64,000 bases of DNA, from IMG/VR virus record IMGVR_UViG_3300037264_006128, positions 1 to 64,000 of that record. One strand, 5' to 3'. Numbering within the stretch: the stretch's first letter is position 1; every line of letters begins with the position of its first letter. This document shows positions 1 to 64,000 of this stretch, piece by piece. A program made the translations under genes and the position numbers. Origin of the DNA: a virus. The notes under the pieces are model-generated. The model had not been told where the DNA came from. It searched no databases and worked only from the letters and a program-made list of their open reading frames with translations.

Positions 1-183
1 CTCCCCCGATGCCCGATGCACCACCACATCCCCCACGCTGAACTTAGGCCGCTTGCTTCCTTCTTCCATCACTTCACACCCCCCACCTTCCGCGGCGGAT
101 CCGCCGGCAGCGGCACAGCAAGTAACGGCGCACACATCTTCACCCACCCCTTCCGCGCCTGCCCACCACGATCGCGTAGCCGA

Positions 184-525
184 TTATCGGGCGTTGGGCA
201 CACAGGCATAAAGGCGTTCGATCAGCGCCAGCACGTCTTGTGTTTCCCACACCGCAAACATCTGGTCGTCGTCGAACAATCCATCACGGCCCACGCAATC
301 CAAGTCGAGCGCGAGGGATTCCCCGGTGCGCGCGGCATTGTCGCACCGGTCGAAAAAGTCTTCATTGCCGTCGCACTTTACGGCGGACGCGATTTCTTGA
401 GTCAGGAAGTCGCGCTCCCATGATTCCCCTTTGATCGCCAGTTCTCTAAACACGCACGGTTCCCACCTCGAAAACAGCGTGTTCCCCGGCATCGCCATGA
501 ACGTCTTGCGGTCAACGATCTTCAT
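184..525 (-). CDS. conserved phage hypothetical protein
   Basis: 113 aa ORF, GGAGAAG RBS upstream, globular composition. Confidence 0.75.
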   Translation of the reverse strand: MKIVDRKTFMAMPGNTLFSRWEPCVFRELAIKGESWERDFLTQEIASAVKCDGNEDFFDRCDNAARTGESLALDLDCVGRDGLFDDDQMFAVWETQDVLALIERLYACVPNAR

Positions 526-912
526 GCTGTTCTTCTCCCGCGCCTAACATTGGCTCGGCACCTCTCGCCTTGCCCACACCCATTCACAACCCCCTTCAAT
601 ACGAACATTGCCGCAACGTGAACCGTGCCCTTCTTTTCCTTCATATGATGCCATATACACCACCGGCGGTGAAATGTAAAGCTACGGTGCGAACGCTGCC
701 AAGTAGAAGAAGGCAGTAAGGGAAAGAAGGGCAGGGAAAGAAGGCCCAGCGGGGCTGGCTCGGAAAGCAGTGAAAGAAGAAGCGAAAGGCCTCGGGGAAT
801 TGAAAAATGTAGGGGCCGGAAAAGAAGAACGGCCCGAATGTTCAGCGGAACTGGCGTGGAAAGCAGTAAAGTAGGAAGCGGGGCAGGGGGGCTGAGGCGC
901 GGAGGGGGAGGG

Positions 913-961
913 GTAACCCGCCCGAAACAGCCCCCCAGACCCTCTCCTAGGGGCGGGTTAC
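913..961. repeat. perfect 11-bp inverted repeat (GTAACCCGCCC/GGGCGGGTTAC) after a G-rich tract; possible terminus or packaging element
   Basis: arms 913-923 and 951-961 in a non-coding region between divergent genes. Confidence 0.5.
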
Positions 962-1044
962 TGGGCATCTGCCACACGGCACCTTTCCGCTGCCCCTTGC
1001 GCCACAAGGCTTTCCCGCATATCCCGTTTGCACAGTGTTTCCGC

Positions 1045-1073
1045 TTGCATCGCCCGTGCGCTAGTGGCATAAC
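1045..1073 (+). promoter_or_regulatory. sigma70-type promoter
   Basis: TTGCAT-N17-CATAAC with TG extension; same CGCTTGCA context as the other promoters. Confidence 0.5.
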
Positions 1074-1121
1074 GGGCTTACCGGAATTTACCGGCGCCAA
1101 GGAATCCGAAAGGGGAACCGA

Positions 1122-1322
1122 ATGGAAACGATGTACCGAATCACCATCGCAATCGCACACAACGCGCCACCCGTATGTTTGCCCGATATGTACAGCGCAC
1201 ATGCCGGCATGGCGATCGCCGCTGGGCAAGCGCTGGGCGCAGCATATGCGCCGTGCACGCTGGGTATATTCGCGCCCGAATCCAAGGGTGGTGGATTGTG
1301 CCTACATCAGATCTACGCGTAG
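1122..1322 (+). CDS. small hypothetical protein
   Basis: AAGGGG RBS, downstream of the promoter. Confidence 0.55.
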   Translation: METMYRITIAIAHNAPPVCLPDMYSAHAGMAIAAGQALGAAYAPCTLGIFAPESKGGGLCLHQIYA

Positions 1323-1375
1323 GCAATCACGCCTACGCTTACCGTAGCTACCGCTACAGAAAAAGGAAGTGAACC

Positions 1376-1972
1376 ATGGCCGAAATCGAAACCGCAGCGC
1401 CGCTGGAAACCCCGGTGGAAATCCAGCTACCGGTGGAAATCCAGCTACCGGCGGAACCGCCGGTGGCACGCAAGGGCAAGGGCAAGGGCAAGGTGCCCGC
1501 TGATCTATTGGCCAGCATCGCCGATTGCGCGGCAATCGCGGCGAAGCAACCAGGCAAGGCGCGCACGGCCAGCGCCCCTGGTTCACGTTCGCCCATCGAA
1601 AACACGCTTTTCGCCGTACCCGCTAGCACGCTAGCGGTACAGCCGGTAGTGCCCGGAAGGCCGATCTTCGGCGTAACGGCAGATGGCCTGATCTGCCGGG
1701 GCTGCGTGTACGGCACGCCAGCAAGGCCGTGGCTGTATTTCAGCCCCAGCGGCGTGGCCAGTAGCCTGGGCGATACGCCTACCGCTGCACGCAAGGCGTT
1801 GGGCCTTTCCGCCGCGAAAGCGGCGGAATCGGCATCGGCGCTAATCGCTAGTGGCCACAAGGGCACGCCGAAGCCGGTGATCGAATCGCTGGTAATGGCA
1901 GGGTACGCCGATGGCACGGTGTATCGCCGCAGCGAAGGGCCGCAAGGGGGTAGCAAGCGCGCCAAGAAGTAG
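1376..1972 (+). CDS. basic Ala/Lys-rich hypothetical protein, possibly DNA-binding
   Basis: AAGGAAG RBS; 18-bp tandem duplication 1412-1447 (PVEIQL x2); KGKGKGK. Confidence 0.75.
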   Translation: MAEIETAAPLETPVEIQLPVEIQLPAEPPVARKGKGKGKVPADLLASIADCAAIAAKQPGKARTASAPGSRSPIENTLFAVPASTLAVQPVVPGRPIFGVTADGLICRGCVYGTPARPWLYFSPSGVASSLGDTPTAARKALGLSAAKAAESASALIASGHKGTPKPVIESLVMAGYADGTVYRRSEGPQGGSKRAKK

Positions 1973-1998
1973 CGCACAGCCCACATACCCGCACCCCT

Positions 1999-2034
1999 GC
2001 ACAAGGCCCGTGGTATCCGCCACGGGCCTTGTGC
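1999..2034 (+). terminator. 15-bp perfect stem-loop, probable terminator
   Basis: GCACAAGGCCCGTGG-tatccg-CCACGGGCCTTGTGC just after the stop at 1972. Confidence 0.7.
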
Positions 2035-2262
2035 CATCCTGCAAGCGCTAGCATTTTGCAAGCGCGCCTATGGTGGCACGCTACGTGATCAAATCACGCG
2101 CCGTGCCAAGCGCGCCAGCTATGCAAATACGCTTGCCCTACGAACGCGCCAGCGAATTCCCACGAACGTTTCGCCGTGCCACACAAAAGCAGCGCAGGAA
2201 TTCCGCTGCGCAGGAAGATCGCTGCGCAGGAAAAAAGCTGCGGTCGGGGCCGAAGGGTCCCC

Positions 2263-2649
2263 AGTACGTCGCCGGGATGTCCTTACTGTCGGTCCCTTCC
2301 ATCTCCCAAGTACGTCGTTCGCATCTCCTTACTGGCAACTCTTGGCACTTCCCTCTTCGCTCGCGTCCGCGGCGAGGTCCCGGGACCTCCCAAGAACACA
2401 CTCCCAAGTACGGGGGCCGCGAGGCTTACTGAGGGGAAGCGAGGGGGAGCCGCTGGCTGTCCCAAGTACGTCGCCCGGACCTTCTTACTGAGGGAACGCG
2501 AGCGCGGCCCGAAGGGACCTCGGAAGAGGTCCTTACTGCTCGGAAGTGCGACGTCGTGCCGGCTTACTGAGGTCCCGGCCCGTTTCAGCGACGGCACCGA
2601 GAGGGGTATGGCGCAGCCCTCTAAGTACGTCGCCTTGTGCGTCTTACTG
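2263..2649 (+). repeat. array of 6-7 AGTACG-N12/13-CTTACTG sites
   Basis: copies start at 2263, 2309, 2407, 2465, 2545 and 2624, plus a half-site at 2532. Confidence 0.9.
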
Positions 2650-2654
2650 AGGGC

Positions 2655-2921
2655 TTACGCCCGCGGCTCTTCCACTAGGCACTTCTGGTGGAAGAACATC
2701 TCGCAGCCTTCGGTCAGCGGCCGGCTGCAGGCGACGCAGCGGTGAGCCTGCGCATCTTCGATCAGGCAGAGGATCGACATGGTCGCTTCCGAAAGCGCCT
2801 TCTTTGGGGCATAACCGCGGTCTAACGTGTCTGCCAAGCACGTCAGGTCCGGGTCGCTTCCGATCGTCCCGCCCAGCAGTCGCAGCATCTTGTTCACGAA
2901 CGCCTCCCGATCAACGTCCAT
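2655..2921 (-). CDS. hypothetical protein with C-terminal CxxC...HxxC Zn motif
   Basis: GGAGGTG RBS, coupled to the upstream gene. Confidence 0.65.
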   Translation of the reverse strand: MDVDREAFVNKMLRLLGGTIGSDPDLTCLADTLDRGYAPKKALSEATMSILCLIEDAQAHRCVACSRPLTEGCEMFFHQKCLVEEPRA

Positions 2922-3088
2922 CACTTCACCTCCTTCGCTTCGTCTGCCGCCGCCATCTTCGCGGCGAGGGTTTCCCAATCCCGTGCGGTGACCCGGCGGG
3001 AGCCATCCTTGTGGGTGGCGGCGAGGTGCAGTTGCTTGCCGGTGAACAGACCGCTGATGATCCAATTGCCAACACCTTCCAACATCAT
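2921..3088 (-). CDS. small hypothetical protein
   Basis: GGAGGG RBS, ATGA overlap with the upstream stop. Confidence 0.6.
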   Translation of the reverse strand: MMLEGVGNWIISGLFTGKQLHLAATHKDGSRRVTARDWETLAAKMAAADEAKEVK

Positions 3089-3423
3089 CCCTCCTTCCAA
3101 CAGTCTTTCTTGTGCCCTGCGATCAGAGCTTTCAGCGCCTTCTTCGGGTGGCGGGTGAAGCGCCAGAGCCATCCGCACTTGCTGCAACGGATCATGCTGC
3201 AACCTGCCACATGATCTACCAGGCGGGAGTTTTCCCAGTAGGGCTTGCCTTCCTGTCTGCGCAAGAGCTGCGCCTTGTTGATTGCCGGCCCGAGGGGGCG
3301 GGGCTTGGGTGGCGCCCAGCATTTGCAGGCGAGCACCGTTTCGTGATCTGGGGTTGGGGGAAGGGGCGGGAGGGCCCGCGCAGCCTTCGCCTTCTTACCT
3401 TCCGGCCACATCTCCATCATCAT
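3085..3423 (-). CDS. hypothetical Zn-finger protein
   Basis: AAGGAG RBS; CxxC and H/C residues. Confidence 0.6.
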   Translation of the reverse strand: MMMEMWPEGKKAKAARALPPLPPTPDHETVLACKCWAPPKPRPLGPAINKAQLLRRQEGKPYWENSRLVDHVAGCSMIRCSKCGWLWRFTRHPKKALKALIAGHKKDCWKEG

Positions 3424-3431
3424 CTCCTTGC

Positions 3432-3662
3432 CTACCTTCTGGCGCGGGAGAACCGGGCCACCCGCATTTCCAACTGCTCCGCGCAGATCCCCAGCAGATC
3501 CCCCTGGGAGAACACGGGTTCCCTGCCCACCACAGTTAACCCGTTGGGGGCGACCCTGATGGGGATATCCCAGCGGGCGAGCTGGGCGATCAGTTCCTGC
3601 GGAACCACCACAGGGGAAATCGCCGGTTCCACCATCGCGAGTTCAGCCATCTTCCTTGCCAT
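3432..3662 (-). CDS. hypothetical protein
   Basis: ORF in the leftward operon. Confidence 0.55.
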   Translation of the reverse strand: MARKMAELAMVEPAISPVVVPQELIAQLARWDIPIRVAPNGLTVVGREPVFSQGDLLGICAEQLEMRVARFSRARR

Positions 3663-3736
3663 CTTCAGAGCCCTTTCTTTCGATCCCCCGTGCGGGAGGC
3701 CGGCCCCATGCCAGCCCCCCGGCGGGAGGGGGTGGC

Positions 3737-4021
3737 CTATTCAGCCAGACCCTTAGCTTCGCATCCCGCGCAGAACACGCGCCCAGAGGCCCTACGGCGC
3801 CAGCATTCAGGGCATACCTTCTGAAGGTAGGCAGCCACCACTAGCGTAGCCGCGGGGAGGGGCGCGTACCCTGGATCGCGATCTTCTGGGTACAGTTTGC
3901 CGAGGGCCATCAGTTCCCTGGCGGTATCCAGCCAGATCTGGCGGGACAGTTCTTCATCTATATCCACAAGCGCATTCATACGCTTATGGATATACCCCAC
4001 GAGCTGATCCTGCACTTCCAT
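3737..4021 (-). CDS. hypothetical protein with C-terminal Zn ribbon (CPEC...CAGC)
   Basis: RBS before ATG 4021, downstream of the promoter at 4097-4125. Confidence 0.65.
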   Translation of the reverse strand: MEVQDQLVGYIHKRMNALVDIDEELSRQIWLDTARELMALGKLYPEDRDPGYAPLPAATLVVAAYLQKVCPECWRRRASGRVFCAGCEAKGLAE

Positions 4022-4096
4022 ATCGGGACCCCTTTCCTGTGCGCAAGCGTGCTTCCCGTTCCGAACGCTTGCGGTTATCAGGTTGAACATGGTGCC

Positions 4097-4125
4097 ATTC
4101 AATCACAAGTCAAAACGCTTTGCAA
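4097..4125 (-). promoter_or_regulatory. leftward sigma70 promoter
   Basis: TTGCAA-N17-TTGAAT on the minus strand. Confidence 0.6.
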
Positions 4126-4335
4126 GCGCCACGTTTTACATCTCCCTTCCATCTGCCGGCATCTCGCCAAACTTCATGTCCGCGGCGGCAGGTCCCGCGT
4201 GGGGTCTTTCCGGCGGGAGCGCGCGGCGGAAGAGGTCCCAGGACTTGGCGGCGGGAGATCGCGGGCCGAAAGGACGTCCCAAGAGGTCCCCGCCCGCGAA
4301 GCGGGCGCACCGGGAGGGCTGACCTACTACCTCCC

Positions 4336-4410
4336 AGTACGCGAACCGGCGAGGCTTACTGGAGGGTTTCCGGCGGGCCCTCCTGATACGTCGCCCGGCG
4401 CTCCTTACTG
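4336..4410 (+). repeat. two AGTACG-N13-CTTACTG sites
   Basis: 4336-4361 and 4385-4410 (GATACG variant). Confidence 0.85.
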
Positions 4411-4425
4411 TCGGGCTGGGGCGTT

Positions 4426-4803
4426 TCAGTAGTTACCAAGATCCGCCCATTCGCCCTCTCCGCTTTCGATGTCTAAGGCGCGCGCACTGTCGATCTCCCC
4501 CAGCACCCGGAAGGCATTCGCCATTTCCTGTAGGCACTCCCACGAAAGCGCCTCCGCCCCCGAGATGACGAATCCATACCAGGCGGTCCGGCCGCCGCAT
4601 TCGTTAGGCCGCATGTCCTTTGGCCCATCGGTCATCCAGTAGATCGCCAGCCCGAAGGTCGGCGTATTCATCCGCGCCAGCCAGTCCTTCACTTCCGCAC
4701 GGGCGTGGGTCACTTCCAGCTTCTCGTTCGCCTCGATCACGGTCGGGAAGGCGAAGTCGAATGGGAGTTTCCCCTGAATCGTCACCTGTTTCACGTTTGC
4801 CAT
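4426..4803 (-). CDS. hypothetical protein
   Basis: AAGGAG RBS, 125 aa. Confidence 0.75.
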   Translation of the reverse strand: MANVKQVTIQGKLPFDFAFPTVIEANEKLEVTHARAEVKDWLARMNTPTFGLAIYWMTDGPKDMRPNECGGRTAWYGFVISGAEALSWECLQEMANAFRVLGEIDSARALDIESGEGEWADLGNY

Positions 4804-4828
4804 TTCGATCTCCTTTCCGCGCGCTCGC

Positions 4829-5044
4829 TCACTCCGCTTCCGGCTCTTCCGCCGCCGGGGGCTCCGCTTCCGGCTCCGCCGCCAGCGTCACCAGCAGGAA
4901 CAGCTCCTTCGGTGGGTCCGGGAACGCGGCCTTTTCCAGGTACACCGTCTGCGCTTTGCCGTGGAACGTGGGGACACCGGGGCCGGAGAGGTGGTACTTC
5001 CAGCAATTCGGCGATTCGCCTACCAAGGTCAGCTTCCACTCCAT
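4829..5044 (-). CDS. small beta-rich phage protein with acidic tail
   Basis: GGAGGAG RBS. Confidence 0.7.
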   Translation of the reverse strand: MEWKLTLVGESPNCWKYHLSGPGVPTFHGKAQTVYLEKAAFPDPPKELFLLVTLAAEPEAEPPAAEEPEAE

Positions 5045-5110
5045 GATCAACTCCTCCTTGCCATTTGCGGGCAGGGGAAGCACATCGCCTCCCCCGCCCA
5101 GTTCTCCCGA

Positions 5111-5551
5111 TCACCCAACCGGCAGTTCGATGTCCGCCGCCGGCGTCTCAACCGGGGCCTCGATCACGGGCTTCCGCGCGCGCTCCTTCTTCGGCTTCGC
5201 CGCCTTCTCCGCGGCGGCCCGCAGGCTGTCCAGGAACGCCCTCGCCTTCGTGAAGCTCCCGAACACATTGTCCCCCACAGCCATCTTCTGCACCGCGGTC
5301 CCGTTCGGGTAGCTCTTCAGGTAGATCACGATCCCGTCCGTCGTGGCCCCCTGGGCCTTCATGCTCTCACTGGCCAGCGTCGGCTTAAAGCTTTTCGGCA
5401 GCGGTTGGATCACGTTCCGGGGGTCGTTCGCGCCCTTCCCCGCGCGCCTCTTCTTCGGGTGCGCCGCTTCGTACTCCGCCACCGCCTTCGCGTTCTGCTC
5501 GAACATGCGATTCAAGTGCTTCTCGAAGTCGATCTCTTTCGCCTTACCCAT
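5111..5551 (-). CDS. basic Lys/Ala-rich hypothetical protein
   Basis: GGAGGTG RBS. Confidence 0.75.
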   Translation of the reverse strand: MGKAKEIDFEKHLNRMFEQNAKAVAEYEAAHPKKRRAGKGANDPRNVIQPLPKSFKPTLASESMKAQGATTDGIVIYLKSYPNGTAVQKMAVGDNVFGSFTKARAFLDSLRAAAEKAAKPKKERARKPVIEAPVETPAADIELPVG

Positions 5552-5735
5552 GATTCACCTCCTTCGCCCAGGGCTGGCGCCCCAGGAACTGCTGCGCGGC
5601 CTCTTCGTACCCTGCCCCACGCAGGTTCCGATAGGCCGTCCGTTGCACACTCTGCAACTTGCGGATCGCCCGTTGATGTTCGTAGCGGTCCGCAACTTCC
5701 ATCTCTTCCCGTTCCCATCTGCGGGGGACCTTCAT
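5544..5735 (-). CDS. hypothetical protein
   Basis: ATGA overlap with the upstream stop. Confidence 0.55.
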   Translation of the reverse strand: MKVPRRWEREEMEVADRYEHQRAIRKLQSVQRTAYRNLRGAGYEEAAQQFLGRQPWAKEVNHG

Positions 5736-6022
5736 TCCGTACCCCCACCATCCACACACGTGGGGCAGTACACTTGGTCTGCTTCGCGCTCTTCCCCGCA
5801 TTCGATGCAGCACCCACCACCGAAGTATTCCAGATGATGGGCGAGGATATCGCACATCTCGTTCATCCCTGCCTGCCATGTGGCGTGCAGGACCCCTTCC
5901 AGATCTGCCCCGGCGGCAAGAGCCTTCTGGGCATGCGCGATGCTTCTGATTGGATGTGGGGTCTGCCAGTACATTCCCACCACCTTTTCTACGAACGCGG
6001 CGACCTTCTGTTCGGTTTCCAT
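5732..6022 (-). CDS. hypothetical protein with C-terminal Zn ribbon (CIEC...CPTC)
   Basis: first gene after the promoter at 6177-6205. Confidence 0.65.
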   Translation of the reverse strand: METEQKVAAFVEKVVGMYWQTPHPIRSIAHAQKALAAGADLEGVLHATWQAGMNEMCDILAHHLEYFGGGCCIECGEEREADQVYCPTCVDGGGTE

Positions 6023-6176
6023 CTTCAAGACCCTTTCAGTTGCCAGGTTGTGGGCAGGGGAAGCCAAGAGCCCCCCTGCCAGTTGCCCATCAGAGCCCCA
6101 TTGCCTACCTGGTGCAAACCTAACGGTACATAGCGAGCCCCCTTTCTGTTTTCGTGATTCGGTTTCATCCTGCGTG

Positions 6177-6205
6177 ATTCTACCGCAAGCCGAAACGCTT
6201 TGCAA
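6177..6205 (-). promoter_or_regulatory. strong leftward sigma70 promoter
   Basis: TTGCAA-N17-TAGAAT on the minus strand. Confidence 0.8.
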
Positions 6206-6436
6206 GCGCCAAACCTGGCACCTCCCCCGGCGCCTCTGGGTGGGTCGCCGGGTTCCCTGTCTCCGGGATCCCTCCCGTCCTGGGCGAGGTCCCAGGAGGC
6301 TGGCGGGCACGGCCCCGGGCCCCAACCTCCCCAACCCTTCCAGGCAGCGGCCACCGGTGGGGAGGTCTCCGGCCGATCGGGGAGGGAAAGGCGGCAAACC
6401 GGCGAGGGGAAGAAGAGGCCCACCGCCGCCCCTCCC

Positions 6437-6621
6437 AGTACGCGGAACCCCCAGGCTTACTGTCAGGATCTGGCCCCCGCTTCATCATCTCCCCCCGAAG
6501 GGGGGAGATACACACGTGGCCCCTCGCGCCCCCGATTTCGGGAGGGCTTCGAACGAATCAGGGAGAGCATCAAGAGCGCCCACCCGGGCCCCTCCCGTAC
6601 GTCGCCTGCAGAACCTTACTG
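6437..6621 (+). repeat. two AGTACG-N13-CTTACTG sites
   Basis: 6437-6462 and 6596-6621 (CGTACG variant); degenerate copy at 7013-7038. Confidence 0.85.
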
Positions 6622-6632
6622 GTCGGTTTCCC

Positions 6633-7280
6633 AACTTCCCCGCGAAGATCCCCAGGATAACAATTAGGCCTCCCGAACTTCCCCCAGATGTTTCGCTGGG
6701 GGAACTGAACCTCCCCCTGAACCTCCCCCCGAACTTCCCCACAACAATCTTCCTGGTAACCTCCCGCTACCCCATTTCAGATAACTGCGATCTTCCTGGG
6801 GAAGCAAAACGCCCCTCCCGAACTTACCATAAAGATTATCTGGGGGAAGCAAGCCCTCTCGATTCATTCCCCACGAAGATGAGCTGTGGGAAGCGAAAAA
6901 CGACCCAAAATTCCCCACAATGATCCCAATTATCCGGTTTTGCTCCCTAGAAATGTAGCTGTGGGAGTTCTTCAGCGAAATCAATAGGATGGCGAGATCG
7001 GACGCGCTCCTAAATCCGACCTCCCCAGAGCGTTACTGAGCGATCATGGCGAGGGCGAGACCTCCCTCCCGCCCCTTTCCGCCCTTCTGGCCCGCGCCCC
7101 TCTTTTCCCCCATAACCTTATCTCTCTTCACATTTTCCCACTTATCCACACCCCATTTCCTCCCTTTGGCAGCTACTAGGACCTTTTTTTTCTTTTTCCC
7201 CTATAGACTTACAATTTCGCGGAGAATTTCGGGGGAAGGGCGGGGACAGGACTAAGAAGACCGATATTACCAAGACACAT
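6633..7280. other. candidate replication origin (iteron-like GAACYTCCCC repeats plus AT-/pyrimidine-rich tract)
   Basis: AAC(C/T)TCCCC at 6633, 6676, 6708, 6720, 6732; inverted GGGAAGC copies near 6798, 6844, 6888; non-coding and downstream of the replication genes. Confidence 0.5.
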
Positions 7281-7656
7281 ATTCAGCTACCCCAGACCGG
7301 AAAAGAAGCAAAGGCACAGAACGCGCGCGTAGGGGATCTGCGGGCGTGACAGTACGGGCGCGAGGGGGGGCGATTTCGTTCAGAAATCTTTATTGCTGGG
7401 AGTTTGAAGCCGGGGGGCTGGGGTTCTTGCAAGTTCGAGACTCGCGCTTGTGCCCGGAACGGGCTGCCCCCCGGCGTGGGGAGTTCACCGGTGGTCGATC
7501 GGCGGAGAACGGCCGCGGGGTTGGATCTTCGACTGCGCTTGACCCGTTTTGTGCCCCTCACGCATTTCCAGGCGATTTCCCGCGTTTTCGTGACCTACTG
7601 GCTACGGTGGTAGCCCCTGAGCGTGAAACAGGGCTTAAACGGGCTGGTTCGCGTTC

Positions 7657-8211
7657 CTACCGCCATTCCGGTCTGTACCCACGGCCTGTTCTTTCCTCTT
7701 CGTGCCGTTCCGCTTGGATTTGCTTCTTCACGAGGGCGGCTTGCCGTTTCAGTTTGCAGGGTCCCCACAGGATGTCGATCCGGGCGGTTGATCGGTGGGG
7801 GGAGGCGGAGAGTTCCAGGCGGCGGGGGATCAGGGCGGAGCAGTTACCGGCTTCTTTCGCTTCGCAGCGGGGGAGGCCGGGGCAGAAGTCCTTGCAGTTC
7901 CACATTGCCCTACCGGCGGCGGCGAGGGTGGCAAGGTTTTCCAGCACATCCTGGTCGTCCACCATGTCCCACCCCACATCTGGCTGCAGCTGGTGCATTC
8001 GGCGCAGCACGGTTTCCGCCAGGTCCCGTTCCGGGGCCAGGAGGGTTTCCCACTGATCCGGGGATGGGACTGTGCGTGACGTGCGGTTCAGTACGTGCGT
8101 GTACTGGTCGGGTTTCTGTTCTGGCTGGAGGTTGGGGGTTTCGTCCCCGGGTTCGCGCAGGGGATACTCTTCCCGGTCCTGCGGTTCGGAGTGATCAAGC
8201 CACGGCGTCAT
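7657..8211 (-). CDS. hypothetical replication-module protein, Cys-containing
   Basis: ATGA-coupled to the helicase loader-like gene. Confidence 0.7.
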   Translation of the reverse strand: MTPWLDHSEPQDREEYPLREPGDETPNLQPEQKPDQYTHVLNRTSRTVPSPDQWETLLAPERDLAETVLRRMHQLQPDVGWDMVDDQDVLENLATLAAAGRAMWNCKDFCPGLPRCEAKEAGNCSALIPRRLELSASPHRSTARIDILWGPCKLKRQAALVKKQIQAERHEEERTGRGYRPEWR

Positions 8212-8786
8212 CGTGCTCCACCTTTCCGGCCATCGTTGGCCATCCGGCCCTCTGGGCCATTCCGGCCTTCAGGGGCCTTGTTGAACCACTCGATCAGTTT
8301 CGTTGCCCGCGATTGGTCGATCAGCGGCAGCCCATCCGCATCGTGGGCGATCAGGTCTTCCGTTGCCTTGCGGGCGTTCGCCTCGTACGCCCTGCAGAAC
8401 TGCGAGTACAGGGTTTGTTCGTTCCGCGGGTCGCAGGTACAGAACGTATCCCACCCAAGTTGGGCGATGGTCTTGTTCAGGGCCTTGTTGCGGAAGTGGG
8501 GCGTTTGGTGCCTACCCAGCTCCCGCACATCTTCCTGCACGATCCCCCAGGCCTCCGCCGCCGCCAGGCTGGTGATCCCGGTCGCCATCACTTCGCGCCT
8601 GATGTCCGCCGGCTTCGGCCGCCGCGTTTGGGTCCGCATCCACGTGCCGGTTGCTGCGACCGTGGCTTTGTAGTCCAGGTCGTCGATCAGCCGGGCGTAG
8701 ATCCCCAGTGTGGCTTCGGACCACATCGGGACGGGATCCCAGGCGGCGATAGCGAGCCAGATTCTTTCCGCTTCGTTCAGTGTCAT
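8208..8786 (-). CDS. replicative helicase loader/inhibitor (SPP1 G39P-like)
   Basis: L.DLDY...AA...W...PKPADIR and AAEAWG.V...LGW..FC motifs; follows the initiator. Confidence 0.65.
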   Translation of the reverse strand: MTLNEAERIWLAIAAWDPVPMWSEATLGIYARLIDDLDYKATVAATGTWMRTQTRRPKPADIRREVMATGITSLAAAEAWGIVQEDVRELGRHQTPHFRNKALNKTIAQLGWDTFCTCDPRNEQTLYSQFCRAYEANARKATEDLIAHDADGLPLIDQSRATKLIEWFNKAPEGRNGPEGRMANDGRKGGAR

Positions 8787-9298
8787 TCTTCCCCCCAGAC
8801 TTCTTGGCAGTCGGCGTTCGGGTCTTCTTCCGCCGGCACAGATACCGTTGCCATCTTCCCCACAGGTGCGAACAGGAACTCGTTCTGTGCGATGCGCGCT
8901 TCCTCCTCGTCCGCTTGGCGGTCCAACACGTTCTGGATCATCCGCATCGTTTGCTCCGCGGCCGGGACGTAGCCGTTACCGCTGCGCTTCTTTGCGATCA
9001 CATCGCTCTGCACGGCTCTCCGTTTCCATTCCACCGTTGTGCGGACCCAGTTCTTCCACACCCCCCCATCCCAGTCCCGCCGTGGGTCTTTGAACTCGTG
9101 ATCCTTCATCGACTCGAAAGCCTCTTGCGCTTCTTGCTTGGTTAGGCCGCGGTCTATCGCGAACCGCAGCATCGTTGTGCTCAACGCCAACTCCCTGGGG
9201 GCCCGCTTCCCCTTCGTCCATCCACCACCAGGCTTGATGCGCGAGAAGTATTCGGCCTGCCTCCGTTCCGCTTTCAGTTTTGCTGGTGTTGGGAACAA
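8783..9298 (-). CDS. C-terminal half of replication initiator (DnaT-like ssDNA-binding domain)
   Basis: FESMKDH...RRDWDGGVWKNWVR motif; same frame as 9395-9994 and open up to the TAG at 9395. Confidence 0.65.
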   Translation of the reverse strand: MFPTPAKLKAERRQAEYFSRIKPGGGWTKGKRAPRELALSTTMLRFAIDRGLTKQEAQEAFESMKDHEFKDPRRDWDGGVWKNWVRTTVEWKRRAVQSDVIAKKRSGNGYVPAAEQTMRMIQNVLDRQADEEEARIAQNEFLFAPVGKMATVSVPAEEDPNADCQEVWGEE

Positions 9299-9394
9299 CT
9301 CCGGATTTCCGGGGGTATCGTCGCGTGCGGATCTGGAACCGCTACGCGCAGATCCAGTACCGCGACCTTTTGCAGACCCGCCCCCTTTTCCCCC

Positions 9395-9994
9395 CTAACC
9401 CCCCATATCCCCCACCCATATTATTTCTTTTTCTTCTCTTTCTTTTATAGCTTCTTCCTCAGAAGAAGAAGACTCTTCTACCCTACGCACGGGCGCGGGC
9501 GTAACAAGAGACGCGGGCGCGTATACACGCGATGAAACCCCCGGAAAAGGCGAGCCGTTTTTTGGGATTTCCTGCGCAGGGATTTCTGGGGGAGAAGCGC
9601 GGAGGGAAAGAGCGTCAGGTGAAGAGTTGCCGGCCGGGTTCAGGGGTGAGTTCGATGCCCACCAGGCCCCGACGGAGTTGCCGGCGGGCTGGCTGCGGCG
9701 GAGGATCCAGCCCCAGCCGACGATCCGGTAGCTGCCCAGAAACTCATCCACCACCGCCACAAACCCGTCTTCCACCAACCGGGCAAGAAGCGTCTTCGCA
9801 TCGAACAGGTCCTTCGGGAAGCACCGCATCTTGATCTCCGCCGCATCCCCGATGAACTGGCCCACTTCGCTGCACTCCGCCAACACAGCCAGGTAGAACG
9901 ACCTGGCGGGCGCCCCAGTTTGCTGTTCGATCTCCCACAGCCGGTGGCTGGAGAGCGCTGCGCGAATCACATCCGGGTGGAGCGGTTGAACCAT
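9395..9994 (-). CDS. N-terminal half of phage replication initiator (wHTH plus low-complexity linker)
   Basis: ARSFYLAVLAECSEVGQF...LARLVEDGFV wHTH-like region, then a Ser/Pro/Glu-rich linker. Confidence 0.65.
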   Translation of the reverse strand: MVQPLHPDVIRAALSSHRLWEIEQQTGAPARSFYLAVLAECSEVGQFIGDAAEIKMRCFPKDLFDAKTLLARLVEDGFVAVVDEFLGSYRIVGWGWILRRSQPAGNSVGAWWASNSPLNPAGNSSPDALSLRASPPEIPAQEIPKNGSPFPGVSSRVYAPASLVTPAPVRRVEESSSSEEEAIKEREEKEIIWVGDMGG

Positions 9995-10202
9995 GCCGTC
10001 CCCCAACTGCCACTGCCGTTCAACATCACGAATCTCCTTTCTTTTCAGTGCGTTGCCGAGCCCTTTTCCGCCATCTGCCGAAATCAAGCGGAACGCTTCA
10101 ACTACCACCAACAGCCCCCGGTTGCAATGTCGTTCGCAGGGCCTCAGCCGGCCGGGCGAGGCGCGAGGGTACGAGGGCCGCCGGCTGTGCAAGCTGGCGC
10201 GC

Positions 10203-10231
10203 TTGTGTTACGTGCGCGCTTGTGCCAGTAT
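10203..10231 (+). promoter_or_regulatory. rightward sigma70-like promoter of the early array
   Basis: TTGTGT-N17-CAGTAT with TG extension, in the divergent intergenic region. Confidence 0.45.
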
Positions 10232-10290
10232 GTGGTTGAAATGTGCGCCGAAACAACAACCCTCGCAGCAAGAAAAGAAAGGGCACTCCT

Positions 10291-10641
10291 ATGTTATGTA
10301 TAACTTGTGGAACCCCATTCACGCAGCGTCCCAAGCAACCGGGGTTGCGCGGGCAATGCTATGATTGCGGTCGCCTGGAAGAAAGGCGCCGGGGGGTCCG
10401 CCGAACCCTTGGGCTGCAAGGTGGGGAAGGGATTAGCAAGAGTGCGAACATAAGCATCTGGCGCAACCCAACGGCCAGACAGGCGAAGTTGGTGAAGGCT
10501 ATTAACAAGGCTCCCTTCCAGGCTAATTCCGGCATGTGGCTGGGTGGGGGTCGCGGTGGCAATGAAGAAGAAAAACCGCTCGCCGATTTGTTTCAAACGT
10601 TGGGAAAGATGGCGAGCCGAACAAAAGGAGGGAAGGCATGA
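10291..10641 (+). CDS. hypothetical Zn-ribbon protein
   Basis: CITC...CYDC; ATGA-coupled to the next gene. Confidence 0.6.
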   Translation: MLCITCGTPFTQRPKQPGLRGQCYDCGRLEERRRGVRRTLGLQGGEGISKSANISIWRNPTARQAKLVKAINKAPFQANSGMWLGGGRGGNEEEKPLADLFQTLGKMASRTKGGKA

Positions 10642-11120
10642 AGATCAGCGATGTGGCAGGCTTCGGGGACGCGGCAAAGGCACTGCGGCGGGAGCAGCGC
10701 AAGGCCAAGCGGCGGGAGCGGCGGCAATTGCTGGAATGGCACGCGGATCTGCGGAAGGAGGGGCGCGTGCGGGAGCAGCGGGCGCGGGAGGCCGGCATGA
10801 AAAGGGCGGTAGACACCGCCCTAGGACTGTTCGTGCCGGAAGGGGCAGAGGCCGATGCGGGGCTGCTGGTGCGGGACCGATCGCACATCACGGTGAACGA
10901 GAGGGGGAAGCCGGTTACGTTCGAAAGGGTGGTGATCCGCTGCGCGCAGGTGGAAGGACTGCTGGCGCAGTTCAAGCCGGCGACCACCCGCAAGCTGGCG
11001 AACGTGGTGATCCCGCGCGACGCAATCCCGAAAGGGTGGCTGGACATGCGGGCCCTGACCTACACCAGCCAACTGCTGCGGGAACGTGGGGCGAGTAACT
11101 TCAAAGTGTCGATCGCGTGA
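10638..11120 (+). CDS. hypothetical protein
   Basis: GGAGGG RBS. Confidence 0.7.
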   Translation: MKISDVAGFGDAAKALRREQRKAKRRERRQLLEWHADLRKEGRVREQRAREAGMKRAVDTALGLFVPEGAEADAGLLVRDRSHITVNERGKPVTFERVVIRCAQVEGLLAQFKPATTRKLANVVIPRDAIPKGWLDMRALTYTSQLLRERGASNFKVSIA

Positions 11121-11142
11121 AGGGATCGGAAGGAGGACAACG

Positions 11143-11403
11143 ATGTGGGTGCAATGGGAATGTGGATGCGACGGGGTGATCCTGGCGAATGGGGACACGT
11201 TGGTGCTGTATCCGTGTGACCGGCAAGACGATGCCCCGCCATTCGCCCTCGGCGTGCGTTGTTGTGGCGGAATATCCGCCAAGGCGCACAGAGAGCTTTC
11301 AGACAACGAACGCACCGCTCTGTTGCATGCGATCAACGCCGTACTCAGCCGCGGGAGTCGCATGGCCAACTGGCCGCACACGAACAAGGAGGAGAAAGCA
11401 TGA
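11143..11403 (+). CDS. hypothetical protein
   Basis: AGGAGG RBS. Confidence 0.7.
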   Translation: MWVQWECGCDGVILANGDTLVLYPCDRQDDAPPFALGVRCCGGISAKAHRELSDNERTALLHAINAVLSRGSRMANWPHTNKEEKA

Positions 11404-11876
11404 CGCAGCAATTCATCGAACGCGAAGGGACCGGTACCGTGGTGTACTGGGGGGACCTTCCCCCACCGGATCAACAAGCCCTGATCGTCCTGCTACGTCT
11501 TGACGAAAACGGCGACGCCCCGGCGTTGATCGGATACTGGCCGGATCGCGACAGCGTCCACCAGAGGGCAGAATGGGACGAGTGCTACGAGCCGCTGATT
11601 CCGTTCACGCTGGAAATCCTGCGGGAAGACCAGTCGGAAGGGGTCTTCCGCCGCTTGATGCTGGTGCCGGAGTGGCCGCCGATTCCGTGCGACCCAGATA
11701 CGGGTAAGCCGCGGGAGCGCTCCGCCCGGGAACTGCGCCGCCAGTACCTGGCAACCTCGCCACGGCTTCTGGGCGCCGCGACCCCGATCACGCTGATGCC
11801 TGGGGTGGACCCGGATAAACTGGGGGAAGAATGCGACAAGTGGGACCGGCATCTGAACGAGCCGGAAGCGGAGTGA
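11400..11876 (+). CDS. hypothetical protein
   Basis: GGAGGAG RBS, ATGA overlap. Confidence 0.7.
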   Translation: MTQQFIEREGTGTVVYWGDLPPPDQQALIVLLRLDENGDAPALIGYWPDRDSVHQRAEWDECYEPLIPFTLEILREDQSEGVFRRLMLVPEWPPIPCDPDTGKPRERSARELRRQYLATSPRLLGAATPITLMPGVDPDKLGEECDKWDRHLNEPEAE

Positions 11877-11909
11877 GTGCGGAGCCAAGGAGCGCCCGAA
11901 GAAGTAGCC

Positions 11910-11935
11910 AGTACGTCGCGTACCGAACCTTACTG
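11910..11935 (+). repeat. AGTACG-N13-CTTACTG site
   Basis: intergenic, ends 27 nt before ATG 11963. Confidence 0.85.
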
Positions 11936-11962
11936 CGGAGAAACGGGAAAAGGAGGAACGAA

Positions 11963-12196
11963 ATGGGGAACATCATCATGCGGGACAAGCTGTTGGATTT
12001 CCTTGTGGCAGTGCAGGCAGACGAGGATTTCGGCGGCCGACCCAAGGTGGGCGGATCGATCACCTCGTTCATGGGTGCCGGGGATGAATTCTTGATCGGG
12101 GACGATGCCTACTACCTGAAGGACGGGGAACCGCACAATCTGGCCGCGGAGCTGAACGCGACCGAGCGTGGCTTGGAAATCGTGGTGATCGGCTGA
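11963..12196 (+). CDS. hypothetical protein
   Basis: AGGAGG RBS. Confidence 0.7.
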   Translation: MGNIIMRDKLLDFLVAVQADEDFGGRPKVGGSITSFMGAGDEFLIGDDAYYLKDGEPHNLAAELNATERGLEIVVIG

Positions 12197-12209
12197 AGGG
12201 AGAAGCACA

Positions 12210-12416
12210 ATGCCAAACGAGAACTGCCTTGCCGGGATGGTGTGCCCGGCCTGTGGCTCCGAAGAGCCCTTCCTCATCGCATGCACATCGTCGTTCTACG
12301 TACACGACAACGGCGCAGAGGAGCACGAAGATGTGGAATGGGCAGACGACAGCGGCTGCTACTGCGTTGTCTGCGGCCACAAGGGGACCGTGAAGAGCTT
12401 CACGATAACGACCTGA
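12210..12416 (+). CDS. small phage Zn-ribbon protein
   Basis: CPAC...W.DDS.C.CVVC. Confidence 0.75.
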   Translation: MPNENCLAGMVCPACGSEEPFLIACTSSFYVHDNGAEEHEDVEWADDSGCYCVVCGHKGTVKSFTITT

Positions 12417-12428
12417 AAGGAGGATCCA

Positions 12429-12986
12429 ATGGCGAAAGTGCAAGTAGAGTACTGCGGCATGCCGGGGGAAGGAAAGACGCTGACGGCCGCGAAACAGGAC
12501 GCAGCGCGGAAGGCAGAAGATGCCCTCAAAGGAGATTACACGCCAACCCTGCTGTGCGTTGGCGACCAGATGGGGTTGCTGTTCCGAACCCCACAGGGGT
12601 GGTTTGGGGAGCGGATTACTGGCTACAAAAGTGGCCTCATCTACGGGTCATCGTACGGCCTAGACCAACAAGCCGCCCGCATCCGGTTCTCGTACAATCT
12701 TGCCCAGCTTGCCTGGACCCCAGAATTCATTTCCAGATACTTCGGGGGCTCCGATGACGACTTCATCAAATACGCCATCGGGGAAGGCAAGGACAAGGAA
12801 AGCCGCCAATCCGCCAGCGAGTTACGTTCATGGATCAAGTGGCAGAGGGGCTATCGGGAACTTCGCGCACGGGGGATCAGTGAGAACGGGGCGCACAACA
12901 TCGTGAGCGGCAACGAGCATCTGGCCAGCCAGGAAGACCGCGAACTTTTGGTTGGCTGGGCAGAGGGGGAATCTGCGAATGGGTAA
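12429..12986 (+). CDS. hypothetical protein
   Basis: AGGAGG RBS. Confidence 0.75.
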   Translation: MAKVQVEYCGMPGEGKTLTAAKQDAARKAEDALKGDYTPTLLCVGDQMGLLFRTPQGWFGERITGYKSGLIYGSSYGLDQQAARIRFSYNLAQLAWTPEFISRYFGGSDDDFIKYAIGEGKDKESRQSASELRSWIKWQRGYRELRARGISENGAHNIVSGNEHLASQEDRELLVGWAEGESANG

Positions 12987-13665
12987 CCAGATTCGATCGG
13001 AAGACGCGGCGGAATATCCTTCAGAGAGCCGCAAGTCCCCAGATGGACCAGTGGCGAATCCCTCCACGCGCGAACGAACGTACATCGACCTGTTATCGGA
13101 GGTGCTGGGGGTAAACCGGGACGTAGCAGCGCAGGTGCTGGTTACCGCCGGCGGTAAGCTGCGGGAGTTGGGGAAAGTGACCCACAATGAGTTAGTTGGC
13201 GCCGGGGTGGTGGCCAGGAAGCGCCAAGAGCGGTTCCGGGCCTTGATTGCATTTGCCTTGTCCTATGGGGAGGAACCATGGGAGGTGGGTGCCCCGTTCC
13301 GCGGCAGCTACGATGTGTACGCACACTTCCGCGAGCGCCTGGCGGCCGAGCCGCGAGAGCACTTTTACGCGGTTCTCCTGGACAACAAGAACCGCAAGCT
13401 GAAGGAGGTGTGCGTTTCAGTGGGAACGCTAACCGGGTCGCTGGTGGTACCGCGGGACGTGTACCTGCCGGCAATCAGGGAGTCCGCCGCCGCGGTGATC
13501 TTCGTGCATAACCATCCCAGCGGCGACCCAACCCCATCGAAGGAAGACATCGACATCACCCGCCGGCTGCGGGAAGTGGGGGACCTGATCGGGATTCGCG
13601 TGTTGGATCACGTGATCATCGGACAGGGCAGGTACGTGAGCTTCGTGGACGATGGGTACTGGTGA
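12979..13665 (+). CDS. radC: RadC-family JAB/MPN domain protein with N-terminal HhH
   Basis: E...LLDNKN...HNHPSGDPTPSKED...LDHVIIG. Confidence 0.92.
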   Translation: MGNQIRSEDAAEYPSESRKSPDGPVANPSTRERTYIDLLSEVLGVNRDVAAQVLVTAGGKLRELGKVTHNELVGAGVVARKRQERFRALIAFALSYGEEPWEVGAPFRGSYDVYAHFRERLAAEPREHFYAVLLDNKNRKLKEVCVSVGTLTGSLVVPRDVYLPAIRESAAAVIFVHNHPSGDPTPSKEDIDITRRLREVGDLIGIRVLDHVIIGQGRYVSFVDDGYW

Positions 13666-13685
13666 GCGAAGGAAAGGAGGCAACG

Positions 13686-14012
13686 ATGGGAGCATGTGAT
13701 TTTACGGTGAAGGTGAAAGCAAAGGACGCAAGGGACGCCTTCAACAAGGCGGTGGGGGATGCGCAGTGGGAGCATGGGCACGGCGGATACACGGGGACAA
13801 TCGCAGAGAAAAGCGAATATCAAGCCTTCGAAATGCCTGCCGGCATGGACACCGAAACACTGCTCCAGCACGCCCTGTACGGGAACCCAGTGAAAACAGA
13901 TCCACCGGCGGTCTTTCGGATGGCTGAGTTGGCAAACGACAAGTGGGGGCCGGCCGTCTGCGTGAAGGTGGCCGAAGGGACGTTCTTGTTCTTTGGCATG
14001 GCGAGCAGCTGA
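13686..14012 (+). CDS. conserved phage hypothetical protein (GHGGYTGTIAEK motif)
   Basis: AGGAGG RBS. Confidence 0.75.
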   Translation: MGACDFTVKVKAKDARDAFNKAVGDAQWEHGHGGYTGTIAEKSEYQAFEMPAGMDTETLLQHALYGNPVKTDPPAVFRMAELANDKWGPAVCVKVAEGTFLFFGMASS

Positions 14013-14025
14013 AAGGAGGCAAAGG

Positions 14026-14472
14026 ATGGCAGACTACTACCAGAAGTTCTCGGTGATCGTTGAATGCGGGAGCCCCGCGGCGGCGTTGGATTTGCTGACG
14101 CGGATCAAGGACATCGAAAAGGAAGGGGAAGAAGACGAAAACTTCGACAATCCCGATCTGCACCTGGGGATAGAGCATGCCGAACTGGAGGGCGTCGTAC
14201 CAGACGGCACATCCGTTTGGCTGGCCTCTTCAGAAGGCCCGAACCTGGACGGCATAGCCCACATGCTTGCAGAGTGGCAATCGGCCAACGCGATCGACGA
14301 GCCGATCGTTCTGGAATGGTCAAACGACTGCTCGACGCCGCGCACGGATGCCTACGGAGGAGGGGCCTTTGTGATCTGGCATGGCTGCGTGGCGGGGGAG
14401 GACACCTACACAGTTGCGAAAAGGCTCATCCAGCAGATGAAGGAAGACCACGGATTCGAAGGAGGTGACTAA
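14026..14472 (+). CDS. conserved phage hypothetical protein (acidic, DAYGGGA motif)
   Basis: AGGAGG RBS. Confidence 0.75.
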   Translation: MADYYQKFSVIVECGSPAAALDLLTRIKDIEKEGEEDENFDNPDLHLGIEHAELEGVVPDGTSVWLASSEGPNLDGIAHMLAEWQSANAIDEPIVLEWSNDCSTPRTDAYGGGAFVIWHGCVAGEDTYTVAKRLIQQMKEDHGFEGGD

Positions 14473-14688
14473 ATGCCAAAGTTCCGCGTGACGGAAAAGA
14501 GCGAGAACTACAAGGTCTACCACGTGAAGGCCAAGACGTGGCAGGAGGCGAAGCGGCTGGTTGAAGACGCGGAATCAGACGACCAGCTTTACTGCTTCAG
14601 TGAGGAAACAGACCACAGGGAGGTAGTGTTCGTTGATTCCTTGGACGACGACGATCCGCGCAATTCGCGAACGTACTTCGAGAAGTGA
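14473..14688 (+). CDS. small acidic hypothetical protein
   Basis: GGAGGTG RBS. Confidence 0.7.
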   Translation: MPKFRVTEKSENYKVYHVKAKTWQEAKRLVEDAESDDQLYCFSEETDHREVVFVDSLDDDDPRNSRTYFEK

Positions 14689-14701
14689 AAGGAGAAACGG
14701 C

Positions 14702-15115
14702 ATGGCAACGGCAGTAGAGGAAATCGCCAGCGCGCTGGACACGCTGCGCCGCGGCGAGAAGCAGGGCAAGAGCGGATGGGTGGCAAGCGCAAACTTCCGG
14801 CTGAAGAATCTGGAACGCGACTGTCTGCAACCTGGAGGGCAGATTGAGTGCGTGGAGCTTTCGGGAAAGTCAGAACCGGACAAGATCAAGATCGCTGCCA
14901 CCTTCCGACACCTGAATGACAACGGCGATACTATCCGGCGAACAGACCACTGGATTGTGGTGACACCAACATTCGTATGCGGGCCGGTCGATGTTAGGCT
15001 AGGCGGATCGCCGCTCGACTATCGCGGGCGAACCGACTTGAACGACGGCTGGGAAGAGATCCTCACCTGCAGCATTCGCCAGTGTCTGCTGCAAAAGGTT
15101 AAAGGAGAAAGATGA
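14702..15115 (+). CDS. hypothetical protein
   Basis: AAGGAG RBS. Confidence 0.7.
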   Translation: MATAVEEIASALDTLRRGEKQGKSGWVASANFRLKNLERDCLQPGGQIECVELSGKSEPDKIKIAATFRHLNDNGDTIRRTDHWIVVTPTFVCGPVDVRLGGSPLDYRGRTDLNDGWEEILTCSIRQCLLQKVKGER

Positions 15116-15315
15116 TGAAAGTAAGCCTGCTTGTGGTGGCGGAGATCGAAATCGACACCGCCAACCTGGACGATCCGCTGGACCCAGTGGACCAGATGGC
15201 GGAAGCAATGCTGCGGTTTGATGCGTTTCGGGAGGCGGTACTTCCGACTGAGAACTACGGGGTGACGCTGTACATGCCAGGGTCGAAGGACCTAGAAGTG
15301 AAGAGCAGCTACTAG
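15112..15315 (+). CDS. hypothetical protein
   Basis: AAGGAG RBS, ATGA overlap. Confidence 0.65.
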   Translation: MMKVSLLVVAEIEIDTANLDDPLDPVDQMAEAMLRFDAFREAVLPTENYGVTLYMPGSKDLEVKSSY

Positions 15316-15365
15316 CCGCCGAAGGGGAACTGAGTGAGCGCGGAGCAAAGGAGCGCAGGGAAGGC

Positions 15366-15391
15366 AGTACGACAGCCACACAACCTTACTG
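15366..15391 (+). repeat. AGTACG-N13-CTTACTG site
   Basis: intergenic, directly before the RBS of 15411. Confidence 0.85.
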
Positions 15392-15410
15392 AGCGAAAAG
15401 GAGGAAAACG

Positions 15411-15836
15411 ATGGGATACTGCATGAGACAACGGGACTGCCGGTTCTTCGTCAAGGCGGAGAATAAACCAGCTGCCCTTGCCGCGATCAAAGCGCTGGCC
15501 GGCAAGGAGACAATCCACGACGGAGTGAACCAACAGAACCACCACTTCTCATGGGTTACCACAAGCAAATTCCTGGAAGCCGACTCGCTAGAAGAAGCGA
15601 TGGGGGCATGGCGGTGGACTGCATACGAAGACCCAAATGGGAACATCGACAGCATCGCCTTCGAAGGAGAAAAGGCGGGCGATGACACCGTTCTGTTTGA
15701 AGCTATCGCCCCGTTCGTAGAGCACGGATCGTACATTATGATGGAAGGCGAGGACGGGTACATCTGGCGGTGGATGTTCACGGATGGCGCGGTAGAGGAA
15801 GAAGAAGGGCCCATCACCTTCCCCCACGATGCATAG
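15411..15836 (+). CDS. conserved phage hypothetical protein
   Basis: GEK.GDD..LF.AIAPFVE.GSYI...GEDG..WRW motif; GGAGG RBS. Confidence 0.8.
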   Translation: MGYCMRQRDCRFFVKAENKPAALAAIKALAGKETIHDGVNQQNHHFSWVTTSKFLEADSLEEAMGAWRWTAYEDPNGNIDSIAFEGEKAGDDTVLFEAIAPFVEHGSYIMMEGEDGYIWRWMFTDGAVEEEEGPITFPHDA

Positions 15837-15860
15837 TACGACACCTACGAAGCCTTACCG
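15835..15860 (+). repeat. AGTACG-N13-CTTACCG site
   Basis: overlaps the stop codon of 15411-15836. Confidence 0.8.
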
Positions 15861-15886
15861 GAGGAACGAGGGCAAAGCGGCTGGGC

Positions 15887-15915
15887 TTGCGTTGTTTTGC
15901 GTGTTTTGATACTTT
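15887..15915 (+). promoter_or_regulatory. sigma70 promoter
   Basis: TTGCGT-N17-TACTTT with TG extension. Confidence 0.65.
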
Positions 15916-15953
15916 GCAAGTGAACTTGCGAAACGAAAGGAAAGGAGGTGCCG

Positions 15954-16223
15954 ATGGCTTGTGGGAAGAGGAAGTTTCAGAAGGGCGGACCGTTCCGCAC
16001 GCTGGACGAATTGAATGACTGGCTCCTGGATTGGCGCTGGGTCTACTGGCACAATGTGCCGAAGCACCCCGCGATCATCCGGAATATGTCGTTTTCGAGC
16101 GTGTACCGGGCCATGATGCTCTCAACGTTGTGCCGCGCCGAGCTTACGGAATTCGGCATACAGCAGGAAGCTGAAAAGAGGATCGATATCGTAGCGGTAT
16201 TTCAATCGGCAGAGGAACCTTGA
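15954..16223 (+). CDS. hypothetical protein
   Basis: GGAGGTG RBS. Confidence 0.7.
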   Translation: MACGKRKFQKGGPFRTLDELNDWLLDWRWVYWHNVPKHPAIIRNMSFSSVYRAMMLSTLCRAELTEFGIQQEAEKRIDIVAVFQSAEEP

Positions 16224-16225
16224 AG

Positions 16226-16645
16226 ATGACCACCCCGCCATTCTCCCGTACCAAATGCAGTTGCCCAGACTGCCAAGACTGTTGCCGGCGCGGGAGCGGC
16301 CCACTTCTACCTGGCGATGCGGAACGGATCGAGCAGTACACTGGGAAGCCAGCGCCGACCAAGGCCGGGACCGGAACGGTTATCGGGCGGCGGGACGAAT
16401 GCGGGGACCTGTTGATCCTGCGGATTCCATCCGTGGTGTTGCAGACAGCGCCTTCTGGCGGGTGCGTGTTCTATGCGGCAGAGGAAGGGTTGTGCGCGAT
16501 CCATGAGGTTGCGCCGTGGGGATGTGCGTACTTCGACACGCACATGGATCGGGACGAAGCGGACGATCGGGTGCGGTGGTACGTGAGCCAGATGCTGGGG
16601 GAACCGTGGCGAAGGAAACCGAAAGAAAAGGAGGTGAACGAATGA
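16226..16645 (+). CDS. YkgJ/FliB-like CxxCxxCC Zn/Fe-S protein
   Basis: CSCPDCQDCC...CVFY...CAIH..AP.GC..F. Confidence 0.75.
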   Translation: MTTPPFSRTKCSCPDCQDCCRRGSGPLLPGDAERIEQYTGKPAPTKAGTGTVIGRRDECGDLLILRIPSVVLQTAPSGGCVFYAAEEGLCAIHEVAPWGCAYFDTHMDRDEADDRVRWYVSQMLGEPWRRKPKEKEVNE

Positions 16646-17250
16646 AGAACTTCAAGTTCCTGACGGGAGACGTGAACTGGAAGGACTATGGCGGCAAGTG
16701 GTACCGAGAGGCCTTGCCGGGGATCTACCACGTGATCGAGCTGACCGACATGCCGGATGCGTGCGGGTGGGACGCAACCTGTACGTACGACGTTATGCTG
16801 AAGGTGGTAGACCTACATGAAGTCAACGGGAAGATGATCGAAGACGCCTTCCGATCTTACGGGATTGATCGGGAGGCGCTTGCCGATGCCCATTCCGATT
16901 CGCCGGAATGGTGGCAGGTGCGGGACCAGCTTGTTCTGGTGGAGGCCATGTGCGGCCACGGGCTGTACGCCCCGATGGGGAGTTGGGATGGGAATGCGTA
17001 CAAACCGCTGTTGGCGGCGGCGAGACAGAGAAGCCACGAACTGGAAGATGAAGATACCTATGAAGAGGCGATGGAGCGGCCGGTGAACCGGATAGGGAGC
17101 ACTGCGTTTGAGTGCATGCGGGGGGACATGATTTCGGCCATTGCGCGCGGGCTTGAACCCGGGCGCCCGCGGAACCAAGAGGCCCGGATCATGGCGAAAA
17201 TGATGGGGGCGAAAGAGGCGGATCTCCCGCCGAAAGAGGATCGGCCATGA
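16642..17250 (+). CDS. hypothetical protein
   Basis: GGAGGTG RBS. Confidence 0.75.
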   Translation: MKNFKFLTGDVNWKDYGGKWYREALPGIYHVIELTDMPDACGWDATCTYDVMLKVVDLHEVNGKMIEDAFRSYGIDREALADAHSDSPEWWQVRDQLVLVEAMCGHGLYAPMGSWDGNAYKPLLAAARQRSHELEDEDTYEEAMERPVNRIGSTAFECMRGDMISAIARGLEPGRPRNQEARIMAKMMGAKEADLPPKEDRP

Positions 17251-17477
17251 AGTGCCAGGTGTGCGGCAGAGAAATGGAACCGTGCAAGCCGCCGTGGGTC
17301 GCCAGCCGGCTGAAGGACGTATTCAACTACTTCTGGTGCATTGCATGCTGGCATCTTCGGAGCGAACTGAAACCGAGCGAACCGCACCAGGTGATCGCGG
17401 AGGCATATCCGCAGGAGCCGTGGTGCGCGTGCTGCAACCGGCCGCAGAGCCGGTGCCTGAAAGGAGGTGAGGTATGA
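17247..17477 (+). CDS. small Cys-rich Zn-binding protein
   Basis: ATGA overlaps at both ends. Confidence 0.65.
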   Translation: MKCQVCGREMEPCKPPWVASRLKDVFNYFWCIACWHLRSELKPSEPHQVIAEAYPQEPWCACCNRPQSRCLKGGEV

Positions 17478-18001
17478 AGATCGAGAACGTGAAGGTTGCG
17501 CTCCTGGAAGATTCAGATTCCGACACTAGCTTCTTAGGGGAATTCACGGACGATTTCGAGCCCGGTGTGATGTTGGCCTCCACGTGGGATTTCCCGCGGT
17601 ACCACTTCGGGGAGCCGCAGGGGATCCCGGAGCGGGGGCGGCACTATCGCTTCTTCAAGCCGTACGCGGGCGGGGAGAAACCAGGGAGCCGACTGTACCG
17701 CAAGTACGCCAAGCAGGACGCGGAGCGCATGCGGGGGTTGTGCAATAACCTCTGGGCCTTCGTGGGCGTGCAGGCGACCGCCACCGTATCGTACCCGATC
17801 GGGAATGGGAGTGCCCGGCTGGAGACACTTCGCAGTGGCGGGTTGTGGGGTATCGAGTCGGATGCTGGGTCCTACCTGAAGGAAGTGGCCCAGGAGGAAC
17901 TGGCCGATCTGCGCGGGCACCTGGAGCACTTCGGGATCAAGGCCCGGGACGAAGCCTGGGAAGCGCTGAAGGAACGGGCGTTAGAGAAAGCGGACTTTTG
18001 A
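17474..18001 (+). CDS. conserved phage hypothetical protein (GLWGIESD motif)
   Basis: GAGGT RBS. Confidence 0.75.
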   Translation: MKIENVKVALLEDSDSDTSFLGEFTDDFEPGVMLASTWDFPRYHFGEPQGIPERGRHYRFFKPYAGGEKPGSRLYRKYAKQDAERMRGLCNNLWAFVGVQATATVSYPIGNGSARLETLRSGGLWGIESDAGSYLKEVAQEELADLRGHLEHFGIKARDEAWEALKERALEKADF

Positions 18002-18018
18002 CGGAAAGGAGAGAACCG

Positions 18019-18870
18019 ATGAAGCACGTGCGGGTTCCCGGAACGGAACGGATGGCCCGGGGGGTCTCCTTCCGCAGGCTGCGCCGGCTGCACGGGAAAG
18101 AGGTGGCACAGATCGCAGAAGAGGCGATGCGCTGCGCCAAGAAACGAGGGCACAAGCCGGGGATGTTGATGGACTGTGGGGGGACGGGTTTAAGGCTGAA
18201 GGCGCGGTGCATGAAAGAGGGCTGCGGGTGTGCCGTGATGGTGGCGCCGGACAGGGCAGCCGTGGACGGTGCTGGATTTGGGGGCAGCGCGATAGAGAAC
18301 CGCTGCCCAACAGCCAACCCGATAGGGTTAAGGAGGAACGAGATGAGCGACGGAAAGAAGAAGCGAACGAAAAAGGCAGAGGCGGGGATAGGCACCGAAA
18401 CCGTGCCGGTGGAGGTGCAGGTGGAGCAACCCGCCCCAAAACGGAAGCGGAAGGCGGCAGAGCCGCAGGCGGAAGCCACGAAGGTGCAGAAGCCCTCCCC
18501 GCCGCCATTCAAGCCGCGCAAGCCGAAGGTGGACATCGAGCCGCCGGTGGAAGCCACGAAGGACCTGAAGCAGGTGGTGGCACGCGCCAAGAAGGCGAAG
18601 GCGGAGGCGGTGGAACGTCAGAAGGTGAAGACGGAAGAGGCGAAGCAACGCCGCCACAAGCACGACATCGTTCCGTTCAAGGGCAAGCTGCCGGTGGAGG
18701 AGAACCCAAGCCTGAAGTTCCTGGGGAAGGTGGGGAATGACCTGTATGTGTACGAGAAGACCTTCAAGAGCGGAACGACATGGAACTACTACTTCACCCT
18801 GGACGGGAAGAGGTTCGAGTCCGTGCCGGCGGCCGAGCGCTACTTGGAAGAGCTTGCCAAGGCTGCCTGA
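18019..18870 (+). CDS. Lys/Pro/Glu-rich protein with C-terminal MBD/AP2-like domain; second in-frame start at 18343
   Basis: RBS before both ATG 18019 and ATG 18343; C-terminal KSG..YYFTLDGKRFESVPAAERYL. Confidence 0.7.
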   Translation: MKHVRVPGTERMARGVSFRRLRRLHGKEVAQIAEEAMRCAKKRGHKPGMLMDCGGTGLRLKARCMKEGCGCAVMVAPDRAAVDGAGFGGSAIENRCPTANPIGLRRNEMSDGKKKRTKKAEAGIGTETVPVEVQVEQPAPKRKRKAAEPQAEATKVQKPSPPPFKPRKPKVDIEPPVEATKDLKQVVARAKKAKAEAVERQKVKTEEAKQRRHKHDIVPFKGKLPVEENPSLKFLGKVGNDLYVYEKTFKSGTTWNYYFTLDGKRFESVPAAERYLEELAKAA

Positions 18871-18878
18871 AAAAAGGG

Positions 18879-18929
18879 GGGGCAACCTCCGGGTCTACCT
18901 TGGGGGTGGTGTGACTCGGCGGTTGCCCC
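18879..18929 (+). other. long imperfect RNA hairpin (terminator or RNase III site)
   Basis: GGGGCAACC-T-CCGGGTC...GACTCGG-C-GGTTGCCCC. Confidence 0.6.
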
Positions 18930-19005
18930 GGCAACGGAAAGGAGGTTGAACGGCAGGCCAACCTGATGGACCGTTTACAGGAAAAGAAAGGAGTGTGCAA
19001 GGGCT

Positions 19006-19254
19006 ATGACAAGAAAAACATGTGGTGCGGCACTGCTCGCCCTGGCCTTGTTGGTGGCAGGCGGGTGCAGCGACCAGTGCGACGAGGAGTACAGTTACAC
19101 AGACTCATACGGCAGTTCCGTGGAGTGCTGCAAGGAATGCGACTCAAACGGGGAGCAGTGCACTACGGACTGTTCCGGCAGTGGTGGCGGGGGTGGAACG
19201 GAGCCGACGCCAACGCCAACGCCAAAGGAGGTGACAGATGGCGAATCAGCCTGA
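19006..19254 (+). CDS. small Cys-rich lipoprotein
   Basis: signal peptide with lipobox LVAGG-C; TPTPTP tail. Confidence 0.75.
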   Translation: MTRKTCGAALLALALLVAGGCSDQCDEEYSYTDSYGSSVECCKECDSNGEQCTTDCSGSGGGGGTEPTPTPTPKEVTDGESA

Positions 19255-19552
19255 CAAAATCCTGCACGTGGACCTGGATCTGCTTGTTCAACAGGCGGAC
19301 GTTCTTGGCGACGTGGGGGATGAACTGGAAGAAGAAGACAACGACCTGCTGGAAGGTGTCAGGAACATGCTTGGCGACATCTACGCGGCGTTGGTCGCGA
19401 ACCAAAACGTGCTTCTGACCCGCAAGGCGGTAGGCGAGTGCAAGTTCTGCGGGCTGGATGGCCCGGGGTTCTCGCCGGAAGACTTCCACTACCACGACGG
19501 TGGTTGGGTGTGCCCGAACTGCTGGGACGAGCGGCTGCGGGAAACGGAGTGA
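19238..19552 (+). CDS. acidic hypothetical protein with Zn ribbon
   Basis: GGAGGTG RBS; CKFC...CPNC. Confidence 0.7.
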   Translation: MANQPDKILHVDLDLLVQQADVLGDVGDELEEEDNDLLEGVRNMLGDIYAALVANQNVLLTRKAVGECKFCGLDGPGFSPEDFHYHDGGWVCPNCWDERLRETE

Positions 19553-19556
19553 CGGG

Positions 19557-19823
19557 ATGTACGTGTTCGACCTGAAATGCCCACGATGCGAAGAGGCGGG
19601 GTTCGCGATCCCTTTCATTTTTGAATTCACAATCGAGCCGTATTGCCCACCGAATTCCTGCGGACCGGCAGACAACTGGTTCCCGGCGGAAGGCGGATAC
19701 GCAGAGCATAACAACGGGGATTACGTGAACGGGAGGTGGGTTTGCCCGAAGTGCAGCGGGAGGGCCCCAGGGGAAGAGGAGGCGTACACCGCGTGGAAGA
19801 ATTACCAGCGGGATTGCTACTGA
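19557..19823 (+). CDS. Zn-ribbon hypothetical protein
   Basis: CPRC...CPKC. Confidence 0.6.
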   Translation: MYVFDLKCPRCEEAGFAIPFIFEFTIEPYCPPNSCGPADNWFPAEGGYAEHNNGDYVNGRWVCPKCSGRAPGEEEAYTAWKNYQRDCY

Positions 19824-19834
19824 AGGGAGAGTTG

Positions 19835-20305
19835 ATGGCAGATCTACAATGTCCGAAGTGCCTACAAAGGCACGGAATGGTAGTGACCGCAACGGCGGAT
19901 TTCATCATCATGGCTGGGTCGCGGCCGGAACTGGCCGCAGACAGCCGGCCGCAGTGGGTAAGCGAAAGTCGTTGCACGTGCCCACGGTGCGGGTGGGTGG
20001 GGGAGATGCAGGAAGCTGGGGCGATGGCTGCTGTCAACGGCGGGTCCTTCACGCAGCTTCTGCTTCAAGCGGTACGCCCACGGGGGTACGACCCAGCCAA
20101 CCGGCCGGTGTTCGAGGCCGTAGAGGGCCCAGGGACCGGCAACGACTATGTGGTGATCTGCGGGCTGGAACCCTCCGGGGTTCGTTGCCAGCTTACGTCG
20201 CCAATGGAGCAGGATGCAGCAAAGGCACTACTTGGCGTTATCAACAGGAGGGCGGCGTTGCCCATTTTGAAAAGAAAGGAGGCGGGGGAATGCAATACAA
20301 AGTGA
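19835..20305 (+). CDS. Zn-ribbon protein, N-terminus resembles 12210-12416
   Basis: CPKC...W.SESRC.CPRC. Confidence 0.65.
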   Translation: MADLQCPKCLQRHGMVVTATADFIIMAGSRPELAADSRPQWVSESRCTCPRCGWVGEMQEAGAMAAVNGGSFTQLLLQAVRPRGYDPANRPVFEAVEGPGTGNDYVVICGLEPSGVRCQLTSPMEQDAAKALLGVINRRAALPILKRKEAGECNTK

Positions 20306-20496
20306 TCGTGGGCAATATCGGGACGGTGTGCAGAACGAACAGCCGTATGGCCGCAGTGGAGCGGTATGGCGACTACGTGCTGCAGAGCACGATCGGTTAC
20401 GGGCGGGCGGCGGGGGAGCCTGTGACGCTGATGAGGGATGGGGAGCCGATCAAGGAGCATTTCGGGGACCCTGGCGAAGGAAAAAGCGAGGGGTAG
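20290..20496 (+). CDS. conserved small phage protein (VIVGNIGTV...GRAAGE motif)
   Basis: RBS and motif. Confidence 0.7.
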   Translation: MQYKVIVGNIGTVCRTNSRMAAVERYGDYVLQSTIGYGRAAGEPVTLMRDGEPIKEHFGDPGEGKSEG

Positions 20497-20498
20497 GC

Positions 20499-20726
20499 AT
20501 GAAGGAACGGATTTTTTGCGAGTGGTGCGAAGGTGAAGAGATGCTACCAGCCACCGTCGTGCTGACGGTGACCGACTTAGAAGGCCTCCTGTTCGAACGG
20601 TACCAGTTATGCGTGGCGTGCCTAGCTAGTATTTCGAAGACCCTTTACTTCGGTCTTCCGGGAGAAATGAGCCAGAGCGCGAAGCAAGGGAGCAGGGGTT
20701 GTAACGAAGGGAGTAAATCTTACTGA
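20499..20726 (+). CDS. hypothetical protein
   Basis: CEWC...CVAC. Confidence 0.55.
   Translation: MKERIFCEWCEGEEMLPATVVLTVTDLEGLLFERYQLCVACLASISKTLYFGLPGEMSQSAKQGSRGCNEGSKSY
20701..20725 (+). repeat. variant site GTAACG-N12-CTTACTG
   Basis: shares about 45 bp of context with the copy at 25866. Confidence 0.75.
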
Positions 20727-20759
20727 GGCAAAGAAAGACTGACGGAAGGAGGATGGTGG

Positions 20760-20954
20760 ATGTGTGGGTTCAAGCGGGACGAAGTCAACGGGTTACTGTA
20801 CTTCCTACCCTATCACGCGGAGGTGGCAGCAATGGAGCTTGGAGCAACGGCAGAATTCGCCTCTTCGATCGCGAACCGAATGTTACAGAAGGCAATCGAG
20901 GCGGAAGAAAGGAACGGGGACAATGGACAGGAAGCAGATGCGGGAATGGATTGA
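20760..20954 (+). CDS. hypothetical protein
   Basis: AGGAGG RBS. Confidence 0.55.
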   Translation: MCGFKRDEVNGLLYFLPYHAEVAAMELGATAEFASSIANRMLQKAIEAEERNGDNGQEADAGMD

Positions 20955-21120
20955 CGGAGCCACCTACGAGGAACTTCTGAGCAGATGGCGCTTCGCACCG
21001 GCCGGGGACCCGATGTTCTGTGGGGAAATCGGGGATTACTACACTGAGGTGATCAGAAGAAAGCGCGACGAGTTGCCCGCCGGTGAAGCCGTAAGAACGA
21101 GCAGGGCGATCGGATGGTAG
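20923..21120 (+). CDS. conserved small phage protein (LLSRWRFAPAGDPMF.GE.GDYY)
   Basis: recurrent phage motif. Confidence 0.7.
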   Translation: MDRKQMREWIDGATYEELLSRWRFAPAGDPMFCGEIGDYYTEVIRRKRDELPAGEAVRTSRAIGW

Positions 21121-21155
21121 CGGCGCGGAGCGAGAACGCTCCCACAGAAGCGCGC

Positions 21156-21184
21156 TTGCAAAGCGTGCGCGTTTGTGCGATGAT
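21156..21184 (+). promoter_or_regulatory. sigma70 promoter for the AAA module
   Basis: TTGCAA-N17-GATGAT with TG extension; CGCTTGCAAAGCGT identical to the promoters at 4125 and 6205. Confidence 0.65.
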
Positions 21185-21227
21185 TCTTTCGGCCGCGGTT
21201 TTCGGCCGAAATTGAAAGGAGGTGGGC

Positions 21228-22751
21228 ATGAAGGAGCTGATCGAACAGCTGAAACAGGCAAGAAAGGTGGCGACCCCACTGGTGGTGGTGGGGACGTATG
21301 ACCCGGAAGTTACGTTGACCACCCTGCGTACGTTGCTGAACGGAAAGAGCCCGCTGTTGACGTGGGATTGCGTTGACGGCGTACGGGAAAGGAACGAGCT
21401 GGGGCAGGCGGCAATGAGTGCTGTAAACCCAGAGCAGTGCTTCAAACCTACGGGGATGCTGGTGCAGGCAAGGGAACTACCGGCGAAGACCGTTTTGGCA
21501 ATGGTTCACCCGCATCGGTTCTTCGATGACCCCACGGTGGTAGAGGCGATTCGGCAGCTACGCGACCCGTTCGCTACGAACACGCGCATGCTGGTGCTGC
21601 TGTGCCCGGAGGCATCGGTGCCGCAGGAGTTGCGGCAATCGGTGGTGACGCTGAACGAACGGCTGCCTACAAAGGAGCAGCTGAGTTCCGTGGCGCAGGT
21701 GGTGTACAACGACCTGCGGGAGAAGAACCCGGCAACGCCAGCCCCTACCGAACAGGACCTGACGGCCGCGGCGCAAGCCATGCAGGGGTTCGGCAAGTTC
21801 ATGGCTAGCCAGGTCGGCTACCTGGGGATCAACTTCGATACCGCACGGGTGGACATCGAAGCGATGTGGGGCGTGAAGCGTTCGTTGATTGCGCAGGTGC
21901 CGGGGCTGAGCGCGGTGGAACCGGGCCTAACGTTTGCGGACATCGGCGGTTGCGGGGCGGCGAAGGAATACATGCTGCGCCGCGCTGCCGGAAAGAGGCG
22001 CCCAGCCCTGATCGTGATGATTGACGAGATCGAGAAGCAGATGGCGGGGAGCGGTTCCGGTGGGGATTCCAGTGGTGTGAGCACCTACATCAAGGGCGCG
22101 ATTCTGCAAGCGTGGCAGGACTACGAGTGGGATGGGATGTTGGAGCCGGGGCCGCCGGGGTGCAGCAAGAGCCACTTCATCAAGTGCTGCGCGGCGGAAC
22201 TGAAAGTGCCTGTTTTCAAGATGGACCTTGGCGCGACCAAGGGCCAGTACGTGGGCGTATCCGAACAGAACATCAACGAGGCCTTGCGCACGTTGCACGC
22301 CATCGGCGGGAAGGACGTGTTCTTCATGGCCACGTGCAACGACATGCAGGTGGTGACCGCCGATCTGCGACGCCGGTTCCGTTCTGGCGTATGGTACTTC
22401 CCACTTCCGGGGGGCGACGAGTTGGACGCGATCTGGGGCATTCACCTTACCAAACGCGGATTGCCGCTGGATATGCCGCGGCCGGACGATACGAACTACA
22501 CCGGCAGCGACGTGGAAACGGTGTGCGAACGGGCGTGGGAGCTGGAGATCGACTTGAAAGAAGCGGCCGAGAAGTACCTGACGCCAGTGTTCAAGACCAA
22601 CCGGGAAAGCATCCTAGCGTTGGAGAAGTTGGCGGCAGGGCGATTCCTGGACGCGAACACCGGAGGGCTGTACAACCCAAGCGCAGGTAGCCGCAGACAG
22701 GTCAGGCGGGTTTCCTCCGGGCGTGGGTTGGGAGCCGTGGCGAATGGGTAG
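21228..22751 (+). CDS. Ycf46-like AAA+ ATPase with permuted Walker B/Walker A order
   Basis: IVMIDEIEK precedes GPPGCSKS; then VGVSEQN, ATCND (sensor 1) and LRRRF (Arg finger). Confidence 0.85.
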   Translation: MKELIEQLKQARKVATPLVVVGTYDPEVTLTTLRTLLNGKSPLLTWDCVDGVRERNELGQAAMSAVNPEQCFKPTGMLVQARELPAKTVLAMVHPHRFFDDPTVVEAIRQLRDPFATNTRMLVLLCPEASVPQELRQSVVTLNERLPTKEQLSSVAQVVYNDLREKNPATPAPTEQDLTAAAQAMQGFGKFMASQVGYLGINFDTARVDIEAMWGVKRSLIAQVPGLSAVEPGLTFADIGGCGAAKEYMLRRAAGKRRPALIVMIDEIEKQMAGSGSGGDSSGVSTYIKGAILQAWQDYEWDGMLEPGPPGCSKSHFIKCCAAELKVPVFKMDLGATKGQYVGVSEQNINEALRTLHAIGGKDVFFMATCNDMQVVTADLRRRFRSGVWYFPLPGGDELDAIWGIHLTKRGLPLDMPRPDDTNYTGSDVETVCERAWELEIDLKEAAEKYLTPVFKTNRESILALEKLAAGRFLDANTGGLYNPSAGSRRQVRRVSSGRGLGAVANG

Positions 22752-23172
22752 CCGGCGGAAGAAGGGCCAGTGCAGACCCGCGCCGCCGCCGCCACAAAAG
22801 CCAGCCAAGAAGATCGAGGTTGTTCGCCTGATCTTCATCGCGCTCTGCGTTGGCTACATCTTCGTGGCAAGGGAACCGGACCCAGAGTGCGGCAAGGCAC
22901 AGGCGCGGTTCTACGTGGCGGTGGAGGAATCAATGCGCCAGCAATCGTGTAGTGGGCTGAAGCAGGCGAGGGTGGAACTGGAGAAGATCCGCGCCCACTG
23001 CGGAAAGGCTGGGGCGTCGAACGAAGCGCGGATGCAGCGGTTGCAGGACATGGGCATCTGCGGGGTACGGCAATCATTCTTCTACTTCGAGGTTCCGATG
23101 GGGGAGGAGGATGATCTGGGATGGGCAGAGGAATGGGCCGCGAAGGCGGTGGAATACGTAACGGCGTTGTGA
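22744..23172 (+). CDS. single-pass membrane protein
   Basis: hydrophobic IEVVRLIFIALCVGYIFV segment. Confidence 0.65.
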   Translation: MGSRRKKGQCRPAPPPPQKPAKKIEVVRLIFIALCVGYIFVAREPDPECGKAQARFYVAVEESMRQQSCSGLKQARVELEKIRAHCGKAGASNEARMQRLQDMGICGVRQSFFYFEVPMGEEDDLGWAEEWAAKAVEYVTAL

Positions 23173-23203
23173 GTAACGCGCGAATTTACAAAGGAGGTGT
23201 ACG

Positions 23204-23668
23204 GTGAGCCATACGGTAAGTATCGAAATCGAGGTGACAGACTTGCACGCACTGGGGAAAGCCGCGGAAGACTGCGGATTGACGTTGGCGCTCGGACAGG
23301 AAACGTACCGCAAGTACCAGCGTTCAACCCCGGGGGAATGCACCCACGCCATTGGGGACCCGGCCGCCACGCGGACGTACGAAGTGGGCATAATGGAAGT
23401 CGGCTGCGAGGAGAAGGGCGCCCGCTACGAATTGATGTGGGACCCATACAATGGTGGGTACGGCCTGATGGATCACGTTGGGGAGGGCGCCTGTAAGCTG
23501 CGCCAGGCGTATGCCGTGCGGGTGGCGGAGAAGCAGGCACGTAAGGAAGGGTGGGAGGTGAACCTGAAGAAGCAGGACAACGGGGATGTGGTGTTGGAGC
23601 TGCGGCAGGAAGTAGGGGCAGGGGCGCAACAGTACGGCGCCGCCGCTCAGGCAGGACGCAACTGGTAG
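23204..23668 (+). CDS. DUF1257/Ycf35-like protein
   Basis: MSH..I...V.DL.AL..A...G start; YEL.WD...LRQAYA. Confidence 0.75.
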   Translation: MSHTVSIEIEVTDLHALGKAAEDCGLTLALGQETYRKYQRSTPGECTHAIGDPAATRTYEVGIMEVGCEEKGARYELMWDPYNGGYGLMDHVGEGACKLRQAYAVRVAEKQARKEGWEVNLKKQDNGDVVLELRQEVGAGAQQYGAAAQAGRNW

Positions 23669-23682
23669 GAAAGGAGGGAGCG

Positions 23683-23994
23683 ATGGCAAGGACGGCATTG
23701 ACAGACGGATCGGGTAGGTGGTTCGACCCAACGAAGTCTCAATCTTGGGAAGAAGGGACTTACTGGAACGGGAACAACCCCATTTCAATGGTGACCGGCA
23801 GCCAGTGGAATCACGAACAGCTCTACCGAACCAAGGGTGGCCGGTGGATCCTGCACGGGTGGTCCCAATGGCAAGGTTCCACGGACAGCTGGGCGGAAAT
23901 CACAAATGAAACTGCCGCACGTTGGCTCGTGCGCAACGAATGCGAGCCGCACGAAGCATGTGCGGCGGAGTTTGCGGAACTGGAAATCCAGTGA
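23683..23994 (+). CDS. conserved hypothetical protein (HEQLYRTKGGRWIL)
   Basis: GGAGGG RBS. Confidence 0.75.
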   Translation: MARTALTDGSGRWFDPTKSQSWEEGTYWNGNNPISMVTGSQWNHEQLYRTKGGRWILHGWSQWQGSTDSWAEITNETAARWLVRNECEPHEACAAEFAELEIQ

Positions 23995-24010
23995 AGGGAA
24001 GGAGGCGTTG

Positions 24011-24205
24011 ATGGCAGAGGTGTTCGTGAAAGTAACGGTTCACGCAGATGCGAAGACCGAAATTGCCGTGATGGAAGGCGCGGCCGGGGTGGAGTGCGAA
24101 AACCTGACAGCGGGGCTGGAGAAGGCGTTGGGGGTGCCGAAGAACCGCCAGCACACGGAAGACTACTTCAAGGTGAAGCGGCAGGGGCAGAGGCTGCGAT
24201 CGTAA
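24011..24205 (+). CDS. DUF2997-like protein
   Basis: V.V..D...I..EG..G..C..LT..LE.ALG. Confidence 0.7.
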   Translation: MAEVFVKVTVHADAKTEIAVMEGAAGVECENLTAGLEKALGVPKNRQHTEDYFKVKRQGQRLRS

Positions 24206-24225
24206 GGGCGGGAGGAGGTGAAACG

Positions 24226-24483
24226 ATGACATTCCTAACGGCACACTGCCTGGTGATCAAGCGGGACGGGACGATCAAGTGCGTGTACAACGATCGCGTG
24301 CAGCCGACCCTGGAAGGGCTTGGGGGAAAAATGAGCATCCGCAGGGCCAGCCACGTGGAGCCAACGGCGGATTGCAAGTGGGAAGCGGACCTTTCGCCTT
24401 CCCAGGGCCCGGTGCTGGGACCGTTCGAACGGCGGGAAGATGCGCTGGAAGCGGAACGGGCGTGGCTAGGGAGAAACTTGTAA
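24226..24483 (+). CDS. conserved partner of AAA/DUF1257/DUF2997 clusters
   Basis: IRRASHVEP...W.ADLSP..GPVLGPF..R..AL.AE..WL. Confidence 0.7.
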   Translation: MTFLTAHCLVIKRDGTIKCVYNDRVQPTLEGLGGKMSIRRASHVEPTADCKWEADLSPSQGPVLGPFERREDALEAERAWLGRNL

Positions 24484-24515
24484 GCGGGCTGGCAGCCCAA
24501 AAGGAGGAACAAGCA

Positions 24516-25505
24516 ATGAGTGAGGCAACGGAACAGGCAACTGAGAGCGCGCAGAACCAGGAAGTGGCCGCCAGCTTGATGAGCAAGTGCGTGGCCCTGG
24601 AAATCCGCAAGAGCGTACTGAACGTACAGCGAAAGACCAACGTGCGCAAGGCGCAGGCATCGGGGGATGGGGAGGTGACCAACATCGCGGAAATGGAAGG
24701 CGCGGTGTTGACGGATGCGGACCCGGATCAGGTGACGGTGCACAAGCGGATCCTGGACAGCCCGGAACTGAAGCAGGTAACCAAGAAGGACGGCGAGATT
24801 ACGCGGTGGCTGGACGATCGTTCCCTGAAGAGCTGCTTCCGGGGCGTGAAGTTCGTGCCGGTGGTGCTGTTGGAAGAGGTGGACGAACGGCTGTGCGAGT
24901 ACGTGGAAAACGAACGGCCCGTGTTGATCGAGGCATTCTTCGAAACGTACCCGGCGATGAAGGAGAAAGCCGAAGCGGAGTTGGGCAGCCTGTACCAGGA
25001 GTCGGACTATCCGCCGGAAACGTACTTGCGGGAGAAATTCAACTTCCGCTGGCAGTACCTAACGTACGACACGCCAGGCCGCCTGAAGCAGCTGAAGCGG
25101 GACGTGTGGCAGCGGGAAAAGGAGAAGATGAACGAACGGTTGACGGAGGCGTACGGGGAAATCCAGCAATCCCTGCGCGTGGTGTTCGCCGAACTGGTCG
25201 GCAACATGGCCACCTTCCTGCAGCCGGACGAGGAAGGGAAGCCCCGGCGGTTCAAGAAATCCAGCGTGGAGAAACTGGTGGGATTCATCGAGCTGTTCCA
25301 ACAGCGGAACGTGACCGACGATGCGCAGCTTGCTGGGCTGGTGGAAACCGCGAAGGAGATGTTGGAAGGAACGGACGCGGAAGATCTGCGCAAAGACGAG
25401 GCGCTACGGGCCGCGTTGGCGGACGGCATGGGCACGTTGTCTGTGGAACTGAAGAAGCTGACGGAGCAGGCGCCCACCCGGGGGCTGCTGGGGGAAGACG
25501 AGTAG
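24516..25505 (+). CDS. DUF3150-like alpha-helical protein
   Basis: AGGAGG RBS; LG.LY..SDYP....LR.KF motif. Confidence 0.65.
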   Translation: MSEATEQATESAQNQEVAASLMSKCVALEIRKSVLNVQRKTNVRKAQASGDGEVTNIAEMEGAVLTDADPDQVTVHKRILDSPELKQVTKKDGEITRWLDDRSLKSCFRGVKFVPVVLLEEVDERLCEYVENERPVLIEAFFETYPAMKEKAEAELGSLYQESDYPPETYLREKFNFRWQYLTYDTPGRLKQLKRDVWQREKEKMNERLTEAYGEIQQSLRVVFAELVGNMATFLQPDEEGKPRRFKKSSVEKLVGFIELFQQRNVTDDAQLAGLVETAKEMLEGTDAEDLRKDEALRAALADGMGTLSVELKKLTEQAPTRGLLGEDE

Positions 25506-25525
25506 GGGGGGCATCCTACACGAGG

Positions 25526-25571
25526 GCTTGCACAGCTGCTGCGTTTGCAACGACACGGCGGTTGTGCAAGC
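25526..25571 (+). other. 14-bp RNA stem with G-U pairs and an inner hairpin
   Basis: GCTTGCACAGCTGC / GCGGTTGTGCAAGC. Confidence 0.6.
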
Positions 25572-25594
25572 ATGGGGGGAAGGAAGGGAACGAC

Positions 25595-25813
25595 ATGAAA
25601 GTGTTTGTTTGGGAAGAAATCTGCCAATGTGCCACCCGCTACCATCACGAAGGTGGGGTTGTGGTCTTTGCGGAAAGCGAAACCCGGGCACGGGAGATTG
25701 CCAATGCGTGCCCAGGATGCGCGATCGATCCAACGGAGCACCCCAATGACATTCGGGAAGTGGCGGGCGGCGAAGAGGCAGTTTACATCATGCCGAATGC
25801 GGGGTGTTGCTGA
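25595..25813 (+). CDS. small hypothetical protein
   Basis: RBS, 72 aa. Confidence 0.65.
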   Translation: MKVFVWEEICQCATRYHHEGGVVVFAESETRAREIANACPGCAIDPTEHPNDIREVAGGEEAVYIMPNAGCC

Positions 25814-25865
25814 GAAGGCGGAAGGGGAGGTGGAACAAGGAGCGCTCGCCAAGGGAGCGGGGGAT

Positions 25866-25890
25866 ATAACGAAGGGGACAAAGCTTACTG
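25866..25890 (+). repeat. variant site ATAACG-N12-CTTACTG
   Basis: intergenic, directly before the RBS of 25908. Confidence 0.75.
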
Positions 25891-25907
25891 AGCAGAAAGG
25901 AGGCTAA

Positions 25908-26240
25908 GTGATGATAGTGGACGTTCCAGGAGAAGGGCAGTACAGCATCCGATTCGCCTACTTCCCAAGCGAAGACGGACGAAGGGCGGTTGGCTGTACC
26001 ATCGACAAGGTGGTGATGGATGGCGATGAGCCAACCTACCACACGCGCGCGGAGGGGATTTCTACGTGCAGCCGCAAGGACAACTACTGCCGCAAGGTGG
26101 GCCGCCTGATCGCTTTCCGGCGCGCGGTCGAGGAGGCTTTCCCGGGACCGAACCTCGAACGCAAGCGGGCCAGGGAGATGTTCTGGGGGACATTCCGCGC
26201 CATTTGCAAGCTGCCGGCAAAGAATCGCGGGGTGAGATAG
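25908..26240 (+). CDS. conserved phage protein (CSRKDNYCRKVGRLIAF)
   Basis: AGGAGG RBS. Confidence 0.7.
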   Translation: MMIVDVPGEGQYSIRFAYFPSEDGRRAVGCTIDKVVMDGDEPTYHTRAEGISTCSRKDNYCRKVGRLIAFRRAVEEAFPGPNLERKRAREMFWGTFRAICKLPAKNRGVR

Positions 26241-26573
26241 ATGCCTGGCGACGGGAAGCCGATTGGACACGTGAAGTTCTCCAGGTACTCCTGCGATATT
26301 TTTGCCCATAGGTATCGTGGGGGCGGTGGGGTAGCGCTGGAGTTGATCGAACAGGGAACAGGGCAGCCAGTTGCGGTGGCGACCGTGAACATGCCGGAAG
26401 CACCGCGGGAGGGATGTGTGTGGGCGAAGGATTGGATGGAGAACGAAGGGTTGATGGCGGAGATGACCGCCGCGAAGATCTGGGCGCCGACTGGGAGGAC
26501 GGCCCCATCTGGACACGTGCTGGTGTACGAATGCCGGCTGTTGGCGGAGATTCCAGGGGAACAAGAAGGGTAA
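26241..26573 (+). CDS. DUF4313-like protein
   Basis: GQP.A.ATVN.P...KDW.ENEG...PTG....SG.V. Confidence 0.65.
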   Translation: MPGDGKPIGHVKFSRYSCDIFAHRYRGGGGVALELIEQGTGQPVAVATVNMPEAPREGCVWAKDWMENEGLMAEMTAAKIWAPTGRTAPSGHVLVYECRLLAEIPGEQEG

Positions 26574-26620
26574 GAGGAGCAACCAGATTCTGTTAGACGA
26601 AGAGAAAGGAGAACGAAAAG

Positions 26621-26902
26621 ATGCCGAATGACAAGACAGCAACGATGCAGTGCCCGCACTGCGAGGGAAGCGGGATTGCCCCGCTGCCGAAACCGCTCCT
26701 ACAAACCGTGCAGGCGCTGGGAAGCGAATCGCTGGGCATGACGGAGATGATGCACAGGATGAAGATCACCAGCCAGTTGGCGAACTACAGGCTCTCCCGC
26801 CTACTGAAGTTGGGGGTGCTCCAGAAGGTCGCCGTTGACGGAAGACCCAAGTACCGGCTGGCCGTGCGCCGGCCGAAGAGCAAACCAAGAAAGGTGGCGT
26901 AG
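26621..26902 (+). CDS. winged-HTH regulator with N-terminal CxxC
   Basis: MTEMMHRMKITSQLANYRLSRLLKLGVL. Confidence 0.65.
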   Translation: MPNDKTATMQCPHCEGSGIAPLPKPLLQTVQALGSESLGMTEMMHRMKITSQLANYRLSRLLKLGVLQKVAVDGRPKYRLAVRRPKSKPRKVA

Positions 26903-26904
26903 GT

Positions 26905-28218
26905 ATGGCGAACGGAAAACCGACGCAGCAAGACGATCCGCAGAACAAGAAACTGGCGACCGTGCCAGAAGGGGCAGCTGAATTCTCCCTGACGGTTCGC
27001 GGCAACCAGCCGGACCAGATGGTGGTACGGCCCCACAACCTGGACGAACTGCTCGCGAACGCGAAGATGATCGCCTTTTCGAATCTCGTGCCGGAAGCAT
27101 TCAAGGGCAAGCCGGATGATGTCGCCGTGGCTATCCAGATGGGAATGGAAGTGGGATTGCACCCCATGCAGGCAATGCAGTCCATCGCCGTGATCCGTGG
27201 CCGACCGTGCATCTGGGGGGAAGCCGTGAAGGCTTTGGTGCTCTCCAGCGGCCTGTGTGAATACTGGATTGATTCCCCGCCGGATCAGATCCGCGAAACG
27301 GGGGTCGCCACCTGCCGCACGAAACGGCGCGGCTGGCCGGAGGAGTCCGTTTACAGCTTTTCCGTTGACGACGCCAAGATCGCCGGCCTGTGGGGGAAAG
27401 AGGGCCCATGGAAGGCATACCCTGCCCGGATGCTACTCGCCCGCGCACGCGGCTTCCTGGCAAAGGACACGTATCCAGACGTTCTGCGGGGCATGGCGGT
27501 ACGGGAAGAGGTGGATGATCTGCCGGAAGCGGGGCAGTTCGCTGCCGCGGAGGTGATCATCCCGTTGCAGGAGCCGCGGCGGAAGAGTGCGGCCGAAGCC
27601 TCCCGGGAAACCGTCACGGTTCAGCGCGTGGTTCCCGAAGAAGCGATCAATGCGGAGTTTCACGTGAAACACGCCCAGGCCGCCGAAGCGGAGGAAGCCC
27701 CACCGCAGAAGAAGACGGTGCCGCCGAAGAAGCAACCTGAACCGAAGCCCGCCCTGAAAGTTCAGGAGGATCCGCCGCCACCGCCACCAGACGACGACCC
27801 TCAAGGCGAAGACCAGCCGCCATTTGACGCGCCAACCACAACCAAGGCCTCCGTGGAAAAGGCGCAGGCGGCAGAGGCGGAGCTGGGCGAACAGCTGAAC
27901 CTCCTGAAGGGCGCAGCAAAGCCAGCCGCACAACCCGTGGCGCAGGAGGCCAAACGTGCGCCTGCGAAAGCAACCGCCTGGGAGCTGACTACGACGGTGC
28001 AATACGCAGGGAAGCAGATCAAGACCGGCGGGATCAGTGCCATCACCCTGCTAAAAGTGCAGCGCGGGGCAGAGCGGTTCGATGGCATTCACTACCAGGG
28101 CGCGGCGACGGAGGCCCTGGCAACGATGTTCCCGGACGACACCCCGCCGGGGTTTGAATACCTGGGCGAAGACGCAGGGCGGGAATTCTTGCAGTACATG
28201 AAAGAGAACGAGAAGTAG
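26905..28218 (+). CDS. recT: RecT/Redbeta-like single-strand annealing protein
   Basis: GKP.DV.VAIQMG.EVGL.PMQA.Q.IAVI.GRP...GPW..YP.RML.ARA. Confidence 0.85.
   Translation: MANGKPTQQDDPQNKKLATVPEGAAEFSLTVRGNQPDQMVVRPHNLDELLANAKMIAFSNLVPEAFKGKPDDVAVAIQMGMEVGLHPMQAMQSIAVIRGRPCIWGEAVKALVLSSGLCEYWIDSPPDQIRETGVATCRTKRRGWPEESVYSFSVDDAKIAGLWGKEGPWKAYPARMLLARARGFLAKDTYPDVLRGMAVREEVDDLPEAGQFAAAEVIIPLQEPRRKSAAEASRETVTVQRVVPEEAINAEFHVKHAQAAEAEEAPPQKKTVPPKKQPEPKPALKVQEDPPPPPPDDDPQGEDQPPFDAPTTTKASVEKAQAAEAELGEQLNLLKGAAKPAAQPVAQEAKRAPAKATAWELTTTVQYAGKQIKTGGISAITLLKVQRGAERFDGIHYQGAATEALATMFPDDTPPGFEYLGEDAGREFLQYMKENEK
27656..27671. promoter_or_regulatory. parS-like centromere site
   Basis: AGTTTCACGTGAAACA, 15/16 match to TGTTTCACGTGAAACA. 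Confidence 0.75.
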
Positions 28219-28234
28219 CGGTGGGGGTGGGATC

Positions 28235-28834
28235 ATGGAACGGAGCGAGTACCCAAGTGTCACAAAGATCATACGGGGCATGGGCCTCTATAAGGCCATG
28301 CCTACTGGTGGCGTTGCCACGGGGAACATGCAGCGCGGAATGGAGCGCGGAACGCTAGCCCACTCCGTCTGCCAACTGTGGGATCAGGAAGACCTTGACG
28401 AAAGCTCCGTTGACCCCCGCCTTGACCCATACCTGGAAGGATTCAAGCTGTGGAAGCGGGATTACGAGACGGTGCCGATCTGGTGGGAAATCCCCATGTT
28501 CGACGACACGTTGCAAGCAAAGGGGCGGCCGGACACGGGGCAGTGGGTACGTGGGTACAGAACGTTGGTGGACCTGAAAACAGGGGATGGTGGGGCGGAC
28601 CCGGCGCATCCGATCCAGGGGGCGGCGTACAGGCGCATGGTGATGCTCCCGGAAAACCTCTCCGTAAGCCGTATGGTGCAAACAGCGGACATTTACTTCG
28701 GGAATCTCTACCTACTGTCCAACGGGAAGTACCAATACTTCGAATGCTCCCAGGAGGATATTCTTGGGGCAGAACAGAAGTGGCTCGCCGCCGTGCTTCT
28801 CTACCACTTCCGGCTCCAGCACGGCCGCCTCTAA
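28235..28834 (+). CDS. PD-(D/E)XK exonuclease (partner of RecT)
   Basis: PSVT.I...RGT..H...GRPD...VDLKTG...Q..AY. Confidence 0.8.
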   Translation: MERSEYPSVTKIIRGMGLYKAMPTGGVATGNMQRGMERGTLAHSVCQLWDQEDLDESSVDPRLDPYLEGFKLWKRDYETVPIWWEIPMFDDTLQAKGRPDTGQWVRGYRTLVDLKTGDGGADPAHPIQGAAYRRMVMLPENLSVSRMVQTADIYFGNLYLLSNGKYQYFECSQEDILGAEQKWLAAVLLYHFRLQHGRL

Positions 28835-28855
28835 CCCCACCCCTCCTAAGCCCGC

Positions 28856-28880
28856 AGTACGCCAGCTGCCAGGCTTACTG
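28856..28880 (+). repeat. AGTACG-N12-CTTACTG site (rightmost copy)
   Basis: intergenic. Confidence 0.85.
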
Positions 28881-28951
28881 AGGAGTTTTGAGAATCTTGA
28901 TCCGGCCGTTCTGGCGTGCGGCCGGATCGCAACCGAAAGGAATGGTGAACG

Positions 28952-29719
28952 ATGGCATCGAGGGCGTTAGCGTTTGAAGAGGAAGATTTTCAGTACCAAA
29001 CGTTGCAGGGCGAATCGGGCGCGCTGCCGAACGAACTGCAGGTGGAACTGCAGGAATTTGCGGCTGGTTCCGATCTGCCGGTAACCACGGACGAGGAATT
29101 CGTTGTGGCGGCGCAATATCTGCGGGATGAAGTTGCCCCACGAATCCGGGCGGTGAAGGCATTCTTCAAGCCCATGAAGGAATCTGCTGCCAAGGCGCAT
29201 GCGGCGATCTGCACCCAGGAACATCGGGTACTGGACAAGATCGTGAACATTGGGGATTTGGTGAAGAAACGGCTGAACGATTACGACAACGCGAAGCGGG
29301 AAGCGGCCGAACAGTTGGCCCGGGCGGCGCGGGAGGAAGCACAGCGGCAAGCTGCGGAACAGCGGTTGACGGAAGTGCAGAAGAAGCTGGACGAAGGGGA
29401 CGATGAAGCTGCGGAAAGGTTACTGCAGGCGAACGTGGTACCCAAGATTGCCGTTCCGGTTGTGGCGCCCACGGCACCGGCAGTGAAGGGGATCACGCGG
29501 CAATCCCGTTGGGTTGGCGAAGTGGTGGACCCGGTGGCGTTTGTTCGCTGGATTGCCAGCGGTACGGACGAAGAAGTGCGGCACCGCCTGCACTTCGTGG
29601 AAATCTCCCAGGCCGAACTGAACCGCCTGGCCGCTGCGCAGCGTGGCACCATGCAGGTTCCCGGCGTGGTGGCGAAAGAAGTTTCCAACATGATCACCCG
29701 CGGCAAGGCGGGGGCATGA
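28952..29719 (+). CDS. coiled-coil phage recombination-module protein
   Basis: FFKPMK..A..AH..IC; C-terminal VPGV. Confidence 0.75.
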   Translation: MASRALAFEEEDFQYQTLQGESGALPNELQVELQEFAAGSDLPVTTDEEFVVAAQYLRDEVAPRIRAVKAFFKPMKESAAKAHAAICTQEHRVLDKIVNIGDLVKKRLNDYDNAKREAAEQLARAAREEAQRQAAEQRLTEVQKKLDEGDDEAAERLLQANVVPKIAVPVVAPTAPAVKGITRQSRWVGEVVDPVAFVRWIASGTDEEVRHRLHFVEISQAELNRLAAAQRGTMQVPGVVAKEVSNMITRGKAGA

Positions 29720-30198
29720 TGGGGCAATACGAGGAGGTGTTCATGGGGCTGGTTTCAGAAGAGATTCTGTTCGACTTTTCCCAGCGTACGCACGAATGTG
29801 GCGTGCAGTACGTTCAACAGGGGGAACCGGTGCTTCCTGTGGTGGCGCTGTACACGGATGAATCAGGCCCCCTTCCGTTCAAGATCACGGCGCTGGACCC
29901 GGATGATCCGTTGGGGGAACTGGCCGGTTTGGTAGCCAACGACAAGGCTAGGGCGTTCGTTTACATGACGCAGGGTGAGTTGGCAACGATGGCGGGGGAA
30001 CCGGCAGGTGATGCGATCTTCCTGTTCTTGGTTCACCCCGAACTGATCCACGCCCAACACACGACGTTCTGCGGCTACGGCCCGAAAGCGGCCTTCCAGG
30101 TGCCTACTGTATGGGTAAAGCCGGCAAACCTACTGGGGGCCCTGCGGGAAATCGTGATCGGGATGGGGATCAGCCCTGAACTGGCGGTGAGGCAGTAA
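29716..30198 (+). CDS. hypothetical protein
   Basis: ATGA overlap. Confidence 0.65.
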   Translation: MMGQYEEVFMGLVSEEILFDFSQRTHECGVQYVQQGEPVLPVVALYTDESGPLPFKITALDPDDPLGELAGLVANDKARAFVYMTQGELATMAGEPAGDAIFLFLVHPELIHAQHTTFCGYGPKAAFQVPTVWVKPANLLGALREIVIGMGISPELAVRQ

Positions 30199-30224
30199 GA
30201 AAGCGCCAAAAAGGAGAAGGCCAC

Positions 30225-30539
30225 ATGAAGATAACCGCCCTGTGGAAAGCAACGTCAAAGGACGGCACCCGGTACTTGCAGGGGAACCTTGGCCCGGACC
30301 TGAAGATCCTGGTGATGCCGAACCGTAGGAAAACGCACGAGAAGCAGCCGGATTACGATCTACTGCTGGTGGAACGGGTGCCAAGGGAAACGCGGGCACC
30401 ACGGGAACAGGGGCCGGGGCCCGCTGGCTGGCCCGCCAAGGTGACGGAACCGCCCCCATTCGGGGCACCACCACCAGCCGATGAAGCCGGGGTGCCCCCA
30501 GAAGGGGAAGAACCGAACGGCCGCCAGAAGCGATGGTAG
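30225..30539 (+). CDS. DUF736-like / SSB-like protein
   Basis: ALWK..SK.G..YL.G...N..K..EKQPDY. Confidence 0.65.
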   Translation: MKITALWKATSKDGTRYLQGNLGPDLKILVMPNRRKTHEKQPDYDLLLVERVPRETRAPREQGPGPAGWPAKVTEPPPFGAPPPADEAGVPPEGEEPNGRQKRW

Positions 30540-30583
30540 CCCGTTTAAGGCACACGGCACTTCCGGGGGTGCCGCGATAGCCA

Positions 30584-30622
30584 GCGGGGCAGGGAAAGCC
30601 GCTACGGGCTTCCTGCTTCGCT
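30584..30622. terminator. bidirectional terminator-like hairpin at the convergence of the early and late operons
   Basis: AGCGGGGCAGG...CCTGCTTCGCT stem. Confidence 0.6.
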
Positions 30623-30631
30623 TAACGCCGC

Positions 30632-31216
30632 CTACGGTTTGGCCGGGGGTTGGCTATCGCCCGCCCCCTGGCTGGCCGCCCGTTCCGCCCGCCGCTTCCG
30701 CACGTTATCGGCCCGCCATCGGCGTTCATGCTTCAGCACGGCAATCGCCTGATCCTTCAACCCAACCTCGTACATATCGTGGCTTCTGGCCATCTGCGCC
30801 AGGATGTATTCTTCGTGCTTCCGATCCTCTGCCACTACCGCCGATTCCAGGCTGATTCGCGGGGGTTCCCCGCCCATGAAATCATCCTGCAGCTTCACGA
30901 ACCGTTCCCGCCGCAAAGCCCACCCCGAACGTTTCTTTTCCCAGCCCCACACTTCGATCAACCACCCACATTCCATCAGCTGGTACAGCGCGGGGCTGTT
31001 CCGTACCTTTTCGATCCGTTCCGCAACGTGATCGCCCGTGGTGGCCTGAATCCCCATCGTGGCGTGCAGGCGCGGGTTGATCGCCACGATATCCAGGATC
31101 CCGTACAGATCGTGCCGCGTGCGGGAAAACGGGTTCCACCGCTCCGCCACAGCCGGCCACCACCCACGCTTGCGCAGGTAATCCATCGAACGGGCAGTGG
31201 GCGAAGGGGCAGCCAT
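30632..31216 (-). CDS. PD-(D/E)XK nuclease, Holliday junction resolvase-like
   Basis: SPT.RS..YLR..GW....E.WN.....R.DL.GI.DI.A...IQ.T. Confidence 0.7.
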   Translation of the reverse strand: MAAPSPTARSMDYLRKRGWWPAVAERWNPFSRTRHDLYGILDIVAINPRLHATMGIQATTGDHVAERIEKVRNSPALYQLMECGWLIEVWGWEKKRSGWALRRERFVKLQDDFMGGEPPRISLESAVVAEDRKHEEYILAQMARSHDMYEVGLKDQAIAVLKHERRWRADNVRKRRAERAASQGAGDSQPPAKP

Positions 31217-31893
31217 CAGCCCATTGTGGGAACTGACGGCCCCGGGGTTGGCGTAGTCAGCACCAGATCAAGCCCTTCCAGGCATCCGCCAACAACTTGC
31301 TGCAGAACCACGTAGTACATCGCCTCCGTGTCCACCCACCCTTGCTTGACGATCAGCGCCTTCGCCGCAGCCAAGGCTGGCCCCAGGTACTTCTCCCAGT
31401 TTTCCAATACCGCCATGATGTCGTCTGTCACGCCGGCACGAATGGCCCCGGGATGATAGCCCACCGCCGCCCGCGGGCCCAGCACTTGTACGATCGTCTT
31501 CAGCACCTGCCGGATCTGCTTCGCTTCTTCCGGGTACTTCACCGCCGTTGCGGTGCAGCTGGCCTTACCATTCGCCCGGATCGCTTCCAGGGATGTGGTT
31601 TGCGTCGGCGTCGAAGGCTCCGAAGTCATAAACCCACAACCCGCCGCGGCAAGAACGGCCAAGACCGCCACCGCCTTTCCGATCTTCGTGGAACCGAACA
31701 CGATCCGGTGAAGCAGTTCCAGCGGCCAGGCGTACCAGGGGACGTACAGTTCGACGAAAGCTTTCGTCGGGTAAGGCCCACTTGCGTTGACTCTCGGATC
31801 GATCACGACGCGCCCGCGCAACCACCACCGGCACAGGATCGGATGCCTGCCTACCGCAACTTTGTTCCGCCCGATACTGCTCTCGCTATCCAT
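31216..31893 (-). CDS. membrane or lipoprotein-like protein (possible spanin component)
   Basis: internal AVAVLAVLAAAG-C lipobox-like segment; TPTP tail. Confidence 0.55.
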   Translation of the reverse strand: MDSESSIGRNKVAVGRHPILCRWWLRGRVVIDPRVNASGPYPTKAFVELYVPWYAWPLELLHRIVFGSTKIGKAVAVLAVLAAAGCGFMTSEPSTPTQTTSLEAIRANGKASCTATAVKYPEEAKQIRQVLKTIVQVLGPRAAVGYHPGAIRAGVTDDIMAVLENWEKYLGPALAAAKALIVKQGWVDTEAMYYVVLQQVVGGCLEGLDLVLTTPTPGPSVPTMG

Positions 31894-32437
31894 GATTTGC
31901 TCCTCCTTTGCGTTTCGCGCTTCCGCCTTTTCGTTTCAACCCCGATGGGGAACGTTTCACGTTTCCCCGGTTTCGTTTCACCGAAGCCCCTTTTCGTTTC
32001 ACCTGGGGCCATTTCGGCAACGGTAGCCTCCGTGCCCAGTTCGAAGAAATCGCATCCACAGCGTGTTCCACTTCCCGCTTCGCCTGTCGCCAGAAACAGT
32101 CATATTCGACTTGACTGATCGCCTTGCAGGCCGGAAGATCCACCCGGGTCACGTCCGCAAGGCGCCGCAAGTGACAATGGGCAAGCTCGTGTACAACTAT
32201 TTCGCGTTGTTCGTACGGCGGTAGGCCGCGGAACCCTGCGCCCAAGCGAATGGTGGCCTTCTTGCGGCCTTCAACTGGGGACACCTTCCCCCATGTGATA
32301 TCACCGTCTTCGTTCGGTTCTTCAGCTGACGGTTCGTGGCTCAGGTCTAGGTGCCAGTCCCGCAGGCCCATCATATCTGCGATCGCTCTCAGATACTCGC
32401 CCAGCGCGTGCCATTCGGCCTTGTTCATGTGGCTCAC
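31886..32437 (-). CDS. HExxH metallopeptidase-like protein with basic repeat tail
   Basis: VVHELAHCH. Confidence 0.7.
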   Translation of the reverse strand: MSHMNKAEWHALGEYLRAIADMMGLRDWHLDLSHEPSAEEPNEDGDITWGKVSPVEGRKKATIRLGAGFRGLPPYEQREIVVHELAHCHLRRLADVTRVDLPACKAISQVEYDCFWRQAKREVEHAVDAISSNWARRLPLPKWPQVKRKGASVKRNRGNVKRSPSGLKRKGGSAKRKGGANHG

Positions 32438-32610
32438 GTCACCAAAATTACCGCACGGTAGTCACAGTAGAACAGGCGGTCGTTGTTTGCCGCGAGCAGT
32501 GTGACGGTATCCCGATCGAACTCAATCACCCGGACTGCAACTGGCATCCCGCCCAGAACAACCTGAACCACGTTCCCTTCCGCCATGATTGCCGCCAGGA
32601 TCTTTTCCAT
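32434..32610 (-). CDS. small hypothetical protein
   Basis: coupled overlaps at both ends. Confidence 0.55.
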   Translation of the reverse strand: MEKILAAIMAEGNVVQVVLGGMPVAVRVIEFDRDTVTLLAANNDRLFYCDYRAVILVT

Positions 32611-33146
32611 CACCGCCCATCGCCCAGCGCCTTTTCGATCAGCGCCCGGGTTGCCGGATCCGCCGCCCCCAGTGCTTCCACCGCACGCCGCGTTTCCGTT
32701 GCCTTGTCTGCGTCCGTCATTGCACGCACGGTTGCCAGGGCTTCGCTGTAGATGGCACGGATATCGGCGGGGGACAGGTTCCCCGCAGCGGATTGTTCGC
32801 AAGCTGCGTAGAGCGTCGTTCGAAGTACGAGTACAACTTGTGTGCGCCCCGCCAGTTCCACAACGCGCGCCGTCAATTCGGGGGTAAGGCTGCCGGTTGC
32901 ACCTGCGTAGTTGGCGGTCAGTAAAAGCTTGGCCGTTTGTTCGACAGCAACATCCGGGCTTGGCTCAGAGCAGATCGCCCGATGTTCGCCAGCTGGTAGG
33001 ATGAACGCGCCGCGCCGCGTGGCGTCGTAGTTGGCCCAGTAGGCGCTGCGCGCACCCCCCTTGATTTCCTTGATCCCCGCCGGGGCGGTCAGCATGGAAC
33101 AGCCAGCGGGAAGAAGGAGCAGTAGGCCGGCTATCGCCTGGCGCAT
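32610..33146 (-). CDS. lipoprotein
   Basis: MRQAIAGLLLLLPAG-C lipobox. Confidence 0.75.
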   Translation of the reverse strand: MRQAIAGLLLLLPAGCSMLTAPAGIKEIKGGARSAYWANYDATRRGAFILPAGEHRAICSEPSPDVAVEQTAKLLLTANYAGATGSLTPELTARVVELAGRTQVVLVLRTTLYAACEQSAAGNLSPADIRAIYSEALATVRAMTDADKATETRRAVEALGAADPATRALIEKALGDGR

Positions 33147-33346
33147 CCCTTCGCCTTCGCTGCCGCAGGCTTTGCCTTCGCCTTCGCCACAACAGGCGCG
33201 ATCACGTTGGCCTGGACTTGCAGAACTTTCCCAAGCAGATCACCGAGGATGTGCTGCCACATCTTCTTGTCGCGAAGCAAGGCCAGCTTCTCCTTCGACT
33301 CCATCTCGATCGCAATCGTCAACTTACGCATCTGCACAACCTTCAT
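33131..33346 (-). CDS. small basic hypothetical protein
   Basis: AAGGGAG RBS. Confidence 0.6.
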   Translation of the reverse strand: MKVVQMRKLTIAIEMESKEKLALLRDKKMWQHILGDLLGKVLQVQANVIAPVVAKAKAKPAAAKAKGCARR

Positions 33347-33364
33347 CCGATTTCTCCCTTTCTG

Positions 33365-33928
33365 TCAGTTGATCCAGAGCGACGTAGGATCGTATTCCGC
33401 ACGCCGCAACCATCCATCCAGGAAAACCGCCTGGCCCGGGTTACGCTTCACAACTTCCCTGTGGTACTTCGCTTGCAGGTGGGATAATCCGTCGATGACA
33501 AGAGGATACCCCTTGATCTCGTCGGCCCGATTCGCGGTGAACGGTCCCAATATGGAATCGATCTTTAGCGCCGCCCCCTGGCCGTGTTCAGCCTGGTAGG
33601 CCATGTTCAGGGCTTTCTGGAGGAACTGGATAGCCTTGGGCCCCATCAACACCACTTGATCGAACACCTTACAAGCAATCGTAGCAGGCCCCCGCCCGGT
33701 AAGCCGCCATAATCCGTTTTTCTGCCACACGTTGCCGTAATACAACTCCAGCGCATCGGCTAGCGTCAGCTTCGCCGGGTCGGCATCGTCGCCATGCCCG
33801 CATTCCCGCAGGAAGCGTTGCGTGATGCCGTACTTCGTGCGCCCGCCAGCATCGGCGGGGTGATCCGTGAACCCTTCGCCTTCCCACTGCAACGTGCCGG
33901 TGACGGCACGAAGAAAGTCAAGCGTCAT
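33365..33928 (-). CDS. endolysin, glycosyl hydrolase family 108 with PG-binding domain
   Basis: EG.GF.DHP.D.GG.TKYGIT; F..GWLRR. Confidence 0.9.
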   Translation of the reverse strand: MTLDFLRAVTGTLQWEGEGFTDHPADAGGRTKYGITQRFLRECGHGDDADPAKLTLADALELYYGNVWQKNGLWRLTGRGPATIACKVFDQVVLMGPKAIQFLQKALNMAYQAEHGQGAALKIDSILGPFTANRADEIKGYPLVIDGLSHLQAKYHREVVKRNPGQAVFLDGWLRRAEYDPTSLWIN

Positions 33929-34439
33929 CCTCTTCCACTGGATCCTTCAACATCGGCCACAACTGCAACAGCTGTTCCGGCGTGGTTTCCATCGGGATGT
34001 CCACCTGCCCGATCCTGTGAACCTTCACTTCGACGGGGCCTTGGATCAGTTCTTCCAGGTCCTTCTCGTGCTTTTCCTGTTCCGCGATCTCAGCTTCGTA
34101 CAGCTTCTTCAGTTCCCCTTCGCGGCGTTCGAATTCCGCACGGTTGTCCCGGATCTGGAACATCTCCCGCCCATTCGGCAGCGTCTGCACGATCGGGTTC
34201 CCCCGCTCATCCTTGTCCGACATTTCCACCAACAGGGCATTCCGCGCGTCGGAATACTTCGAAAACCCCGGCAGGGGCTTCAAGGCATCCGTGATGCTTT
34301 CCACTTCATTCCGCAATCGCCGCGCGTTGATCGCCACTGCGTAAGAAAAGGTGCCGCCCCTGGGCAACCGTTTCTGCATCAGCCCGCGGTAGAACTCCAT
34401 CACGTCTCGTCGCTTCAGAAGCATTCGTTCCCCCTTCAC
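33918..34439 (-). CDS. helical late-gene protein (DUF1617-like)
   Basis: FSYAVA.N...L..E...; D.DE.G.P. Confidence 0.65.
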   Translation of the reverse strand: MKGERMLLKRRDVMEFYRGLMQKRLPRGGTFSYAVAINARRLRNEVESITDALKPLPGFSKYSDARNALLVEMSDKDERGNPIVQTLPNGREMFQIRDNRAEFERREGELKKLYEAEIAEQEKHEKDLEELIQGPVEVKVHRIGQVDIPMETTPEQLLQLWPMLKDPVEEDDA

Positions 34440-34522
34440 TTGCGGATTGCCAATGCGAGCGGTCTTACCACCGCTGGCTGTCGCCTGTCAATGCCCAGGC
34501 GGTAAATTCGCTTCTAATGGGA

Positions 34523-35110
34523 TCACGGGTAATTGGCCAGGTTCGTCACGCACGCCGTGTATTCGGCCGTCAGCTGCCCCCCGCCCACCCACGTTGATTC
34601 CATCGTCAGGCGGTTGTACTGCACGGCCTGCCCGCGCGGCAATACGCAATGCTGCCCAGCAGCGCAGTTCGGATCCCCCACGCAGCACGTTGCCGGCGAA
34701 CCGCTGCACTTCCCCACGATCGCGTGGGTGCCCGATGAAAACACGACCGTGAACGGGTTGCTGTTTGGGTCAACGCTGGTTTCTGCGAGCACTTCGCATT
34801 CGTTGCTGGCTATCTTTTCCCAGTACCGCAGCTCCGTCCAATCATTCGGGTCCACCATCGCCCCCGTCAACCCCAACGCCGTGCAGTTCGGATCTTGCAC
34901 GCCAACCCCATCGCACAGGGTAAGCTGCAAGGCCCCGGTGCTTTGCTCGTTCACAGAAAGCGTGCAGGTGGGGGCCGTGATTCCTTCGGCAGCAGGCAGT
35001 AAGCCGAAAAGGCGGGCCCCAAAAAACAGCGCTACCATCACAGCCAGCCAGAAGCCGAAGGTGACTAAGGCGGGCAGAATGTTGCCCTCAAAATCCCAAT
35101 TCTTCTTCAT
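34523..35110 (-). CDS. membrane-anchored or exported Cys-rich protein
   Basis: N-terminal TM helix, 11 Cys, repeated DPN. Confidence 0.7.
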   Translation of the reverse strand: MKKNWDFEGNILPALVTFGFWLAVMVALFFGARLFGLLPAAEGITAPTCTLSVNEQSTGALQLTLCDGVGVQDPNCTALGLTGAMVDPNDWTELRYWEKIASNECEVLAETSVDPNSNPFTVVFSSGTHAIVGKCSGSPATCCVGDPNCAAGQHCVLPRGQAVQYNRLTMESTWVGGGQLTAEYTACVTNLANYP

Positions 35111-36876
35111 GGCACTTGGACCTCCTGTGCGTTCATTCCTGGGCTAACCCCATCATCGCCAGCTTGCGCGGGGCAACGTTGGGCAACTTCTGCGGCAGAG
35201 ACAAGCGCAACCGGCGCAGCCCCGGCAGCTTGCGGGGTAACCGCAGCCATGGGGGGGATGGCAAGCGCTGCCATTTCGGCCGGTACCGGCGTGTTCGTGT
35301 GGGTCTTCGTAGGCGTTGCGGTTGGTGTCCATGCGGGGCACCCTTCCACCGACACGTCATCAACGTACCAACCGGACCACCCGAAAGATTCGTCCGACCC
35401 GAGTCGGAGCCGGAACCTGACCGACATGCCTGCGTAACCGCTTACGTCGGCAACGACGTGAACGTAACTAGCGAGGTCGGTCCACGCGAGTAAGCCACTC
35501 AAGGGGTTCCCGGTAATCGCAAGCGTAGTCGAGTAAGGGCCAATCAGCAGATCGTCGTTGGGAACTTGGGCCCACGTCGCCCCGTCGTTCGTCGATACCT
35601 CCAGGATTCCACCGTCCCAATCGTCTTCAAGGTCGGGCATGTGCCAGAATTTGAGGAGTAGTGGGTCTTGCCCAGATGGGAGAACGAGAGAGGGAGACAT
35701 CAAGCGTTGATCAGAAACACCATCTGGATTGTCGGCGTGGTAAGCGGACAACCCGCTGTATGGGTTGCTGGTGAGGATTGCCCAACTGTTATTCGTTCCA
35801 CTTGAGGTCCACCCATCTGCGCCGGACTCGAAATCGTACGCATGCAACACTTGCGTGGACGTGCCATAAGAACAGAAGGTTGGTTCTGGTGTGCTAGTTT
35901 TGGTTGCGGTTGGCGTTGCCGTAACGGTGGATGTTGCCGTTGTGGTCGAGGTTCTCGTAACGGTGAATGTTGCCGTTGGGGTCGAGGTCACTGTCGGCGG
36001 AGGCCCGCGCACAGCGCGCACCAGGGTGAAATACTGCTGAGCTGGCGCGTATTTAGAGACTTTATCCTTAATTGGCCAGTCCAGGAATTGCACGACGTTT
36101 TGCTGATTTTGAGTGTACGGGAAGTAGTAATAGCTGCTTGCTGACGCATACATCAGATGGTTCAGCATCCCGGTACAACTACAAGAGGTATTGACGCACC
36201 CGGCAACGCACCCTGCATTGAACTCAGGATACACACAAGGACCGCTATTGTCAGAGCACCCGGGAGCACCGTAGTTGATCAAAGTATCCAACTCCGAGAC
36301 TGCCGGGACAGAATCTCCCGGTAAACTCACCTGGTTCATCAAGGGGAGCCTCCAATCGGAGTACCCAGCAAAATTTGAGTCGTTTAGCGCCTTCAGCCAC
36401 GACCACACCGTGTCGCCGCTAGGGTCGAACGTCACGCATGCGCCAACCAGGCACATGTCGCACCCACCGTATGGAACCCCGGCGTTCACCCCTCGCGTCA
36501 CCGAATTGCATAGGGCAGCAAGTTCTGCCGTAGATTGGCAAAACCTCGCCGCCGCGCACTTCCCAGCCCATTGGTACCCAGCGAGCTTATCGTGTAGCCC
36601 GCCAGCCATATCCTTCTTCTCCCACATCAGCCCCGTGCAGTTGTCGGTAGTGGTGCCGTCACCGTTGTCCGTGAAGCATGAGGTGGGCGTCGGCGTCTGC
36701 GTGGCCGTCTGGGTCTGTGTGATCGTCGGCGTTTCTGCCTGCCCAAACGCAGGTATTGCCCAGACGGCCAGCGCTAGAAGTGTTGCGACGGCGAGGCTGC
36801 CACGCATGGGAAGGGGAGCCCGCGTGGCGCCTGGGAGGGGGTGCCTCGCCGTCACGCTGTCAGATGCCGCCGCCAT
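35107..36876 (-). CDS. exported DUF1566 (Lcl/C-type-lectin-fold) plus immune-inhibitor-A-like beta-sandwich protein with Thr/Pro linkers
   Basis: signal peptide; FTDNGDGTTTDNCTGLMWEKK, AGYSDWRLP, VRAVRG; DGGILEVSTNDG, GWYVDDV. Confidence 0.85.
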   Translation of the reverse strand: MAAASDSVTARHPLPGATRAPLPMRGSLAVATLLALAVWAIPAFGQAETPTITQTQTATQTPTPTSCFTDNGDGTTTDNCTGLMWEKKDMAGGLHDKLAGYQWAGKCAAARFCQSTAELAALCNSVTRGVNAGVPYGGCDMCLVGACVTFDPSGDTVWSWLKALNDSNFAGYSDWRLPLMNQVSLPGDSVPAVSELDTLINYGAPGCSDNSGPCVYPEFNAGCVAGCVNTSCSCTGMLNHLMYASASSYYYFPYTQNQQNVVQFLDWPIKDKVSKYAPAQQYFTLVRAVRGPPPTVTSTPTATFTVTRTSTTTATSTVTATPTATKTSTPEPTFCSYGTSTQVLHAYDFESGADGWTSSGTNNSWAILTSNPYSGLSAYHADNPDGVSDQRLMSPSLVLPSGQDPLLLKFWHMPDLEDDWDGGILEVSTNDGATWAQVPNDDLLIGPYSTTLAITGNPLSGLLAWTDLASYVHVVADVSGYAGMSVRFRLRLGSDESFGWSGWYVDDVSVEGCPAWTPTATPTKTHTNTPVPAEMAALAIPPMAAVTPQAAGAAPVALVSAAEVAQRCPAQAGDDGVSPGMNAQEVQVP

Positions 36877-37607
36877 CAGAACTCCACGTAAACCGGCTTC
36901 AACAGCCGCGCATTGCGCCGCCTTGGCAGGCAGCAATCGCCGCCAGCCATCAATAGCCGGTCCATGTCGTCGAAATTCATGTACATCCGGCCCTTCACGC
37001 CCCAACTGCGGCCCCAGGAGTTCTGGCCGATGAAGTACCGCTTCGGGGCGTTCACGCCGATCCAGACAACTTCATGCCCGCCGACAACGCTGCCCTTTGG
37101 GTAGATGAACCCAGTCGAACTTACCCGGCACATATGTTCGTGCCACGACAGGCCAGTCAACACCGGGCCGCGGTAGGCGATCGCAAGCGCCATCTCGTGC
37201 GCCGTGCGTGCCCAGTGGTAGGCATTGTAATACCCCAGCTTCACGCACGCCTTTGCGCCGGCAGTGGTGGAGGTACCCGAATCGTTGTTCTGGTCGTTGT
37301 CCGGATCCTCGTCCAGCGTGGTGGCCAGCCCGTACACCATGTCCCGTGCGTAGCCGTACGCCGCACGCGAAGATGGGAACTTCACCGGGGCCGGCGTAGC
37401 GATCAGTTCGCCCGTGAAGCCGCAGCCGACGCAAGTCGAGTCGTTCCCCTGCGAAAGCACCAGCGGCAGTTCCCACCGCCACGACTTGAGCGGTCGATCT
37501 ACATTCATCGCCAACCTCAGCGGGAAGTGCAACGATCGCGGGTCGTGCTCCGCGTTCCAGCCGAATCGGAATTTCGCCATTATTCTCCTCATCTCAGCGT
37601 CGATCAT
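36876..37607 (-). CDS. papain-like cysteine peptidase (C1)
   Basis: QG...TCVG, GGH, QNSWG.SWG..G catalytic motifs. Confidence 0.85.
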   Translation of the reverse strand: MIDAEMRRIMAKFRFGWNAEHDPRSLHFPLRLAMNVDRPLKSWRWELPLVLSQGNDSTCVGCGFTGELIATPAPVKFPSSRAAYGYARDMVYGLATTLDEDPDNDQNNDSGTSTTAGAKACVKLGYYNAYHWARTAHEMALAIAYRGPVLTGLSWHEHMCRVSSTGFIYPKGSVVGGHEVVWIGVNAPKRYFIGQNSWGRSWGVKGRMYMNFDDMDRLLMAGGDCCLPRRRNARLLKPVYVEF

Positions 37608-38065
37608 TTGGCCCCCACCCCCAACAACCACGCCAAGAACAAAACCAACAGTGACCCGACCACAGATGATCCACCACACAATGCGACAATTACTCCGTAA
37701 CGGCCTCGCAAATGCTCAAGTGCCTCTGCACGTTCGGATCGCAGCATTTCTGTATGTTCGGCCCGCTCATCTTCGCGCTCTTTTCGCGTGTCCTTCATCA
37801 CCTGATCAAAGTGCCTAGAACAGTTGGCCTTGATCGAGTCGATGGCCCCGTGCAGATCGCTGCACATACGCTCCACCTCTCGCGTGCGTGCCAGCAGGCC
37901 AGTCATCCCGTTGCCGTCGCCGCGCACCGCAGTCACCATGGCAGTCATGTCCCGCTGCAACACTCCGAGAATCGTGGAAGCATCACGCAACTCTCCCGTG
38001 AGTGATGCCACCAGAGCGTTGCTGCTCGTGACGGCGTGGGCGAGTTCGCGGATCAGTTGCTCCAT
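37604..38065 (-). CDS. coiled-coil protein with C-terminal TM (holin/antiholin-like)
   Basis: C-terminal hydrophobic helix; lies in the lysis region. Confidence 0.6.
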   Translation of the reverse strand: MEQLIRELAHAVTSSNALVASLTGELRDASTILGVLQRDMTAMVTAVRGDGNGMTGLLARTREVERMCSDLHGAIDSIKANCSRHFDQVMKDTRKEREDERAEHTEMLRSERAEALEHLRGRYGVIVALCGGSSVVGSLLVLFLAWLLGVGAK

Positions 38066-38551
38066 CTACTCACCTTTGGTCACGCCCAGTGCGCGTGCCG
38101 TATCGCTTAATGCCTCACGAATCTCCACCAGCTCACGCTCGATGCGGCAGCGGAAGATTGCGTATCGCAGTGTGTGTGCGACCATGAGTGGCGACAGCGC
38201 CGTCTTGGGGATGATTTCATCGGCCCCGTCTTCGATCCACTCGATTGCCGACTTGTCGTGCTCGGACGTTGTAAACACAACAATCGGCACGTCGGGGGCA
38301 AGTCCCTTGAGCCGTTGCACGGACTCCGTGCTGTTCGCGCCAGGAACCGTCGCGTCCAGCAGCACTACATCAGGTGGTTGCCGAATCGCCTCCTCCATCA
38401 TGTCCAGTGTGGCTAGTGTATTCACCACGAAGGGCGCGGTGGTTTCTGAGCCATTGGCAAGCCACTCGCGCACACGTTGGGCAGTCTCGTGCTCTGCCTG
38501 GACGACCAGCACACGAATCGGAGGAGGAAGCAGTCGGCTGCGATGATTCAT
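38066..38551 (-). CDS. stand-alone response-regulator receiver (REC) domain
   Basis: IRVLVV...PDVVLLD..VP...PIVVFT...GADEIIPK. Confidence 0.8.
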   Translation of the reverse strand: MNHRSRLLPPPIRVLVVQAEHETAQRVREWLANGSETTAPFVVNTLATLDMMEEAIRQPPDVVLLDATVPGANSTESVQRLKGLAPDVPIVVFTTSEHDKSAIEWIEDGADEIIPKTALSPLMVAHTLRYAIFRCRIERELVEIREALSDTARALGVTKGE

Positions 38552-38742
38552 AGATCCCTCACGCGACCAACGAACTCTTGCATCTCTTCCGTCACGCCCC
38601 GCAATCGCGCTTGTACATCCTCCAACTGCGCGCATGTGTCGCGCAGGCAAACGGGGGCATCTAGGGGCCGCGCATACGACAACCGCAAGTAGCGATCCGG
38701 CACTGCCGCAACGAGCATCGTGGGCGCGACGACTAAGCACAT
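38548..38742 (-). CDS. small hypothetical protein
   Basis: TAATG and ATGA overlaps with its neighbours. Confidence 0.45.
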   Translation of the reverse strand: MCLVVAPTMLVAAVPDRYLRLSYARPLDAPVCLRDTCAQLEDVQARLRGVTEEMQEFVGRVRDL

Positions 38743-39029
38743 TACTTCTTCTCGTCCACGAGAGCAGTAGCTGTTGCGACCCGCTCCTCTTTGCGCAACT
38801 CCGGCAAGGTCTTGTTCATCTCGCCGGCTGGGATTAGGCCACCGAGGCCCTGCATCGCTGCGGCAACAAACAGCCACGTCTCGCGGTCTATGAGCATGAA
38901 CATGAACGCCGGTAGCGTCCAGGTAATAGCTGCGGCAGACAGCCCAGCTCCACCTGTCAGCAGAACCAGCCGGGCGTACCGCGCGAACGCCGATTCGTCC
39001 CAGAGTAGTCGCTTCAAGAATGCAAGCAT
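38742..39029 (-). CDS. holin-like membrane protein
   Basis: AAGGAGGAG RBS, 2 hydrophobic segments, charged C-terminus. Confidence 0.6.
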   Translation of the reverse strand: MLAFLKRLLWDESAFARYARLVLLTGGAGLSAAAITWTLPAFMFMLIDRETWLFVAAAMQGLGGLIPAGEMNKTLPELRKEERVATATALVDEKK

Positions 39030-39040
39030 CTCGCTCCTCC

Positions 39041-40957
39041 TTATCCTGGCGCCTGGTAGTAGTGCGTCCGTGTCGGCGCCACCGTCCTGGTCCTAGTTGC
39101 CACTTGCCCGCAAAAAAAGCCACCCCGCAGTTCGCCGCCGTCCAGCTCCGCGCACGGCGTCTCAGGAACGGGTGTGGGCGTGATCGTGGGTGTAGGCGTC
39201 CGTGTCGCTCCGCAATATTCACAGTCAAGACTCATCTGATCCACCCCAACGCCAGCACCAGCTGATCGCATCATATTCCACGTGAATCCAGTGTCTACAC
39301 TGTTGACCAGATCGGGCGTCCAGGGGTAGTCAGACACGTACTCGATGATCTCGTCATCCGCAGGGTCGACAGAGTGCTGGACGTCCTGATAGTCGGACAG
39401 ATCGGACCCTACTGGCACGGGGGTTATTCCCGGAGCTACAAAGCGCGCATGATTATCCCAGACCCATTTTGTTCCCGGCGTTGCTGGAATCGCTCGCACT
39501 TCTACCCTGCCGGTGAGTTTGATGCCTGTCGCTTCCGTGGGAATCGGAGTAAGGTCAAATCCCGAGCAACGCATATAGCACCCATTGCCGCCATTAGGGT
39601 TGACAACGATGACTCCAGGCGTAGCCTCTCCATGCGGCGCGTACACGTTATCACTCTCCTGCGCATATTCCGGGTGTCCCAAACAATAGCCCCCTGTGGT
39701 GTTTCGGCAGTACGTCGGCTTCGCCCGCTGTGTATACAAACCGCCTGCGGGGCACGTCGGCGTGGGTGTCGCCGCTGGTGTAATTGTCGGAAGACCACGT
39801 AACCCCCAGGCGTAGTATCCCGCCGTTGGGGCATTGCATGGCCCCTCCGCAACAAAACCATTTGGATCAGTACTGAGGGTCAGGCCACGCTGAATTAGAT
39901 CGGTATTACCTTGCAGGTACGGATTCGTGGCTAGGTCTGATTGATTATGACGCAAGCCACGACACAAGTAAGCGGTTTTTGCGTCGGACGTTATCATCGC
40001 CATGCGGGCCATTCCACCGACATTAATAGCCTGCGGTTCCCTTCCGACACCAGACCAGGTGCTGGTCCATAACCAGTTGCTAACCTCAGCGTTCTTTTTT
40101 GCGGCAAAGAAGTAGTATGTTTTCCCCCCCAACACCAGATCGCCAGAGGCAACGAACCCCGTGTCTGAGAATGTCAGTAACCCAGTGCCGCACGACGTTA
40201 CACCTGTAGCCTGAAGGTAAGCGCACGACGTCGTAGTTGGCATGTCTGAGGTTTTGATTTGGTTGTATTCGGTAAAGCTCGAAGTCGTAATCGTCATCAG
40301 TACATCTGGACGCCAACCGAAATCGACCGCTTGAGTAACGCCACTGCCAATCCAGGCACCATCTGTCGCTAATGCCCAGCTTTTGCCAAAGGCGTAGTAA
40401 CAAAACCGAGTATTGTTCTGATTCACATTTTGGTTTGTCCCGAGAGTGAACCCATTATCCGTAAGGTCTAAGATTTGGGTTGTATAGCAGGTGGTTCCCC
40501 CCTGCCATCCACACGATAAATCCGATGGCATTGTGTCGGTCGCTAGAACGCCAGAGAAGTCATCGTATGCGCTTCTCACAAACACTATAGATGAGCGAAA
40601 CCCAACGGTGATCTCGCGAGCAACGCCCGTTCCTGTGTAACAGTCAAACGCAACGTCCACGAATGCGGGGGGCGTTGGGCTCGATCCAGGGGTGATTGTG
40701 GGGGTGCGAGTCCAGGTAGGGGTGTGTGTTTGTGTCGGTGTTCTTGTCAGTGTTTCCGTCGGTGTTGGGGTTCGAGTCGGAGTAATCGTCCTCGTGTTGG
40801 TCGCGGTATTCGTGGGGACAGTCGCGGTTTCGGTGGCTGTCGGAACCGTGGCCGTCTCGGTTGGCGTCTCAGTAGGGACTGTTTCTGTCGGCGACTGCGC
40901 CCACAGCGGCGCGGCGACCAGCAGGCACAGCGCGATCGCAGCAAAGGACTGCTTCAT
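39041..40957 (-). CDS. exported Thr/Pro-rich protein with tail-fibre-type repeats
   Basis: signal peptide MKQSFAAIALCLLVAAPLWA; T/P linker; three (Y/W)xGxG..(I/V)..G repeats. Confidence 0.85.
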   Translation of the reverse strand: MKQSFAAIALCLLVAAPLWAQSPTETVPTETPTETATVPTATETATVPTNTATNTRTITPTRTPTPTETLTRTPTQTHTPTWTRTPTITPGSSPTPPAFVDVAFDCYTGTGVAREITVGFRSSIVFVRSAYDDFSGVLATDTMPSDLSCGWQGGTTCYTTQILDLTDNGFTLGTNQNVNQNNTRFCYYAFGKSWALATDGAWIGSGVTQAVDFGWRPDVLMTITTSSFTEYNQIKTSDMPTTTSCAYLQATGVTSCGTGLLTFSDTGFVASGDLVLGGKTYYFFAAKKNAEVSNWLWTSTWSGVGREPQAINVGGMARMAMITSDAKTAYLCRGLRHNQSDLATNPYLQGNTDLIQRGLTLSTDPNGFVAEGPCNAPTAGYYAWGLRGLPTITPAATPTPTCPAGGLYTQRAKPTYCRNTTGGYCLGHPEYAQESDNVYAPHGEATPGVIVVNPNGGNGCYMRCSGFDLTPIPTEATGIKLTGRVEVRAIPATPGTKWVWDNHARFVAPGITPVPVGSDLSDYQDVQHSVDPADDEIIEYVSDYPWTPDLVNSVDTGFTWNMMRSAGAGVGVDQMSLDCEYCGATRTPTPTITPTPVPETPCAELDGGELRGGFFCGQVATRTRTVAPTRTHYYQAPG

Positions 40958-40973
40958 GGAAGAATCACGCCCA

Positions 40974-41087
40974 TCAATCGTCTCGCTTACTGAAGAAGTG
41001 CTCACACGCGATCAACACCAGGACCACGGTAAAGAGCCCATAGAGGAAGCCGCAGAAGATCGTGTCAAGCACACCTATGTCGTTCAT
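40974..41087 (-). CDS. 37-aa single-TM microprotein (not in the ORF track)
   Basis: [37 protein letters not shown] fills the intergenic gap. Confidence 0.45.
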
Positions 41088-41094
41088 TTCATTA

Positions 41095-42075
41095 TCAGAG
41101 GAAGATCCACGGGGTGTCGCCCCCTGGGACTTCAGTTGCGGTTGCTGTCTCGGTCATCGTGACAGTAACCGTGTGCGTTGCGGTTTGTGTCGGCGTCTCA
41201 GTTGGAACGGTTGCCGTCGCTGTCTCGGTTGGTGTCTCAGTAGGGACCGTCGCCGTCGGCGTGTTCGTCGGGGTTGCCGTCGGCGTCTCCGTCGGCGTGT
41301 TGGTCGGTGTTTGCGTCGGCGTCGCCGTCGGGGTTTCCGTCGGCGTGTTGGTCGGTGTTTGCGTCGGCGTGTTGGTCGGTGTTTGCGTCGGCGTCGCCGT
41401 CGGCGTGTTGGTCGGCGTGCTCGTGGGGACAGTGCTTGTCCGGGTTTGGGTAGGAGTTCGCGTAACCGTTGGGGTTGGGTTGTTGTAATAGATACGCACT
41501 TCAATATGGTTTACACGAGCGGTATTCGTTGTTACTCCTGTCTTTAAAACACCAATAGCGACACCCCACGTAGCAGAATTGACAAATGCGCTATCCCATG
41601 TGCTTCCCCAAAGGTCAGTAGAACCACCGTAGGTGACATACGCCTCACTTGCAGCTACGGGCCAAGCAGTACCGGACGCTTTATCGGTCCCAGTTAGGAA
41701 CCCAACCCACACCGTTTTGACAACCTTGTCCACAAAATTTGTTGATGTGCCCGACGAACTCTTCTTAAACCGTGCCTCCATACCTACCACTTGGCTTCCG
41801 ACTGGGATCGAAAAACCCCAGTTGTATCCAGCGAGGCAGTCCGAGAAGTTCCCATTAGTTGGCGCGGCAGTAGCACGATTCGTGTCGTCAGCTACTATGT
41901 AACTGTCGTTTGACCAGGGGTAGGGGGAATTACAAAGTGCGTCGCCAGTAGCCGTTCCATGGGTCGTTGACCCTGGGCTAGTCCATGCCGTTACTTCAAC
42001 CGCAAGCGTTTGCCGTGATGCAAACGCTGTGATCGCAGCAACACAAAGCAAAATGGCCAGAACTTGGCGCATCAC
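41095..42075 (-). CDS. exported beta-sandwich protein with a long (TPT)n mucin-like tail
   Basis: signal peptide; WGFSIP.GS.V.G...[11 protein letters not shown] domain; about 120 aa Thr/Pro repeat. Confidence 0.85.
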
Positions 42076-42677
42076 ATTGCTGCAACCACGAGGTTTTTCA
42101 GCCGTGTGTGGCCGATAAGAGTTAGATGATACTCGTCACGGAAATACCTAATCCCGTAGGGCAGACCGGCCTGTGTTTCGACGACGATCTTCCCGGTGCA
42201 GACCTGCCGGATCGCAGCGCGATAGTTATCGAGTGTCAGACCGAGGGTGTTTGTCTCACCATCGTGCGCGTTCGGCGGTGGGATAACGCACACGACCTGC
42301 GCGTAGGGCCATGAATCGCACATTACCGAGTAAGCAGCGGTGAAATCGGCAAGCGTCGTAGATAGTATCCAATCGTTTGTACCGAGCAGGACGAACAACC
42401 GAGTTGCCCAGAGATCCTGCAAAGGTGGGACGTACGAGACGACTGCGCCGCCCATGTTCCAGAAAAACGGCTCAGTTGGGTTCCCCGCCGTCTGCCCCTC
42501 GCGCGCAAAGACGTGAGGCAAGAAATTCAGCGAATTGGACACCTGCCCCCACCATAAGTTATCCGTGTTCCCAAACGTGGTGTCTCGCGTGAGGCTATCC
42601 CCTACGAAAGCGACCGGCTCAAGTGTAGCCGCACACGGCGCGCAGAGGAGCGCGAGCAACAGCAACATTTTTTTCAT
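42072..42677 (-). CDS. exported SGNH/GDSL hydrolase
   Basis: signal peptide; GDSLT, LGTND, DEYH. Confidence 0.85.
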
Positions 42678-42680
42678 TTC

Positions 42681-43643
42681 TCATTCCCCCAACTGATCGG
42701 TTGGGTACAGCACCGACACCGACAGCAGTTTGATGTCTGCAACAGTCGTGTTAGTGGTGTCCACCACGGTGTAACAACTCAGAGAGTCACCAGAGTTACA
42801 TGGCCCGTCGATAAACACACCCAGCGCTTGCGTATGCACACGATCATTCGCCACGCCGTGAACAATGTCTGCATCCTTCTTTATACCCCAGGTATTGTTT
42901 TCTGGATCGTCACCAGTGCGGCAGTGACAGTAGAGATCAAGGGCTAGGGTGCCAGAACCAGCAGCTTGCCAGCTTGTAAACAGGAGGTTAATGGTTGTCT
43001 CACCTGACGACCACTCCTCTGGCATCCGCTCCACGCCGAAGTCAAAACGACCATCGGCATGATCAGCGCAGGTGACGGTACTCTTGAACGGGCCACTGTT
43101 GAGCTGTTCGGTTGCTTTGACACACTGGGCACCATCCACTACCCAGGCACCAGTATGGATCAGAATAGGCTTGATCGGCCAGCTCGCGGTGAAGGTATTG
43201 CTCTCAGTGGTCAGGATGCCGGACGAAGCCCCGGTGATCCCAACAACGTCATTCGGATCAACGCAATGCGAGCACGCGAGGTTCGCAACATCAACTTCGT
43301 CAGCACCGCCGTTGGAATGACGAGCAGCGTGGGTGTTGATCGTGGCGAGGTGCGCCAGGTCGCCGGTTGGCGATTGGCAGGCGTAGTCCGTGTTCGGATC
43401 CCCGCACCGGTTGTCCACATCGCCGCACCACATTTCACCACCAACGACTGCGGGCGGCACCCCGGCCGTTACGCCGCAGTTCGGGTAGAGCGTCATCCCG
43501 GCAGGCTTGCTCGGGTTCATGTTCCGCGCCGCCTGGGTATCGCAGGTTTGGACGCCCGCCACTTCAACGCAGGCCGCGCCCCAGGCAGAGACCGGCAAGG
43601 AAACTGCAAGAATAAGAAGGGTTGCTAGTCTGAGATTCTTCAT
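42681..43643 (-). CDS. exported Cys-rich protein with a tail-fibre-type motif
   Basis: signal peptide MKNLRLATLLILAVSLPVSAWG; HAARHSNGGADEV. Confidence 0.8.
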   Translation of the reverse strand: MKNLRLATLLILAVSLPVSAWGAACVEVAGVQTCDTQAARNMNPSKPAGMTLYPNCGVTAGVPPAVVGGEMWCGDVDNRCGDPNTDYACQSPTGDLAHLATINTHAARHSNGGADEVDVANLACSHCVDPNDVVGITGASSGILTTESNTFTASWPIKPILIHTGAWVVDGAQCVKATEQLNSGPFKSTVTCADHADGRFDFGVERMPEEWSSGETTINLLFTSWQAAGSGTLALDLYCHCRTGDDPENNTWGIKKDADIVHGVANDRVHTQALGVFIDGPCNSGDSLSCYTVVDTTNTTVADIKLLSVSVLYPTDQLGE

Positions 43644-44020
43644 GCAGGGGCCTCGTGCTCGTGATCGTGCAGTATGATGCGGAAGCGAAATGCAACGTCG
43701 AATCCGTCAACATCCCCGCCCTCGTCAAATACAACACGGAAGCGGTCGCCGTCGTAGACACCAACCGGGCCTAGGTCGGTTTGCGCCTCGGTTGTGGTTG
43801 TCGCGATTGCGTTCCCACCGGGCAGGTGCCCGAACGTAGGCATGTCCCTAGTTTTGCGCTGCACGGCAAACACGCCGGAACCAGAAACGGTGGCATGCTC
43901 CACGCCGATCAGCCACGCCTTCTGCCCTGGGCCGACCGCAATGAACAGGGCGTGGGTGGTTACACCGCCAAGCGGGCCTACGATCGCCAGACATTCCGCC
44001 CTGTAGATCTCGTGTGCCAT
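43640..44020 (-). CDS. hypothetical protein (possible tail-fibre accessory)
   Basis: coupled to the tail fibre gene. Confidence 0.65.
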   Translation of the reverse strand: MAHEIYRAECLAIVGPLGGVTTHALFIAVGPGQKAWLIGVEHATVSGSGVFAVQRKTRDMPTFGHLPGGNAIATTTTEAQTDLGPVGVYDGDRFRVVFDEGGDVDGFDVAFRFRIILHDHEHEAPA

Positions 44021-47000
44021 CAGCTATCCACTGCAAGCGTAACCGTGTACCCGTCGCCGAAGGTAACCTTCAGGTCCCCATCGGCCGTGTCTACAAAGAT
44101 GGTCGCTGTGCCTGCGATGGCAGCCGGTGCGGTTACGCCGTCCGTGATGCCCAAGACGCCCGCAGCCCCGCCAAGCCGCAACGCGAGGTTTGGGTGGGCA
44201 TTGATGTCAACGCCAAGGTGGTTGTCGATCCGAACCTGGTCCCCGTCTATGGTAACCACTTCGCTTCCGGCGGGATCGCCCAGATACGTACCGCCGTTGG
44301 CAATCTTGAACTTGTCCCCATCGCTGTTATCGACCCCGAGAACCCAATCGTAAGTTCCGGTGATGCAGAAGTGGATGTACGTGTCCGCATCGCTGTCGTT
44401 CTCGATCTTCATCCATGCGTGTTCGTTGGCCGTGTTCCGGTAGATGTGCAGCATGGACTCTGGCGTCGGCAGCACTGTTTCTGGGGTTAACAGCAGGGTG
44501 CCCGCCAAGAGGCTATCTTCCGTGCCCGTCTGTTTGATGCCCCATCGGTTTGTTGCCGTGCCCGTTACCGTGAATGCCGGAAGGAGGAGGCCAACAGCGT
44601 CCGTTGCTTCCCCCGCCACGGAAACCGCAGCTTCAACCCCAGCAAGAACAGCAACCACGCCACCTGTAGCCCCGGCGTACGCCCTGCCGTACACGCCAAC
44701 AACCTTTGCGGCGGTACCGCTGCCGTAGTGTAGGGCATATCCGTAGAGCCCGGAAAGATTCGGATAATTGCCTGCGGTAAGATCCATCGCGCACGCAACG
44801 GCGGACGCTGCCCGGCCTTGCACTCCCGTGAAACCAGCCACAGAAGCTGAAGCGGGGTCCGCTTCGACGCTAGCATAGGCCGCCGGTTCGAGAGTAGCCC
44901 CAATCGCGGTGTAAGATGCTGGCTCGACACTCAGAAAGCCGGGCCTCGTAGGGTACGACGTTGCATCGTGGACAACGACGGAACCCGTACCGCTTAAGAC
45001 CTCGAATCCCTTCGACGGCTTTACCGAACTGCCGAAAATCGTACGCCCCGCGAACACGTTGCACTGGTCCGTGCTCGGCTGGTAAATCCCGTAGTTGTTC
45101 GTTGCCGATGCGCCAAGGTCGTCTGCGATGTACACCCGGTAGGCGTTGGTCATCGTAGCGTTGTTAGTGATGCCGACGTACAGGCCGTAGGCGTCTGTGA
45201 TCGTACCGCTGCCGTCGTGGGTAACCTGGGCGTAGAGCGCGCGTAGGCGGTTAAGATCGCCGCTTCCCGTGGGCCAAATGTGGAAATAGCCTCCGTCCGA
45301 GTTGTAGCTGTCGCCAGATCCGGTAACTGTCAACGTGCCGCTGAACAGACGGAACGTTTCCCCCGCAGCAGCACCGGTGAGCGTTGCGGTGAGGTTTGAG
45401 ATGAAGGCGAAGGCGCTTGTGTGCTCGGATGGGGTAACATCGACACGTACCATGCCGTCGCTTTGGATGGCGCGATAAGCCTGGTCCCCCGCCACCACAT
45501 AGAGTGGAACGGTGGTAGAGGCTGCCGGCGTGGCAACTTTGAGTAGATAGTTCGAATCGCCAGTGCCTGCCGCCTCTTCGGTGACCACGAACCCTAACTG
45601 GTTGTCGTTGCCACTGAAGTTCCACCGCCACGTTTGGGTGTATGCCTCGCAGTCTATTGTGCTGGCTGCGGCGGCGTCCCCAAGCCCAGAAATGTACCCA
45701 AGCGGGCCTACTACCACACCAGCGTCGTCTTCTGTGTACAGCCCGTCTGACTTGAAGAACAACCGCCAGTGATCGGCATCGGGATCGCCAGCCGGGTTCC
45801 CCGCCAGTTCCCGCCACAGGATGGTGCGGTCATCTGGGATCGAGAAAACGTGGGTTGAGCCGTCTAGGATCTCCAGGTACCGGCCAACCCCATCGCTAGT
45901 AAGCCGCAACAACGGTTTGTCGTCTGTAACGTTGTCTGCGAAAATCTCCACGATCGCTTCTGCAGGTGCAGATGTGGAATCCCTGTAGAAATACCCAGCC
46001 CGCCCGGTTGTCGAACTGCCGTAAATCCCAGTACCAGATGCGCTGCTTCCGGTCGTGCCGACACCAATCGTTCCGGTTCCCTTCACGCCGCTCTTGCCGG
46101 CGGTGCTTGCGCTACCTACGATAGCGTCCTTGCCATCGCCGACGACGTTGAATTCCCCGCTGCCAGAGAATGCGTTGATGCAGACGCTTGCGGCATCGCC
46201 GTCAACAAAGAACAGCGGAGTTGCGCCCGTTCCGTACACGGCGAAGTCGTAGGCGGACTGTGTCGCGTTGACAACGAACGCGGTGTTCCCAACTGAGACG
46301 ATCTCGTCACTCCCGATATACGCATACAGTAAACCGGCGTCTGGGCTTGCTACCTTCAGAAGCAACGCCGCCTGCGTTGCGGTGGCATCCTGGTCTTCAA
46401 TCTGCACCACAGGTTCGGTTGGGGAACTTTGCGCCCGCAGAAAATACCCAGCCTGCACTGCGCCCCCGCTGGCCATGATGGTTGCGCCTAGATTGCCCGG
46501 CGTTGTGGCCGTTGCCCCATCCATCGCCGCCACGATCGCACCGTAGGCCGTACCGCCCTGCCCCAGGGCGTAGATTGCCGGCCGCGCGGTGCCCACAGAG
46601 GAAGCGTGAAATACCCCAAGTGCCGTGCCGGAAGCGTTCACGAACACCGCATTCGTGCCTGCGTCGATGTTGAAGGCGTACTCTAGGCCGGTTGTTTCGA
46701 CACGCAAGTTCCAATCAGCCCCAGCGTCGTTGAACACGGTGTCCGTTGTCGCCGGTTGCCGCAGGGCGTACTGCGTGTGGTCGTCGTCGGCAAGGCCGGC
46801 CAGATCCCCGTGGTGCACAACGCCGCCAGTCAGCACGGGGCCGACTTCCACGCCGGCATCGCTGACGTAGTACAATCCACCTGCCTTGAAGTACAACTTC
46901 CATTGGCCTGTACTTGGAACAACCGGCTTCGCGCCAATTTCGGTGACAAGTAAGCTGTGGGCGCCAAGCTGCAGGTCCCCGGCCATCACTCTGGTGCCGT

Positions 47001-47808
47001 CCGCGAGTACGTACTGCGAATGGTCGTCGTCGGCAAGGCCGGTCAGCCCCCCGTGGTCCGTTACGCCACCCCCGCCTGCACCAAGCGGCCCTATTTCCGC
47101 CCCGGTAGCGTCTTGGTAGTACAAACCGTCCGACTTGGCGTAGGCGAAGATCGATCCTGCGGCGGGATAAACTGCGGGGGTAGCGCGATTGTAAAGCTGA
47201 AGCGTACGGTTTGCGACACGCAGGTCTTCCTGAAGTGATCCAGCCCGCATCGAGGAGATCGCCAGGTAGGCATCCAGACCTGTGGCAATGTTCGCATCCT
47301 CCCATGCCCACACGAACTTCGCCGCAAGGTTGCTCGTTCCGCCGTCATCTTCCAAATACACAGGCAGGGCGCCACCGAACCCATCTTGGGCTGCGCCGGT
47401 CGTGTTCAGCTTCAGCGTCAGTAGGTCGTAGACTGCCGCAGTGCCGGCCACCTCCCGTTCGACAACCACGCCGTTCGAAACGGTCGTTGGGATGTTGATG
47501 GTAGTTGAACCGTCCGCGAGAACGTACTCGCTTCCCTGTTTTCCGTCGAGCAAGTCCGCATCTAGGCCAGTGTCGTGCCCATCCTGAAACGAGAGCGCCC
47601 ACAGCACATCCTCTGGGTCTAGGTTGGCCCCCGGGATGTAACTGCCGTCAAGCATTGGAATGCCATCGGTCGCGTTGCGGGCTGCGATGATGATGTTGAC
47701 GGCATCCACCAAATCAAGAAGGTCCTCCCTCGCATCGTCCGGGTCCTTGCTTGAATCGATCAGGTTGCTGCGGTTGATTGGGGCGGTTGGCCACGACATG
47801 ATGGGCAC
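44020..47808 (-). CDS. tail fibre protein
   Basis: follows the tail tip; DADLLDG; repeated HGxLxGLADDDHxQY and LYFKxxGLY modules. Confidence 0.85.
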   Translation of the reverse strand: MPIMSWPTAPINRSNLIDSSKDPDDAREDLLDLVDAVNIIIAARNATDGIPMLDGSYIPGANLDPEDVLWALSFQDGHDTGLDADLLDGKQGSEYVLADGSTTINIPTTVSNGVVVEREVAGTAAVYDLLTLKLNTTGAAQDGFGGALPVYLEDDGGTSNLAAKFVWAWEDANIATGLDAYLAISSMRAGSLQEDLRVANRTLQLYNRATPAVYPAAGSIFAYAKSDGLYYQDATGAEIGPLGAGGGGVTDHGGLTGLADDDHSQYVLADGTRVMAGDLQLGAHSLLVTEIGAKPVVPSTGQWKLYFKAGGLYYVSDAGVEVGPVLTGGVVHHGDLAGLADDDHTQYALRQPATTDTVFNDAGADWNLRVETTGLEYAFNIDAGTNAVFVNASGTALGVFHASSVGTARPAIYALGQGGTAYGAIVAAMDGATATTPGNLGATIMASGGAVQAGYFLRAQSSPTEPVVQIEDQDATATQAALLLKVASPDAGLLYAYIGSDEIVSVGNTAFVVNATQSAYDFAVYGTGATPLFFVDGDAASVCINAFSGSGEFNVVGDGKDAIVGSASTAGKSGVKGTGTIGVGTTGSSASGTGIYGSSTTGRAGYFYRDSTSAPAEAIVEIFADNVTDDKPLLRLTSDGVGRYLEILDGSTHVFSIPDDRTILWRELAGNPAGDPDADHWRLFFKSDGLYTEDDAGVVVGPLGYISGLGDAAAASTIDCEAYTQTWRWNFSGNDNQLGFVVTEEAAGTGDSNYLLKVATPAASTTVPLYVVAGDQAYRAIQSDGMVRVDVTPSEHTSAFAFISNLTATLTGAAAGETFRLFSGTLTVTGSGDSYNSDGGYFHIWPTGSGDLNRLRALYAQVTHDGSGTITDAYGLYVGITNNATMTNAYRVYIADDLGASATNNYGIYQPSTDQCNVFAGRTIFGSSVKPSKGFEVLSGTGSVVVHDATSYPTRPGFLSVEPASYTAIGATLEPAAYASVEADPASASVAGFTGVQGRAASAVACAMDLTAGNYPNLSGLYGYALHYGSGTAAKVVGVYGRAYAGATGGVVAVLAGVEAAVSVAGEATDAVGLLLPAFTVTGTATNRWGIKQTGTEDSLLAGTLLLTPETVLPTPESMLHIYRNTANEHAWMKIENDSDADTYIHFCITGTYDWVLGVDNSDGDKFKIANGGTYLGDPAGSEVVTIDGDQVRIDNHLGVDINAHPNLALRLGGAAGVLGITDGVTAPAAIAGTATIFVDTADGDLKVTFGDGYTVTLAVDS

Positions 47809-47826
47809 TCCTTTTGCTTTCTTCTA

Positions 47827-50800
47827 TCATACAACGGACGACGGACCTTCGATAGAAAGATCCACCTTCCCGCTGCACTCTTGGCCGGTTTGGGCATCGA
47901 ATAACTTCACCCGCACGCCATACGGCTCGCGGGCCACAATACGCGCCACAGCAATAGACTCCCCGGCCGCCGTTCCCTGAATAGCTGAAACCATCGCGGT
48001 AGTAACCGCACGAAACCGCCGCTTCGGTATGTACGTGAAGTCGCCGGATGAACATCGGGTGCCAAACCGGAATTTGAACTTCCTGATATACGGTCTGGGG
48101 AACTCGAATTCGCCCACCTCTGCGACGATGAAGATCCGAGCGTAGACCCTGTAGTTGAACAGGTCTTCGCCGTGCAACGCGCCATTGCGTTGGAATTCCT
48201 CAAACGGCAGCTCCCCATCGCACGCTTCACCGCCATACTCCATTGAAGTCCAGTCGTGCGTTACCTCTTCGGTTCCGTTCTCTTTGATGTGCGCCAGCTT
48301 GACATGCACGGCCATGAAAGCCTCAAGGCCCCCGGAAGCCTGCCAGTTCAACCTCGCACTCATTAGGCACTGGATCACATCGCAGTTGAACGGGGGGGGC
48401 AGCCAGGTACAATATCGCACTCGTGCTGGGCTTTGCATGGTAGCCATGTGCATCGCGTTTTTCGTGAGATCCCAAATCACCTCCCCATCTTCCTCTGAGC
48501 ATGGCCAGTAGCCCACTAACCCCGTCTCTGTGCCGTTGTGCACGGCCCAACAATCCGCGGCAACATCACCCTTCGACCTTGCGTAGTTCCACACCCGTAT
48601 TTCTTCGACGATCCCAGAGAAGTAATCACTTACCGTTCCTGGGGCAGGGGCAGGGCCACTGGGTGCCCCCGCACCGACCATGAATAGGGAGTCTGAAGGG
48701 TTGATGGTGAACGCTAGCTGATCTTTTTCGAACTGAAGCACGCCGTCGAGATACCCGCGGAACAAGCCACGCTCCTCATCGATCGCATCATATGTGTAGG
48801 CGATGGTGGTGGGCGCGAACCCTTCGTTCCCGATGTTCATCATGGAATACGGCTGCGGGTCGTCTCCGCTATGCCCCACGCAACAGAAGTCGATCACCCC
48901 ATTGCCTGCCATACCGTAACGAATCCGCCAGTCTGGGCCTTTCCCAACCAAAACCCCGCTGCTCAACCACGACAGTGGCCTAACCTTGATTTCGACGGTC
49001 CAACTGCCTGGAAGGCGCAGGTGGGGGGCGTCACTGGAAAACGCCCCCTGTTCCGCTGTCTCGTCAAGGTACAGGGACGGGTCGTGCTCCGGGCAGAGGC
49101 ACGCCTTTGGTTTTTGGTTGGTATCCGCGGCCCCGCTTTCGCCGTCCCCGGTGATATTGAAGGCATGTTCGAGCACGTGCGTGTTGCCGTGCGTTCCCGT
49201 GTTCCACTCGGAAGTATATTCGATGCGATAAGAAACCGCCCGAAGCAAGGAAGTGCCCCCTACGCCATCCGGTACGGTAGACATGCAATCGTTGGCAACT
49301 TCACGCACCGCGTTTTCAACCAAGTACATCGCCATGCGATTGATGCGGGAGGCCATCTGAGATTCGTCTTGCCTCCATCCGACCATTCTGAATTCCACGA
49401 AGCGAACGTCACCAAGATCCCCCAGGGGCTGGAAGACTCCGAACTCTCCCGTAGCCGAACGGCCACGCGCAAACACGAACACGAAGGCGTTCTCGCTTGA
49501 AATGTCGCATACGGCAGAAACGTTCGTATCTGTGCCAAGATCGATCTCGTGCGTGTACGAAAACGCATTCGCGGAAATTGGCCAACGCGGGAACGTCCCC
49601 CACGTATGCTCATCCCCACCCGCATCCGCCCACGTTCCGACACCACGGGCGAACAGCGCACCGCCTTCGGTGGAGCGCCGGCACCTGACAAGAGTGCCGG
49701 GCCAATTCATTTCACTCGCCTCTTCGGTGCGTACGATGTTCCTGTGTAAGGTGTCCTGCACTTCGACCACGATCGCCGTGGTGTTGTCACTCAAAAACCC
49801 CTGGGCATCCAAGGCGCGGATGTAAAAGGTGTACTCGCCTGGCGCGTTCGGGAACGGGGTGCTTACTTTGTTACCCTTTACGGTCAGGAAATTGCTTGCG
49901 TCTTCCCATTCGGTGTTGGGATCTGTGCCCAGGAGGCCATTGCGGTAGCGGATCTGATACCCCACCAGGTCGCTTGGTTCCGGCTCTGCCATCGACCATT
50001 CGAAGACGCGAGCGCCGTTCTGGATAGAGAACAGAAAGGAAGTCACGTCCGGCGGCCCGATGGTAAGGATGGTAGTTGAAACGTAGGCCCGCGCCGCGTG
50101 AATACTCTGGACCCCCATCTGGTTCACCGTCCAAACGTAAATGCGGTACATGCCCTGTTCCATGCCGCGAAATTCGTAGTGCCTCCCTGCCGTTTTTACA
50201 TGACTAGCACTCGCAGCCGGCTCCCCGATCTTGCGCAGACGGATATGGTAGTGCCCCACGTGCGTTCGGTCTGCTGGGGCATCCCAATCCAGGACTATCT
50301 TTGACGTTCGCTTTCCATCCGGCTGTACATGCGTAGCTTCTACCGCTACTAGGTTTGTTGGGGTACCGCACGTAAATGGGTTCGCCAGCGAAGTGTCAGG
50401 TGCGGCATCGCCAACGATCGCGTCTTGTTCCGTCCAGGCGTAGACGCTGTCGCTGTATTCGGTCAACTTGAGCGTCACCCCCGCATCTTCGGAGAATCGC
50501 CAATCCTGGACAAGGAACTCTTTTGGGGAATCCCCATCGACTCCCCACCCGAACGTAGTGCTAGTTACGCCAAGAACGTCCCCCTCCTTCACCGTGATCT
50601 TTTTCGGCTTAGCGACCGCTTCGCACACGATTCCCTGCCGCATCCTCTTCAGGTGGATTTGGGCAACGCGCTGCGCGCGGTACACGTCGTTGATGAAGGG
50701 GAAGTCCACATCTTGAACGTATTCGTGGCCACCATCTTCTTTCACATACTGATCTATCACCACCTTCGGAAATTCCGAACTTACCCACTGGTTCTGTGGG

Positions 50801-51951
50801 TCAATAAAGGTCCCCTTGATGGCGTTCACCTTGCCTTTGCGCCCCGGTTTCGGCAAGACCGAAATTGAGCCGCAAATATCATCCTCCGTAAGCTCCCCGA
50901 CTTCCCCATCGTACTGCGGATTCAGCTCCCCCCCCGTTCCAACGACGTACATTTCGCTCTCGTACGGCCTGCCGCAGCGGATCTGCCATTTGCCCTGAAC
51001 GAAGGAGATGGAACCTGCGGCAGAGGCGAGGAGGCTGGTGAGCACTTCTATCCGCGGGGTTGTAGTTTCCCACACCCCATCGATGGTGTACCGCGCCTGC
51101 GTCGTTACCGGGTCTGGGTCGGCAAGCGAATTCGCCTCAAGCAAACTCTGCGGAATGTCCACGGGTTGGTCGCAATAATCCGCTTCGGCCGCAATCTGCA
51201 CAAGGTCAAATTCTTCGATCGAAATGCCCATTCCGTACCGGGTGCTCGTCAAGAAGTCCAACACGCACAAGACCCAGTTGTTCGACCATGCCCAGGTTAC
51301 GTCATTAGATGAACTCTGCGTACCGTCCCTGGGGTCGTACACCAACCGGCCATCTATCGTTGCGGTGATATTCGGGGCCCCGGACGGAAACGATTCGGCG
51401 TTGAACTCCATACACATCCACAGATATGCAATCCCACGAAGCCTGTGCTTGGCAGTCCATAGATCCCCGCCATTCCAGTCCGTTTTGGGAATGGAGATTT
51501 CCGTTGACCCGATCTTTATCTTTGGGTCGATGGCTTCCTGGTCGGTTGTCCCCAGGAACGGGATGGCGATGGCCTTGTCCGCAAACATCGGATCGTCCAT
51601 GCTGGCCCCGTTGAACTGCACATCGTAAATACTTTGAATAGGGCCATCGGCCATAAGTAGGCACGAATGGAAATACTTCGCTCCGTTCGTCTCTACGCCG
51701 TCCTTGTCTGTTGTATCTGCAAATGCCAGCACACCGCTTGTTCTTACCGTTCCGTAAATGATCCGCGTGGGGGCAGCCGCATCACGTTGAATGTCGCTCA
51801 GGCCGAGGCGGGAAGAAGATGGCTTTTTCTTCGGGCGCGGCGCCAGGGCAGCGGAAACAAACTGAATCGTTGTCATAAGCAGGGCGGACGCGAAGATTGC
51901 CCCTGCCGGATGAGCCAAGAATGCCAAGAGGGCTACGCTTATTCCCGCCAT
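47827..51951 (-). CDS. tail tip / host-specificity protein (lambda J-like) with FN3 and LamG domains
   Basis: IIYG.VR.SG, LRGIAY, G..VYDPR, WS.N; LamG (IVEEIRVWNYARS...GLVGYW). Confidence 0.85.
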   Translation of the reverse strand: MAGISVALLAFLAHPAGAIFASALLMTTIQFVSAALAPRPKKKPSSSRLGLSDIQRDAAAPTRIIYGTVRTSGVLAFADTTDKDGVETNGAKYFHSCLLMADGPIQSIYDVQFNGASMDDPMFADKAIAIPFLGTTDQEAIDPKIKIGSTEISIPKTDWNGGDLWTAKHRLRGIAYLWMCMEFNAESFPSGAPNITATIDGRLVYDPRDGTQSSSNDVTWAWSNNWVLCVLDFLTSTRYGMGISIEEFDLVQIAAEADYCDQPVDIPQSLLEANSLADPDPVTTQARYTIDGVWETTTPRIEVLTSLLASAAGSISFVQGKWQIRCGRPYESEMYVVGTGGELNPQYDGEVGELTEDDICGSISVLPKPGRKGKVNAIKGTFIDPQNQWVSSEFPKVVIDQYVKEDGGHEYVQDVDFPFINDVYRAQRVAQIHLKRMRQGIVCEAVAKPKKITVKEGDVLGVTSTTFGWGVDGDSPKEFLVQDWRFSEDAGVTLKLTEYSDSVYAWTEQDAIVGDAAPDTSLANPFTCGTPTNLVAVEATHVQPDGKRTSKIVLDWDAPADRTHVGHYHIRLRKIGEPAASASHVKTAGRHYEFRGMEQGMYRIYVWTVNQMGVQSIHAARAYVSTTILTIGPPDVTSFLFSIQNGARVFEWSMAEPEPSDLVGYQIRYRNGLLGTDPNTEWEDASNFLTVKGNKVSTPFPNAPGEYTFYIRALDAQGFLSDNTTAIVVEVQDTLHRNIVRTEEASEMNWPGTLVRCRRSTEGGALFARGVGTWADAGGDEHTWGTFPRWPISANAFSYTHEIDLGTDTNVSAVCDISSENAFVFVFARGRSATGEFGVFQPLGDLGDVRFVEFRMVGWRQDESQMASRINRMAMYLVENAVREVANDCMSTVPDGVGGTSLLRAVSYRIEYTSEWNTGTHGNTHVLEHAFNITGDGESGAADTNQKPKACLCPEHDPSLYLDETAEQGAFSSDAPHLRLPGSWTVEIKVRPLSWLSSGVLVGKGPDWRIRYGMAGNGVIDFCCVGHSGDDPQPYSMMNIGNEGFAPTTIAYTYDAIDEERGLFRGYLDGVLQFEKDQLAFTINPSDSLFMVGAGAPSGPAPAPGTVSDYFSGIVEEIRVWNYARSKGDVAADCWAVHNGTETGLVGYWPCSEEDGEVIWDLTKNAMHMATMQSPARVRYCTWLPPPFNCDVIQCLMSARLNWQASGGLEAFMAVHVKLAHIKENGTEEVTHDWTSMEYGGEACDGELPFEEFQRNGALHGEDLFNYRVYARIFIVAEVGEFEFPRPYIRKFKFRFGTRCSSGDFTYIPKRRFRAVTTAMVSAIQGTAAGESIAVARIVAREPYGVRVKLFDAQTGQECSGKVDLSIEGPSSVV

Positions 51952-51953
51952 GA

Positions 51954-52415
51954 TCACCTCAACGGAAACACGCGGACACCCATGCGCAGGAGGGGGTTGA
52001 TGGGGATCGAACGCAAGCCGTCTGTGGCAAGGAAAATGCCCGCTTCGCCTACCGCGACCCCAAGCATCCCTATGGGGCCGCCATCGGGCAACCCGGGGCC
52101 GGCAGGGGGAATCAGCAAGATGTCCCCCGAACGTACGCACGCTGGATTCTTCATCGCTGGGGCCACAAGCGATTCGAGCATTTCGCCCAGATTCACCCAA
52201 CCGAATTGGGCCAGAATCGCGATCGCTTCCGCTTCGGTTGCGTACGGGGGAACGTTCAGGTGCTTGATGAAATCAACCCCACAGACTGCGCGAATCGCGC
52301 CGGCAGCCCACAATACGCAGTCGTGCACCCCGTACGCCAATTTGCGGTCCTGCGCCTCGTTGACGTAACGGATCAGTTCGGTTTCCCAGCCGGGCAATTT
52401 GCGGAGTAACACCAT
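51954..52415 (-). CDS. tail-tip NlpC/P60-like protein
   Basis: YG.HDC.LWAA.AI.A..G.D. Confidence 0.75.
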   Translation of the reverse strand: MVLLRKLPGWETELIRYVNEAQDRKLAYGVHDCVLWAAGAIRAVCGVDFIKHLNVPPYATEAEAIAILAQFGWVNLGEMLESLVAPAMKNPACVRSGDILLIPPAGPGLPDGGPIGMLGVAVGEAGIFLATDGLRSIPINPLLRMGVRVFPLR

Positions 52416-54656
52416 CTAGAATCCGCCACCCACACCGGGGGTGCTGACGCCACCTGGATACGAGGGCACCCCGCCGCCGGTTTCCCAATCCCCACCTTCG
52501 GATGCCACTTCGGTGGCAATCCTCCCTGGCCACCACAATTCCTTGTCCTTCATTACGGCGATAAACTCCAACCCCTTGTCGTCTGGAAATCGCCGACGCT
52601 GTTCTGCGTACGACCATCTCCTCGTAGCGGACGATTCCCATTCCGCGAATCTGGATTCGATCGTGACTGAAACAGCACCGCGTTCCTTTTCGATGGCGAT
52701 CGGCATGGTATCCATCTTGCCCTGGAACAAGAGAACCGGATCGGCAACCATCACGCCATCTTCGTCGAAGTACACCCCGTACAGCTTTGCCCCGCGATCC
52801 ATGTAGTGCTGGCCCAGCGCCAACGAAATGAAATCCGGGATTACACCGGAAAGCGTTAGCTTGATCGTTCGCGACTCCAAATCGGACGTTTCCTGTATCT
52901 CCCCATCAACACCACCGAAATTGCCAACCCCAATGTAGGTGTTGCCATCCCATGCGATGTCGAAGGGGGCGTTCGTGATGTGCAGCGTATCCCCCGCGTA
53001 CCCCAATGACATCGCCCGCGAAACGCGGAATGGGTAAAGTCTACCGCTCGGATCGTTCGGGATTCTCCTACCTGGCCACCCCTTTGGCGATTGGGTTCCC
53101 ATGACGAGCAGCCCCATAGGATCGTGCTGCCCGTAACAAATTGGCTCAAGCATGATCCCGTTGCTCGTTTTTGACCGTCTGCGCTCGCTCCTTGAACTGC
53201 CTTCGAAACTCCAATACGCTTTCAGCCCGATCAGTTCGAACCTGGCCACTTCCTGCGCCGTCAACGGCCTGCGTTGGCGGCTTCCAAGGCCGGTCACCCC
53301 ACGTTCGGAATTCCACAGGCGGATGTCCCCAATTTTCCCGTTCAAGAACCGAGTCGGCAGGGTTCCGGTTGGATCGCACCCGATCGTCAACGTTCCCCTT
53401 GTTTCGCAAATGAACCCTCGGCTTAACCGCCTCGTTCGCCACCCCCCGGTCTGGTAGGAGTCGCCCCACCATATCGTTTCGCCGGTTTCGGGATCCTTCA
53501 TCGATTGAGCGAAATCAGCCACGGTTGTAGATACGTAGGCAACGGACTTTCCATCAACAACGATCTGCGCCTGCGTTCCACTATGCACGAATGCGATGTG
53601 GTGCCATATGCCAATCTGAACCACGCCGGCTCGGCTGGAAAAGTGCATCCCACGGTGGCGTGCGCTAAGGGCACCCACGGTTGGGTGCGCCGGCCAGTAA
53701 AGGAACCGAGAGTCAACCCTGATAGACCCATCCGATTGGACGCGCAGCGAAGTGCCAATCGTCGGATCCCCATCGGGATCGTTTACCGTTGGCGGCCAAG
53801 CCCCCGCTGGTGAAGTTGTGCGCGGCGGCCCCTTCCAAAACCACAAAGCGATCGGATCGTTCGCAGCGGGGAGCGCGTTCAAGAAGACCCACATCTCGAC
53901 CGTCATTGCGGCATCTTCGGCCGTTGTGTACTGGATAGCTGTAGTGTCAATGTAATACTGGTCTATGGGTGCGCCCACGAAGGTCCACGCCCCTTCCTTT
54001 CCTCTCGACAACCACAGATCTCGCTCTGAATAACTCTGCCTCGCTACAAAGCAGGCGCCCGCGGGTGGGGTCGCAGTTGGGGATGGGGTAAACGCAGCCG
54101 CATTGTAGAATTTTGTAACCAGCTTGCCATCTTCAGGGTCGTTTGGGTTGGCCACAGCGATACATCCGTACAAGTCGCCATCTGCCCATTCGTCGTACGT
54201 CCGCTCTGTGTATTCCCTGGTGAGCACCTCGTCATTAGCGTTGACCATGACGGCCCGGATAGTAACGTAGTTGATCGCCAAGCCCGGGTATAGAAGCGTT
54301 ATCCGGGTACGAATGCTCGTGCCACCCAACGAATCGCCGATTTGGATGTTAGGCAGTGGCGCGGAAGTGACCCCAGTGCCGTGATCTAAGGAATACGACC
54401 ACCCGGCTTTTTCGGCTTCCACGATCGGGCTGTACCACGTTTCCCCATCGTAGCTGACTTCAACCATCTCGGCTGGTTGCTCTGTCCCCATCACAGATGG
54501 GATTGTTTTCCATTCGATCAGTGTGTCTGGTTCTCCCGGATGGGTGAGGCTTTCCCGCACCTTGCTGTCGAACTCCAGCTCCGCCATGAAGAAAAACTGC
54601 TGCCGCTTCTGTTCCTCTGCCGCTTCGACGGCAGCCGCTGTCATGTTTCGCGCCAT
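52416..54656 (-). CDS. tail hub / minor tail protein with a large LamG-containing insertion
   Basis: canonical N-terminal ELEFDS and C-terminal DI.WDG.TY.G.G...LF.G.MD...DKGLEF halves flank a LamG domain. Confidence 0.8.
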   Translation of the reverse strand: MARNMTAAAVEAAEEQKRQQFFFMAELEFDSKVRESLTHPGEPDTLIEWKTIPSVMGTEQPAEMVEVSYDGETWYSPIVEAEKAGWSYSLDHGTGVTSAPLPNIQIGDSLGGTSIRTRITLLYPGLAINYVTIRAVMVNANDEVLTREYTERTYDEWADGDLYGCIAVANPNDPEDGKLVTKFYNAAAFTPSPTATPPAGACFVARQSYSERDLWLSRGKEGAWTFVGAPIDQYYIDTTAIQYTTAEDAAMTVEMWVFLNALPAANDPIALWFWKGPPRTTSPAGAWPPTVNDPDGDPTIGTSLRVQSDGSIRVDSRFLYWPAHPTVGALSARHRGMHFSSRAGVVQIGIWHHIAFVHSGTQAQIVVDGKSVAYVSTTVADFAQSMKDPETGETIWWGDSYQTGGWRTRRLSRGFICETRGTLTIGCDPTGTLPTRFLNGKIGDIRLWNSERGVTGLGSRQRRPLTAQEVARFELIGLKAYWSFEGSSRSERRRSKTSNGIMLEPICYGQHDPMGLLVMGTQSPKGWPGRRIPNDPSGRLYPFRVSRAMSLGYAGDTLHITNAPFDIAWDGNTYIGVGNFGGVDGEIQETSDLESRTIKLTLSGVIPDFISLALGQHYMDRGAKLYGVYFDEDGVMVADPVLLFQGKMDTMPIAIEKERGAVSVTIESRFAEWESSATRRWSYAEQRRRFPDDKGLEFIAVMKDKELWWPGRIATEVASEGGDWETGGGVPSYPGGVSTPGVGGGF

Positions 54657-55273
54657 TAGACTGCCACCAGATCTTCCGTCATGCTTGCCGTGAAAGAATA
54701 GAACGCAGGCGGAACGGCCTGCGGGATAACCGGGCCGTCAAGCCGCACTTTCAGAATCGCGCTGGTCCCCGTTTGGATCAGCTTCCCGTTAGTCGGGGAA
54801 TCGCGGATGTAGGGCGCTATCGATACAGCCGCAAGGCCGGTCGGGCCTGCGTTTACGTCGTCTGTAACCACAAAGTATTCCCCGGTCGTTTCTATCGAAA
54901 ACACATCGCCCGCGAGGAGCACGCCAGTGGCGTTATGCGTCCACCCCTTGGTGTTGAGCGTTGTACCGGTTTGCCCAGAACCGTTAACGAGCGGCGTGCC
55001 GGCTACGCTTCCCAGCGGCGTGCACCGAATGTCATCGTACAACGTAAACACGTCGTTCTGCCCGTTCATCTTGTCAAAGAAGGCAAGAAGCGGCAGGGCA
55101 TCTTGGCGGTCGATCATTTCCCATTCGAGTTCCACCTTCCACACCGCCGGCCGGCGCAACCGCTGTTCCGTCCGCGTGAAAGGGGAGGTGAACACGACCG
55201 CAGCGTGGTCGAGGTAAAACTTGCCCCGGCCTGGCAGGTACAAGTTTCCTTGCGGCATCGCTGGGTACGACAT
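54656..55273 (-). CDS. distal tail protein
   Basis: directly after the TMP; F.SPFT..EQ...W. Confidence 0.8.
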   Translation of the reverse strand: MSYPAMPQGNLYLPGRGKFYLDHAAVVFTSPFTRTEQRLRRPAVWKVELEWEMIDRQDALPLLAFFDKMNGQNDVFTLYDDIRCTPLGSVAGTPLVNGSGQTGTTLNTKGWTHNATGVLLAGDVFSIETTGEYFVVTDDVNAGPTGLAAVSIAPYIRDSPTNGKLIQTGTSAILKVRLDGPVIPQAVPPAFYSFTASMTEDLVAV

Positions 55274-55278
55274 CTACG

Positions 55279-58200
55279 CTAACTCCTTCGCCCCACAGCC
55301 CGGGCCAGGGTGCCCCCACGTTCGATTGCCCGGTAGATCCCTGCTTCAATCTGCGGCATCTGGGCCTGAATCACTGCGGCTGCGCCGCGGGGGTCCAGGC
55401 TCGTCACGCCGATCGGCATGGAAAGGTTGATCATTATGCCGCCGCTTCCACCACCACCGCTATCGCCAGCACCGCCGGCGCCGGACAACACCCCGGCCAC
55501 ATGCTCCTTCGGCACCACCAGTTCACCGCGCTGCAGGATGGCAGGCATTTCGTTGGAAGCTAGGCCCCCGGAATGCTTCTTGGGCGCGGAAGCGTACCGT
55601 TCCCCGAAGTTGGCCGCGTTCCAATCCATCTGCTCGCCCTGCGTCATGGGAATCCGGGTCTGCTGCGATGGCCCAGCTGCCAGTGCGCCCATCCCCCAAC
55701 CAAACGCTGCCCCGCCCGTGTTGATAGCAAGCGACTTGAAAAACCCCCCTGCGGAAACATCGGGCTGGCCGCCGATCAGCGCGGTAAGCAGGGTACCCAT
55801 CATGGTGTTGAAGGCGCCGCCCACCCATTGCAGCATGCCAACGAACTCGCTGCCCATCTTGACGGTTTCCTGTTTCCAGGAAGTGCCCATTTCCTCGACG
55901 CCCTTTTCTACGACATCCCCGGTTGGGGCCATCCCTTCACCCCAGGGGCCATTGCCGGTAGGCTCTAGCCCCCTACGATACGGCGATGCGGGCACTTCGT
56001 ATGGTTGCTCGTACCCAAGGGGGGATGTTGGGTATCCAGTTAGGCTCGGGCGCCCCCCGTGGCCGATCGTTACTGGCGTGTAATGTTCTTCAAGTCTTAG
56101 GGAATCCTGCGGTGGTTGAACCTCGATCCCGCGCCCCAGCCGGTATGGCGAATACGCCGGCCCTTCGTTCACAGGCTGCGTGTTGGCGGTGTTCCAGATC
56201 GCCTGTTGCCCACGTTGCCCAACGTTCGCAATCGCTTCCGGCATGAGGCCGGCTTCGGCCCGGGCCTTTACGCTACCGATCGTTTCGTATTCGTACCCGG
56301 CGACCTGCGCCATCATCTTCTTCAACGGCGTCTCGATCGGCATCACTAGCGCCTGGTGGATGTTCCACTTCAGAAGATCCTTCGCCAGCGACTCGAAGAA
56401 ACCCTTCCAGTCCCCCTTCCCGGTAAGCAGCGTTTCCGCCAGCGTGTCCTCGAAGGAACTGCAGAAGTTGTCCACGACGGACATCAGGCTTGAGAACCCC
56501 CTGTTCACCGTGTCGAAGTATTCGTTCCACCGCTCCTGCGAACTGTTCATGTCGTTCGCGATCTGGTCCCACAGCTGTTCCCGCAGGCGGGATGAAACTT
56601 CCGGCGTCATGCCACCAACCATCGGGCCTTCCAGGTCGGCATCGCGATGTACCTTTGCGTACGCCTCTTCCTGTGCCCTTAGTTCGCGCATGCCTTCCGC
56701 AAGGGCGTACAAGGGATCCACAGACGCTCGGCGTTGCCTTACCGTTTCCTCTTCCGCGGCAGTCTGTTGGCGTTGGGCGTTGGTCATCTCGAAGATTTTG
56801 TCCAGCCGCCTCTGTTCGACCGCAGATAGGCCAGAACTGGATTCCCCGAGCCCGTCCACAGCTTTCCGTGCCAGTTCGTACGTGAACGTAACACCTTCAA
56901 CGGTGTGCCCAACTGAAGCCCAAATCAAACGCTCCTGTTCGGCAACCAACGCCGCTGACGACCCATATTCCTCTACCGCCTTCTTGGCAGCTTCGAACTG
57001 TTCCGGGAACCACTTCTTCCAGGTCCCCTCTTGAAGCTCGGCTGCCATCTTCGCCGTAATGAGAATGCCGTTGTAGTATTGCCCCTCTGTAGGTTGCCTT
57101 GGGCCGACTGCCCCAGGGCCGCCGGCCAACTCCTCCAGCTCTTCCTGGTAGCTTCGTTTGTACAGGGCCGATTTGTACGATTCGGAAAGTTTCTCCAGCT
57201 GCGGCCCTATCCTTTGCATCTGCTCGCTATACAGCACTTGCGAATCGAGGAGTTCTTTTTGTAGGTCGGAAAAGCGCCCGACGAAACTTTCCCAAGCCCC
57301 CATAAGCCCAACCAGGAAGTTCTCCTGATCCGCGAACGCAACGCCCCCCTCCTTCGTGGCGTCCGTTATGTCCTTCAGTGCGTCGATGATCTCCCCGGTG
57401 ATCGGAATCATCTCTCCGCGAACGTTCTCAAACAGTGCTGCAAGGATGGGGGTGCCCCTCATCACCGCCTTTGTCTGCTCGTCGAAGGCGGCCGTGAAGT
57501 TCTGCGTCCACTGCACCAACTCCTTCGACTCGTCCGGTATGCCCCCTACGTACCCTCCCTTTTCGCCGTACAGCTCGGCGCGCGTCATCACTTTCGGCAG
57601 GTACTTCGACTTAACCAGCGTCTTCGCCCAATCATCCGATGCCAGCTGCTTCAGCCAGGCTTCAAGAAAATCCGTTGCTGTCGGAAGTTTCGCGACTTCG
57701 GTTTTCAGGAACCCCGCCGGGACTTCGAACATGCCCTGAATCCCGTCCGTGAATTCTTCCGAAAACGTCTGCGTGCTGTCGCGCAGGTGCTCCGCGCCTT
57801 CCCTTACCCGATCCCCCATGTCCTTGAAGAACGTCTTCAGTTCGTGCTCGGTTGGGGCACGCAGTTCCGCAAATTTTGGGGCGAGCGCTGGCGCCTGAAG
57901 TTCAAGTTCGGTTGGGGCGCGCAATTCGCCAACTGCCCCCTTCGCGGAAGCGGCAAAATCAGAGATCGAGGACGCAAACTGGCTGCCAAGATCGCGCATC
58001 GCCTTTCCGGCAAGTTCGCTTTCCCTGTCTACTGGGGCTGGGAAGTTTCGAACTGCCTGGGTGAGGTTCTTCAGCGCCCCGTCAAACGGGGACTCCACTG
58101 CCTCGCCTTTATCGCCTACGAACAAATTCGCTATACGTTGGTCAAGCGATTCGAAGTCTCGCCTGAAATCACTGAGCGACAATACGCGATTGCGCGACCC

Positions 58201-59904
58201 GGAAGGAAATACATCGTTGGTGAGCGCCCCCGGCATCCTGCGTTCGAAAATCTCCCGAACTTCCCCCGTATTGATGCCGCGTGCGAATTCCCTGAAAACA
58301 TCACCAAGCTCGCTTAAGGCATCCCCTGCCTCCAAAGTGCCTTCCTTGGTTTTCCGCACGTCTTCTAGGTAGGCAGTGACGAATTTGGAGCCGAGCCAAG
58401 CAGCGCCCGACTTCGTGTACTCCATCGAGCTTTGCCCGCTTTCCTCCGCTGCCTTACCGTAAAAGTGCGCCCCGATTCCGCCAGCAGCAATGGCGCTAGT
58501 AAGTGGGCGTGTTTGCGGGATGGCCATGCCAAGCAGGAAAGCCCCCTTTGCCCACTCTGGAATCTTGTCGAAGGAAGCCGCCAATTCACCAATGGCAAGG
58601 GCGAATTTGCCGACGTAGGGGGCTGCAACCTGCGCCGTCTTTCCCATCCCCTCCATGACCCCGCGCATGCCTTCAGCAAGCGCTGGCTCGTTTGCTGCAA
58701 CCCAATCGCGGGTTGCGGAAATCATGTCCCTCATGGCCGGCAGGTAATCGTTACCAACCGCAATGGCCACCCGGGTAAAGTCGTTCGCCAGCAGGGTCAA
58801 CTGGTTGCGGATCGTTGCGAAGCGCACTTCTGATTGCCGCTGTAGGGCGATGTCCTTCTCATACGCATCCTTGTTTAGCTTCATCGCAGATTCGAGAACG
58901 CGATACCCAGCAGCCACCCTCAACAAAGCATCGCGCAAGCGGATCTCCTGCAGCCCAAGCTGCCTGACGGCTTCGTACTGTTCGCCGGAGCCTTTCTTCA
59001 TCTGCCCAAGGCCCTTGAGGAAATCCGCGTACACCCTGGCGGGGTCCCCAGTCTCGGGATCCAGTCCGGCCTTGAACGCATCGACGCTCGCCCTTATGGC
59101 CGCGCTGCGGTCTGTCTTCCACAGTTGCGTAAATTTCTGGGCCCCCTTCGCCGCGATTTCCGCGAATAGCTCAAGTTTGTGTCCGCCAGTTGAGGCGGCT
59201 TCTCCGATGCGCAGCATCATCCTGGAAATGGCCGAACCACCGGCATCGGACCGAACGCCCAACGAGGCCAGGGCGGTACCAAATGCCAGGATGCGGTCTT
59301 CGCCAACGCCAACCACGCTGGCCGCACCAGCGATCCGCAGCGTCATGTCCAAGATTTCGGATTCCGTGGCTGCCGACTTCACCCCCAATTCCACCAACGC
59401 GCTGGCCAGATTCGTCAGCTTGTCCCCAGCCGTTCCGGTCATGTTCTTCAGCTTGGCCAGGCCCACGATCGCCTCTTCGGCGGACATATTCGTGGCTACG
59501 CCCAAGCGAACGGCCGTTTCAGCGAAGTTCTCGATATCCGCGGTTGCTACACCCAGCTGCCCTGCCGCTTCACCAAGTTTGTAAATGTCGTCCACGGAAA
59601 CTGGCAGGGTGCGGGTCATCCCCATCATGGTCTTGCGCAGCTCTTCCAGTTGGTTGTTGGTTGCCTCCACCGTTCGCTTGACGCCGGCAAAGGCACTTTC
59701 GGCCGATATTGCCGGGCCCGCGATGGCACCCATCACGATTTCCACACTGCGGAAAGTGCGGCGGGCAAGATCCAGCGCCTGGTTGAAGGTGATGATCCGA
59801 TATTCGAGGCCGGAAAAGGCGTTGTCGATGCCCTTCACCCCGGTGATCACCGCCGCCTGGCCAGATGTCTGGAAGGCAAACGTCGTCCCGCTGCCTACAG
59901 CCAT
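55279..59904 (-). CDS. tape measure protein (TP901 family)
   Basis: 1541 aa; ESAFAGV..TV, GQLGV, A.ESEI; C-terminal HSGGL...E.PAILQRGE. Confidence 0.92.
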   Translation of the reverse strand: MAVGSGTTFAFQTSGQAAVITGVKGIDNAFSGLEYRIITFNQALDLARRTFRSVEIVMGAIAGPAISAESAFAGVKRTVEATNNQLEELRKTMMGMTRTLPVSVDDIYKLGEAAGQLGVATADIENFAETAVRLGVATNMSAEEAIVGLAKLKNMTGTAGDKLTNLASALVELGVKSAATESEILDMTLRIAGAASVVGVGEDRILAFGTALASLGVRSDAGGSAISRMMLRIGEAASTGGHKLELFAEIAAKGAQKFTQLWKTDRSAAIRASVDAFKAGLDPETGDPARVYADFLKGLGQMKKGSGEQYEAVRQLGLQEIRLRDALLRVAAGYRVLESAMKLNKDAYEKDIALQRQSEVRFATIRNQLTLLANDFTRVAIAVGNDYLPAMRDMISATRDWVAANEPALAEGMRGVMEGMGKTAQVAAPYVGKFALAIGELAASFDKIPEWAKGAFLLGMAIPQTRPLTSAIAAGGIGAHFYGKAAEESGQSSMEYTKSGAAWLGSKFVTAYLEDVRKTKEGTLEAGDALSELGDVFREFARGINTGEVREIFERRMPGALTNDVFPSGSRNRVLSLSDFRRDFESLDQRIANLFVGDKGEAVESPFDGALKNLTQAVRNFPAPVDRESELAGKAMRDLGSQFASSISDFAASAKGAVGELRAPTELELQAPALAPKFAELRAPTEHELKTFFKDMGDRVREGAEHLRDSTQTFSEEFTDGIQGMFEVPAGFLKTEVAKLPTATDFLEAWLKQLASDDWAKTLVKSKYLPKVMTRAELYGEKGGYVGGIPDESKELVQWTQNFTAAFDEQTKAVMRGTPILAALFENVRGEMIPITGEIIDALKDITDATKEGGVAFADQENFLVGLMGAWESFVGRFSDLQKELLDSQVLYSEQMQRIGPQLEKLSESYKSALYKRSYQEELEELAGGPGAVGPRQPTEGQYYNGILITAKMAAELQEGTWKKWFPEQFEAAKKAVEEYGSSAALVAEQERLIWASVGHTVEGVTFTYELARKAVDGLGESSSGLSAVEQRRLDKIFEMTNAQRQQTAAEEETVRQRRASVDPLYALAEGMRELRAQEEAYAKVHRDADLEGPMVGGMTPEVSSRLREQLWDQIANDMNSSQERWNEYFDTVNRGFSSLMSVVDNFCSSFEDTLAETLLTGKGDWKGFFESLAKDLLKWNIHQALVMPIETPLKKMMAQVAGYEYETIGSVKARAEAGLMPEAIANVGQRGQQAIWNTANTQPVNEGPAYSPYRLGRGIEVQPPQDSLRLEEHYTPVTIGHGGRPSLTGYPTSPLGYEQPYEVPASPYRRGLEPTGNGPWGEGMAPTGDVVEKGVEEMGTSWKQETVKMGSEFVGMLQWVGGAFNTMMGTLLTALIGGQPDVSAGGFFKSLAINTGGAAFGWGMGALAAGPSQQTRIPMTQGEQMDWNAANFGERYASAPKKHSGGLASNEMPAILQRGELVVPKEHVAGVLSGAGGAGDSGGGGSGGIMINLSMPIGVTSLDPRGAAAVIQAQMPQIEAGIYRAIERGGTLARAVGRRS

Positions 59905-59907
59905 CGT

Positions 59908-60318
59908 TTACCTCTTCTTGCCGCGCGGCTTTCGCGGCGGTTGTTCTTTCGGTGGTTTATCATCGGCGGCCTTCTTCCGTCTCGACTTCCGCGCTGATTC
60001 TTCGCTGTGGATCTTCATGTATTCGCGATCCAGGTGTTCTGTGACTTCCGCAAGCTCCTCCCATCGTCGCCGCGGCACATTGTGCAGAACGCAGTACGCC
60101 AGCATTTCCGACTGGGGGATCCCCTGCGGGTCCCCCATGTCGCGCTGACGTGCGTTGGCAAGCGTGCTGTAAGCGTCCCAGAGCCACTGTAGATCGTGTC
60201 GTAGGCATGGCCCTGGCGGTTCCTTCTTGCGCAGCCCTAATCGGACGAGTTCGTCGAGGATGTCTCTGTCTCGCTTCCCCCGCCGGTAGTTCCAACGAAG
60301 GAAGCGAGCAAGTTTCCC
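59908..60318 (-). CDS. tail assembly chaperone frameshift extension (gpT-like)
   Basis: -1 frame entered at GGGAAAC, reading GKLARFLRW...; W.AY..L...R...G.PQ.I. Confidence 0.8.
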   Translation of the reverse strand, partial: GKLARFLRWNYRRGKRDRDILDELVRLGLRKKEPPGPCLRHDLQWLWDAYSTLANARQRDMGDPQGIPQSEMLAYCVLHNVPRRRWEELAEVTEHLDREYMKIHSEESARKSRRKKAADDKPPKEQPPRKPRGKKR

Positions 60319-60707
60319 AGGGCGTTCCCATCCGTGTGCGCCATGTACGGCTCCCGCAGCTGGGCCATTCGCCAGATGCGTTCGCGGAACCACGAAACGT
60401 TCTTCAGGATGACGTAAGCAGCTTCCGGGCTGTACGGGATCACCTGATCGCGGAACTTCATGTTCTCCCATCCCAACAGCGTGGCCTCTGCCATCGTCTT
60501 CGCCAGGGCTTCTTCCGTGATTTCGTTCGCCCTGCCATCGGCGCTTGCGTCAAGGAACTCCTCTCGTCGTTCCTCCATGTTCTTCTGCAGGCACTCCGCG
60601 TACCTGCGGCTGAACGCGCGGCCGATCAGAACCTTCGCGTCGTCGATCTCTTGCCAAACGCCATCCTCGACCTTCTCCGAGTCGAGGACCCATTCTTCGA
60701 TGTTCAC
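60237..60707 (-). CDS. tail assembly chaperone (gpG-like)
   Basis: between the tube gene and TMP; D...E.GVW, LLGWEN, PYS.E.A. Confidence 0.85.
   Translation of the reverse strand: MNIEEWVLDSEKVEDGVWQEIDDAKVLIGRAFSRRYAECLQKNMEERREEFLDASADGRANEITEEALAKTMAEATLLGWENMKFRDQVIPYSPEAAYVILKNVSWFRERIWRMAQLREPYMAHTDGNALGNLLASFVGTTGGGSETETSSTNSSD
60312..60318 (-). other. programmed -1 ribosomal frameshift slippery site G GGA AAC
   Basis: CTG GGA AAC TTG in the chaperone frame; XXXYYYZ pattern as in lambda G/T. Confidence 0.85.
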
Positions 60708-60743
60708 GGCATTCCCCTTCCTGCCCCCGCCGGGCGCTTCTTC

Positions 60744-61988
60744 CTACGCAAACGAATCCACTTGGATCATGTACTTTTCGTTGTCGCTGGCGGTGTACGG
60801 CTCAACGCCGAAGTTGATCGTTTCGATGATGTCCGTGTTCAGCCCGCTTGCCGGCGTGTCTTCCGCCATCAGCTCGATCTGCGGCAGCGTCACGATGAAG
60901 TAGTTTCTGGCGGGGTTTCCGACGGTCACGCCGTAGCCATCGTGCATGGTGTATTCGAGGGAAGTTCGTTCGTCCGCCAGGAACTTCGTGTACAGGGCCA
61001 GGTTCTGGAAGTACATTTGCACCTGGCCGGTGATCTCCACATCGCCTTGCCCGAAGCTGATCGGCCGATCGCGCCGCGGCGTGTCGTCCGGGCATCCCAA
61101 GCCGGTACGCTGCCGGATGTTGTTCATCATCTCCAGCGTGATCCCACTGACGACCACGGTCATCGTAGTCCCATCCTCTTTGATCGGGCACACGTTCAAG
61201 CTGCCCACATACGGGGTGAAGTCGATCGCATCCAGAATGGACCCGCCACCAGGGATGGTGCCGTCCGAAACGAGCACGGTGTTCGCGCCTATCCACGTGA
61301 AGCTCGTCTGGATGATCTGCTTCGCCGCAGCTTCCAACCGCCAGCGGTCCACTTCACAGCCCGTGTGGTAGATCCTGGCGCCCAGCGCGTTCACGTCGGT
61401 CATGTCCGTCATCGACTTGATCAGCGTGAAGGCAGTTTCACGTGTTCCGTTGCGAATGCAGTGAACGTTCACGTCCCCGGTTTCAGTCCCGTTGGTCAAG
61501 GTTTCACTGACAACCACGGTGGTTTCGTTCGTCACTGCGGTGATCGTATGCACGCCGTTGTCCGCCAATAGCCCAGTCGTGAACCCCTTCAGGCGGATCT
61601 TCATCCCCACCTGCACCCCGCTCGTCACGAATGTGGCCCCAACGACGGCAATGGTATGCGTGGTGCTGACGGTAACGCTTGCCGTGTAGTCGCAAGTGAC
61701 CCACGTGTTCATCATCACGGCCTTCAGCCAGTCGTCCATGGCCAGGTATCCCAGCTCCGTAGCCACGTCGCCTTCGGCCCCCTGCATCACCTGCATGTAC
61801 TGGCCGCCCATGCGGTCGGATCGCAGCCGCGCAGACTTGATCGTTTCCTTCGTCGGCTTCAGCGTTTCCGAGTTGATGTAGATCGCCCGCTTGTTTTCGG
61901 TCGGTACGACGTTCCATCCGTTGGTGCTGGCGCGGAGTTCTTCCCCGTACGCCATCTGCATCCTGTTGCTTTGCGCCTGGTTGCCCAT
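60744..61988 (-). CDS. major tail tube protein
   Basis: S..LR.DR, G...ITG..QMYF, Y.KF, TLP.I; position in the tail operon. Confidence 0.85.
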   Translation of the reverse strand: MGNQAQSNRMQMAYGEELRASTNGWNVVPTENKRAIYINSETLKPTKETIKSARLRSDRMGGQYMQVMQGAEGDVATELGYLAMDDWLKAVMMNTWVTCDYTASVTVSTTHTIAVVGATFVTSGVQVGMKIRLKGFTTGLLADNGVHTITAVTNETTVVVSETLTNGTETGDVNVHCIRNGTRETAFTLIKSMTDMTDVNALGARIYHTGCEVDRWRLEAAAKQIIQTSFTWIGANTVLVSDGTIPGGGSILDAIDFTPYVGSLNVCPIKEDGTTMTVVVSGITLEMMNNIRQRTGLGCPDDTPRRDRPISFGQGDVEITGQVQMYFQNLALYTKFLADERTSLEYTMHDGYGVTVGNPARNYFIVTLPQIELMAEDTPASGLNTDIIETINFGVEPYTASDNEKYMIQVDSFA

Positions 61989-62001
61989 TGATTCTCTCCT
62001 T

Positions 62002-62412
62002 TTACTGCGTCAAGTGATAGAAATACTCCCAGGCGAATCCCTCGCCGTACCATTCTTCCTCTTCGGCCATCGACCACGGGATGCGATCCCCGGTGGTGAT
62101 GCCATCGAACTGTTGCGTAGCAAAGATCCCCTCTGCGCGATCCAACAAAACCGAAACCTCATGCCGCCCCGAATCCCTCGGTACGAAGATGTACAGAACA
62201 ACGTGCCCAAAGTTCCGCAGCCGCGTGCTTCCCGGGCCGCACCCCAAGCTGATCGGGCCACCTAACCCCTCCTGAATGCGCAACCGCACCCACGGTGCCG
62301 GCGGATTGCGTGGCGGCGTGAAATCCAGGTTTGGCAGCGCGTACGGACACGCACCAGCCCAGCCGGTTATGAAATGCGATTTCAAGGCAATGTCCACTTC
62401 CGCCGCGGTCAT
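62002..62412 (-). CDS. tail terminator / completion protein
   Basis: PN.DF.PP...WVRL.I...G...IFVP..SG. Confidence 0.75.
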   Translation of the reverse strand: MTAAEVDIALKSHFITGWAGACPYALPNLDFTPPRNPPAPWVRLRIQEGLGGPISLGCGPGSTRLRNFGHVVLYIFVPRDSGRHEVSVLLDRAEGIFATQQFDGITTGDRIPWSMAEEEEWYGEGFAWEYFYHLTQ

Positions 62413-62447
62413 TTGCTTGCCCTCGCGTGAGATGCTAAAACGCCGCC

Positions 62448-63011
62448 ATGGACGAACAGATGGCAATTGCCGAATGTGCCCCCAACGAAGAATGGCGCCC
62501 CGTCGAAGGGTACGTGGGCCTGTACGAAGTCAGCAACCTCGGCCGCGTCCGATCCCTCCCGCGCTTCGTGCGTTCCCGTGGCGGTGGAACTGCCTCGATC
62601 GACGGCCGCATCCTGAAGCCCTCCCCTGTGGAGGGGGGCTACCTGCAAGTACGGCTTGCGCGGGACGGAAGGCAGAAAGCCGTTAACATCCACAGACTCG
62701 TGCTGGCCGCCTTCTGCGGGCCCCGGCCGCCCGGAATGGAAACGCGGCACCTGAACAACGACCCGGCCGACAACCGGGTTGAAAACCTCCGGTGGGGCAC
62801 CCGCAAGGAGAACGCTGCGGACAAAGAACTGCACGGGACGGTTGTGCGTGGAAGTTCCCATCCGATGGCCACCCTCAACGAATCCCAAGTGCTTTCCGTT
62901 CTGGCGCGCATTGAACGCGGGGACAAGATGACCGACATCGCCCGGGACCTGGGGGTTTCCACCCACGCGATCTTCAGAATCAAACATGGCATTTCCTATC
63001 GCCATCTGTAG
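62448..63011 (+). mobile_element. free-standing NUMOD4-HNH homing endonuclease, antisense to the late operon
   Basis: EEWRPV.GY.GLYEVSNLGRVRSL; IHRLV..AF.G...H.N.DP.DNR.ENL.W. Confidence 0.9.
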
Positions 63012-63016
63012 CCCGC

Positions 63017-63613
63017 CTAGAACTTCCTCGTCTTCAGCTGCTTCAGGTGGCCGGCAAGCCCTTCAGTCTTGCCATGCCACTTCACGTACACATCGACTTC
63101 CGGGGCAATCGGGACATCCATCCTGGGCAGCACGACGGTGAAATCACCGCTGTACTTGTTCTTCACGGCACGCTGCGCATCCAGCACCCAGTTCTCCGAT
63201 TGCTGGTCGCTCCACCCGTGCATCAACCTGAAGATGTAGGGCACGCTGTTCGTGATGAACACCGCCGTGTCCAGATCGATGTTCTTTATCAGCGCGGTTG
63301 GAACCTTGGGGCGGATGTAGTAGCGCCCACTGCCCCACGGGATCGGGGCTTCCGGTAGCGCGTACGAGTCCACGTAATCCAGGCCCATGCGCCAGCTTCC
63401 CTGCGCGCGGCCGGAATCGACCGGTGTTCCGTTGACCGCCAGGATCCAGAAATCCCGCGCCATCGCCCGCTTCGTGTCCCGCATCGCCTGCCAGCACGCA
63501 GGCGCCAGGCCGAACGGCATAGCCCTGTAACCGATGCGCGTACCCTGGCCTTCGAATTTCCCAGCCCGGTACACTGGTTTTCGCATCGTCACGTTGACTT
63601 TGAGATCCATCAA
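63017..63613 (-). CDS. neck protein (HK97 gp10-like)
   Basis: TPVDSGRA..SW; FITN.VPY..RL..GWS.Q. Confidence 0.8.
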   Translation of the reverse strand: MMDLKVNVTMRKPVYRAGKFEGQGTRIGYRAMPFGLAPACWQAMRDTKRAMARDFWILAVNGTPVDSGRAQGSWRMGLDYVDSYALPEAPIPWGSGRYYIRPKVPTALIKNIDLDTAVFITNSVPYIFRLMHGWSDQQSENWVLDAQRAVKNKYSGDFTVVLPRMDVPIAPEVDVYVKWHGKTEGLAGHLKQLKTRKF

Positions 63614-63614
63614 C

Positions 63615-63983
63615 TCATCCTGCCCGCAGCTGCAAGATCCACAATGCCGCGGCCGGGTCGGTCTTCCACTTCACCACCCGCACAATCCCACCGCCCGGCC
63701 GCGTGATCACATCGCCTTTGCCCGGCGTAATTTCCAGATCCAACCTCGCAATGTACCCCTTCATGTCTGTGGCCAACACCTGCGGGTTCATGCGCTCGTA
63801 TTCCGTGTACTCGTCGAAAACGACAGGGATGGCAGTGTAGTCGGTCGATGTCGCCGTCACGGCCCCTGTGGCTGGATCTTCCACCGAATCCGCCTTCACG
63901 GAATACGTGCAGCTTTCCGGGATGTTCCCGGTTGCCCCAATCGCCATTTGCGCGACTTTTCTTACTGTCTCCGCCAAGCCCAT
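63615..63983 (-). CDS. head-tail joining / closure protein
   Basis: DPATG; DPAAALW.LQLR. Confidence 0.75.
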   Translation of the reverse strand: MGLAETVRKVAQMAIGATGNIPESCTYSVKADSVEDPATGAVTATSTDYTAIPVVFDEYTEYERMNPQVLATDMKGYIARLDLEITPGKGDVITRPGGGIVRVVKWKTDPAAALWILQLRAG

Positions 63984-64000
63984 AACTCACGCCCGCAGGA

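Follow-up and report, generated by a model that had tools for sequence, protein, structure and literature searches.

The window analysed here comprises the first 64,000 nucleotides of a phage genome of 96,451 bp, for which no relatives were found in any collection searched. The genes, called by codon usage and checked by GC3, form three blocks that run leftward at 2655-10108, rightward at about 10291-30539 and leftward again from 30632 onward. A 26-base two-part signal, AGTACG-N12/13-CTTACTG, occurs on one strand in about 16 copies. It is repeated in intergenic DNA, and its two blocks are conserved and always 12/13 bp apart, whereas the spacer sequence varies. Exact matches number ten, all on the + strand, with an expectation of 0.00 in 100 shuffles, and the copies at 2545, 4385, 6596 and 15835 carry 1-2 mismatches. 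A two-block weight matrix built from 14 strong copies was run along the entire genome on both strands. These copies scored 28.8-40.4, compared with a top score of 15.1 in 20 Markov-shuffled genomes; they span 2263 to 28880, always between genes and always on the + strand. Two variants, at 20701 and 25866, keep CTTACTGAG with TGTAAC or TATAAC as the left block. CTTACTG is also the most enriched intergenic 7-mer of the genome, with 15 intergenic copies, and is found 20 times on the + strand versus 4 times on the - strand. The first-pass annotation had described about 16 copies in a single orientation, placed between genes or at gene ends, and the 14 strong copies and 2 variants, all on the + strand, bear this out. 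The whole-genome scan that it had proposed found strong copies on one strand only and placed 14/14 between genes, rather than on both strands or inside coding sequences.

Ten of the 16 copies are antisense to leftward genes, and three leftward early units have these copies at their 3' ends. Six of them form an array at 2263-2288 (N13, exact, matrix score 37.7), 2309-2334 (N13, exact, 33.1), 2407-2431 (N12, exact, 36.5), 2465-2490 (N13, exact, 40.4), 2545-2569 (N12, one mismatch with AGTGCG on the left, 29.4) and 2624-2649 (N13, exact), the last being 5 nt from the stop codon of the leftward gene 2655-2921. A weak copy within the array (2514-2538, +, score 8.4) has only the right half CTTACTG, and its left part is a GGACCTC/GAGGTCC palindrome. 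The next two copies are at 4336-4361 (exact, 33.8) and 4385-4410 (GATACG), the second of which is 15 nt from the stop of the leftward gene 4426-4803. The remaining two are at 6437-6462 (exact, 30.8) and 6596-6621 (CGTACG). Downstream of both are origin-like repeats, (C/A)TTCCCC(A/G)C..GAT, at 6630-6931 (+), into which the copy at 6596 is directed. A further weak copy at 7013-7038 (+, score 16.5, three mismatches) directly precedes an AT-rich stretch; this and the one at 2514-2538 correspond to the degenerate copies reported previously near 2532 and 7013. An AT-rich stretch at about 7140-7300 follows the origin-like repeats. No ORF or known RNA was found downstream of the ten antisense copies.

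These ten copies belong to three paralogous cassettes, each of which contains a leftward sigma70-like promoter, GAGGTCCC boxes and motif copies pointing away from it, about 210-240 bp behind the leftward promoter. The pair at 4336 and 4385 is part of cassette 2, and the pair at 6437 and 6596 of cassette 3. In cassette 3 the promoter (6177-6205, -; TTGCAA-17-TAGAAT) is within a conserved 50-nt box, GCGCTTGCAAAGCG, and in cassette 2 (4097-4125, -; TTGCAA-17-TTGAAT) it is directly upstream of the ATG at 4090. Cassette 1 has two TGCAAGCGC boxes (2040-2065, -); cassettes 2 and 3 have the same box, but in cassette 1 the -10 is ambiguous. A GAGGTCCC/GGGACCTC palindrome is located at 2374-2389, and further GAGGTCC(C) boxes lie between the leftward promoters and the motif copies at 2526, 2569, 4232, 4283 and 6286 (+). 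Directly upstream of the first array copy are three tandem 16-bp repeats, GCWGCGCAGGAA-N4 (2189-2242, +), and a perfect 15-bp hairpin at 1999-2034, a candidate two-way terminator, separates the array from gene 1376-1972. The cassette layout, which puts the motif copies behind the leftward promoter, where the preceding leftward unit has its 3' end, explains the shared orientation of the ten copies. The first-pass annotation had left these 'wrong-way' copies unconnected to the three cassettes.

The six copies of the rightward block are all 19-93 nt upstream of an ATG and co-oriented with recombination and replication genes. They are positioned at 11910-11935 (exact; 27 nt upstream of ATG 11963, with the Shine-Dalgarno sequence AAGGAGG), 15366-15391 (exact; 19 nt upstream of ATG 15411), 15835-15860 (CTTACCG; beginning in the stop codon of 15411-15836 and 93 nt upstream of ATG 15954), 20701-20725 (TGTAAC...CTTACTG; overlapping the end of gene 20499-20726 and 34 nt upstream of ATG 20760), 25866-25890 (TATAAC...CTTACTG; 20 nt upstream of ATG 25911) and 28856-28880 (N12, exact; 71 nt upstream of ATG 28952). 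GGAGG-type ribosome sites are present at five of the six, and at 15366, 25866 and 11910 there is no space for another promoter between the motif and the Shine-Dalgarno sequence. Four of the six share an additional upstream box, GAGTGAGYGCGGAGC-AAGGAGCGC, at 11871-11895 and 15332-15356 (+), with related boxes at 20675-20693 and 25840-25859 (+). Since the motif-to-ATG distance varies from 19 to 93 nt, intergenic placement alone could explain the positions in this block. In the weight-matrix scan the first rightward genes (about 10291-11876) have no motif copy, which fits early genes that precede a factor-dependent class.

The + strand has no copy from 30 to 96 kb, in agreement with the previous statement that the late region lacks a full copy. 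The sole minus-strand near-copy (33809-33834, score 20.6) codes for KYGITQRFL of a GH108-type endolysin, and since it lies within conserved endolysin codons it is best read as a chance match. The strand polarity (14/14, two-sided p about 1e-4) is strict and points to a directional function. As all copies are on the + strand in both the first leftward block and the rightward block, the motif does not flip with gene direction. The copies fold no better than shuffled sequence, indicating that the element acts as DNA and not as RNA. With respect to symmetry, the half-sites are cAGTAcG and, as the reverse complement, CAGTAaG, which are identical at 6/7 positions with centres about 19.5-20.5 bp, or two helical turns, apart; the dyad core is therefore stronger than had been stated. 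The variant sites retain the GTAA...TTAC symmetry, and the CG/CT asymmetry has the same sense in 14/14 copies.

The same genome also uses a separate promoter class whose consensus the motif does not resemble. Sigma70-like TTGACA-like/TAnnnT pairs precede the leftward units at 702, 4125, 6205, 64.6 kb, 68.7 kb and 91.3 kb. The host-type GCGCTTGCAAAGCG promoter has a single rightward copy (21156-21184, +; TTGCAA-17-GATGAT), which stands before the rightward AAA+ gene 21228 and shows that this class follows gene direction. The host-type hexamers thus flip, whereas the motif keeps one orientation in the genome whatever the local genes, as had been noted. As a whole, the previous reading of a directional, genome-fixed signal at the DNA level is supported, while the role in DNA entry, the sigma factor or RNA polymerase gene and the binders that it named found no support. 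Its promoter option fits the six copies upstream of co-oriented rightward genes, and the ten antisense ones count against it.

Based on these observations, we suggest, while stopping short of calling it probable, that the motif may well be a phage-specific promoter, probably of middle class, that needs a phage factor, with sense copies driving genes and antisense copies firing convergently into early operons and across the origin-like region. The motif would be the core of a phage promoter class distinct from the host sigma70 type. It would probably be read by host RNA polymerase once an early phage protein, an activator bound at around -30 or a sigma-like factor, has redirected the enzyme. 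Copies in the rightward block (11.9-30.5 kb) would start transcripts of the recombination and replication genes, and RNA starting a few bases past CTTACT would give short leaders with only a Shine-Dalgarno sequence. In the leftward early block the motif promoters would stand back to back with leftward host-type promoters in three duplicated cassettes, and rightward transcription from 2-3, 2 and 6-7 copies would enter each preceding early unit at its 3' end. The antisense RNA and head-on interference may help to switch off the early units and prevent read-through, and cassette 3 may also send transcription across the origin-like repeats. Promoter activity, timing, factor and antisense role are what we infer here from the arrangement of the sites. 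The geometry of the site also counts against this reading. A near-perfect 7-bp dyad is unexpected for a sigma-type promoter and better fits a dimeric binder, and block centres about 20 bp apart are short for -35/-10 geometry.

As a protein that could read the motif, the first-pass annotation had proposed a phage sigma factor or RNA polymerase, and no such family matched among 54+40+34 proteins, nor was one recognised among the early proteins, by Pfam or PHROGs. None of its candidate binders could be linked to the motif, and no MotA/AsiA homologue was detected. A further candidate is an early-region protein encoded outside the window (genome 89467-90321, minus strand), whose gene follows TTGACT-17-TAGTGT. 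It combines two tethered HTH domains and is weakly similar to RpoD regions 3-4 (Pfam Sigma70_r4 E 1.6e-6; PDB RpoD E 0.0045), with no match to sigma region 2. Weak matches, with the C-terminal half unmodelled, liken its fold to that of bipartite DNA binders with tethered domains, among them Tc3, paired and POU domains. Other small basic or HTH proteins are encoded at 26621-26902 and 10291-10641.

Several known systems resemble parts of this arrangement. T4 middle promoters have a MotA box at -30, followed after 12 +/- 1 bp by a -10 element, and T4 oriF/oriG consist of a middle promoter followed by an unwinding element. The likeness lies in the upstream box 12-13 bp from a downstream box, in the proposed early-made factor and in a proposed promoter firing into an origin-like region, whereas CTTACT, as the downstream block, does not correspond to a sigma70 -10 element and the T4 boxes are not dyads. 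In phi29, p4 binds CTTTTT-N15-AAAATG sites that separate the early promoters A2b/A2c from the divergent late promoter A3. Both phages have inverted half-sites spaced by two helical turns, and in both the sites occupy a control region flanked by early and (here putative) later promoters placed back to back. In phi29, however, the four sites are confined to one region, and the present phage has no p4 homologue and the site itself would occupy the core-promoter position. The antisense copies have a precedent in LUZ19 and 15 other phiKMV-like species, in which a phage-specific promoter is kept antisense in the early region in 16/16 species examined, and conserved promoter motifs of non-host type, which require phage factors, are present in YuA and 14-1 (PMC10914365). 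LUZ19/phiKMV P001, YuA and 14-1 share with this phage a conserved non-host motif before middle or late units, for which a dependence on phage factors is proposed here as well, and at least one conserved antisense copy in the early region, which is thought to stop read-through (PMC10914365). LUZ19 differs in having its own single-subunit RNA polymerase, a contiguous 20-bp motif and one antisense copy, while in this phage a polymerase gene was not found, the motif is bipartite and near-palindromic, and 10/16 copies are antisense, including a 6-7-copy array.

The dyad also suggests an operator or roadblock, in which a dimeric or two-HTH bipartite phage protein on the 26-bp site would block or modulate transcription between genes, like stoperators or a global regulator, and might loop in the cassettes to the leftward promoters about 220 bp off; we regard this as unlikely. 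Inverted half-sites agreeing at 6/7 positions two helical turns apart, their symmetry in the variant sites, the regular 207-237 bp from the copies of the cassettes to the leftward promoter box and the small basic or HTH proteins named above, including the tandem-HTH protein, speak for such a regulator. A symmetric dimer, however, should have no orientation preference for the residual asymmetry, and so leaves the invariant CG/CT and the 14/14 common orientation unexplained, and if the sites were operators only, most of the rightward block would have no recognisable promoter. L5/cluster A mycobacteriophage stoperators are 13-bp sites that follow the direction of transcription and serve a temperate immunity system. 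They too are asymmetric sites found in many copies in short intergenic gaps genome-wide, but the present motif does not track transcription, being + in leftward and rightward blocks alike. No repressor, integrase, recombinase, CI-like or Par/partition family was found by Pfam matches, an absence that is not proof, and no lysogeny genes were found, which makes an immunity system unlikely; on both counts the motif differs from L5-type stoperators. Equally improbable in our view is a polar DNA device that would not be, or not only be, a gene promoter and would mark where early operons end, given that ordinary terminators seem to be missing from the genome. It could consist of stacked promoter-bound complexes acting as programmed head-on barriers and antisense sources that end and silence early transcription, or of a site at which a two-HTH bipartite protein nicks or processes one particular strand.

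Less probable still are nick sites, at which a phage nicking enzyme would leave single-strand interruptions on one strand of virion DNA, as in T5, phiKMV-like and tf/LUZ24-like phages. A NUMOD4-HNH_3-HTH endonuclease is encoded at 62448-63011, with the architecture of the I-HmuI nicking family, although its gene resembles an ordinary free-standing homing endonuclease. In phage tf, 14/14 nick sites (TACT/RTGMC) are on the top strand despite two convergent gene blocks, and 11/14 are in the left half (PMC3517423), and in LUZ19 the full nick motif, CGAC-N5-CCTA/CTCCGG, is bipartite, is the only detectable intergenic motif and has no relation to transcript abundance (PMC3604761). The present sites likewise number about 14-16, are intergenic and crowded to one side, with 14/14 on the + strand and confined to 2.2-28.9 kb in a genome of 96.5 kb, and their right block contains TACT|G. 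The nick sites of tf, phiKMV-like phages and T5 resemble them in using one strand whatever the gene direction, in about 4-14 unevenly spread sites, and in the bipartite phiKMV consensus (PMC3517423, PMC3604761), but their consensus sequences differ, are not dyads and form no known arrays. Six or seven sites within 390 bp have no precedent among the nick systems compared, and the common upstream boxes and cassette architecture look regulatory.

The proposal that the array lies near the first-entering genome end, where RNA polymerase would start and pull DNA in as from T7 A1-A3, draws on 6-7 tandem copies directed into the genome and further copies at growing intervals, but it is very improbable, as it needs a physical left end while the contig start looks arbitrary, leftward genes (184-525 and 96243-96434) extend up to the two ends of the contig, which have no terminal repeat, the remaining 66 kb beyond 30 kb have no copy, and a motif that is not of the host promoter type could not act before phage proteins are made, unless the factor is injected with the DNA.

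If the promoter reading is true, one private promoter would turn on the DNA-metabolism genes and silence three early operons by convergent firing, and the phage would provide a compact case in which antisense control of lytic development, arising from duplicated cassettes, could be tested. If the sites were nick sites instead, the nick phenomenon would extend to a fourth phage group, unrelated to the others. In a phage without relatives, the motif also offers a way to search for the putative redirecting factor.

When the whole genome was scanned on both strands with a two-block weight matrix, 14 copies of the motif AGTACG-N12/13-CTTACTG, a two-part signal of 26 bases, scored 28.8-40.4 and stood apart from the rest, the best score in shuffled genomes being 15.1. 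All 14 strong copies are intergenic, lie on the + strand and fall within 2263-28880, which bears out the single orientation, the intergenic placement and the absence from the late operon described in the first-pass annotation. The exact pattern occurs ten times, on the + strand every time, where none is expected by chance, and allowing up to two mismatches adds the copies starting at 2545, 4385, 6596 and 15835. The copies at 20701 and 25866, which are alike over about 60 bp, keep CTTACTGAG with TGTAAC/TATAAC as the left block, and two more sites, starting at 2514 and 7013, are weak. CTTACTG is also the most enriched intergenic 7-mer genome-wide. The sole near-copy on the minus strand lies at 33809-33834 in the endolysin gene, where it codes for the conserved KYGITQRFL; being conserved coding sequence, it is best read as chance and not as a true site. 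The two half-sites, cAGTAcG and CAGTAaG, are identical at six of seven positions, and the one position that breaks the symmetry does so in the same sense throughout. The arms of the motif (2263-28880), CAGTA...TACTG, are the pentamers of the E. coli-type LexA box, TACTG-N10-CAGTA, in everted order, and this likeness is probably a coincidence.

The genome is a single contig of 96,451 bp with 60% G+C, of which the window covers the first 64 kb. The phage is of siphovirus type: its genes include those for a tape measure (55279-59904), a tail tube (60744-61988) and a J-like central fibre (47827-51951), and it also encodes a DUF4055-domain portal, a terminase nuclease domain and a GH108 endolysin. 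The GH108/PG_binding_3 architecture of the endolysin suggests a Gram-negative host. According to the codon-usage gene call, which was checked by GC1/2/3 patterns, leftward coding at 184-525 and rightward coding at 1122/1376-1972 are followed by a leftward block A (2655-10108), a rightward block B (about 10291-30539) encoding RadC, RecT, exonuclease-like proteins and an AAA+ cassette, and a second leftward block (30632-96434) with lysis, tail, head and packaging genes, a sugar-modification operon and then about 50 small genes. Since leftward genes reach both contig ends and a terminal repeat is absent, the start of the contig is probably an arbitrary point. Several genes of this last block were noted in passing. 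A stand-alone response-regulator receiver domain is encoded in the late region, at 38066-38551 on the minus strand (Pfam Response_reg, E 2.4e-11; protein picked by eye). Two rightward genes are inserted in the leftward late operon, one at 62448-63011 encoding a NUMOD4-HNH_3-HTH endonuclease, as assigned by eye, and the other at genome 64880-65449 encoding an HTH protein of homing-endonuclease-like appearance. At genome 70217-72773, the Terminase_6C nuclease domain is found within a 346-aa ORF, and a 368-aa ORF without a Pfam match lies upstream of it across a 409-bp gap; this arrangement may reflect a split or interrupted large terminase.

Judged by sequence comparison, the phage is an orphan without close relatives. 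No GenBank phage matched 1-12 kb or 1.9-7.7 kb by megablast or blastn, tblastn with the tube and RecT proteins gave distant matches alone (<50% identity), and single-protein scans of IMG/VR were empty. Among 5.8 billion proteins, the best outside homologues reached 40% identity to the AAA+ ATPase and 29-33% to the portal. The AAA+ profile led to 80 IMG/VR loci, which have merely a 4-5 gene cassette in common with this phage, and the motif is absent from all 80. Exact-pattern scans of IMG/VR and metagenome contigs gave at most one match per contig, and the contigs with a single match contain neither a second relaxed copy nor protein similarity to this phage. One contig seemed promising because it carries seven CTTACTG on one strand, yet these belong to a coding repeat and it was rejected as a motif carrier. 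A literature search on the motif words returned nothing relevant.

In block B, motif copies are positioned 27, 19, 93, 34, 20 and 71 nt upstream of the ATG codons at 11963, 15411, 15954, 20760, 25911 and 28952, respectively. Five of these six genes have GGAGG-type ribosome sites, and an upstream box, GAGYGC..AAGGAGCGC, is common to four of the six sites. At copies 15366 and 25866, the gap between motif and ATG has room for the Shine-Dalgarno sequence alone, so that the transcripts serving these genes would have to start within a few bases of CTTACT, and the motif would thus occupy the position of a core promoter. Terminator-like hairpins near 18.9 and 25.55 kb split up the block, whose first genes (about 10291-11876) have no motif copy. 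A probable unlisted gene at 10291-10641 (+) is the first of the block; its 116-aa product has CxxC-N16-CxxC and a basic tail, and a Pfam search gave no match.

The genome also carries a separate class of host-type promoters. At 702, 4125, 6205, 64.6 kb, 68.7 kb and 91.3 kb, leftward units have a TTGACA-like/TAnnnT pair in front of them, and inspection by eye added a similar one at 96.2 kb. On the minus strand, the -35 element of the 4125 and 6205 pairs lies in a conserved box, GCGCTTGCAAAGCG, whose single + strand occurrence is at 21154, where TTGCAA-17-GATGAT directly precedes the rightward AAA+ operon. The ordinary promoters of this genome thus follow gene direction, whereas the AGTACG motif does not. 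This contrast, together with a comparison of hexamers, argues against an ordinary host promoter and upholds, from sequence alone, the earlier claim that the motif behaves otherwise.

Block A has three large intergenic regions, paralogous cassettes that contain the other ten copies. Each cassette consists of a leftward promoter box (2056, 4120 and 6200 in cassettes 1, 2 and 3), + strand GAGGTCC(C) boxes and then motif copies, which start at distances of 207, 216 and 237 bp from that box, respectively, and are directed away from it. There are 6(+1) copies in cassette 1, 2 in cassette 2 and 2(+1) in cassette 3. With this layout, the 3' end of the next leftward unit lies ahead of each set: 5 nt separate the last copy of the array in cassette 1 (2263-2649) from the stop codon at 2655, and 15 nt separate a cassette 2 copy from the stop at 4426. 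The common orientation of the left copies follows from this design, back to back with an early promoter, and its agreement with that in block B matches the prediction of a directional, promoter-like function. Directly upstream of the first array copy, at 2189-2242, there are three tandem 16-bp repeats, GCWGCGCAGGAA-N4, with an inverted partner at 2735-2758.

Copies 6437 and 6596 are directed into (C/A)TTCCCC(A/G)C..GAT repeats at 6630-6931, and the weak copy 7013, to the right of these repeats, is directed into an AT-rich stretch at about 7140-7300. The repeats and the AT-rich stretch adjoin putative initiator-like genes (7657-10108) and likely form a replication origin; because this region holds another repeat family, the motif copies were rejected as replication iterons. 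An RNA-structure reading was also set aside. Copies with 8-nt flanks folded no better than shuffled sequences on either strand, with z-scores mostly not significant except for a few left-hand copies with extra CCTCC/GGAGG flanks, and tRNA and Rfam searches of 1-31 kb gave no match. The motif is best taken as a directional signal acting as DNA.

Pfam and PHROGs searches of the small proteins revealed no sigma factor and no RNA polymerase, and a 1259-aa protein among the tail genes had no family or PDB match. The best lead for a factor is a 284-aa tandem-HTH protein encoded outside the window (genome 89467-90321, minus strand), with a good TTGACT-17-TAGTGT promoter and a small winged-helix-like gene upstream of it. 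The second HTH contains VTRERIRQ, the sigma region 4.2 signature (Pfam E 1.6e-6), and the protein is weakly similar to RpoD residues 419-535. The structure model is confident for the two HTH domains and two long helices alone, leaving the C-terminal domain unmodelled, and the weak matches of the fold search, none with an E-value <=0.001, were to sigma regions 3-4 and to DNA binders with two tethered HTHs. The family is small and weak; one homologue has, by eye, a T5orf172/GIY-YIG-like N-terminus. Two tethered HTHs could allow a protein to recognize an asymmetric site of 26 bp in two parts, but nothing connects this one with the motif, and it is no more than a lead.

We favor a phage-specific promoter class, at slightly less than an even chance, since it best accounts for where the block B copies lie, for the polarity and for a host-type class that stands apart. 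Such promoters with conserved antisense copies, and motif promoters silent without phage factors, have precedents (PMC10914365). Against this reading stand the antisense majority of copies, the strong dyad, the short block spacing and the lack of a sigma factor or RNA polymerase among the proteins searched. Operator or roadblock sites would account for the dyad, but we consider them rather unlikely, since the constant asymmetry and the want of other promoters in block B would be left unexplained and no lysogeny genes were seen. Nick sites became more plausible through published parallels in phage tf, with 14 sites on one strand across convergent gene blocks and mostly in the left half, and in LUZ19, where a bipartite nick motif is the sole intergenic motif and transcript levels are unrelated to it; the array and the regulatory-looking surroundings make them improbable here. 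Promoters that pull DNA in during entry are very improbable, as a defined genome end is wanting and no copies lie beyond 30 kb. The sequence of the motif is new, and a private promoter or regulatory motif of a phage is a known kind of thing; what is unusual is its fixed genome orientation, the antisense majority of its copies, its seat in duplicated early-promoter cassettes and its array of 6-7 copies.

What the first reader, a model, noticed from the sequence alone, without database searches (positions are those of the whole stretch)
21156..25505. AAA+ ATPase with Walker B before Walker A, heading a DUF1257-DUF2997-DUF3150-like operon
Seen: the Walker B block PALIVMIDEIEKQMAG..GDSSGVS...LQAWQD (from about 22005) precedes the Walker A block GPPGCSKS...MDLG...VGVSEQN..AL (from 22149), which runs straight into sensor 1 (VFFMATCND) and the Arg finger (LRRRF). 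Established: Ycf46-family AAA+ proteins order these as Walker A, pore loop, Walker B, sensor 1, so two core segments are swapped here while all catalytic motifs remain. The gene has its own sigma70 promoter and is followed by a TM protein, DUF1257/Ycf35-like, DUF2997-like, a conserved RASHVEP protein and a DUF3150-like protein. This is the ycf46-type neighbourhood, whose function is unresolved. Inference: a self-contained, uncharacterised ATP-driven remodelling or counter-defence system with a rewired AAA+ topology.
Basis: partly seen in the sequence, partly recalled or inferred. Interest (0 to 1): 0.85.

Follow-up and report, generated by a model that had tools for sequence, protein, structure and literature searches.

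The report
Phage AAA+ ATPase with swapped core
A phage gene encodes an AAA+ motor protein in which the piece carrying Walker B lies before the piece carrying Walker A. More than 200 diverse phage relatives share this order and keep every catalytic residue, so it is an old, working rewiring of a very conserved enzyme fold, and I found no paper that describes it.

Summary
The gene at 21228-22751 (+) encodes a 507-aa protein with a dead AAA-like N-terminal module and one active classical AAA module. In the active module the Walker B / pore-loop-2 / helix unit (residues 259-302) precedes the Walker A / pore-loop-1 unit (303-364). Sensor 1 and the arginine fingers follow as usual.

It is not an assembly error or a decayed gene:
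- All 152 closest cluster representatives, 80 viral contigs and the cultured Tunturiibacter phage Tunturi_3 share the order.
- Walker A Lys, sensor-1 Asn and one Arg finger are invariant in 221 distinct sequences.
- AlphaFold2 folds the protein at pLDDT 94.8.
- The permuted proteins form one clade beside normal-order relatives that have the same neighbours.

The gene heads a conserved five-gene module: DUF1257-like, DUF2997-like, a small RASHVEP-motif protein and a DUF3150-like protein. Two unrelated ORFs are inserted in this phage. The ATPase and the DUF3150-like protein end in the same short Arg-x-hydrophobic tail, spelled alike within each phage. That suggests a shared docking site.

Function is untested. 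I found no support for a sigma-70 promoter or a defence role. This scan has noted the same swap on other DNA, but I found it in no paper.

The parts
21228..22751 (+). AAA+ ATPase gene (507 aa from the ATG; residue numbers in this report count from the GTG at 21222)
   Evidence: identical 507-aa protein on record, P0002
21228..21896 (+). Degenerate AAA-like N-terminal module (residues 3-225), with no P-loop Lys and no Walker B acid pair
   Evidence: AF2 secondary structure. The whole model aligns to p97 D1-D2, Z 18.8, rmsd 3.7 A, 399 residues aligned. Family consensus.
21996..22127 (+). Segment B, moved forward (residues 259-302): strand with Walker B (DEIEK), pore loop 2, helix alpha3
22128..22313 (+). 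Segment A (residues 303-364): strand beta1, Walker A GPPGCSKS, alpha1, beta2, pore loop 1 (YVG), alpha2
22314..22406 (+). Unmoved core end (residues 365-395): sensor-1 strand (ATCN), Arg fingers R384/R385, beta5
22407..22646 (+). Helical lid subdomain (about residues 396-475)
22704..22748 (+). C-terminal tail with the Arg-x-hydrophobic motif (here GRGLG)
22723..23172 (+). ORF of 149 aa with one hydrophobic stretch. Specific to this phage, not a conserved module member.
   Evidence: 0 of 81 loci
23204..23668 (+). DUF1257/Ycf35-like protein (154 aa, starts MSH)
   Evidence: Pfam E 0.0084, below the cut-off. The iterated HMM finds it in 61 of 81 loci. The Tunturi_3 homologue passes Pfam. Alignment A7.
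23683..23994 (+). Trp-rich ORF of 103 aa, specific to this phage, inserted between the DUF1257-like and DUF2997 genes
   Evidence: 0 of 81 loci
24011..24205 (+). DUF2997 protein (64 aa, invariant Cys)
   Evidence: Pfam 3.7e-9, 36.8 bits against a cut-off of 24.1; 43 of 81 loci; alignment A8
24226..24483 (+). Small RASHVEP-motif protein (85 aa), in no Pfam family
   Evidence: 39 of 81 loci; alignment A6; no Pfam or PDB match; Atlas clusters from viruses and Planctomycetota
24516..25505 (+). Helical DUF3150-like protein (329 aa). Its C-terminal tail (TRGLLG...) matches the ATPase tail.
   Evidence: 76 of 81 loci; 12 of 42 homologues hit PF11348, best 4.4e-10; Atlas TM 0.82 to a DUF3150 cluster; tails

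Best explanation
This is a functional phage AAA+ ATPase of the classical clade, built like a small Cdc48/p97: a dead D1-like module followed by one active module. Its active core carries a heritable, non-circular permutation. The unit beta3 (Walker B) / pore loop 2 / alpha3 has been moved in front of the unit beta1 (Walker A) / alpha1 / beta2 / pore loop 1 / alpha2.

Inferred from the established AAA+ sheet order 5-1-4-3-2:
- Only three helix-to-strand loops are re-joined (alpha0 to beta3, alpha3 to beta1, alpha2 to beta4). They sit on the edge of the sheet away from the ATP site and pore loops.
- Each new target lies only one or two strands from the old one, in the same direction. The same 3D fold and active site can therefore form with a new chain order.
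- The likely origin is a tandem duplication of the A+B block followed by loss of the outer halves. It happened once, in an ancestor that already sat in the DUF1257/DUF2997 module.

Also inferred: the protein forms a ring that unfolds or remodels proteins using ATP, together with its conserved partners. The DUF3150-like partner and the ATPase carry the same co-varying C-terminal tail and probably dock to one common site. The substrate and the role in infection are unknown.
For: Shown:
- The swapped order is in the sequence and against p97.
- It is shared by 152 of 152 nearest cluster representatives, by 80 viral contigs plus one frameshifted copy, and by cultured phage Tunturi_3 gp103.
- In 221 distinct permuted sequences: Walker A Lys 221, Walker B Glu 219, sensor-1 Asn 221, Arg fingers 213 and 221.
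- Inteins sit inside the P-loop of two relatives.
- The AF2 model has pLDDT 94.8 and pTM 0.90.
- The active module matches Vps4 (Z 17.2, rmsd 3.0 A, 213 residues aligned of model residues 221-479), p97 D2 (Z 16.3) and spastin (Z 16.2). The roughly 46 residues a sequential aligner cannot place match the 44-residue moved unit.
- Permuted proteins form one clade of 221 tips with no normal-order sequence inside. This holds in five column sets, including the N-terminal and C-terminal parts untouched by the swap.
- Normal-order relatives keep the same neighbours.
- The module recurs in two main gene orders.
- ATPase and DUF3150-like tails from the same locus are more alike than shuffled pairs: z about 7, 0 of 10,000 shuffles.
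Against: - I could not inspect model coordinates, so the position of the moved strand between beta4 and beta2 is inferred, not seen.
- No ATPase, oligomer or partner binding was tested. The complex predictor was closed.
- Support for the permuted clade's node is moderate (0.41-0.83, FastTree).
- No duplication intermediate was found among 363 sequences.
- The tail shuffle test does not fully control for differences in composition between phages.
- Most relatives have Leu, not an aromatic residue, in pore loop 1. Threading like Cdc48 is therefore not assured.
Confidence: 0.8

Rival explanations
1. The order is an artefact (misassembly or chimera), or the gene is a decaying pseudogene.
For: It comes from a single metagenomic record. 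The only public run that holds it is probably the source sample.
Against: The same order occurs in 233 sequences at 30-41% identity, including a complete cultured phage genome. Catalytic residues are invariant. The frame is open, and a second assembly is identical.
Confidence: 0.01
2. The DEIEK block belongs to the degenerate first module or to a linker, so the second module has no Walker B and is a binding-only or inactive AAA domain.
For: Pfam's AAA model covers only residues 310-368.
Against: The first module ends near residue 225, with its own lid helices. Residues 231-255 align to the start of p97 D2, and 257-298 align to p97's own Walker B to alpha3 stretch. The block is confidently modelled (block means of pLDDT 89-98). 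Its Asp/Glu pair and its Lys are conserved as strictly as in normal-order relatives.
Confidence: 0.04
3. The moved unit is exchanged between neighbouring subunits of the ring (3D segment swap): each active site is built from the Walker B unit of one chain and the Walker A unit of the next.
For: The loop from alpha3 to beta1 is only about two residues long in the model. Permutations and domain swaps are often linked (general knowledge).
Against: The monomer model packs the unit within its own chain at high confidence. There is no oligomer model or data.
Confidence: 0.05
4. The module is a counter-defence or defence system, rather than a general phage remodelling or assembly helper.
For: It is carried almost only by phages and lies in the early arm with RadC-like, RecT-like and exonuclease genes.
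Against: There is no match to PADLOC models beyond a marginal P-loop hit. The core trio (AAA, DUF1257, DUF2997) is also a cyanobacterial gene set (PMC4284462 for the DUF2997-ycf35 cluster). No variable or hot-spot context was examined.
Confidence: 0.15

Closest known systems
Normal-order AAA ATPases of phages and mobile elements with the same N-terminal module (P0156-P0275, L001-L009, phrog_8638). JGI labels one of them 'SpoVK/Ycf46/Vps4 family'.
   Same: Same length and two-module build, same catalytic motifs, same C-terminal Arg-x-hydrophobic tail, and the same DUF1257 and DUF2997 neighbours, sometimes with RASHVEP and DUF3150-like genes.
   Different: They run Walker A unit, then Walker B unit (130 of 130). 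The window's clade runs the reverse. The DUF3150-like gene is near-constant with the permuted form (76 of 81 loci) but was seen in only 2 of 9 normal-order loci.
Cdc48/p97/VAT, Rix7/NVL and AFG2 type II classical AAA+ unfoldases
   Same: Best matches by sequence profile and by fold. The full length aligns to p97 D1-D2 (Z 18.8). The protein has an SRH with two Arg fingers and a pore loop 1 of the aromatic-hydrophobic-Gly type.
   Different: There is no N-terminal cofactor domain, the first module has lost its nucleotide motifs, and the chain order in the active module is permuted.
Circularly permuted GTPases (RsgA/YjeQ, RbgA/YlqF, YqeH, YawG)
   Same: A natural P-loop NTPase family in which the order of nucleotide motifs is changed (G4-G5-G1-G2-G3) while the fold and activity are kept (PMC6912228).
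   Different: That is a circular permutation of a whole GTPase domain of the other P-loop class. Here two adjacent internal blocks of an AAA+ core are exchanged and both domain ends stay in place.
Docking tails shared by different proteasome activators (HbYX of PAN/Rpt/Cdc48; GQYL of Mpa and Bpa). Analogy from my own knowledge, also named in earlier scan notes.
   Same: A short C-terminal peptide is shared by an AAA+ ring and an unrelated partner. That would let both address one receptor.
   Different: The motif here is Arg-x-hydrophobic followed by acidic or small residues. No receptor is identified and no binding was tested.

Membership tests
Classical-clade AAA+ ATPase (Pfam PF00004) | Walker A GxxGxGK[ST] | tested here: met
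   GPPGCSKS at 310-317; Lys in 221 of 221 permuted sequences; PF00004 E 1.2e-11
Classical-clade AAA+ ATPase (Pfam PF00004) | Walker B hhhhDE, sensor-1 Asn, second region of homology with two Arg fingers | tested here: met
   D268/E269, N373 and R384/R385 are present and conserved
Classical-clade AAA+ ATPase (Pfam PF00004) | Chain order Walker A, pore loop 1, Walker B, pore loop 2, sensor 1 (strand order 5-1-4-3-2 read along the chain) | tested here: not met
   The order is Walker B unit, Walker A unit, sensor 1. Membership of the superfamily stands; the connectivity is new.
Classical-clade AAA+ ATPase (Pfam PF00004) | AAA+ alpha/beta core plus helical lid fold | tested here: met
   Vps4 Z 17.2 (rmsd 3.0 A, 213 residues aligned), p97 D2 Z 16.3 (rmsd 2.6 A, 203 aligned), spastin Z 16.2. 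The place of the moved unit in 3D was not inspected.
Classical-clade AAA+ ATPase (Pfam PF00004) | Hexameric ring and ATP hydrolysis | not testable with these tools
   The complex predictor was closed; no biochemistry.
Ycf46 (cyanobacterial/plastid AAA protein) | About 500 aa: an N-terminal module of about 230 aa plus one AAA module, with DUF1257 (Ycf35) and DUF2997 partners | tested here: met
   Architecture; partners. PMC4284462 reports the cyanobacterial DUF2997-ycf35 cluster.
Ycf46 (cyanobacterial/plastid AAA protein) | Direct sequence kinship to a bona fide cyanobacterial or plastid Ycf46 | not tested
   No reference Ycf46 sequence was available through a tool. No NCBIfam model matched. 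The only link is a JGI label on relative P0250.
Type II AAA+ (Cdc48/p97) | Two nucleotide-binding AAA modules and an N-terminal cofactor-binding domain | tested here: not met
   The first module has the fold but no P-loop Lys or Walker B acids. The model starts directly with this module.
Pfam DUF1257 (gene at 23204-23668) | Score above the Pfam gathering cut-off | tested here: inconclusive
   The window protein scores 16.8 bits against a cut-off of 22.2. Its Tunturi_3 homologue scores 32.3 bits, and both belong to one iterated-HMM family.
Pfam DUF2997 (gene at 24011-24205) | Score above the Pfam gathering cut-off | tested here: met
   36.8 bits against a cut-off of 24.1
Pfam DUF3150 (gene at 24516-25505) | Match to PF11348 | tested here: inconclusive
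   The window protein has no hit. 12 of 42 aligned homologues hit, best 4.4e-10. Atlas structure TM 0.82 to a cluster in which 20% of members carry DUF3150.
Known anti-phage defence systems (PADLOC-DB 2.0) | Match of any module protein to a system model | tested here: not met
   Only a marginal P-loop hit to IetA, E 0.0042, 14.6 bits

The most novel reading that the evidence does not exclude
This clade would be the first natural AAA+ (ASCE) motor with a new chain connectivity: strand order 5-2-4-1-3 when numbered along the chain. The rewiring may not be neutral. Helix alpha3, which in normal AAA proteins leads into the sensor-1/Arg-finger strand and carries inter-subunit signalling, here leads into the P-loop strand, so coupling between pore loop 2, the ATP site and the neighbouring subunit would differ. 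With its near-constant DUF3150-like partner and the shared, co-varying tail, the permuted motor would then be the hub of a tail-addressed remodelling machine of soil and sediment phages.
Probability: 0.25. Interest if true: 0.85.

Novelty: new variant of a known kind. Interest (0 to 1): 0.72.

Why it matters
- **A natural experiment on a fixed fold.** The AAA+ core is among the most conserved and most studied enzyme folds, and its motif order is treated as fixed. A large, old clade with the two central units exchanged shows that the fold tolerates a non-circular permutation. It tests which covalent links matter for ATP-driven coordination, because normal-order sister proteins sit in the same gene module for direct comparison.
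- **Annotation.** Domain models see only part of the active module (Pfam covers residues 310-368), so such proteins are under-described.
- **A testable handle on orphan families.** The five-gene module and its shared tail give a concrete handle on the long-unexplained Ycf46/Ycf35(DUF1257)/DUF2997 group.
- **Genetics is possible.** A cultured phage-host pair carries the whole set: Tunturi_3 on Tunturiibacter psychrotolerans X5P2.

Tried and rejected
No test of ATPase with the DUF3150-like protein, of the ring, or of DUF1257 with DUF2997 was possible.
- The first AF2 run, with 3 sequences, was poor (pLDDT 54.7) and I discarded it.
- Mean-field coupling analysis on 350 sequences (Meff 235) was dominated by clade-specific positions next to the junctions. 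It said nothing reliable about strand pairing.
- My first regex counts of motif order were too strict. I replaced them with segment HMMs.
- The alignment was too diverse for pattern scans twice. The first genome-contig scan found no relative.
- The sigma-70 promoter scan found 0 sites. Terminator-like sites were no more frequent than in shuffles.
- NCBIfam gave no match for any of the seven proteins. PADLOC gave nothing meaningful. PDB profile searches for the DUF1257-like, RASHVEP and DUF3150-like families gave nothing below E 0.1.
- [RK]GL in the last 16 residues of genome ORFs: 5 seen against 1.28 expected. Two of the five defined the motif, so this is only a lead.
- No RNA holder is listed for the gene.
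- Literature searches for a permuted AAA+, for Walker B before Walker A, and for DUF2997/DUF1257/DUF3150/Ycf46 found no description of the swap or the module. The library lacks most subscription journals.


Full report
**What is there**

The window is the first 64 kb of a 96,451-bp IMG/VR virus record, from a sediment metagenome. Structural genes lie on the minus strand. An early arm lies on the plus strand, with a RadC-like JAB protein, a RecT-like annealing protein and two exonucleases.

The gene in question runs from ATG 21228, behind a GGAGG at 21218, to 22751. It gives a 507-aa protein identical to one on record (P0002). Residue numbers below count from the GTG at 21222 (P0001).

Reading along the chain:
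- a helix (245-256);
- a strand ending in the Walker B acids (DEIEK, 268-272);
- a Gly/Ser-rich loop, which is pore loop 2;
- a long helix (286-301);
- only then the strand and P-loop GPPGCSKS (310-317), a helix, a strand, and the pore-loop-1 YVG (343-345);
- a long helix (344-362);
- the sensor-1 strand (ATCN, 370-373) and RRRF (383-386).

A profile of the family aligns to p97 D2 out of order. Query 303-355 matches p97 313-365, query 257-298 matches p97 368-410, and query 344-442 matches p97 396-500. Pfam's AAA model covers only 310-368.

Against normal-order relatives the exchange is clean. Segment B (259-302) and segment A (303-364) have changed places, and all three junctions fall in helix-to-strand loops.

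**It is real, old and under selection**

An exhaustive HMMER search of 1.84 billion cluster representatives gave 4374 hits at E <= 0.001 and 900 at E <= 1e-30. Segment HMMs gave these orders:
- All 152 sequences of the best-150 list (plus P0001 and P0004) are B-then-A.
- So are 80 IMG/VR contigs, plus one frameshifted copy.
- So is gp103 of the cultured Tunturiibacter phage Tunturi_3 (PP885686.1).
- In all, 233 sequences read B-A-C and 130 read A-B-C, with no mixed or duplicated form.

In 221 distinct permuted sequences, conservation is as follows:

| Residue | Count |
|---|---|
| Walker A Lys | 221 |
| Walker B Asp | 199 (plus 21 Glu) |
| Walker B Glu | 219 |
| Sensor-1 Asn | 221 |
| Arg fingers | 213 and 221 |

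Two relatives carry inteins inside the P-loop.

A second assembly of the one public run that holds the gene gives it in a single contig without differences. That run is probably the source sample, so this excludes an assembler quirk only.

In 185,579 species genomes, one pattern scan found six close relatives, all on MAG contigs. The clade is essentially phage-borne.

**Structure**

With 148 aligned relatives AlphaFold2 gives pLDDT 94.8 and pTM 0.90. A three-sequence run had failed.

The whole model aligns to p97 D1-D2 (Z 18.8, rmsd 3.7 A, 399 residues aligned). Residues 1-225 are therefore an AAA-like module. It has lost the P-loop Lys and the Walker B acids.

The active module aligns to Vps4 (Z 17.2, rmsd 3.0 A, 213 residues aligned, model range 221-479), to p97 D2 (Z 16.3) and to spastin (Z 16.2). 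A sequential aligner leaves about 46 residues unplaced, which is close to the 44 residues of segment B.

I could not read coordinates, so the exact seat of the moved strand is inferred.

**Why the fold can stand it (inference)**

This follows from the established AAA+ sheet order 5-1-4-3-2.
- The exchange re-joins only three loops: alpha0 to beta3, alpha3 to beta1, and alpha2 to beta4.
- All three lie at the N-terminal edge of the parallel strands, opposite the P-loop, Walker B, sensor 1 and the pore loops.
- Alpha3 and alpha2 each reach a strand one place further on in the same direction, so crossover handedness is kept.
- Numbered along the chain, the sheet becomes 5-2-4-1-3.

**Origin**

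I put the permuted sequences back into normal order in silico and aligned them with 129 normal-order relatives (350 rows). They form one clade of 221 tips with no normal-order sequence inside. This holds for all columns, for the N-terminal part alone, the C-terminal part alone, both together, and the core alone. FastTree support is 0.41-0.83.

So the swap arose once. Duplication of the A+B block followed by loss of the outer halves would give exactly this result, but no intermediate was seen.

**The module**

Iterated HMMs over 81 loci gave these counts:

| Partner | Loci (of 81) |
|---|---|
| DUF3150-like | 76 |
| DUF1257-like | 61 |
| DUF2997 | 43 |
| RASHVEP protein | 39 |

- The main gene orders are AAA>DUF1257>DUF2997>RASHVEP>DUF3150 (20 loci) and AAA>DUF3150>DUF1257>DUF2997>RASHVEP (16 loci).
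- The ORFs at 22723-23172 and 23683-23994 have no counterpart in any locus.
- The DUF3150 link rests on 12 of 42 homologues hitting PF11348 and on an Atlas match.
- Tunturi_3 has all five genes: gp103, gp102, gp101, gp99 and gp96.
- Normal-order relatives have the same DUF1257 and DUF2997 neighbours. The permutation therefore happened inside an existing module.

**Shared tail**

I followed a lead from earlier notes of this scan and compared C-termini.
- An Arg-x-hydrophobic motif lies in the last 16 residues of 200 of 221 permuted ATPases, against 38 of 221 in a control stretch.
- It is also in 115 of 127 normal-order ATPases and 65 of 70 DUF3150-like proteins. For the DUF3150-like proteins the raw pattern does not discriminate, since the control stretch matched in 53 of 70; their case rests on the invariant tail Arg (R322) and on the co-variation below.
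- Only about a third to under half of the three small partners have it.
- The spelling is local. In this window it is GRGLG against TRGLLG, and other loci share R-x-Y-G or R-x-Y-D-L.
- Tails from the same locus score higher than shuffled pairs: z about 7, 0 of 10,000 shuffles, over 67 non-redundant loci.
- Loci that hold only the ATPase and the DUF3150-like gene still show the motif. The receptor is therefore one of these two proteins or is encoded elsewhere.

Binding itself is untested.

**What it does**

Function is inferred only. The most likely role is a ring-shaped, ATP-driven protein remodeller working with its four partners during early infection.
- I found no consensus sigma-70 promoter.
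- I found no match to defence models.
- I found no paper describing the swap or the module. The Tunturi paper does not discuss gp103.
- The nearest precedent for a permuted P-loop NTPase is the circularly permuted GTPases (PMC6912228).

Earlier notes of this scan report the same swap on other DNA. It is therefore new to the literature I could search, but not new to this scan.

Noticed in passing
relatives P0042 and P0065 (not in the window): Inteins (Cys ... His-Asn, then Ser) are inserted inside the P-loop of two permuted ATPases. P0043 has a different insert of about 400 aa after segment A.
   Followed up: partly
L016, L017, L018, L026, L028, L031, L035, L040, L041, L046, L056, L059 (downstream of the ATPase): In about 25-28 related loci the ATPase is followed by a short DUF1257-like protein that starts MPC instead of MSH. 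Next comes a protein of about 65 aa that resembles DUF2997 but lacks its invariant Cys and ends in a His-rich tail. This hints that the pair handles a metal.
   Followed up: no
window 11831-12196 (+); also genome 92440-92778 (-), outside the window: Two further ORFs end with an [RK]GL-type tail like those of the ATPase and the DUF3150-like protein. Enrichment is weak: 5 seen against 1.28 expected, and two of the five defined the motif.
   Followed up: partly
L015:11693-12652 (Tunturi_3 gp96): This gene is annotated 'HNH endonuclease' in GenBank. It is the DUF3150-like module member (HMM E 1.3e-83) and has no HNH hit in Pfam. The annotation is probably wrong.
   Followed up: partly
L003:10010-12649: A normal-order relative is split into two ORFs by an insert of about 1 kb just after its Walker B block. 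The insert may be an intron, intein or homing element.
   Followed up: no
L095:3126-4558: One permuted ATPase gene is broken into two overlapping ORFs, either by a frameshift or by a sequencing error.
   Followed up: no
window 12952-13665, 26905-28218, 28235-28834, 28952-29719: These genes encode a RadC-like JAB protein, a RecT-like annealing protein and two exonucleases. They frame the module in the early, recombination arm of the phage.
   Followed up: partly
window 21164-21179: A terminator-like hairpin with a T run lies just upstream of the ATPase start and could mark a transcript boundary. Such sites are no more frequent here than in shuffled sequence.
   Followed up: no

Follow-up and report, generated by a model that had tools for sequence, protein, structure and literature searches.

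Between the tail fibre and endolysin genes of an uncultured tailed phage, six co-oriented genes encode proteins with predicted Sec signal peptides or a membrane anchor, and we tentatively interpret this block, at a probability of roughly 0.45, as an accessory module of the late operon, whose Sec-exported proteins would be stabilised by disulfides, bind or modify glycans, and target the polysaccharide of the host surface. Assembly of the module from a pool of domains shared with tail-fibre tips is the best explanation for its composition, and numerous uncultured phages that are unrelated to this one show such an arrangement as well. The original prediction of an undescribed module of exported receptor-binding-like proteins is retained here for its export-signal core, based on the Sec N-termini, the signal peptides and conserved cysteines of the P1 head family, the domains common to virion proteins and the synteny, while its mucin-like part and its DUF1566 assignment were not supported. 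A literature search found no paper explaining the module.

Genomic context of the block

The source contig is a 96-kb IMG/VR siphovirus (78% complete), whose first 64,000 nucleotides form the window and give the coordinates used below. All six ORFs (P1 to P6) are present on the minus strand, as are the boundary and interleaved genes. The block is limited upstream by a distal tail fibre gene (44020-47808; 1262 aa, 0.4% Cys, no signal peptide) and downstream by an endolysin with GH108 and PG_binding_3 domains (33365-33928; Pfam PF05838, 1.5e-15; phrog_315, 2.3e-27), which agrees with the location originally proposed. Upstream of the distal fibre lie a J-like central fibre (47827-52200; phrog_31, 4e-77), the tape measure, Dit and a tail protein. 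Between the distal fibre and P1, the start of a 126-aa ORF (g126; 43640-44020) abuts the fibre stop region, and family searches with this ORF gave no match. Interleaved within the block are a holin-like lysis gene (38742-39029; 95 aa, two hydrophobic segments, AAGGAGG ribosome-binding site), a stand-alone response-regulator receiver domain (38066-38740; Pfam PF00072, 5.8e-11), a 153-aa tail-anchored protein with a C-terminal hydrophobic, transmembrane-like segment (37604-38065), and a papain-type (C1) peptidase without a signal peptide, probably starting at Met24 (36876-37679; phrog_16701, 1.6e-41; Pfam PF00112). Homologues of this peptidase are encoded close to the lysin gene in loci L060 and L061 (34% identity to L061 15924-16634).

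Gene coupling is tight, with 4-nt overlaps for g126/P1, P2/P3 and P5/P6 and a 3-nt gap for P1/P2, and promoter- or terminator-like sites are not in excess within the block, which together suggests that it is expressed with the late genes. For TerL and J, the closest relatives in culture are phages of Proteobacteria; together with the GH108 lysin and the lipoprotein genes that follow it, this points to a probable diderm host with a periplasm.

Export signals, cysteines and linkers

Signal peptides were called with our own n/h/c-region heuristic across the ~115 ORFs of the whole 96-kb genome, and only P1 to P5, three lipoproteins (19006+, 31219-, 32613-) and one antisense ORF were flagged. Predicted signal peptides are thus almost confined to the block, which indicates that their clustering is not due to chance. 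Five of the N-termini (P1 to P5) are textbook Sec-type and the sixth (P6) is a signal anchor, consistent with the export signals first reported for these genes. P1 (42681-43643, 320 aa) begins with MKNLRLATLLILAVSLPVSAWGA. For P4, the signal peptide begins at an internal Met17 (ATG 40957) of ORF 39041-41005, reading MKQSFAAIALCLLVAAPLWAQS, and for P5 at Met67 (ATG 36807) of ORF 35107-37005, reading MRGSLAVATLLALAVWAIPAFGQA, a start that also abolishes the overlap with the upstream peptidase gene. P6 (34523-35110, 195 aa) carries a predicted anchor of 22 residues after MKKNWDFEGN, followed by a Cys-rich ectodomain of ~150 aa, and family and homology searches found no relatives of it.

The description of most of these proteins as Cys-rich was likewise accurate, with 2.5-5.1% Cys in five of the six (P1 4.4%, P2 2.5%, P4 2.8%, P5 3.0%, P6 5.1%) and P3 (0.9%) as the exception. 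The tape measure, Dit, a 746-aa tail protein and the 1262-aa fibre contain 0.1-0.7%, such that Cys content in the block is 4-40x that of virion proteins. Thr/Pro linkers were found in the three proteins expected, namely P3 (C-terminal ~125 aa), P4 (one of ~90 aa that follows the signal peptide directly, and others that are shorter) and P5 (three). Such linkers do not mark exported proteins specifically, as large proteins that lack a signal peptide contain them in 39 low-GC viral contigs. With regard to the proposed mucin-like O-glycosylation, no Wzy_C/PglL-type transferase was found encoded by the phage.

Domain composition of the block proteins

P1 combines a signal peptide and a Cys-rich N-part with a single HxxRHxxGGxDE fibre-shaft motif (residues about 104-117) and a C-terminal head (~158-320) predicted to form a CBM35/CBM6-like beta-sandwich with four near-invariant Cys. 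HAARHSNGGADEV occurs twice in the HFTV1 tail fibre gp42 (PDB 9h7v) and the motif in 5-14 copies in large relatives lacking signal peptides, which bears out its recognition as a fibre motif; Mg/Zn has been reported at the gp42 trimer interface (PMC12494034). In an AlphaFold2 model, residues 160-320 reached a pLDDT above 90 and the N-part was unstructured (pLDDT below 50). The head superposed on CBM35, CBM6 and CBM36 structures with Z scores of 11-12.4 (VIA-align; 12.4 for CBM35) and an rmsd of 2.4-2.8 A over 121-127 residues, at only 4-12% identity, and Foldseek matched Eph-LBD/CBM folds. Atlas and BFVD neighbours were fibre-type proteins of viruses. A head profile gave no sequence match to PDB chains, MAT (mosaic adhesive trimer) tips included. 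Residues 5-119 of P1 are 47% identical to the signal-peptide-bearing protein P0005, so that the signal peptide and first ~95 mature residues are common to both, while the distal parts differ.

P2 (42072-42677, 201 aa) is a predicted SGNH/GDSL esterase, as originally called, scoring above the Pfam cut-off (PF13472 Lipase_GDSL_2, 34.7 vs 32.9 bits, 3.2e-8) with the GDS, GxND and DxxH set intact. It also matched phrog_5240, annotated as “tail fiber protein” (profile positions 459-614 of 670, 3.7e-6), and about 10 residues separate the predicted cleavage site from the GDS downstream of it.

A domain shared with virion-type proteins is also present in P3 (41095-42075, 326 aa), in which a signal peptide precedes a ~175-aa GFSIP...YGGSTDLWG domain and a Thr/Pro tract encoded by imperfect tandem repeats (41248-41419). 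As anticipated, this domain also occurs in tail proteins without a signal peptide, and it was found in a podovirus “tail tubular protein A” (MW202473), PhiF1 ORF39, L065 and L066, as well as in the pilin-like P0002, which has a type IV pilin N-methylation motif. P4 (39041-40957, 638 aa from Met17) contains, after its Thr/Pro stalk, three DUF7483-like repeats of the YTGTGVAREITVGF type and a Cys-rich C-terminal region. These YTGTGV-type repeats are tied to Pfam DUF7483 via P0154 (E 8.7e-15 to P4; 998 aa, PF24299 and PF24060, signal-peptide-like N-terminus) and a DUF7483 protein of L059 (1e-5 to repeat 1), and P4 had no match among GenBank phages. By eye only, the C-terminal region of P0154 resembles a peptidoglycan-binding domain. 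P5 (35107-36807, 566 aa from Met67) carries a signal peptide, a Cys-rich DUF1566/Lcl_C-like domain, a Thr/Pro linker, a MAM/jelly-roll-like domain, another Thr/Pro linker and a tail. The lectin-fold DUF1566 domain had been taken as present; PF07603 (3.4e-7) was matched only partially, at 31.0 vs 34.9 bits, and the InhA-like MAM profile PF20773 (1.3e-5) also fell just below its cut-off.

A recurring neighbourhood in other phages

HMMER searches with P1 recovered 214 relatives, and the head domain was present in 125 of the best 149 hits; it defines a large family of at least 125 clusters. Among full-length head-family members, 80 of 94 had a signal peptide by score and several others had hydrophobic N-termini, for a share of about 85-90%, with a median Cys content of 2.3%. 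For fibre proteins with only the motif, these values were 2 of 17 and 0.18%. The head gene lies in tail or lysis regions of about 20 further phage contigs spanning 38-67% GC, in line with the conserved synteny the prediction called for, and wherever context was readable it was phage only. The head gene has a signal peptide in each of 11 IMG/VR loci examined and in about 10 additional loci from metagenomes, and next to it are 1-3 other signal-peptide genes encoding Laminin_G_3 lectins (1.8e-24), right-handed Beta_helix/Chondroitinase_B-like proteins that begin with motifs such as “ATDYYV” or “ATRYWV”, Malectin or DUF7483 domains. Ordinary fibres without signal peptides accompany the module both in this phage (the J-like protein and the 1262-aa fibre) and in L063 (a T7-gp17-type fibre). 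In L049, signal-peptide proteins have a virion structural protein on one side and internal-virion-like genes on the other, and no other obvious fibre gene was identified beside such proteins in L049 and L055, an absence which counts against the main reading.

Proposed role and alternative explanations

If the block is a glycan-directed accessory module, its genes would be transcribed together with the tail and lysis genes, P1 to P5 would cross the inner membrane via their signal peptides while P6 remains anchored in it, and their cysteines would probably form disulfides in the oxidising periplasm. The lectin-type heads (CBM35-like in P1, DUF1566/MAM-like in P5, the DUF7483 repeats of P4, and the adhesin domain of P3) may then bind host surface or nascent polysaccharide, and P2 would strip acyl groups, with signal-peptide-bearing beta-helix lyase-type enzymes taking its role in related phages. 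The likeliest benefit would be that the glycan receptor used by this phage is masked or destroyed on infected cells and on their debris, or that capsule/EPS is loosened, so that progeny and superinfecting phages are not lost on it. The catalytic folds of P2 and the beta-helix proteins start right after the signal peptide, leaving no N-terminal particle-binding domain as tailspikes need, which argues against virion decoration for those members. Other considerations count against this accessory role, however. In a diderm host, Sec alone leads to the periplasm only, and lysis or an additional step would be required to reach surface polysaccharide. In addition, P1 and many of the proteins related to it have the appearance of genuine fibres, given their trimer-type shaft motif, conserved N-part with variable distal part, and lengths up to 2071 aa, which is more than a soluble lectin needs.

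These fibre-like traits would also suit true virion parts, i.e., receptor-binding fibres or decorations that fold and form disulfides in the periplasm and join cytoplasm-built particles at lysis, when holin and endolysin merge the compartments. The metal-binding/trimer-type motif of a solved fibre in P1, the “constant anchor, variable tip” layout of P1 and P0005, the family members of 2009-2071 aa in the fibre slot, the position of the L049 proteins amid virion genes with no other fibre recognised, and the Atlas and BFVD neighbours are all consistent with this. Yet we know of no such periplasm-to-virion route for tailed phages and a literature search found no periplasm-folded fibre assembly route for them, canonical fibres exist both here and in L063, P2, the LamG proteins and the beta-helix enzymes leave no room for an anchor domain, and the N-part of P1 is modelled as unstructured; we consider virion incorporation unlikely, if the most credible alternative. 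Enzymes without anchor domains, combined with lectins (SGNH here; beta-helix, chondroitinase-B-like, malectin and LamG in relatives) and encoded beside or within lysis genes, would also suit soluble “public goods” released at lysis, for which the periplasm serves only to make robust disulfide-bonded extracellular proteins. These would diffuse ahead of virions and strip or mark the capsule, EPS or biofilm matrix of neighbours, aiding the next infection or progeny escape. Non-virion soluble phage depolymerases do exist, including PghP of Bacillus phage PhiNIT1 and halo-forming free depolymerases. This possibility, which ranks next and which we doubt, is inseparable from the main reading on present data, although the long fibre-like members and membrane-anchored P6 are ill-suited to a purely diffusible role.

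An origin as lysogenic-conversion or auxiliary genes, i.e., bacterial secreted adhesins or carbohydrate-active proteins helping the host in adhesion or polymer use rather than the infection cycle, appears improbable. The lower GC3 of P3 and P4 (0.48-0.58, with 0.48 for P3, vs about 0.70 for core genes) suggests recent acquisition, and their domains occur in the bacterial-looking P0002 and P0154. Stx-phage NanS-p esterases were previously read as conversion factors, and 5% of prophage CAZymes bear signal peptides in a global survey (PMC13507307). However, a search of the 96 kb (78% complete) gave no tyrosine integrase, translational coupling ties the genes to those for fibre and lysis with no promoter or terminator signal of their own, widely differing phages keep the module beside their tail genes, and the head family appears only in phage contexts where the context was readable. 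More improbable still is a lysis accessory, in which P2, possibly with the CBM35-like head of P1, would act as a periplasmic O-acetyl-peptidoglycan esterase that de-acetylates MurNAc for the GH108 muramidase. O-acetylation blocks muramidases, a CBM35-type domain is also part of the periplasmic SGNH esterase Ape1 of Neisseria, and P2 is a signal-peptide SGNH esterase in a lysis-gene neighbourhood. Against this, phmmer with P2 returned nothing among all PDB sequences at E <= 0.1, and the beta-helix polysaccharide-lyase types that partner the head gene in related phages suggest capsule/EPS rather than peptidoglycan as the target.

Comparison with known systems

The putative glycan-directed module shares its SGNH esterase, right-handed beta-helix and CBM/LamG lectin heads with tailspike and tail-fibre enzymes (P22 gp9 type, PHROG 5240), but in those virion enzymes the N-terminus is a particle-binding domain and a signal peptide is absent. 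The P1 head likewise superposes on the CBM35, CBM6 and CBM36 domains of secreted glycoside hydrolases, from which it differs by its four conserved Cys and its invariable C-terminal position on fibre-like proteins. In layout, P1, P0005 and P0009 resemble the MAT fibres of Bdellovibrio bacteriovorus, which comprise a signal peptide, a conserved N-terminal domain, a fibre and exchangeable adhesin/lectin tips (PMC10769870). Both are exported-type and phage-tail-fibre-like, but MAT fibres are chromosomally encoded by a predatory bacterium and displayed on its own surface, whereas the genes described here lie in tailed-phage late operons. P2, as assigned from its motifs, has a counterpart in phi24B gp84, the NanS-p sialate O-acetylesterase of Stx phages, another phage-encoded carbohydrate O-acetylesterase, which has been found in virions and interpreted as linking the phage to surrounding glycans (PMC10462455; bioRxiv 10.64898/2026.04.10.717836). 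The term “signal peptide” is absent from the phi24B gp84 text, and gp84 is a capsid decoration with an N-terminal DUF1737 capsid-binding domain, where P2 instead has a predicted signal peptide and no such domain. Phage-encoded exported superinfection-exclusion proteins include Cor of phi80/N15 and the lambda morons Lom and Bor. Along with the envelope-targeted T5 Llp, whose gene adjoins the receptor-binding gene (PMC9586334), these are signal-sequence envelope proteins beside tail-fibre/RBP genes, thought to stop adsorption to infected cells and debris. As small lipoproteins, Llp, Cor and Bor each block a receptor that is itself a protein, whereas the block proteins have no lipobox and are 195-640 aa, multi-domain, lectin- or enzyme-type, probably fibre-derived, and encoded six in a row.

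Organization of the late operon and its genes for export-type proteins

The sequence analysed is the first 64 kb of an IMG/VR virus record (96,451 bp, linear, GC ~60%, CheckV completeness estimate of 78%). This record carries a single minus-strand late operon, which starts with the large terminase, portal, scaffold and major head protein (in locus L050) and continues through tail completion, terminator, tube, chaperones, tape measure (55279-59904), Dit and a 746-aa tail protein to a J-like central fibre (47827-52200) and a 1262-aa fibre (44020-47808). A GH108/PG_binding_3 endolysin (33365-33928), followed by two lipoproteins, lies downstream of the block studied here; all of these genes are on the minus strand. 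Based on the terminase and J protein, the closest cultured relatives are phages of Proteobacteria, with identities of 41% at most, and a megablast search with the whole block returned no match. As originally predicted, six block genes share one orientation and begin with a Sec signal peptide or transmembrane anchor, namely P1 (42681-43643), P2 (42072-42677), P3 (41095-42075), P4 (39041-40957), P5 (35107-36807) and P6 (34523-35110), all on the minus strand. The block is not purely secreted, however, as four other minus-strand genes are interleaved: a holin-like 95-aa ORF with two hydrophobic segments (38742-39029), a stand-alone response-regulator receiver domain (38066-38740; PF00072, 5.8e-11), a 153-aa protein with a C-terminal hydrophobic segment (37604-38065), and a papain-type C1 peptidase (36876-37679; phrog_16701, 1.6e-41). 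The receiver protein, located between the holin-like ORF and the tail-anchored protein, has no output domain. Genes for exported proteins thus interrupt the lysis cassette. The C1 peptidase has no signal peptide if it starts at Met24, and a homologue with 34% identity is found near the lysin gene of another module-bearing phage (L061, 15924-16634). Processing of the exported proteins and a part in lysis are both possible roles for this enzyme.

Genes in the block are tightly packed, with 4-nt overlaps between g126 (a 126-aa ORF at 43640-44020, minus strand, between the 1262-aa fibre and P1) and P1, between P2 and P3, and between P5 and P6, and a 3-nt gap between P1 and P2. Promoter- and terminator-like sites showed no excess over shuffled expectation, hence no moron-type transcription signature. 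The GC3 of P3 and P4 (39041-42075) is 0.48-0.58 vs ~0.70 in phage core genes, which suggests that these two genes were acquired later.

Export signals and composition of the block proteins

Signal peptides were called using our own n/h/c-region heuristic combined with reading by eye, based on a positively charged n-region, an uncharged hydrophobic h-region of 10-15 residues, and small residues at positions -3 and -1. P1 to P5 fit this pattern of a Sec (signal peptidase I) signal peptide, with textbook examples at the annotated starts of P1, P2, and P3, while P6 displays a longer, uncleaved-type signal anchor. The signal peptides of P4 and P5 begin at internal methionines (ATG 40957 and ATG 36807, respectively), which are the more plausible start sites; for P5, this start abolishes a 130-nt overlap with the peptidase gene. 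Across ~115 ORFs from the whole genome, the heuristic flagged only P1 to P5, three lipoproteins elsewhere, and one antisense ORF. No lipobox (L-[AS]-[GA]-C) was found in P1 to P6, and the three lipoproteins of the genome are all encoded outside the block: two just past the endolysin (32610-33146 and, from an internal start, 31216-31893, both on the minus strand) and a small, Cys-rich one in the early region (19006-19254, plus strand). A spanin-like role is possible for the two past the endolysin, despite a length (178 aa) that would be unusually great among spanins.

The composition of the block proteins was also as anticipated, with cysteine making up 2.5-5.1% of residues in five of the six, vs 0.1-0.7% in the tape measure, Dit, 746-aa tail protein, and 1262-aa fibre, and with long Thr/Pro tracts in three (P3, P4, and P5). 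The P3 tract is encoded by imperfect tandem repeats of 24, 36, and 48 nt. A viral scan with the whole of P3 yielded only Thr/Pro low-complexity matches, all from unrelated low-GC phages and in proteins without signal peptides, so that linkers alone are no indicator of export. Among uncultured low-GC phages (IMG/VR contigs L002-L040, GC 31-48%), TPTPT-type linkers are frequent in very large proteins that show no signal peptides and reach 4292 aa; two of these contigs (L011 and L012) also encode the C1 peptidase. Mucin-like O-glycosylation of the block tracts, part of the original interpretation, is putative; no Wzy_C/PglL-type transferase was found in the 96 kb.

P1 and the export-type head family

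P1 had no match in Pfam (even at E 10), PHROGs, GenBank phages (tblastn), or a word-indexed protein search. An exhaustive HMMER search identified 214 relatives in two classes. Class A, which includes 125 of the top 149 matches, shares the C-terminal beta-sandwich of P1 (residues ~158-320, hereafter the head); this domain has four near-invariant cysteines and ends within 15 residues of the C-terminus in 93 of the 125. Class B shares only the HAARHSNGGADEV region, present in 5-14 copies in large proteins. Using the strict heuristic, a signal peptide was detected in 80 of 94 full-length class A members, with hydrophobic N-termini in at least five more, vs 2 of 17 full-length class B members, and median cysteine content was 2.3% vs 0.18%. 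P1 is thus chimeric, with a fibre-shaft motif joined to an “exported-type” head. This fibre motif, initially recognized among the block proteins, is indeed found in multi-repeat fibre-like proteins, and two copies of HxxRHxxGGxDE are found in the solved tail fibre gp42 of Haloferax virus HFTV1 (PDB 9h7v), although this alignment is weak (E 0.13). The gp42 fibre is a homotrimer coordinating metal (PMC12494034).

An AlphaFold2 model of P1, based on a 68-row alignment, displayed pLDDT values >90 for the head and <50 for the N-terminal part. The head model superposes on carbohydrate-binding modules CBM35, CBM6, and CBM36 (Z 11-12.4, rmsd 2.4-2.8 Å, 121-127 residues); tail chains from HFTV1 and from phage Pa223 are further matches (Z ~10). 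Foldseek results were consistent with the CBM likeness, and the best BFVD matches were uncultured Caudovirales proteins and collagen/C1q-type fibre heads. With no Pfam match at E 10 and 4-12% identity to CBMs, the head falls outside of the CBM sequence families, and the likeness of the modeled domain to CBM6/CBM35 is one of fold only. A head profile found no real match among PDB sequences, including the tips of Bdellovibrio MAT fibres; none of eight head-family proteins could be assigned to a PHROG, and another protein, P0008, had no tblastn match in GenBank phages. Within IMG/VR, protein P0019 was not found, and an alignment (A2) recovered no close relatives. The absence of PHROG and Pfam models and of GenBank phage matches makes the head family invisible to current annotation.

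Residues 5-119 of P1, i.e., the signal peptide, mature N-terminal part, and motif, are 47% identical to P0005, a protein of 712 aa with a signal peptide and a different distal part rich in fibre repeats; a scan of genome contigs with P0005 recovered nothing beyond a generic fibre motif, in MAGs of CPR, Acidobacteria, and other groups. Another protein, P0009 (1163 aa), shares both its N-terminus and its head with P1, and 850 Cys-rich residues separate the two. The three proteins show the fibre-type arrangement of a constant N-terminal end and an exchangeable tip, but behind a signal peptide.

Recurrence of the module in other phages

Scans with head-domain alignment patterns identified 13 IMG/VR loci and 41 metagenome loci, these two sets partly overlapping. 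In each of the 11 true IMG/VR matches, the head-bearing ORF (237-2071 aa, on contigs with a GC of 38-67%) starts with a classical signal peptide, and one to three more signal-peptide ORFs adjoin the head gene on the same strand in nearly every locus of readable length. Identified neighbours are Laminin_G_3 lectins (~250 aa, 1.8e-24), a DUF7483 protein, and larger proteins (~620-910 aa) that have a right-handed beta-helix or resemble chondroitinase B, one of which also contains a Malectin domain. Phage structural and lysis genes make up the surroundings. In L049 (44 kb, 67% GC, podovirus-like), the signal-peptide proteins come after the portal, major head protein, and a virion structural protein: within 12384-17098, a head-family gene is followed by a 345-aa protein with 21 cysteines and by a 1264-aa signal-peptide protein with 94 (7.4%), and no conventional fibre gene was recognized nearby. 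The signal-peptide proteins of L063 come after an internal virion protein and a fibre of the T7-gp17 type that has no signal peptide. A C1 peptidase and a GH108-like lysin are found downstream of the module in L060/L061. Small lipoprotein or transmembrane ORFs resembling spanins and holins directly follow it in L079 (8018-8489) and L055 (12532-13861), so that the module is typically located at the tail-lysis junction. For loci outside the IMG/VR scan, PHROG matches of 38 head-gene neighbours included portal (three), large terminase, major head, head closure, tape measure, tail, and integrase. Wherever context was readable, the head family was found in phage contexts only. Hence, contrary to what would have refuted the original interpretation, these are not plain host surface proteins, and their synteny is seen in other phages.

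Putative functions of P2 to P6

P2 was originally described as an SGNH esterase, and this assignment holds: it scores 34.7 bits against PF13472 (gathering score 32.9), and all SGNH/GDSL blocks are present, i.e., FVGDSLT (Ser), LLGTNDW (Gly and Asn), and DEYH (Asp-x-x-His). Among PHROGs, it comes closest to the C-terminal end of a family annotated as “tail fiber protein”, and a sequence search of the PDB returned no match. The catalytic serine is only ~10 residues past the predicted cleavage site, and this catalytic fold directly after the signal peptide leaves no space for a virion-anchor domain.

Other carriers of the P3 domain are a podovirus “tail tubular protein A” (MW202473), in which it is N-terminal, ORF39 of Methanobacterium virus PhiF1, which is encoded beside baseplate J and contains it internally, and two IMG/VR proteins (L065 and L066). 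There is no signal peptide on the L066 protein or on the two GenBank phage proteins, so that virion proteins without export signals do carry a domain of this block. The same domain ends P0002, a metagenomic protein (463 aa) with a type IV pilin N-methylation motif, which suggests that, besides its use in phage tails, it acts as an adhesin carried on pili; overall, it resembles a mobile module for extracellular adhesion that virions and pili share. An AlphaFold2 model of the P3 domain from a 4-row alignment was unusable (pLDDT 43), and homology to the C-terminal domain of P4 was rejected (BLASTP E 12).

P3, P4, and P6 had no match in Pfam even at E 10, including P4 to DUF7483 directly. P4 repeats nevertheless match P0154 (8.7e-15), a protein with a signal-peptide-like N-terminus and six DUF7483/DUF7361 repeats (PF24299, PF24060), and P4 repeat 1 also matches a signal-peptide-bearing DUF7483 protein of L059. 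No match to the P4 core was found in GenBank phages (tblastn), and none to P4 in an Atlas search; the gene call supplied with the source (P0153, 461 aa) leaves P4 without its signal peptide, Thr/Pro stalk, and first repeat. The DUF1566 domain proposed for the block could not be upheld as such: the match of P5 to DUF1566/Lcl_C reached 31.0 bits, below the cut-off of 34.9, and covered only profile positions 1-52 of 117, so that P5 is likely a distant relative of this family. P5 also has a near-threshold match to an InhA-like MAM domain, and no match in a PDB sequence search. No relatives of P6 were found, including in GenBank phages (tblastn).

Putative role of the export-type module

Taken together, there is good support for a module of fibre-derived, export-type proteins whose synteny is conserved, and we estimate at roughly 70% the probability that the block proteins leave the cytoplasm and that most of them bind or modify carbohydrate. 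The original prediction of a module exporting receptor-binding-like proteins thus stands in part, as regards fibre-derived domains, predicted signal peptides, and synteny. As to a specific role, we favour one in which the block proteins would act on the host surface or on nascent polysaccharide late in infection, where they would mask or destroy the receptor, or loosen capsule or EPS. Three observations argue for this role. Every tailspike needs a particle-binding domain, and the enzymes of the module start their catalytic fold right after the signal peptide without one of this type; in addition, fibres without signal peptides coexist with the module, and coupling links the block genes to those for late functions and lysis.

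As the main rival, fibre-like members would be true parts of the virion, folded in the periplasm and captured at lysis. P1, P0005, and P0009 are built like fibres, and ~2000-aa family members occupy the fibre slot, both of which argue for this rival. Virion fibres and tailspikes have no signal peptide and an N-terminal particle-attachment domain, whereas P1 to P6 start with a signal peptide or anchor, and we consider this rival unlikely. Similarly doubtful is its broader version, in which many uncultured tailed phages of diderms would export their host-recognition fibres and enzymes by Sec, fold them oxidatively in the periplasm, and attach them only at lysis to particles built in the cytoplasm, as might then apply to P1 and perhaps P3 to P5. 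Other readings, also unlikely, are that the block proteins are released as diffusible “public goods”, that the genes serve lysogenic conversion, or that P2 is a peptidoglycan de-O-acetylase. No tyrosine integrase was found in the 96 kb.

Host-recognition proteins of tailed phages are taken as cytoplasmic. Here, nearly all members of a large family of fibre-tip-type lectins have export signals and conserved cysteines, and the family is accompanied by exported esterases, lyase-type enzymes, and lectins in the tail/lysis region of very different phages. These phages may routinely secrete receptor-binding and receptor-destroying proteins, a bacterial-virus counterpart of viral receptor-destroying enzymes; under the alternative, part of the virion would be assembled outside of the cytoplasm. 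Either outcome would matter for the prediction of receptor-binding proteins from metagenomic phages, for host-range inference, and for the expression of such proteins, as oxidising conditions may be needed.

Comparison with known systems

Full-text literature searches recovered no paper on signal-peptide-bearing fibre or lectin modules in tailed phages. Parallels to the module include Cor, Lom/Bor, and O-antigen-modifying genes adjoining tailspike genes. Exclusion lipoproteins of the Llp/Cor/Bor type are small and carry a lipobox, neither of which applies to P1 to P6. Llp of phage T5 is another parallel (PMC9586334). In a survey of prophage CAZymes, 5% had signal peptides, with no link to tail modules (PMC13507307). 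NanS-p/gp84 of Stx phage phi24B is a phage-encoded carbohydrate esterase that is capsid-anchored by a DUF1737 domain, and the term “signal peptide” is absent from the text of its paper, whereas P2 carries a predicted one. We class the module with phage-encoded exported accessory proteins beside receptor-binding genes, with a real chance that it is something more unusual. By architecture alone, the closest described system is the MAT fibres of Bdellovibrio, a bacterial family in which a signal peptide and a conserved ~130-aa beta-rich N-domain are combined with a trimeric phage-like fibre and S74 or other variable tips (PMC10769870).
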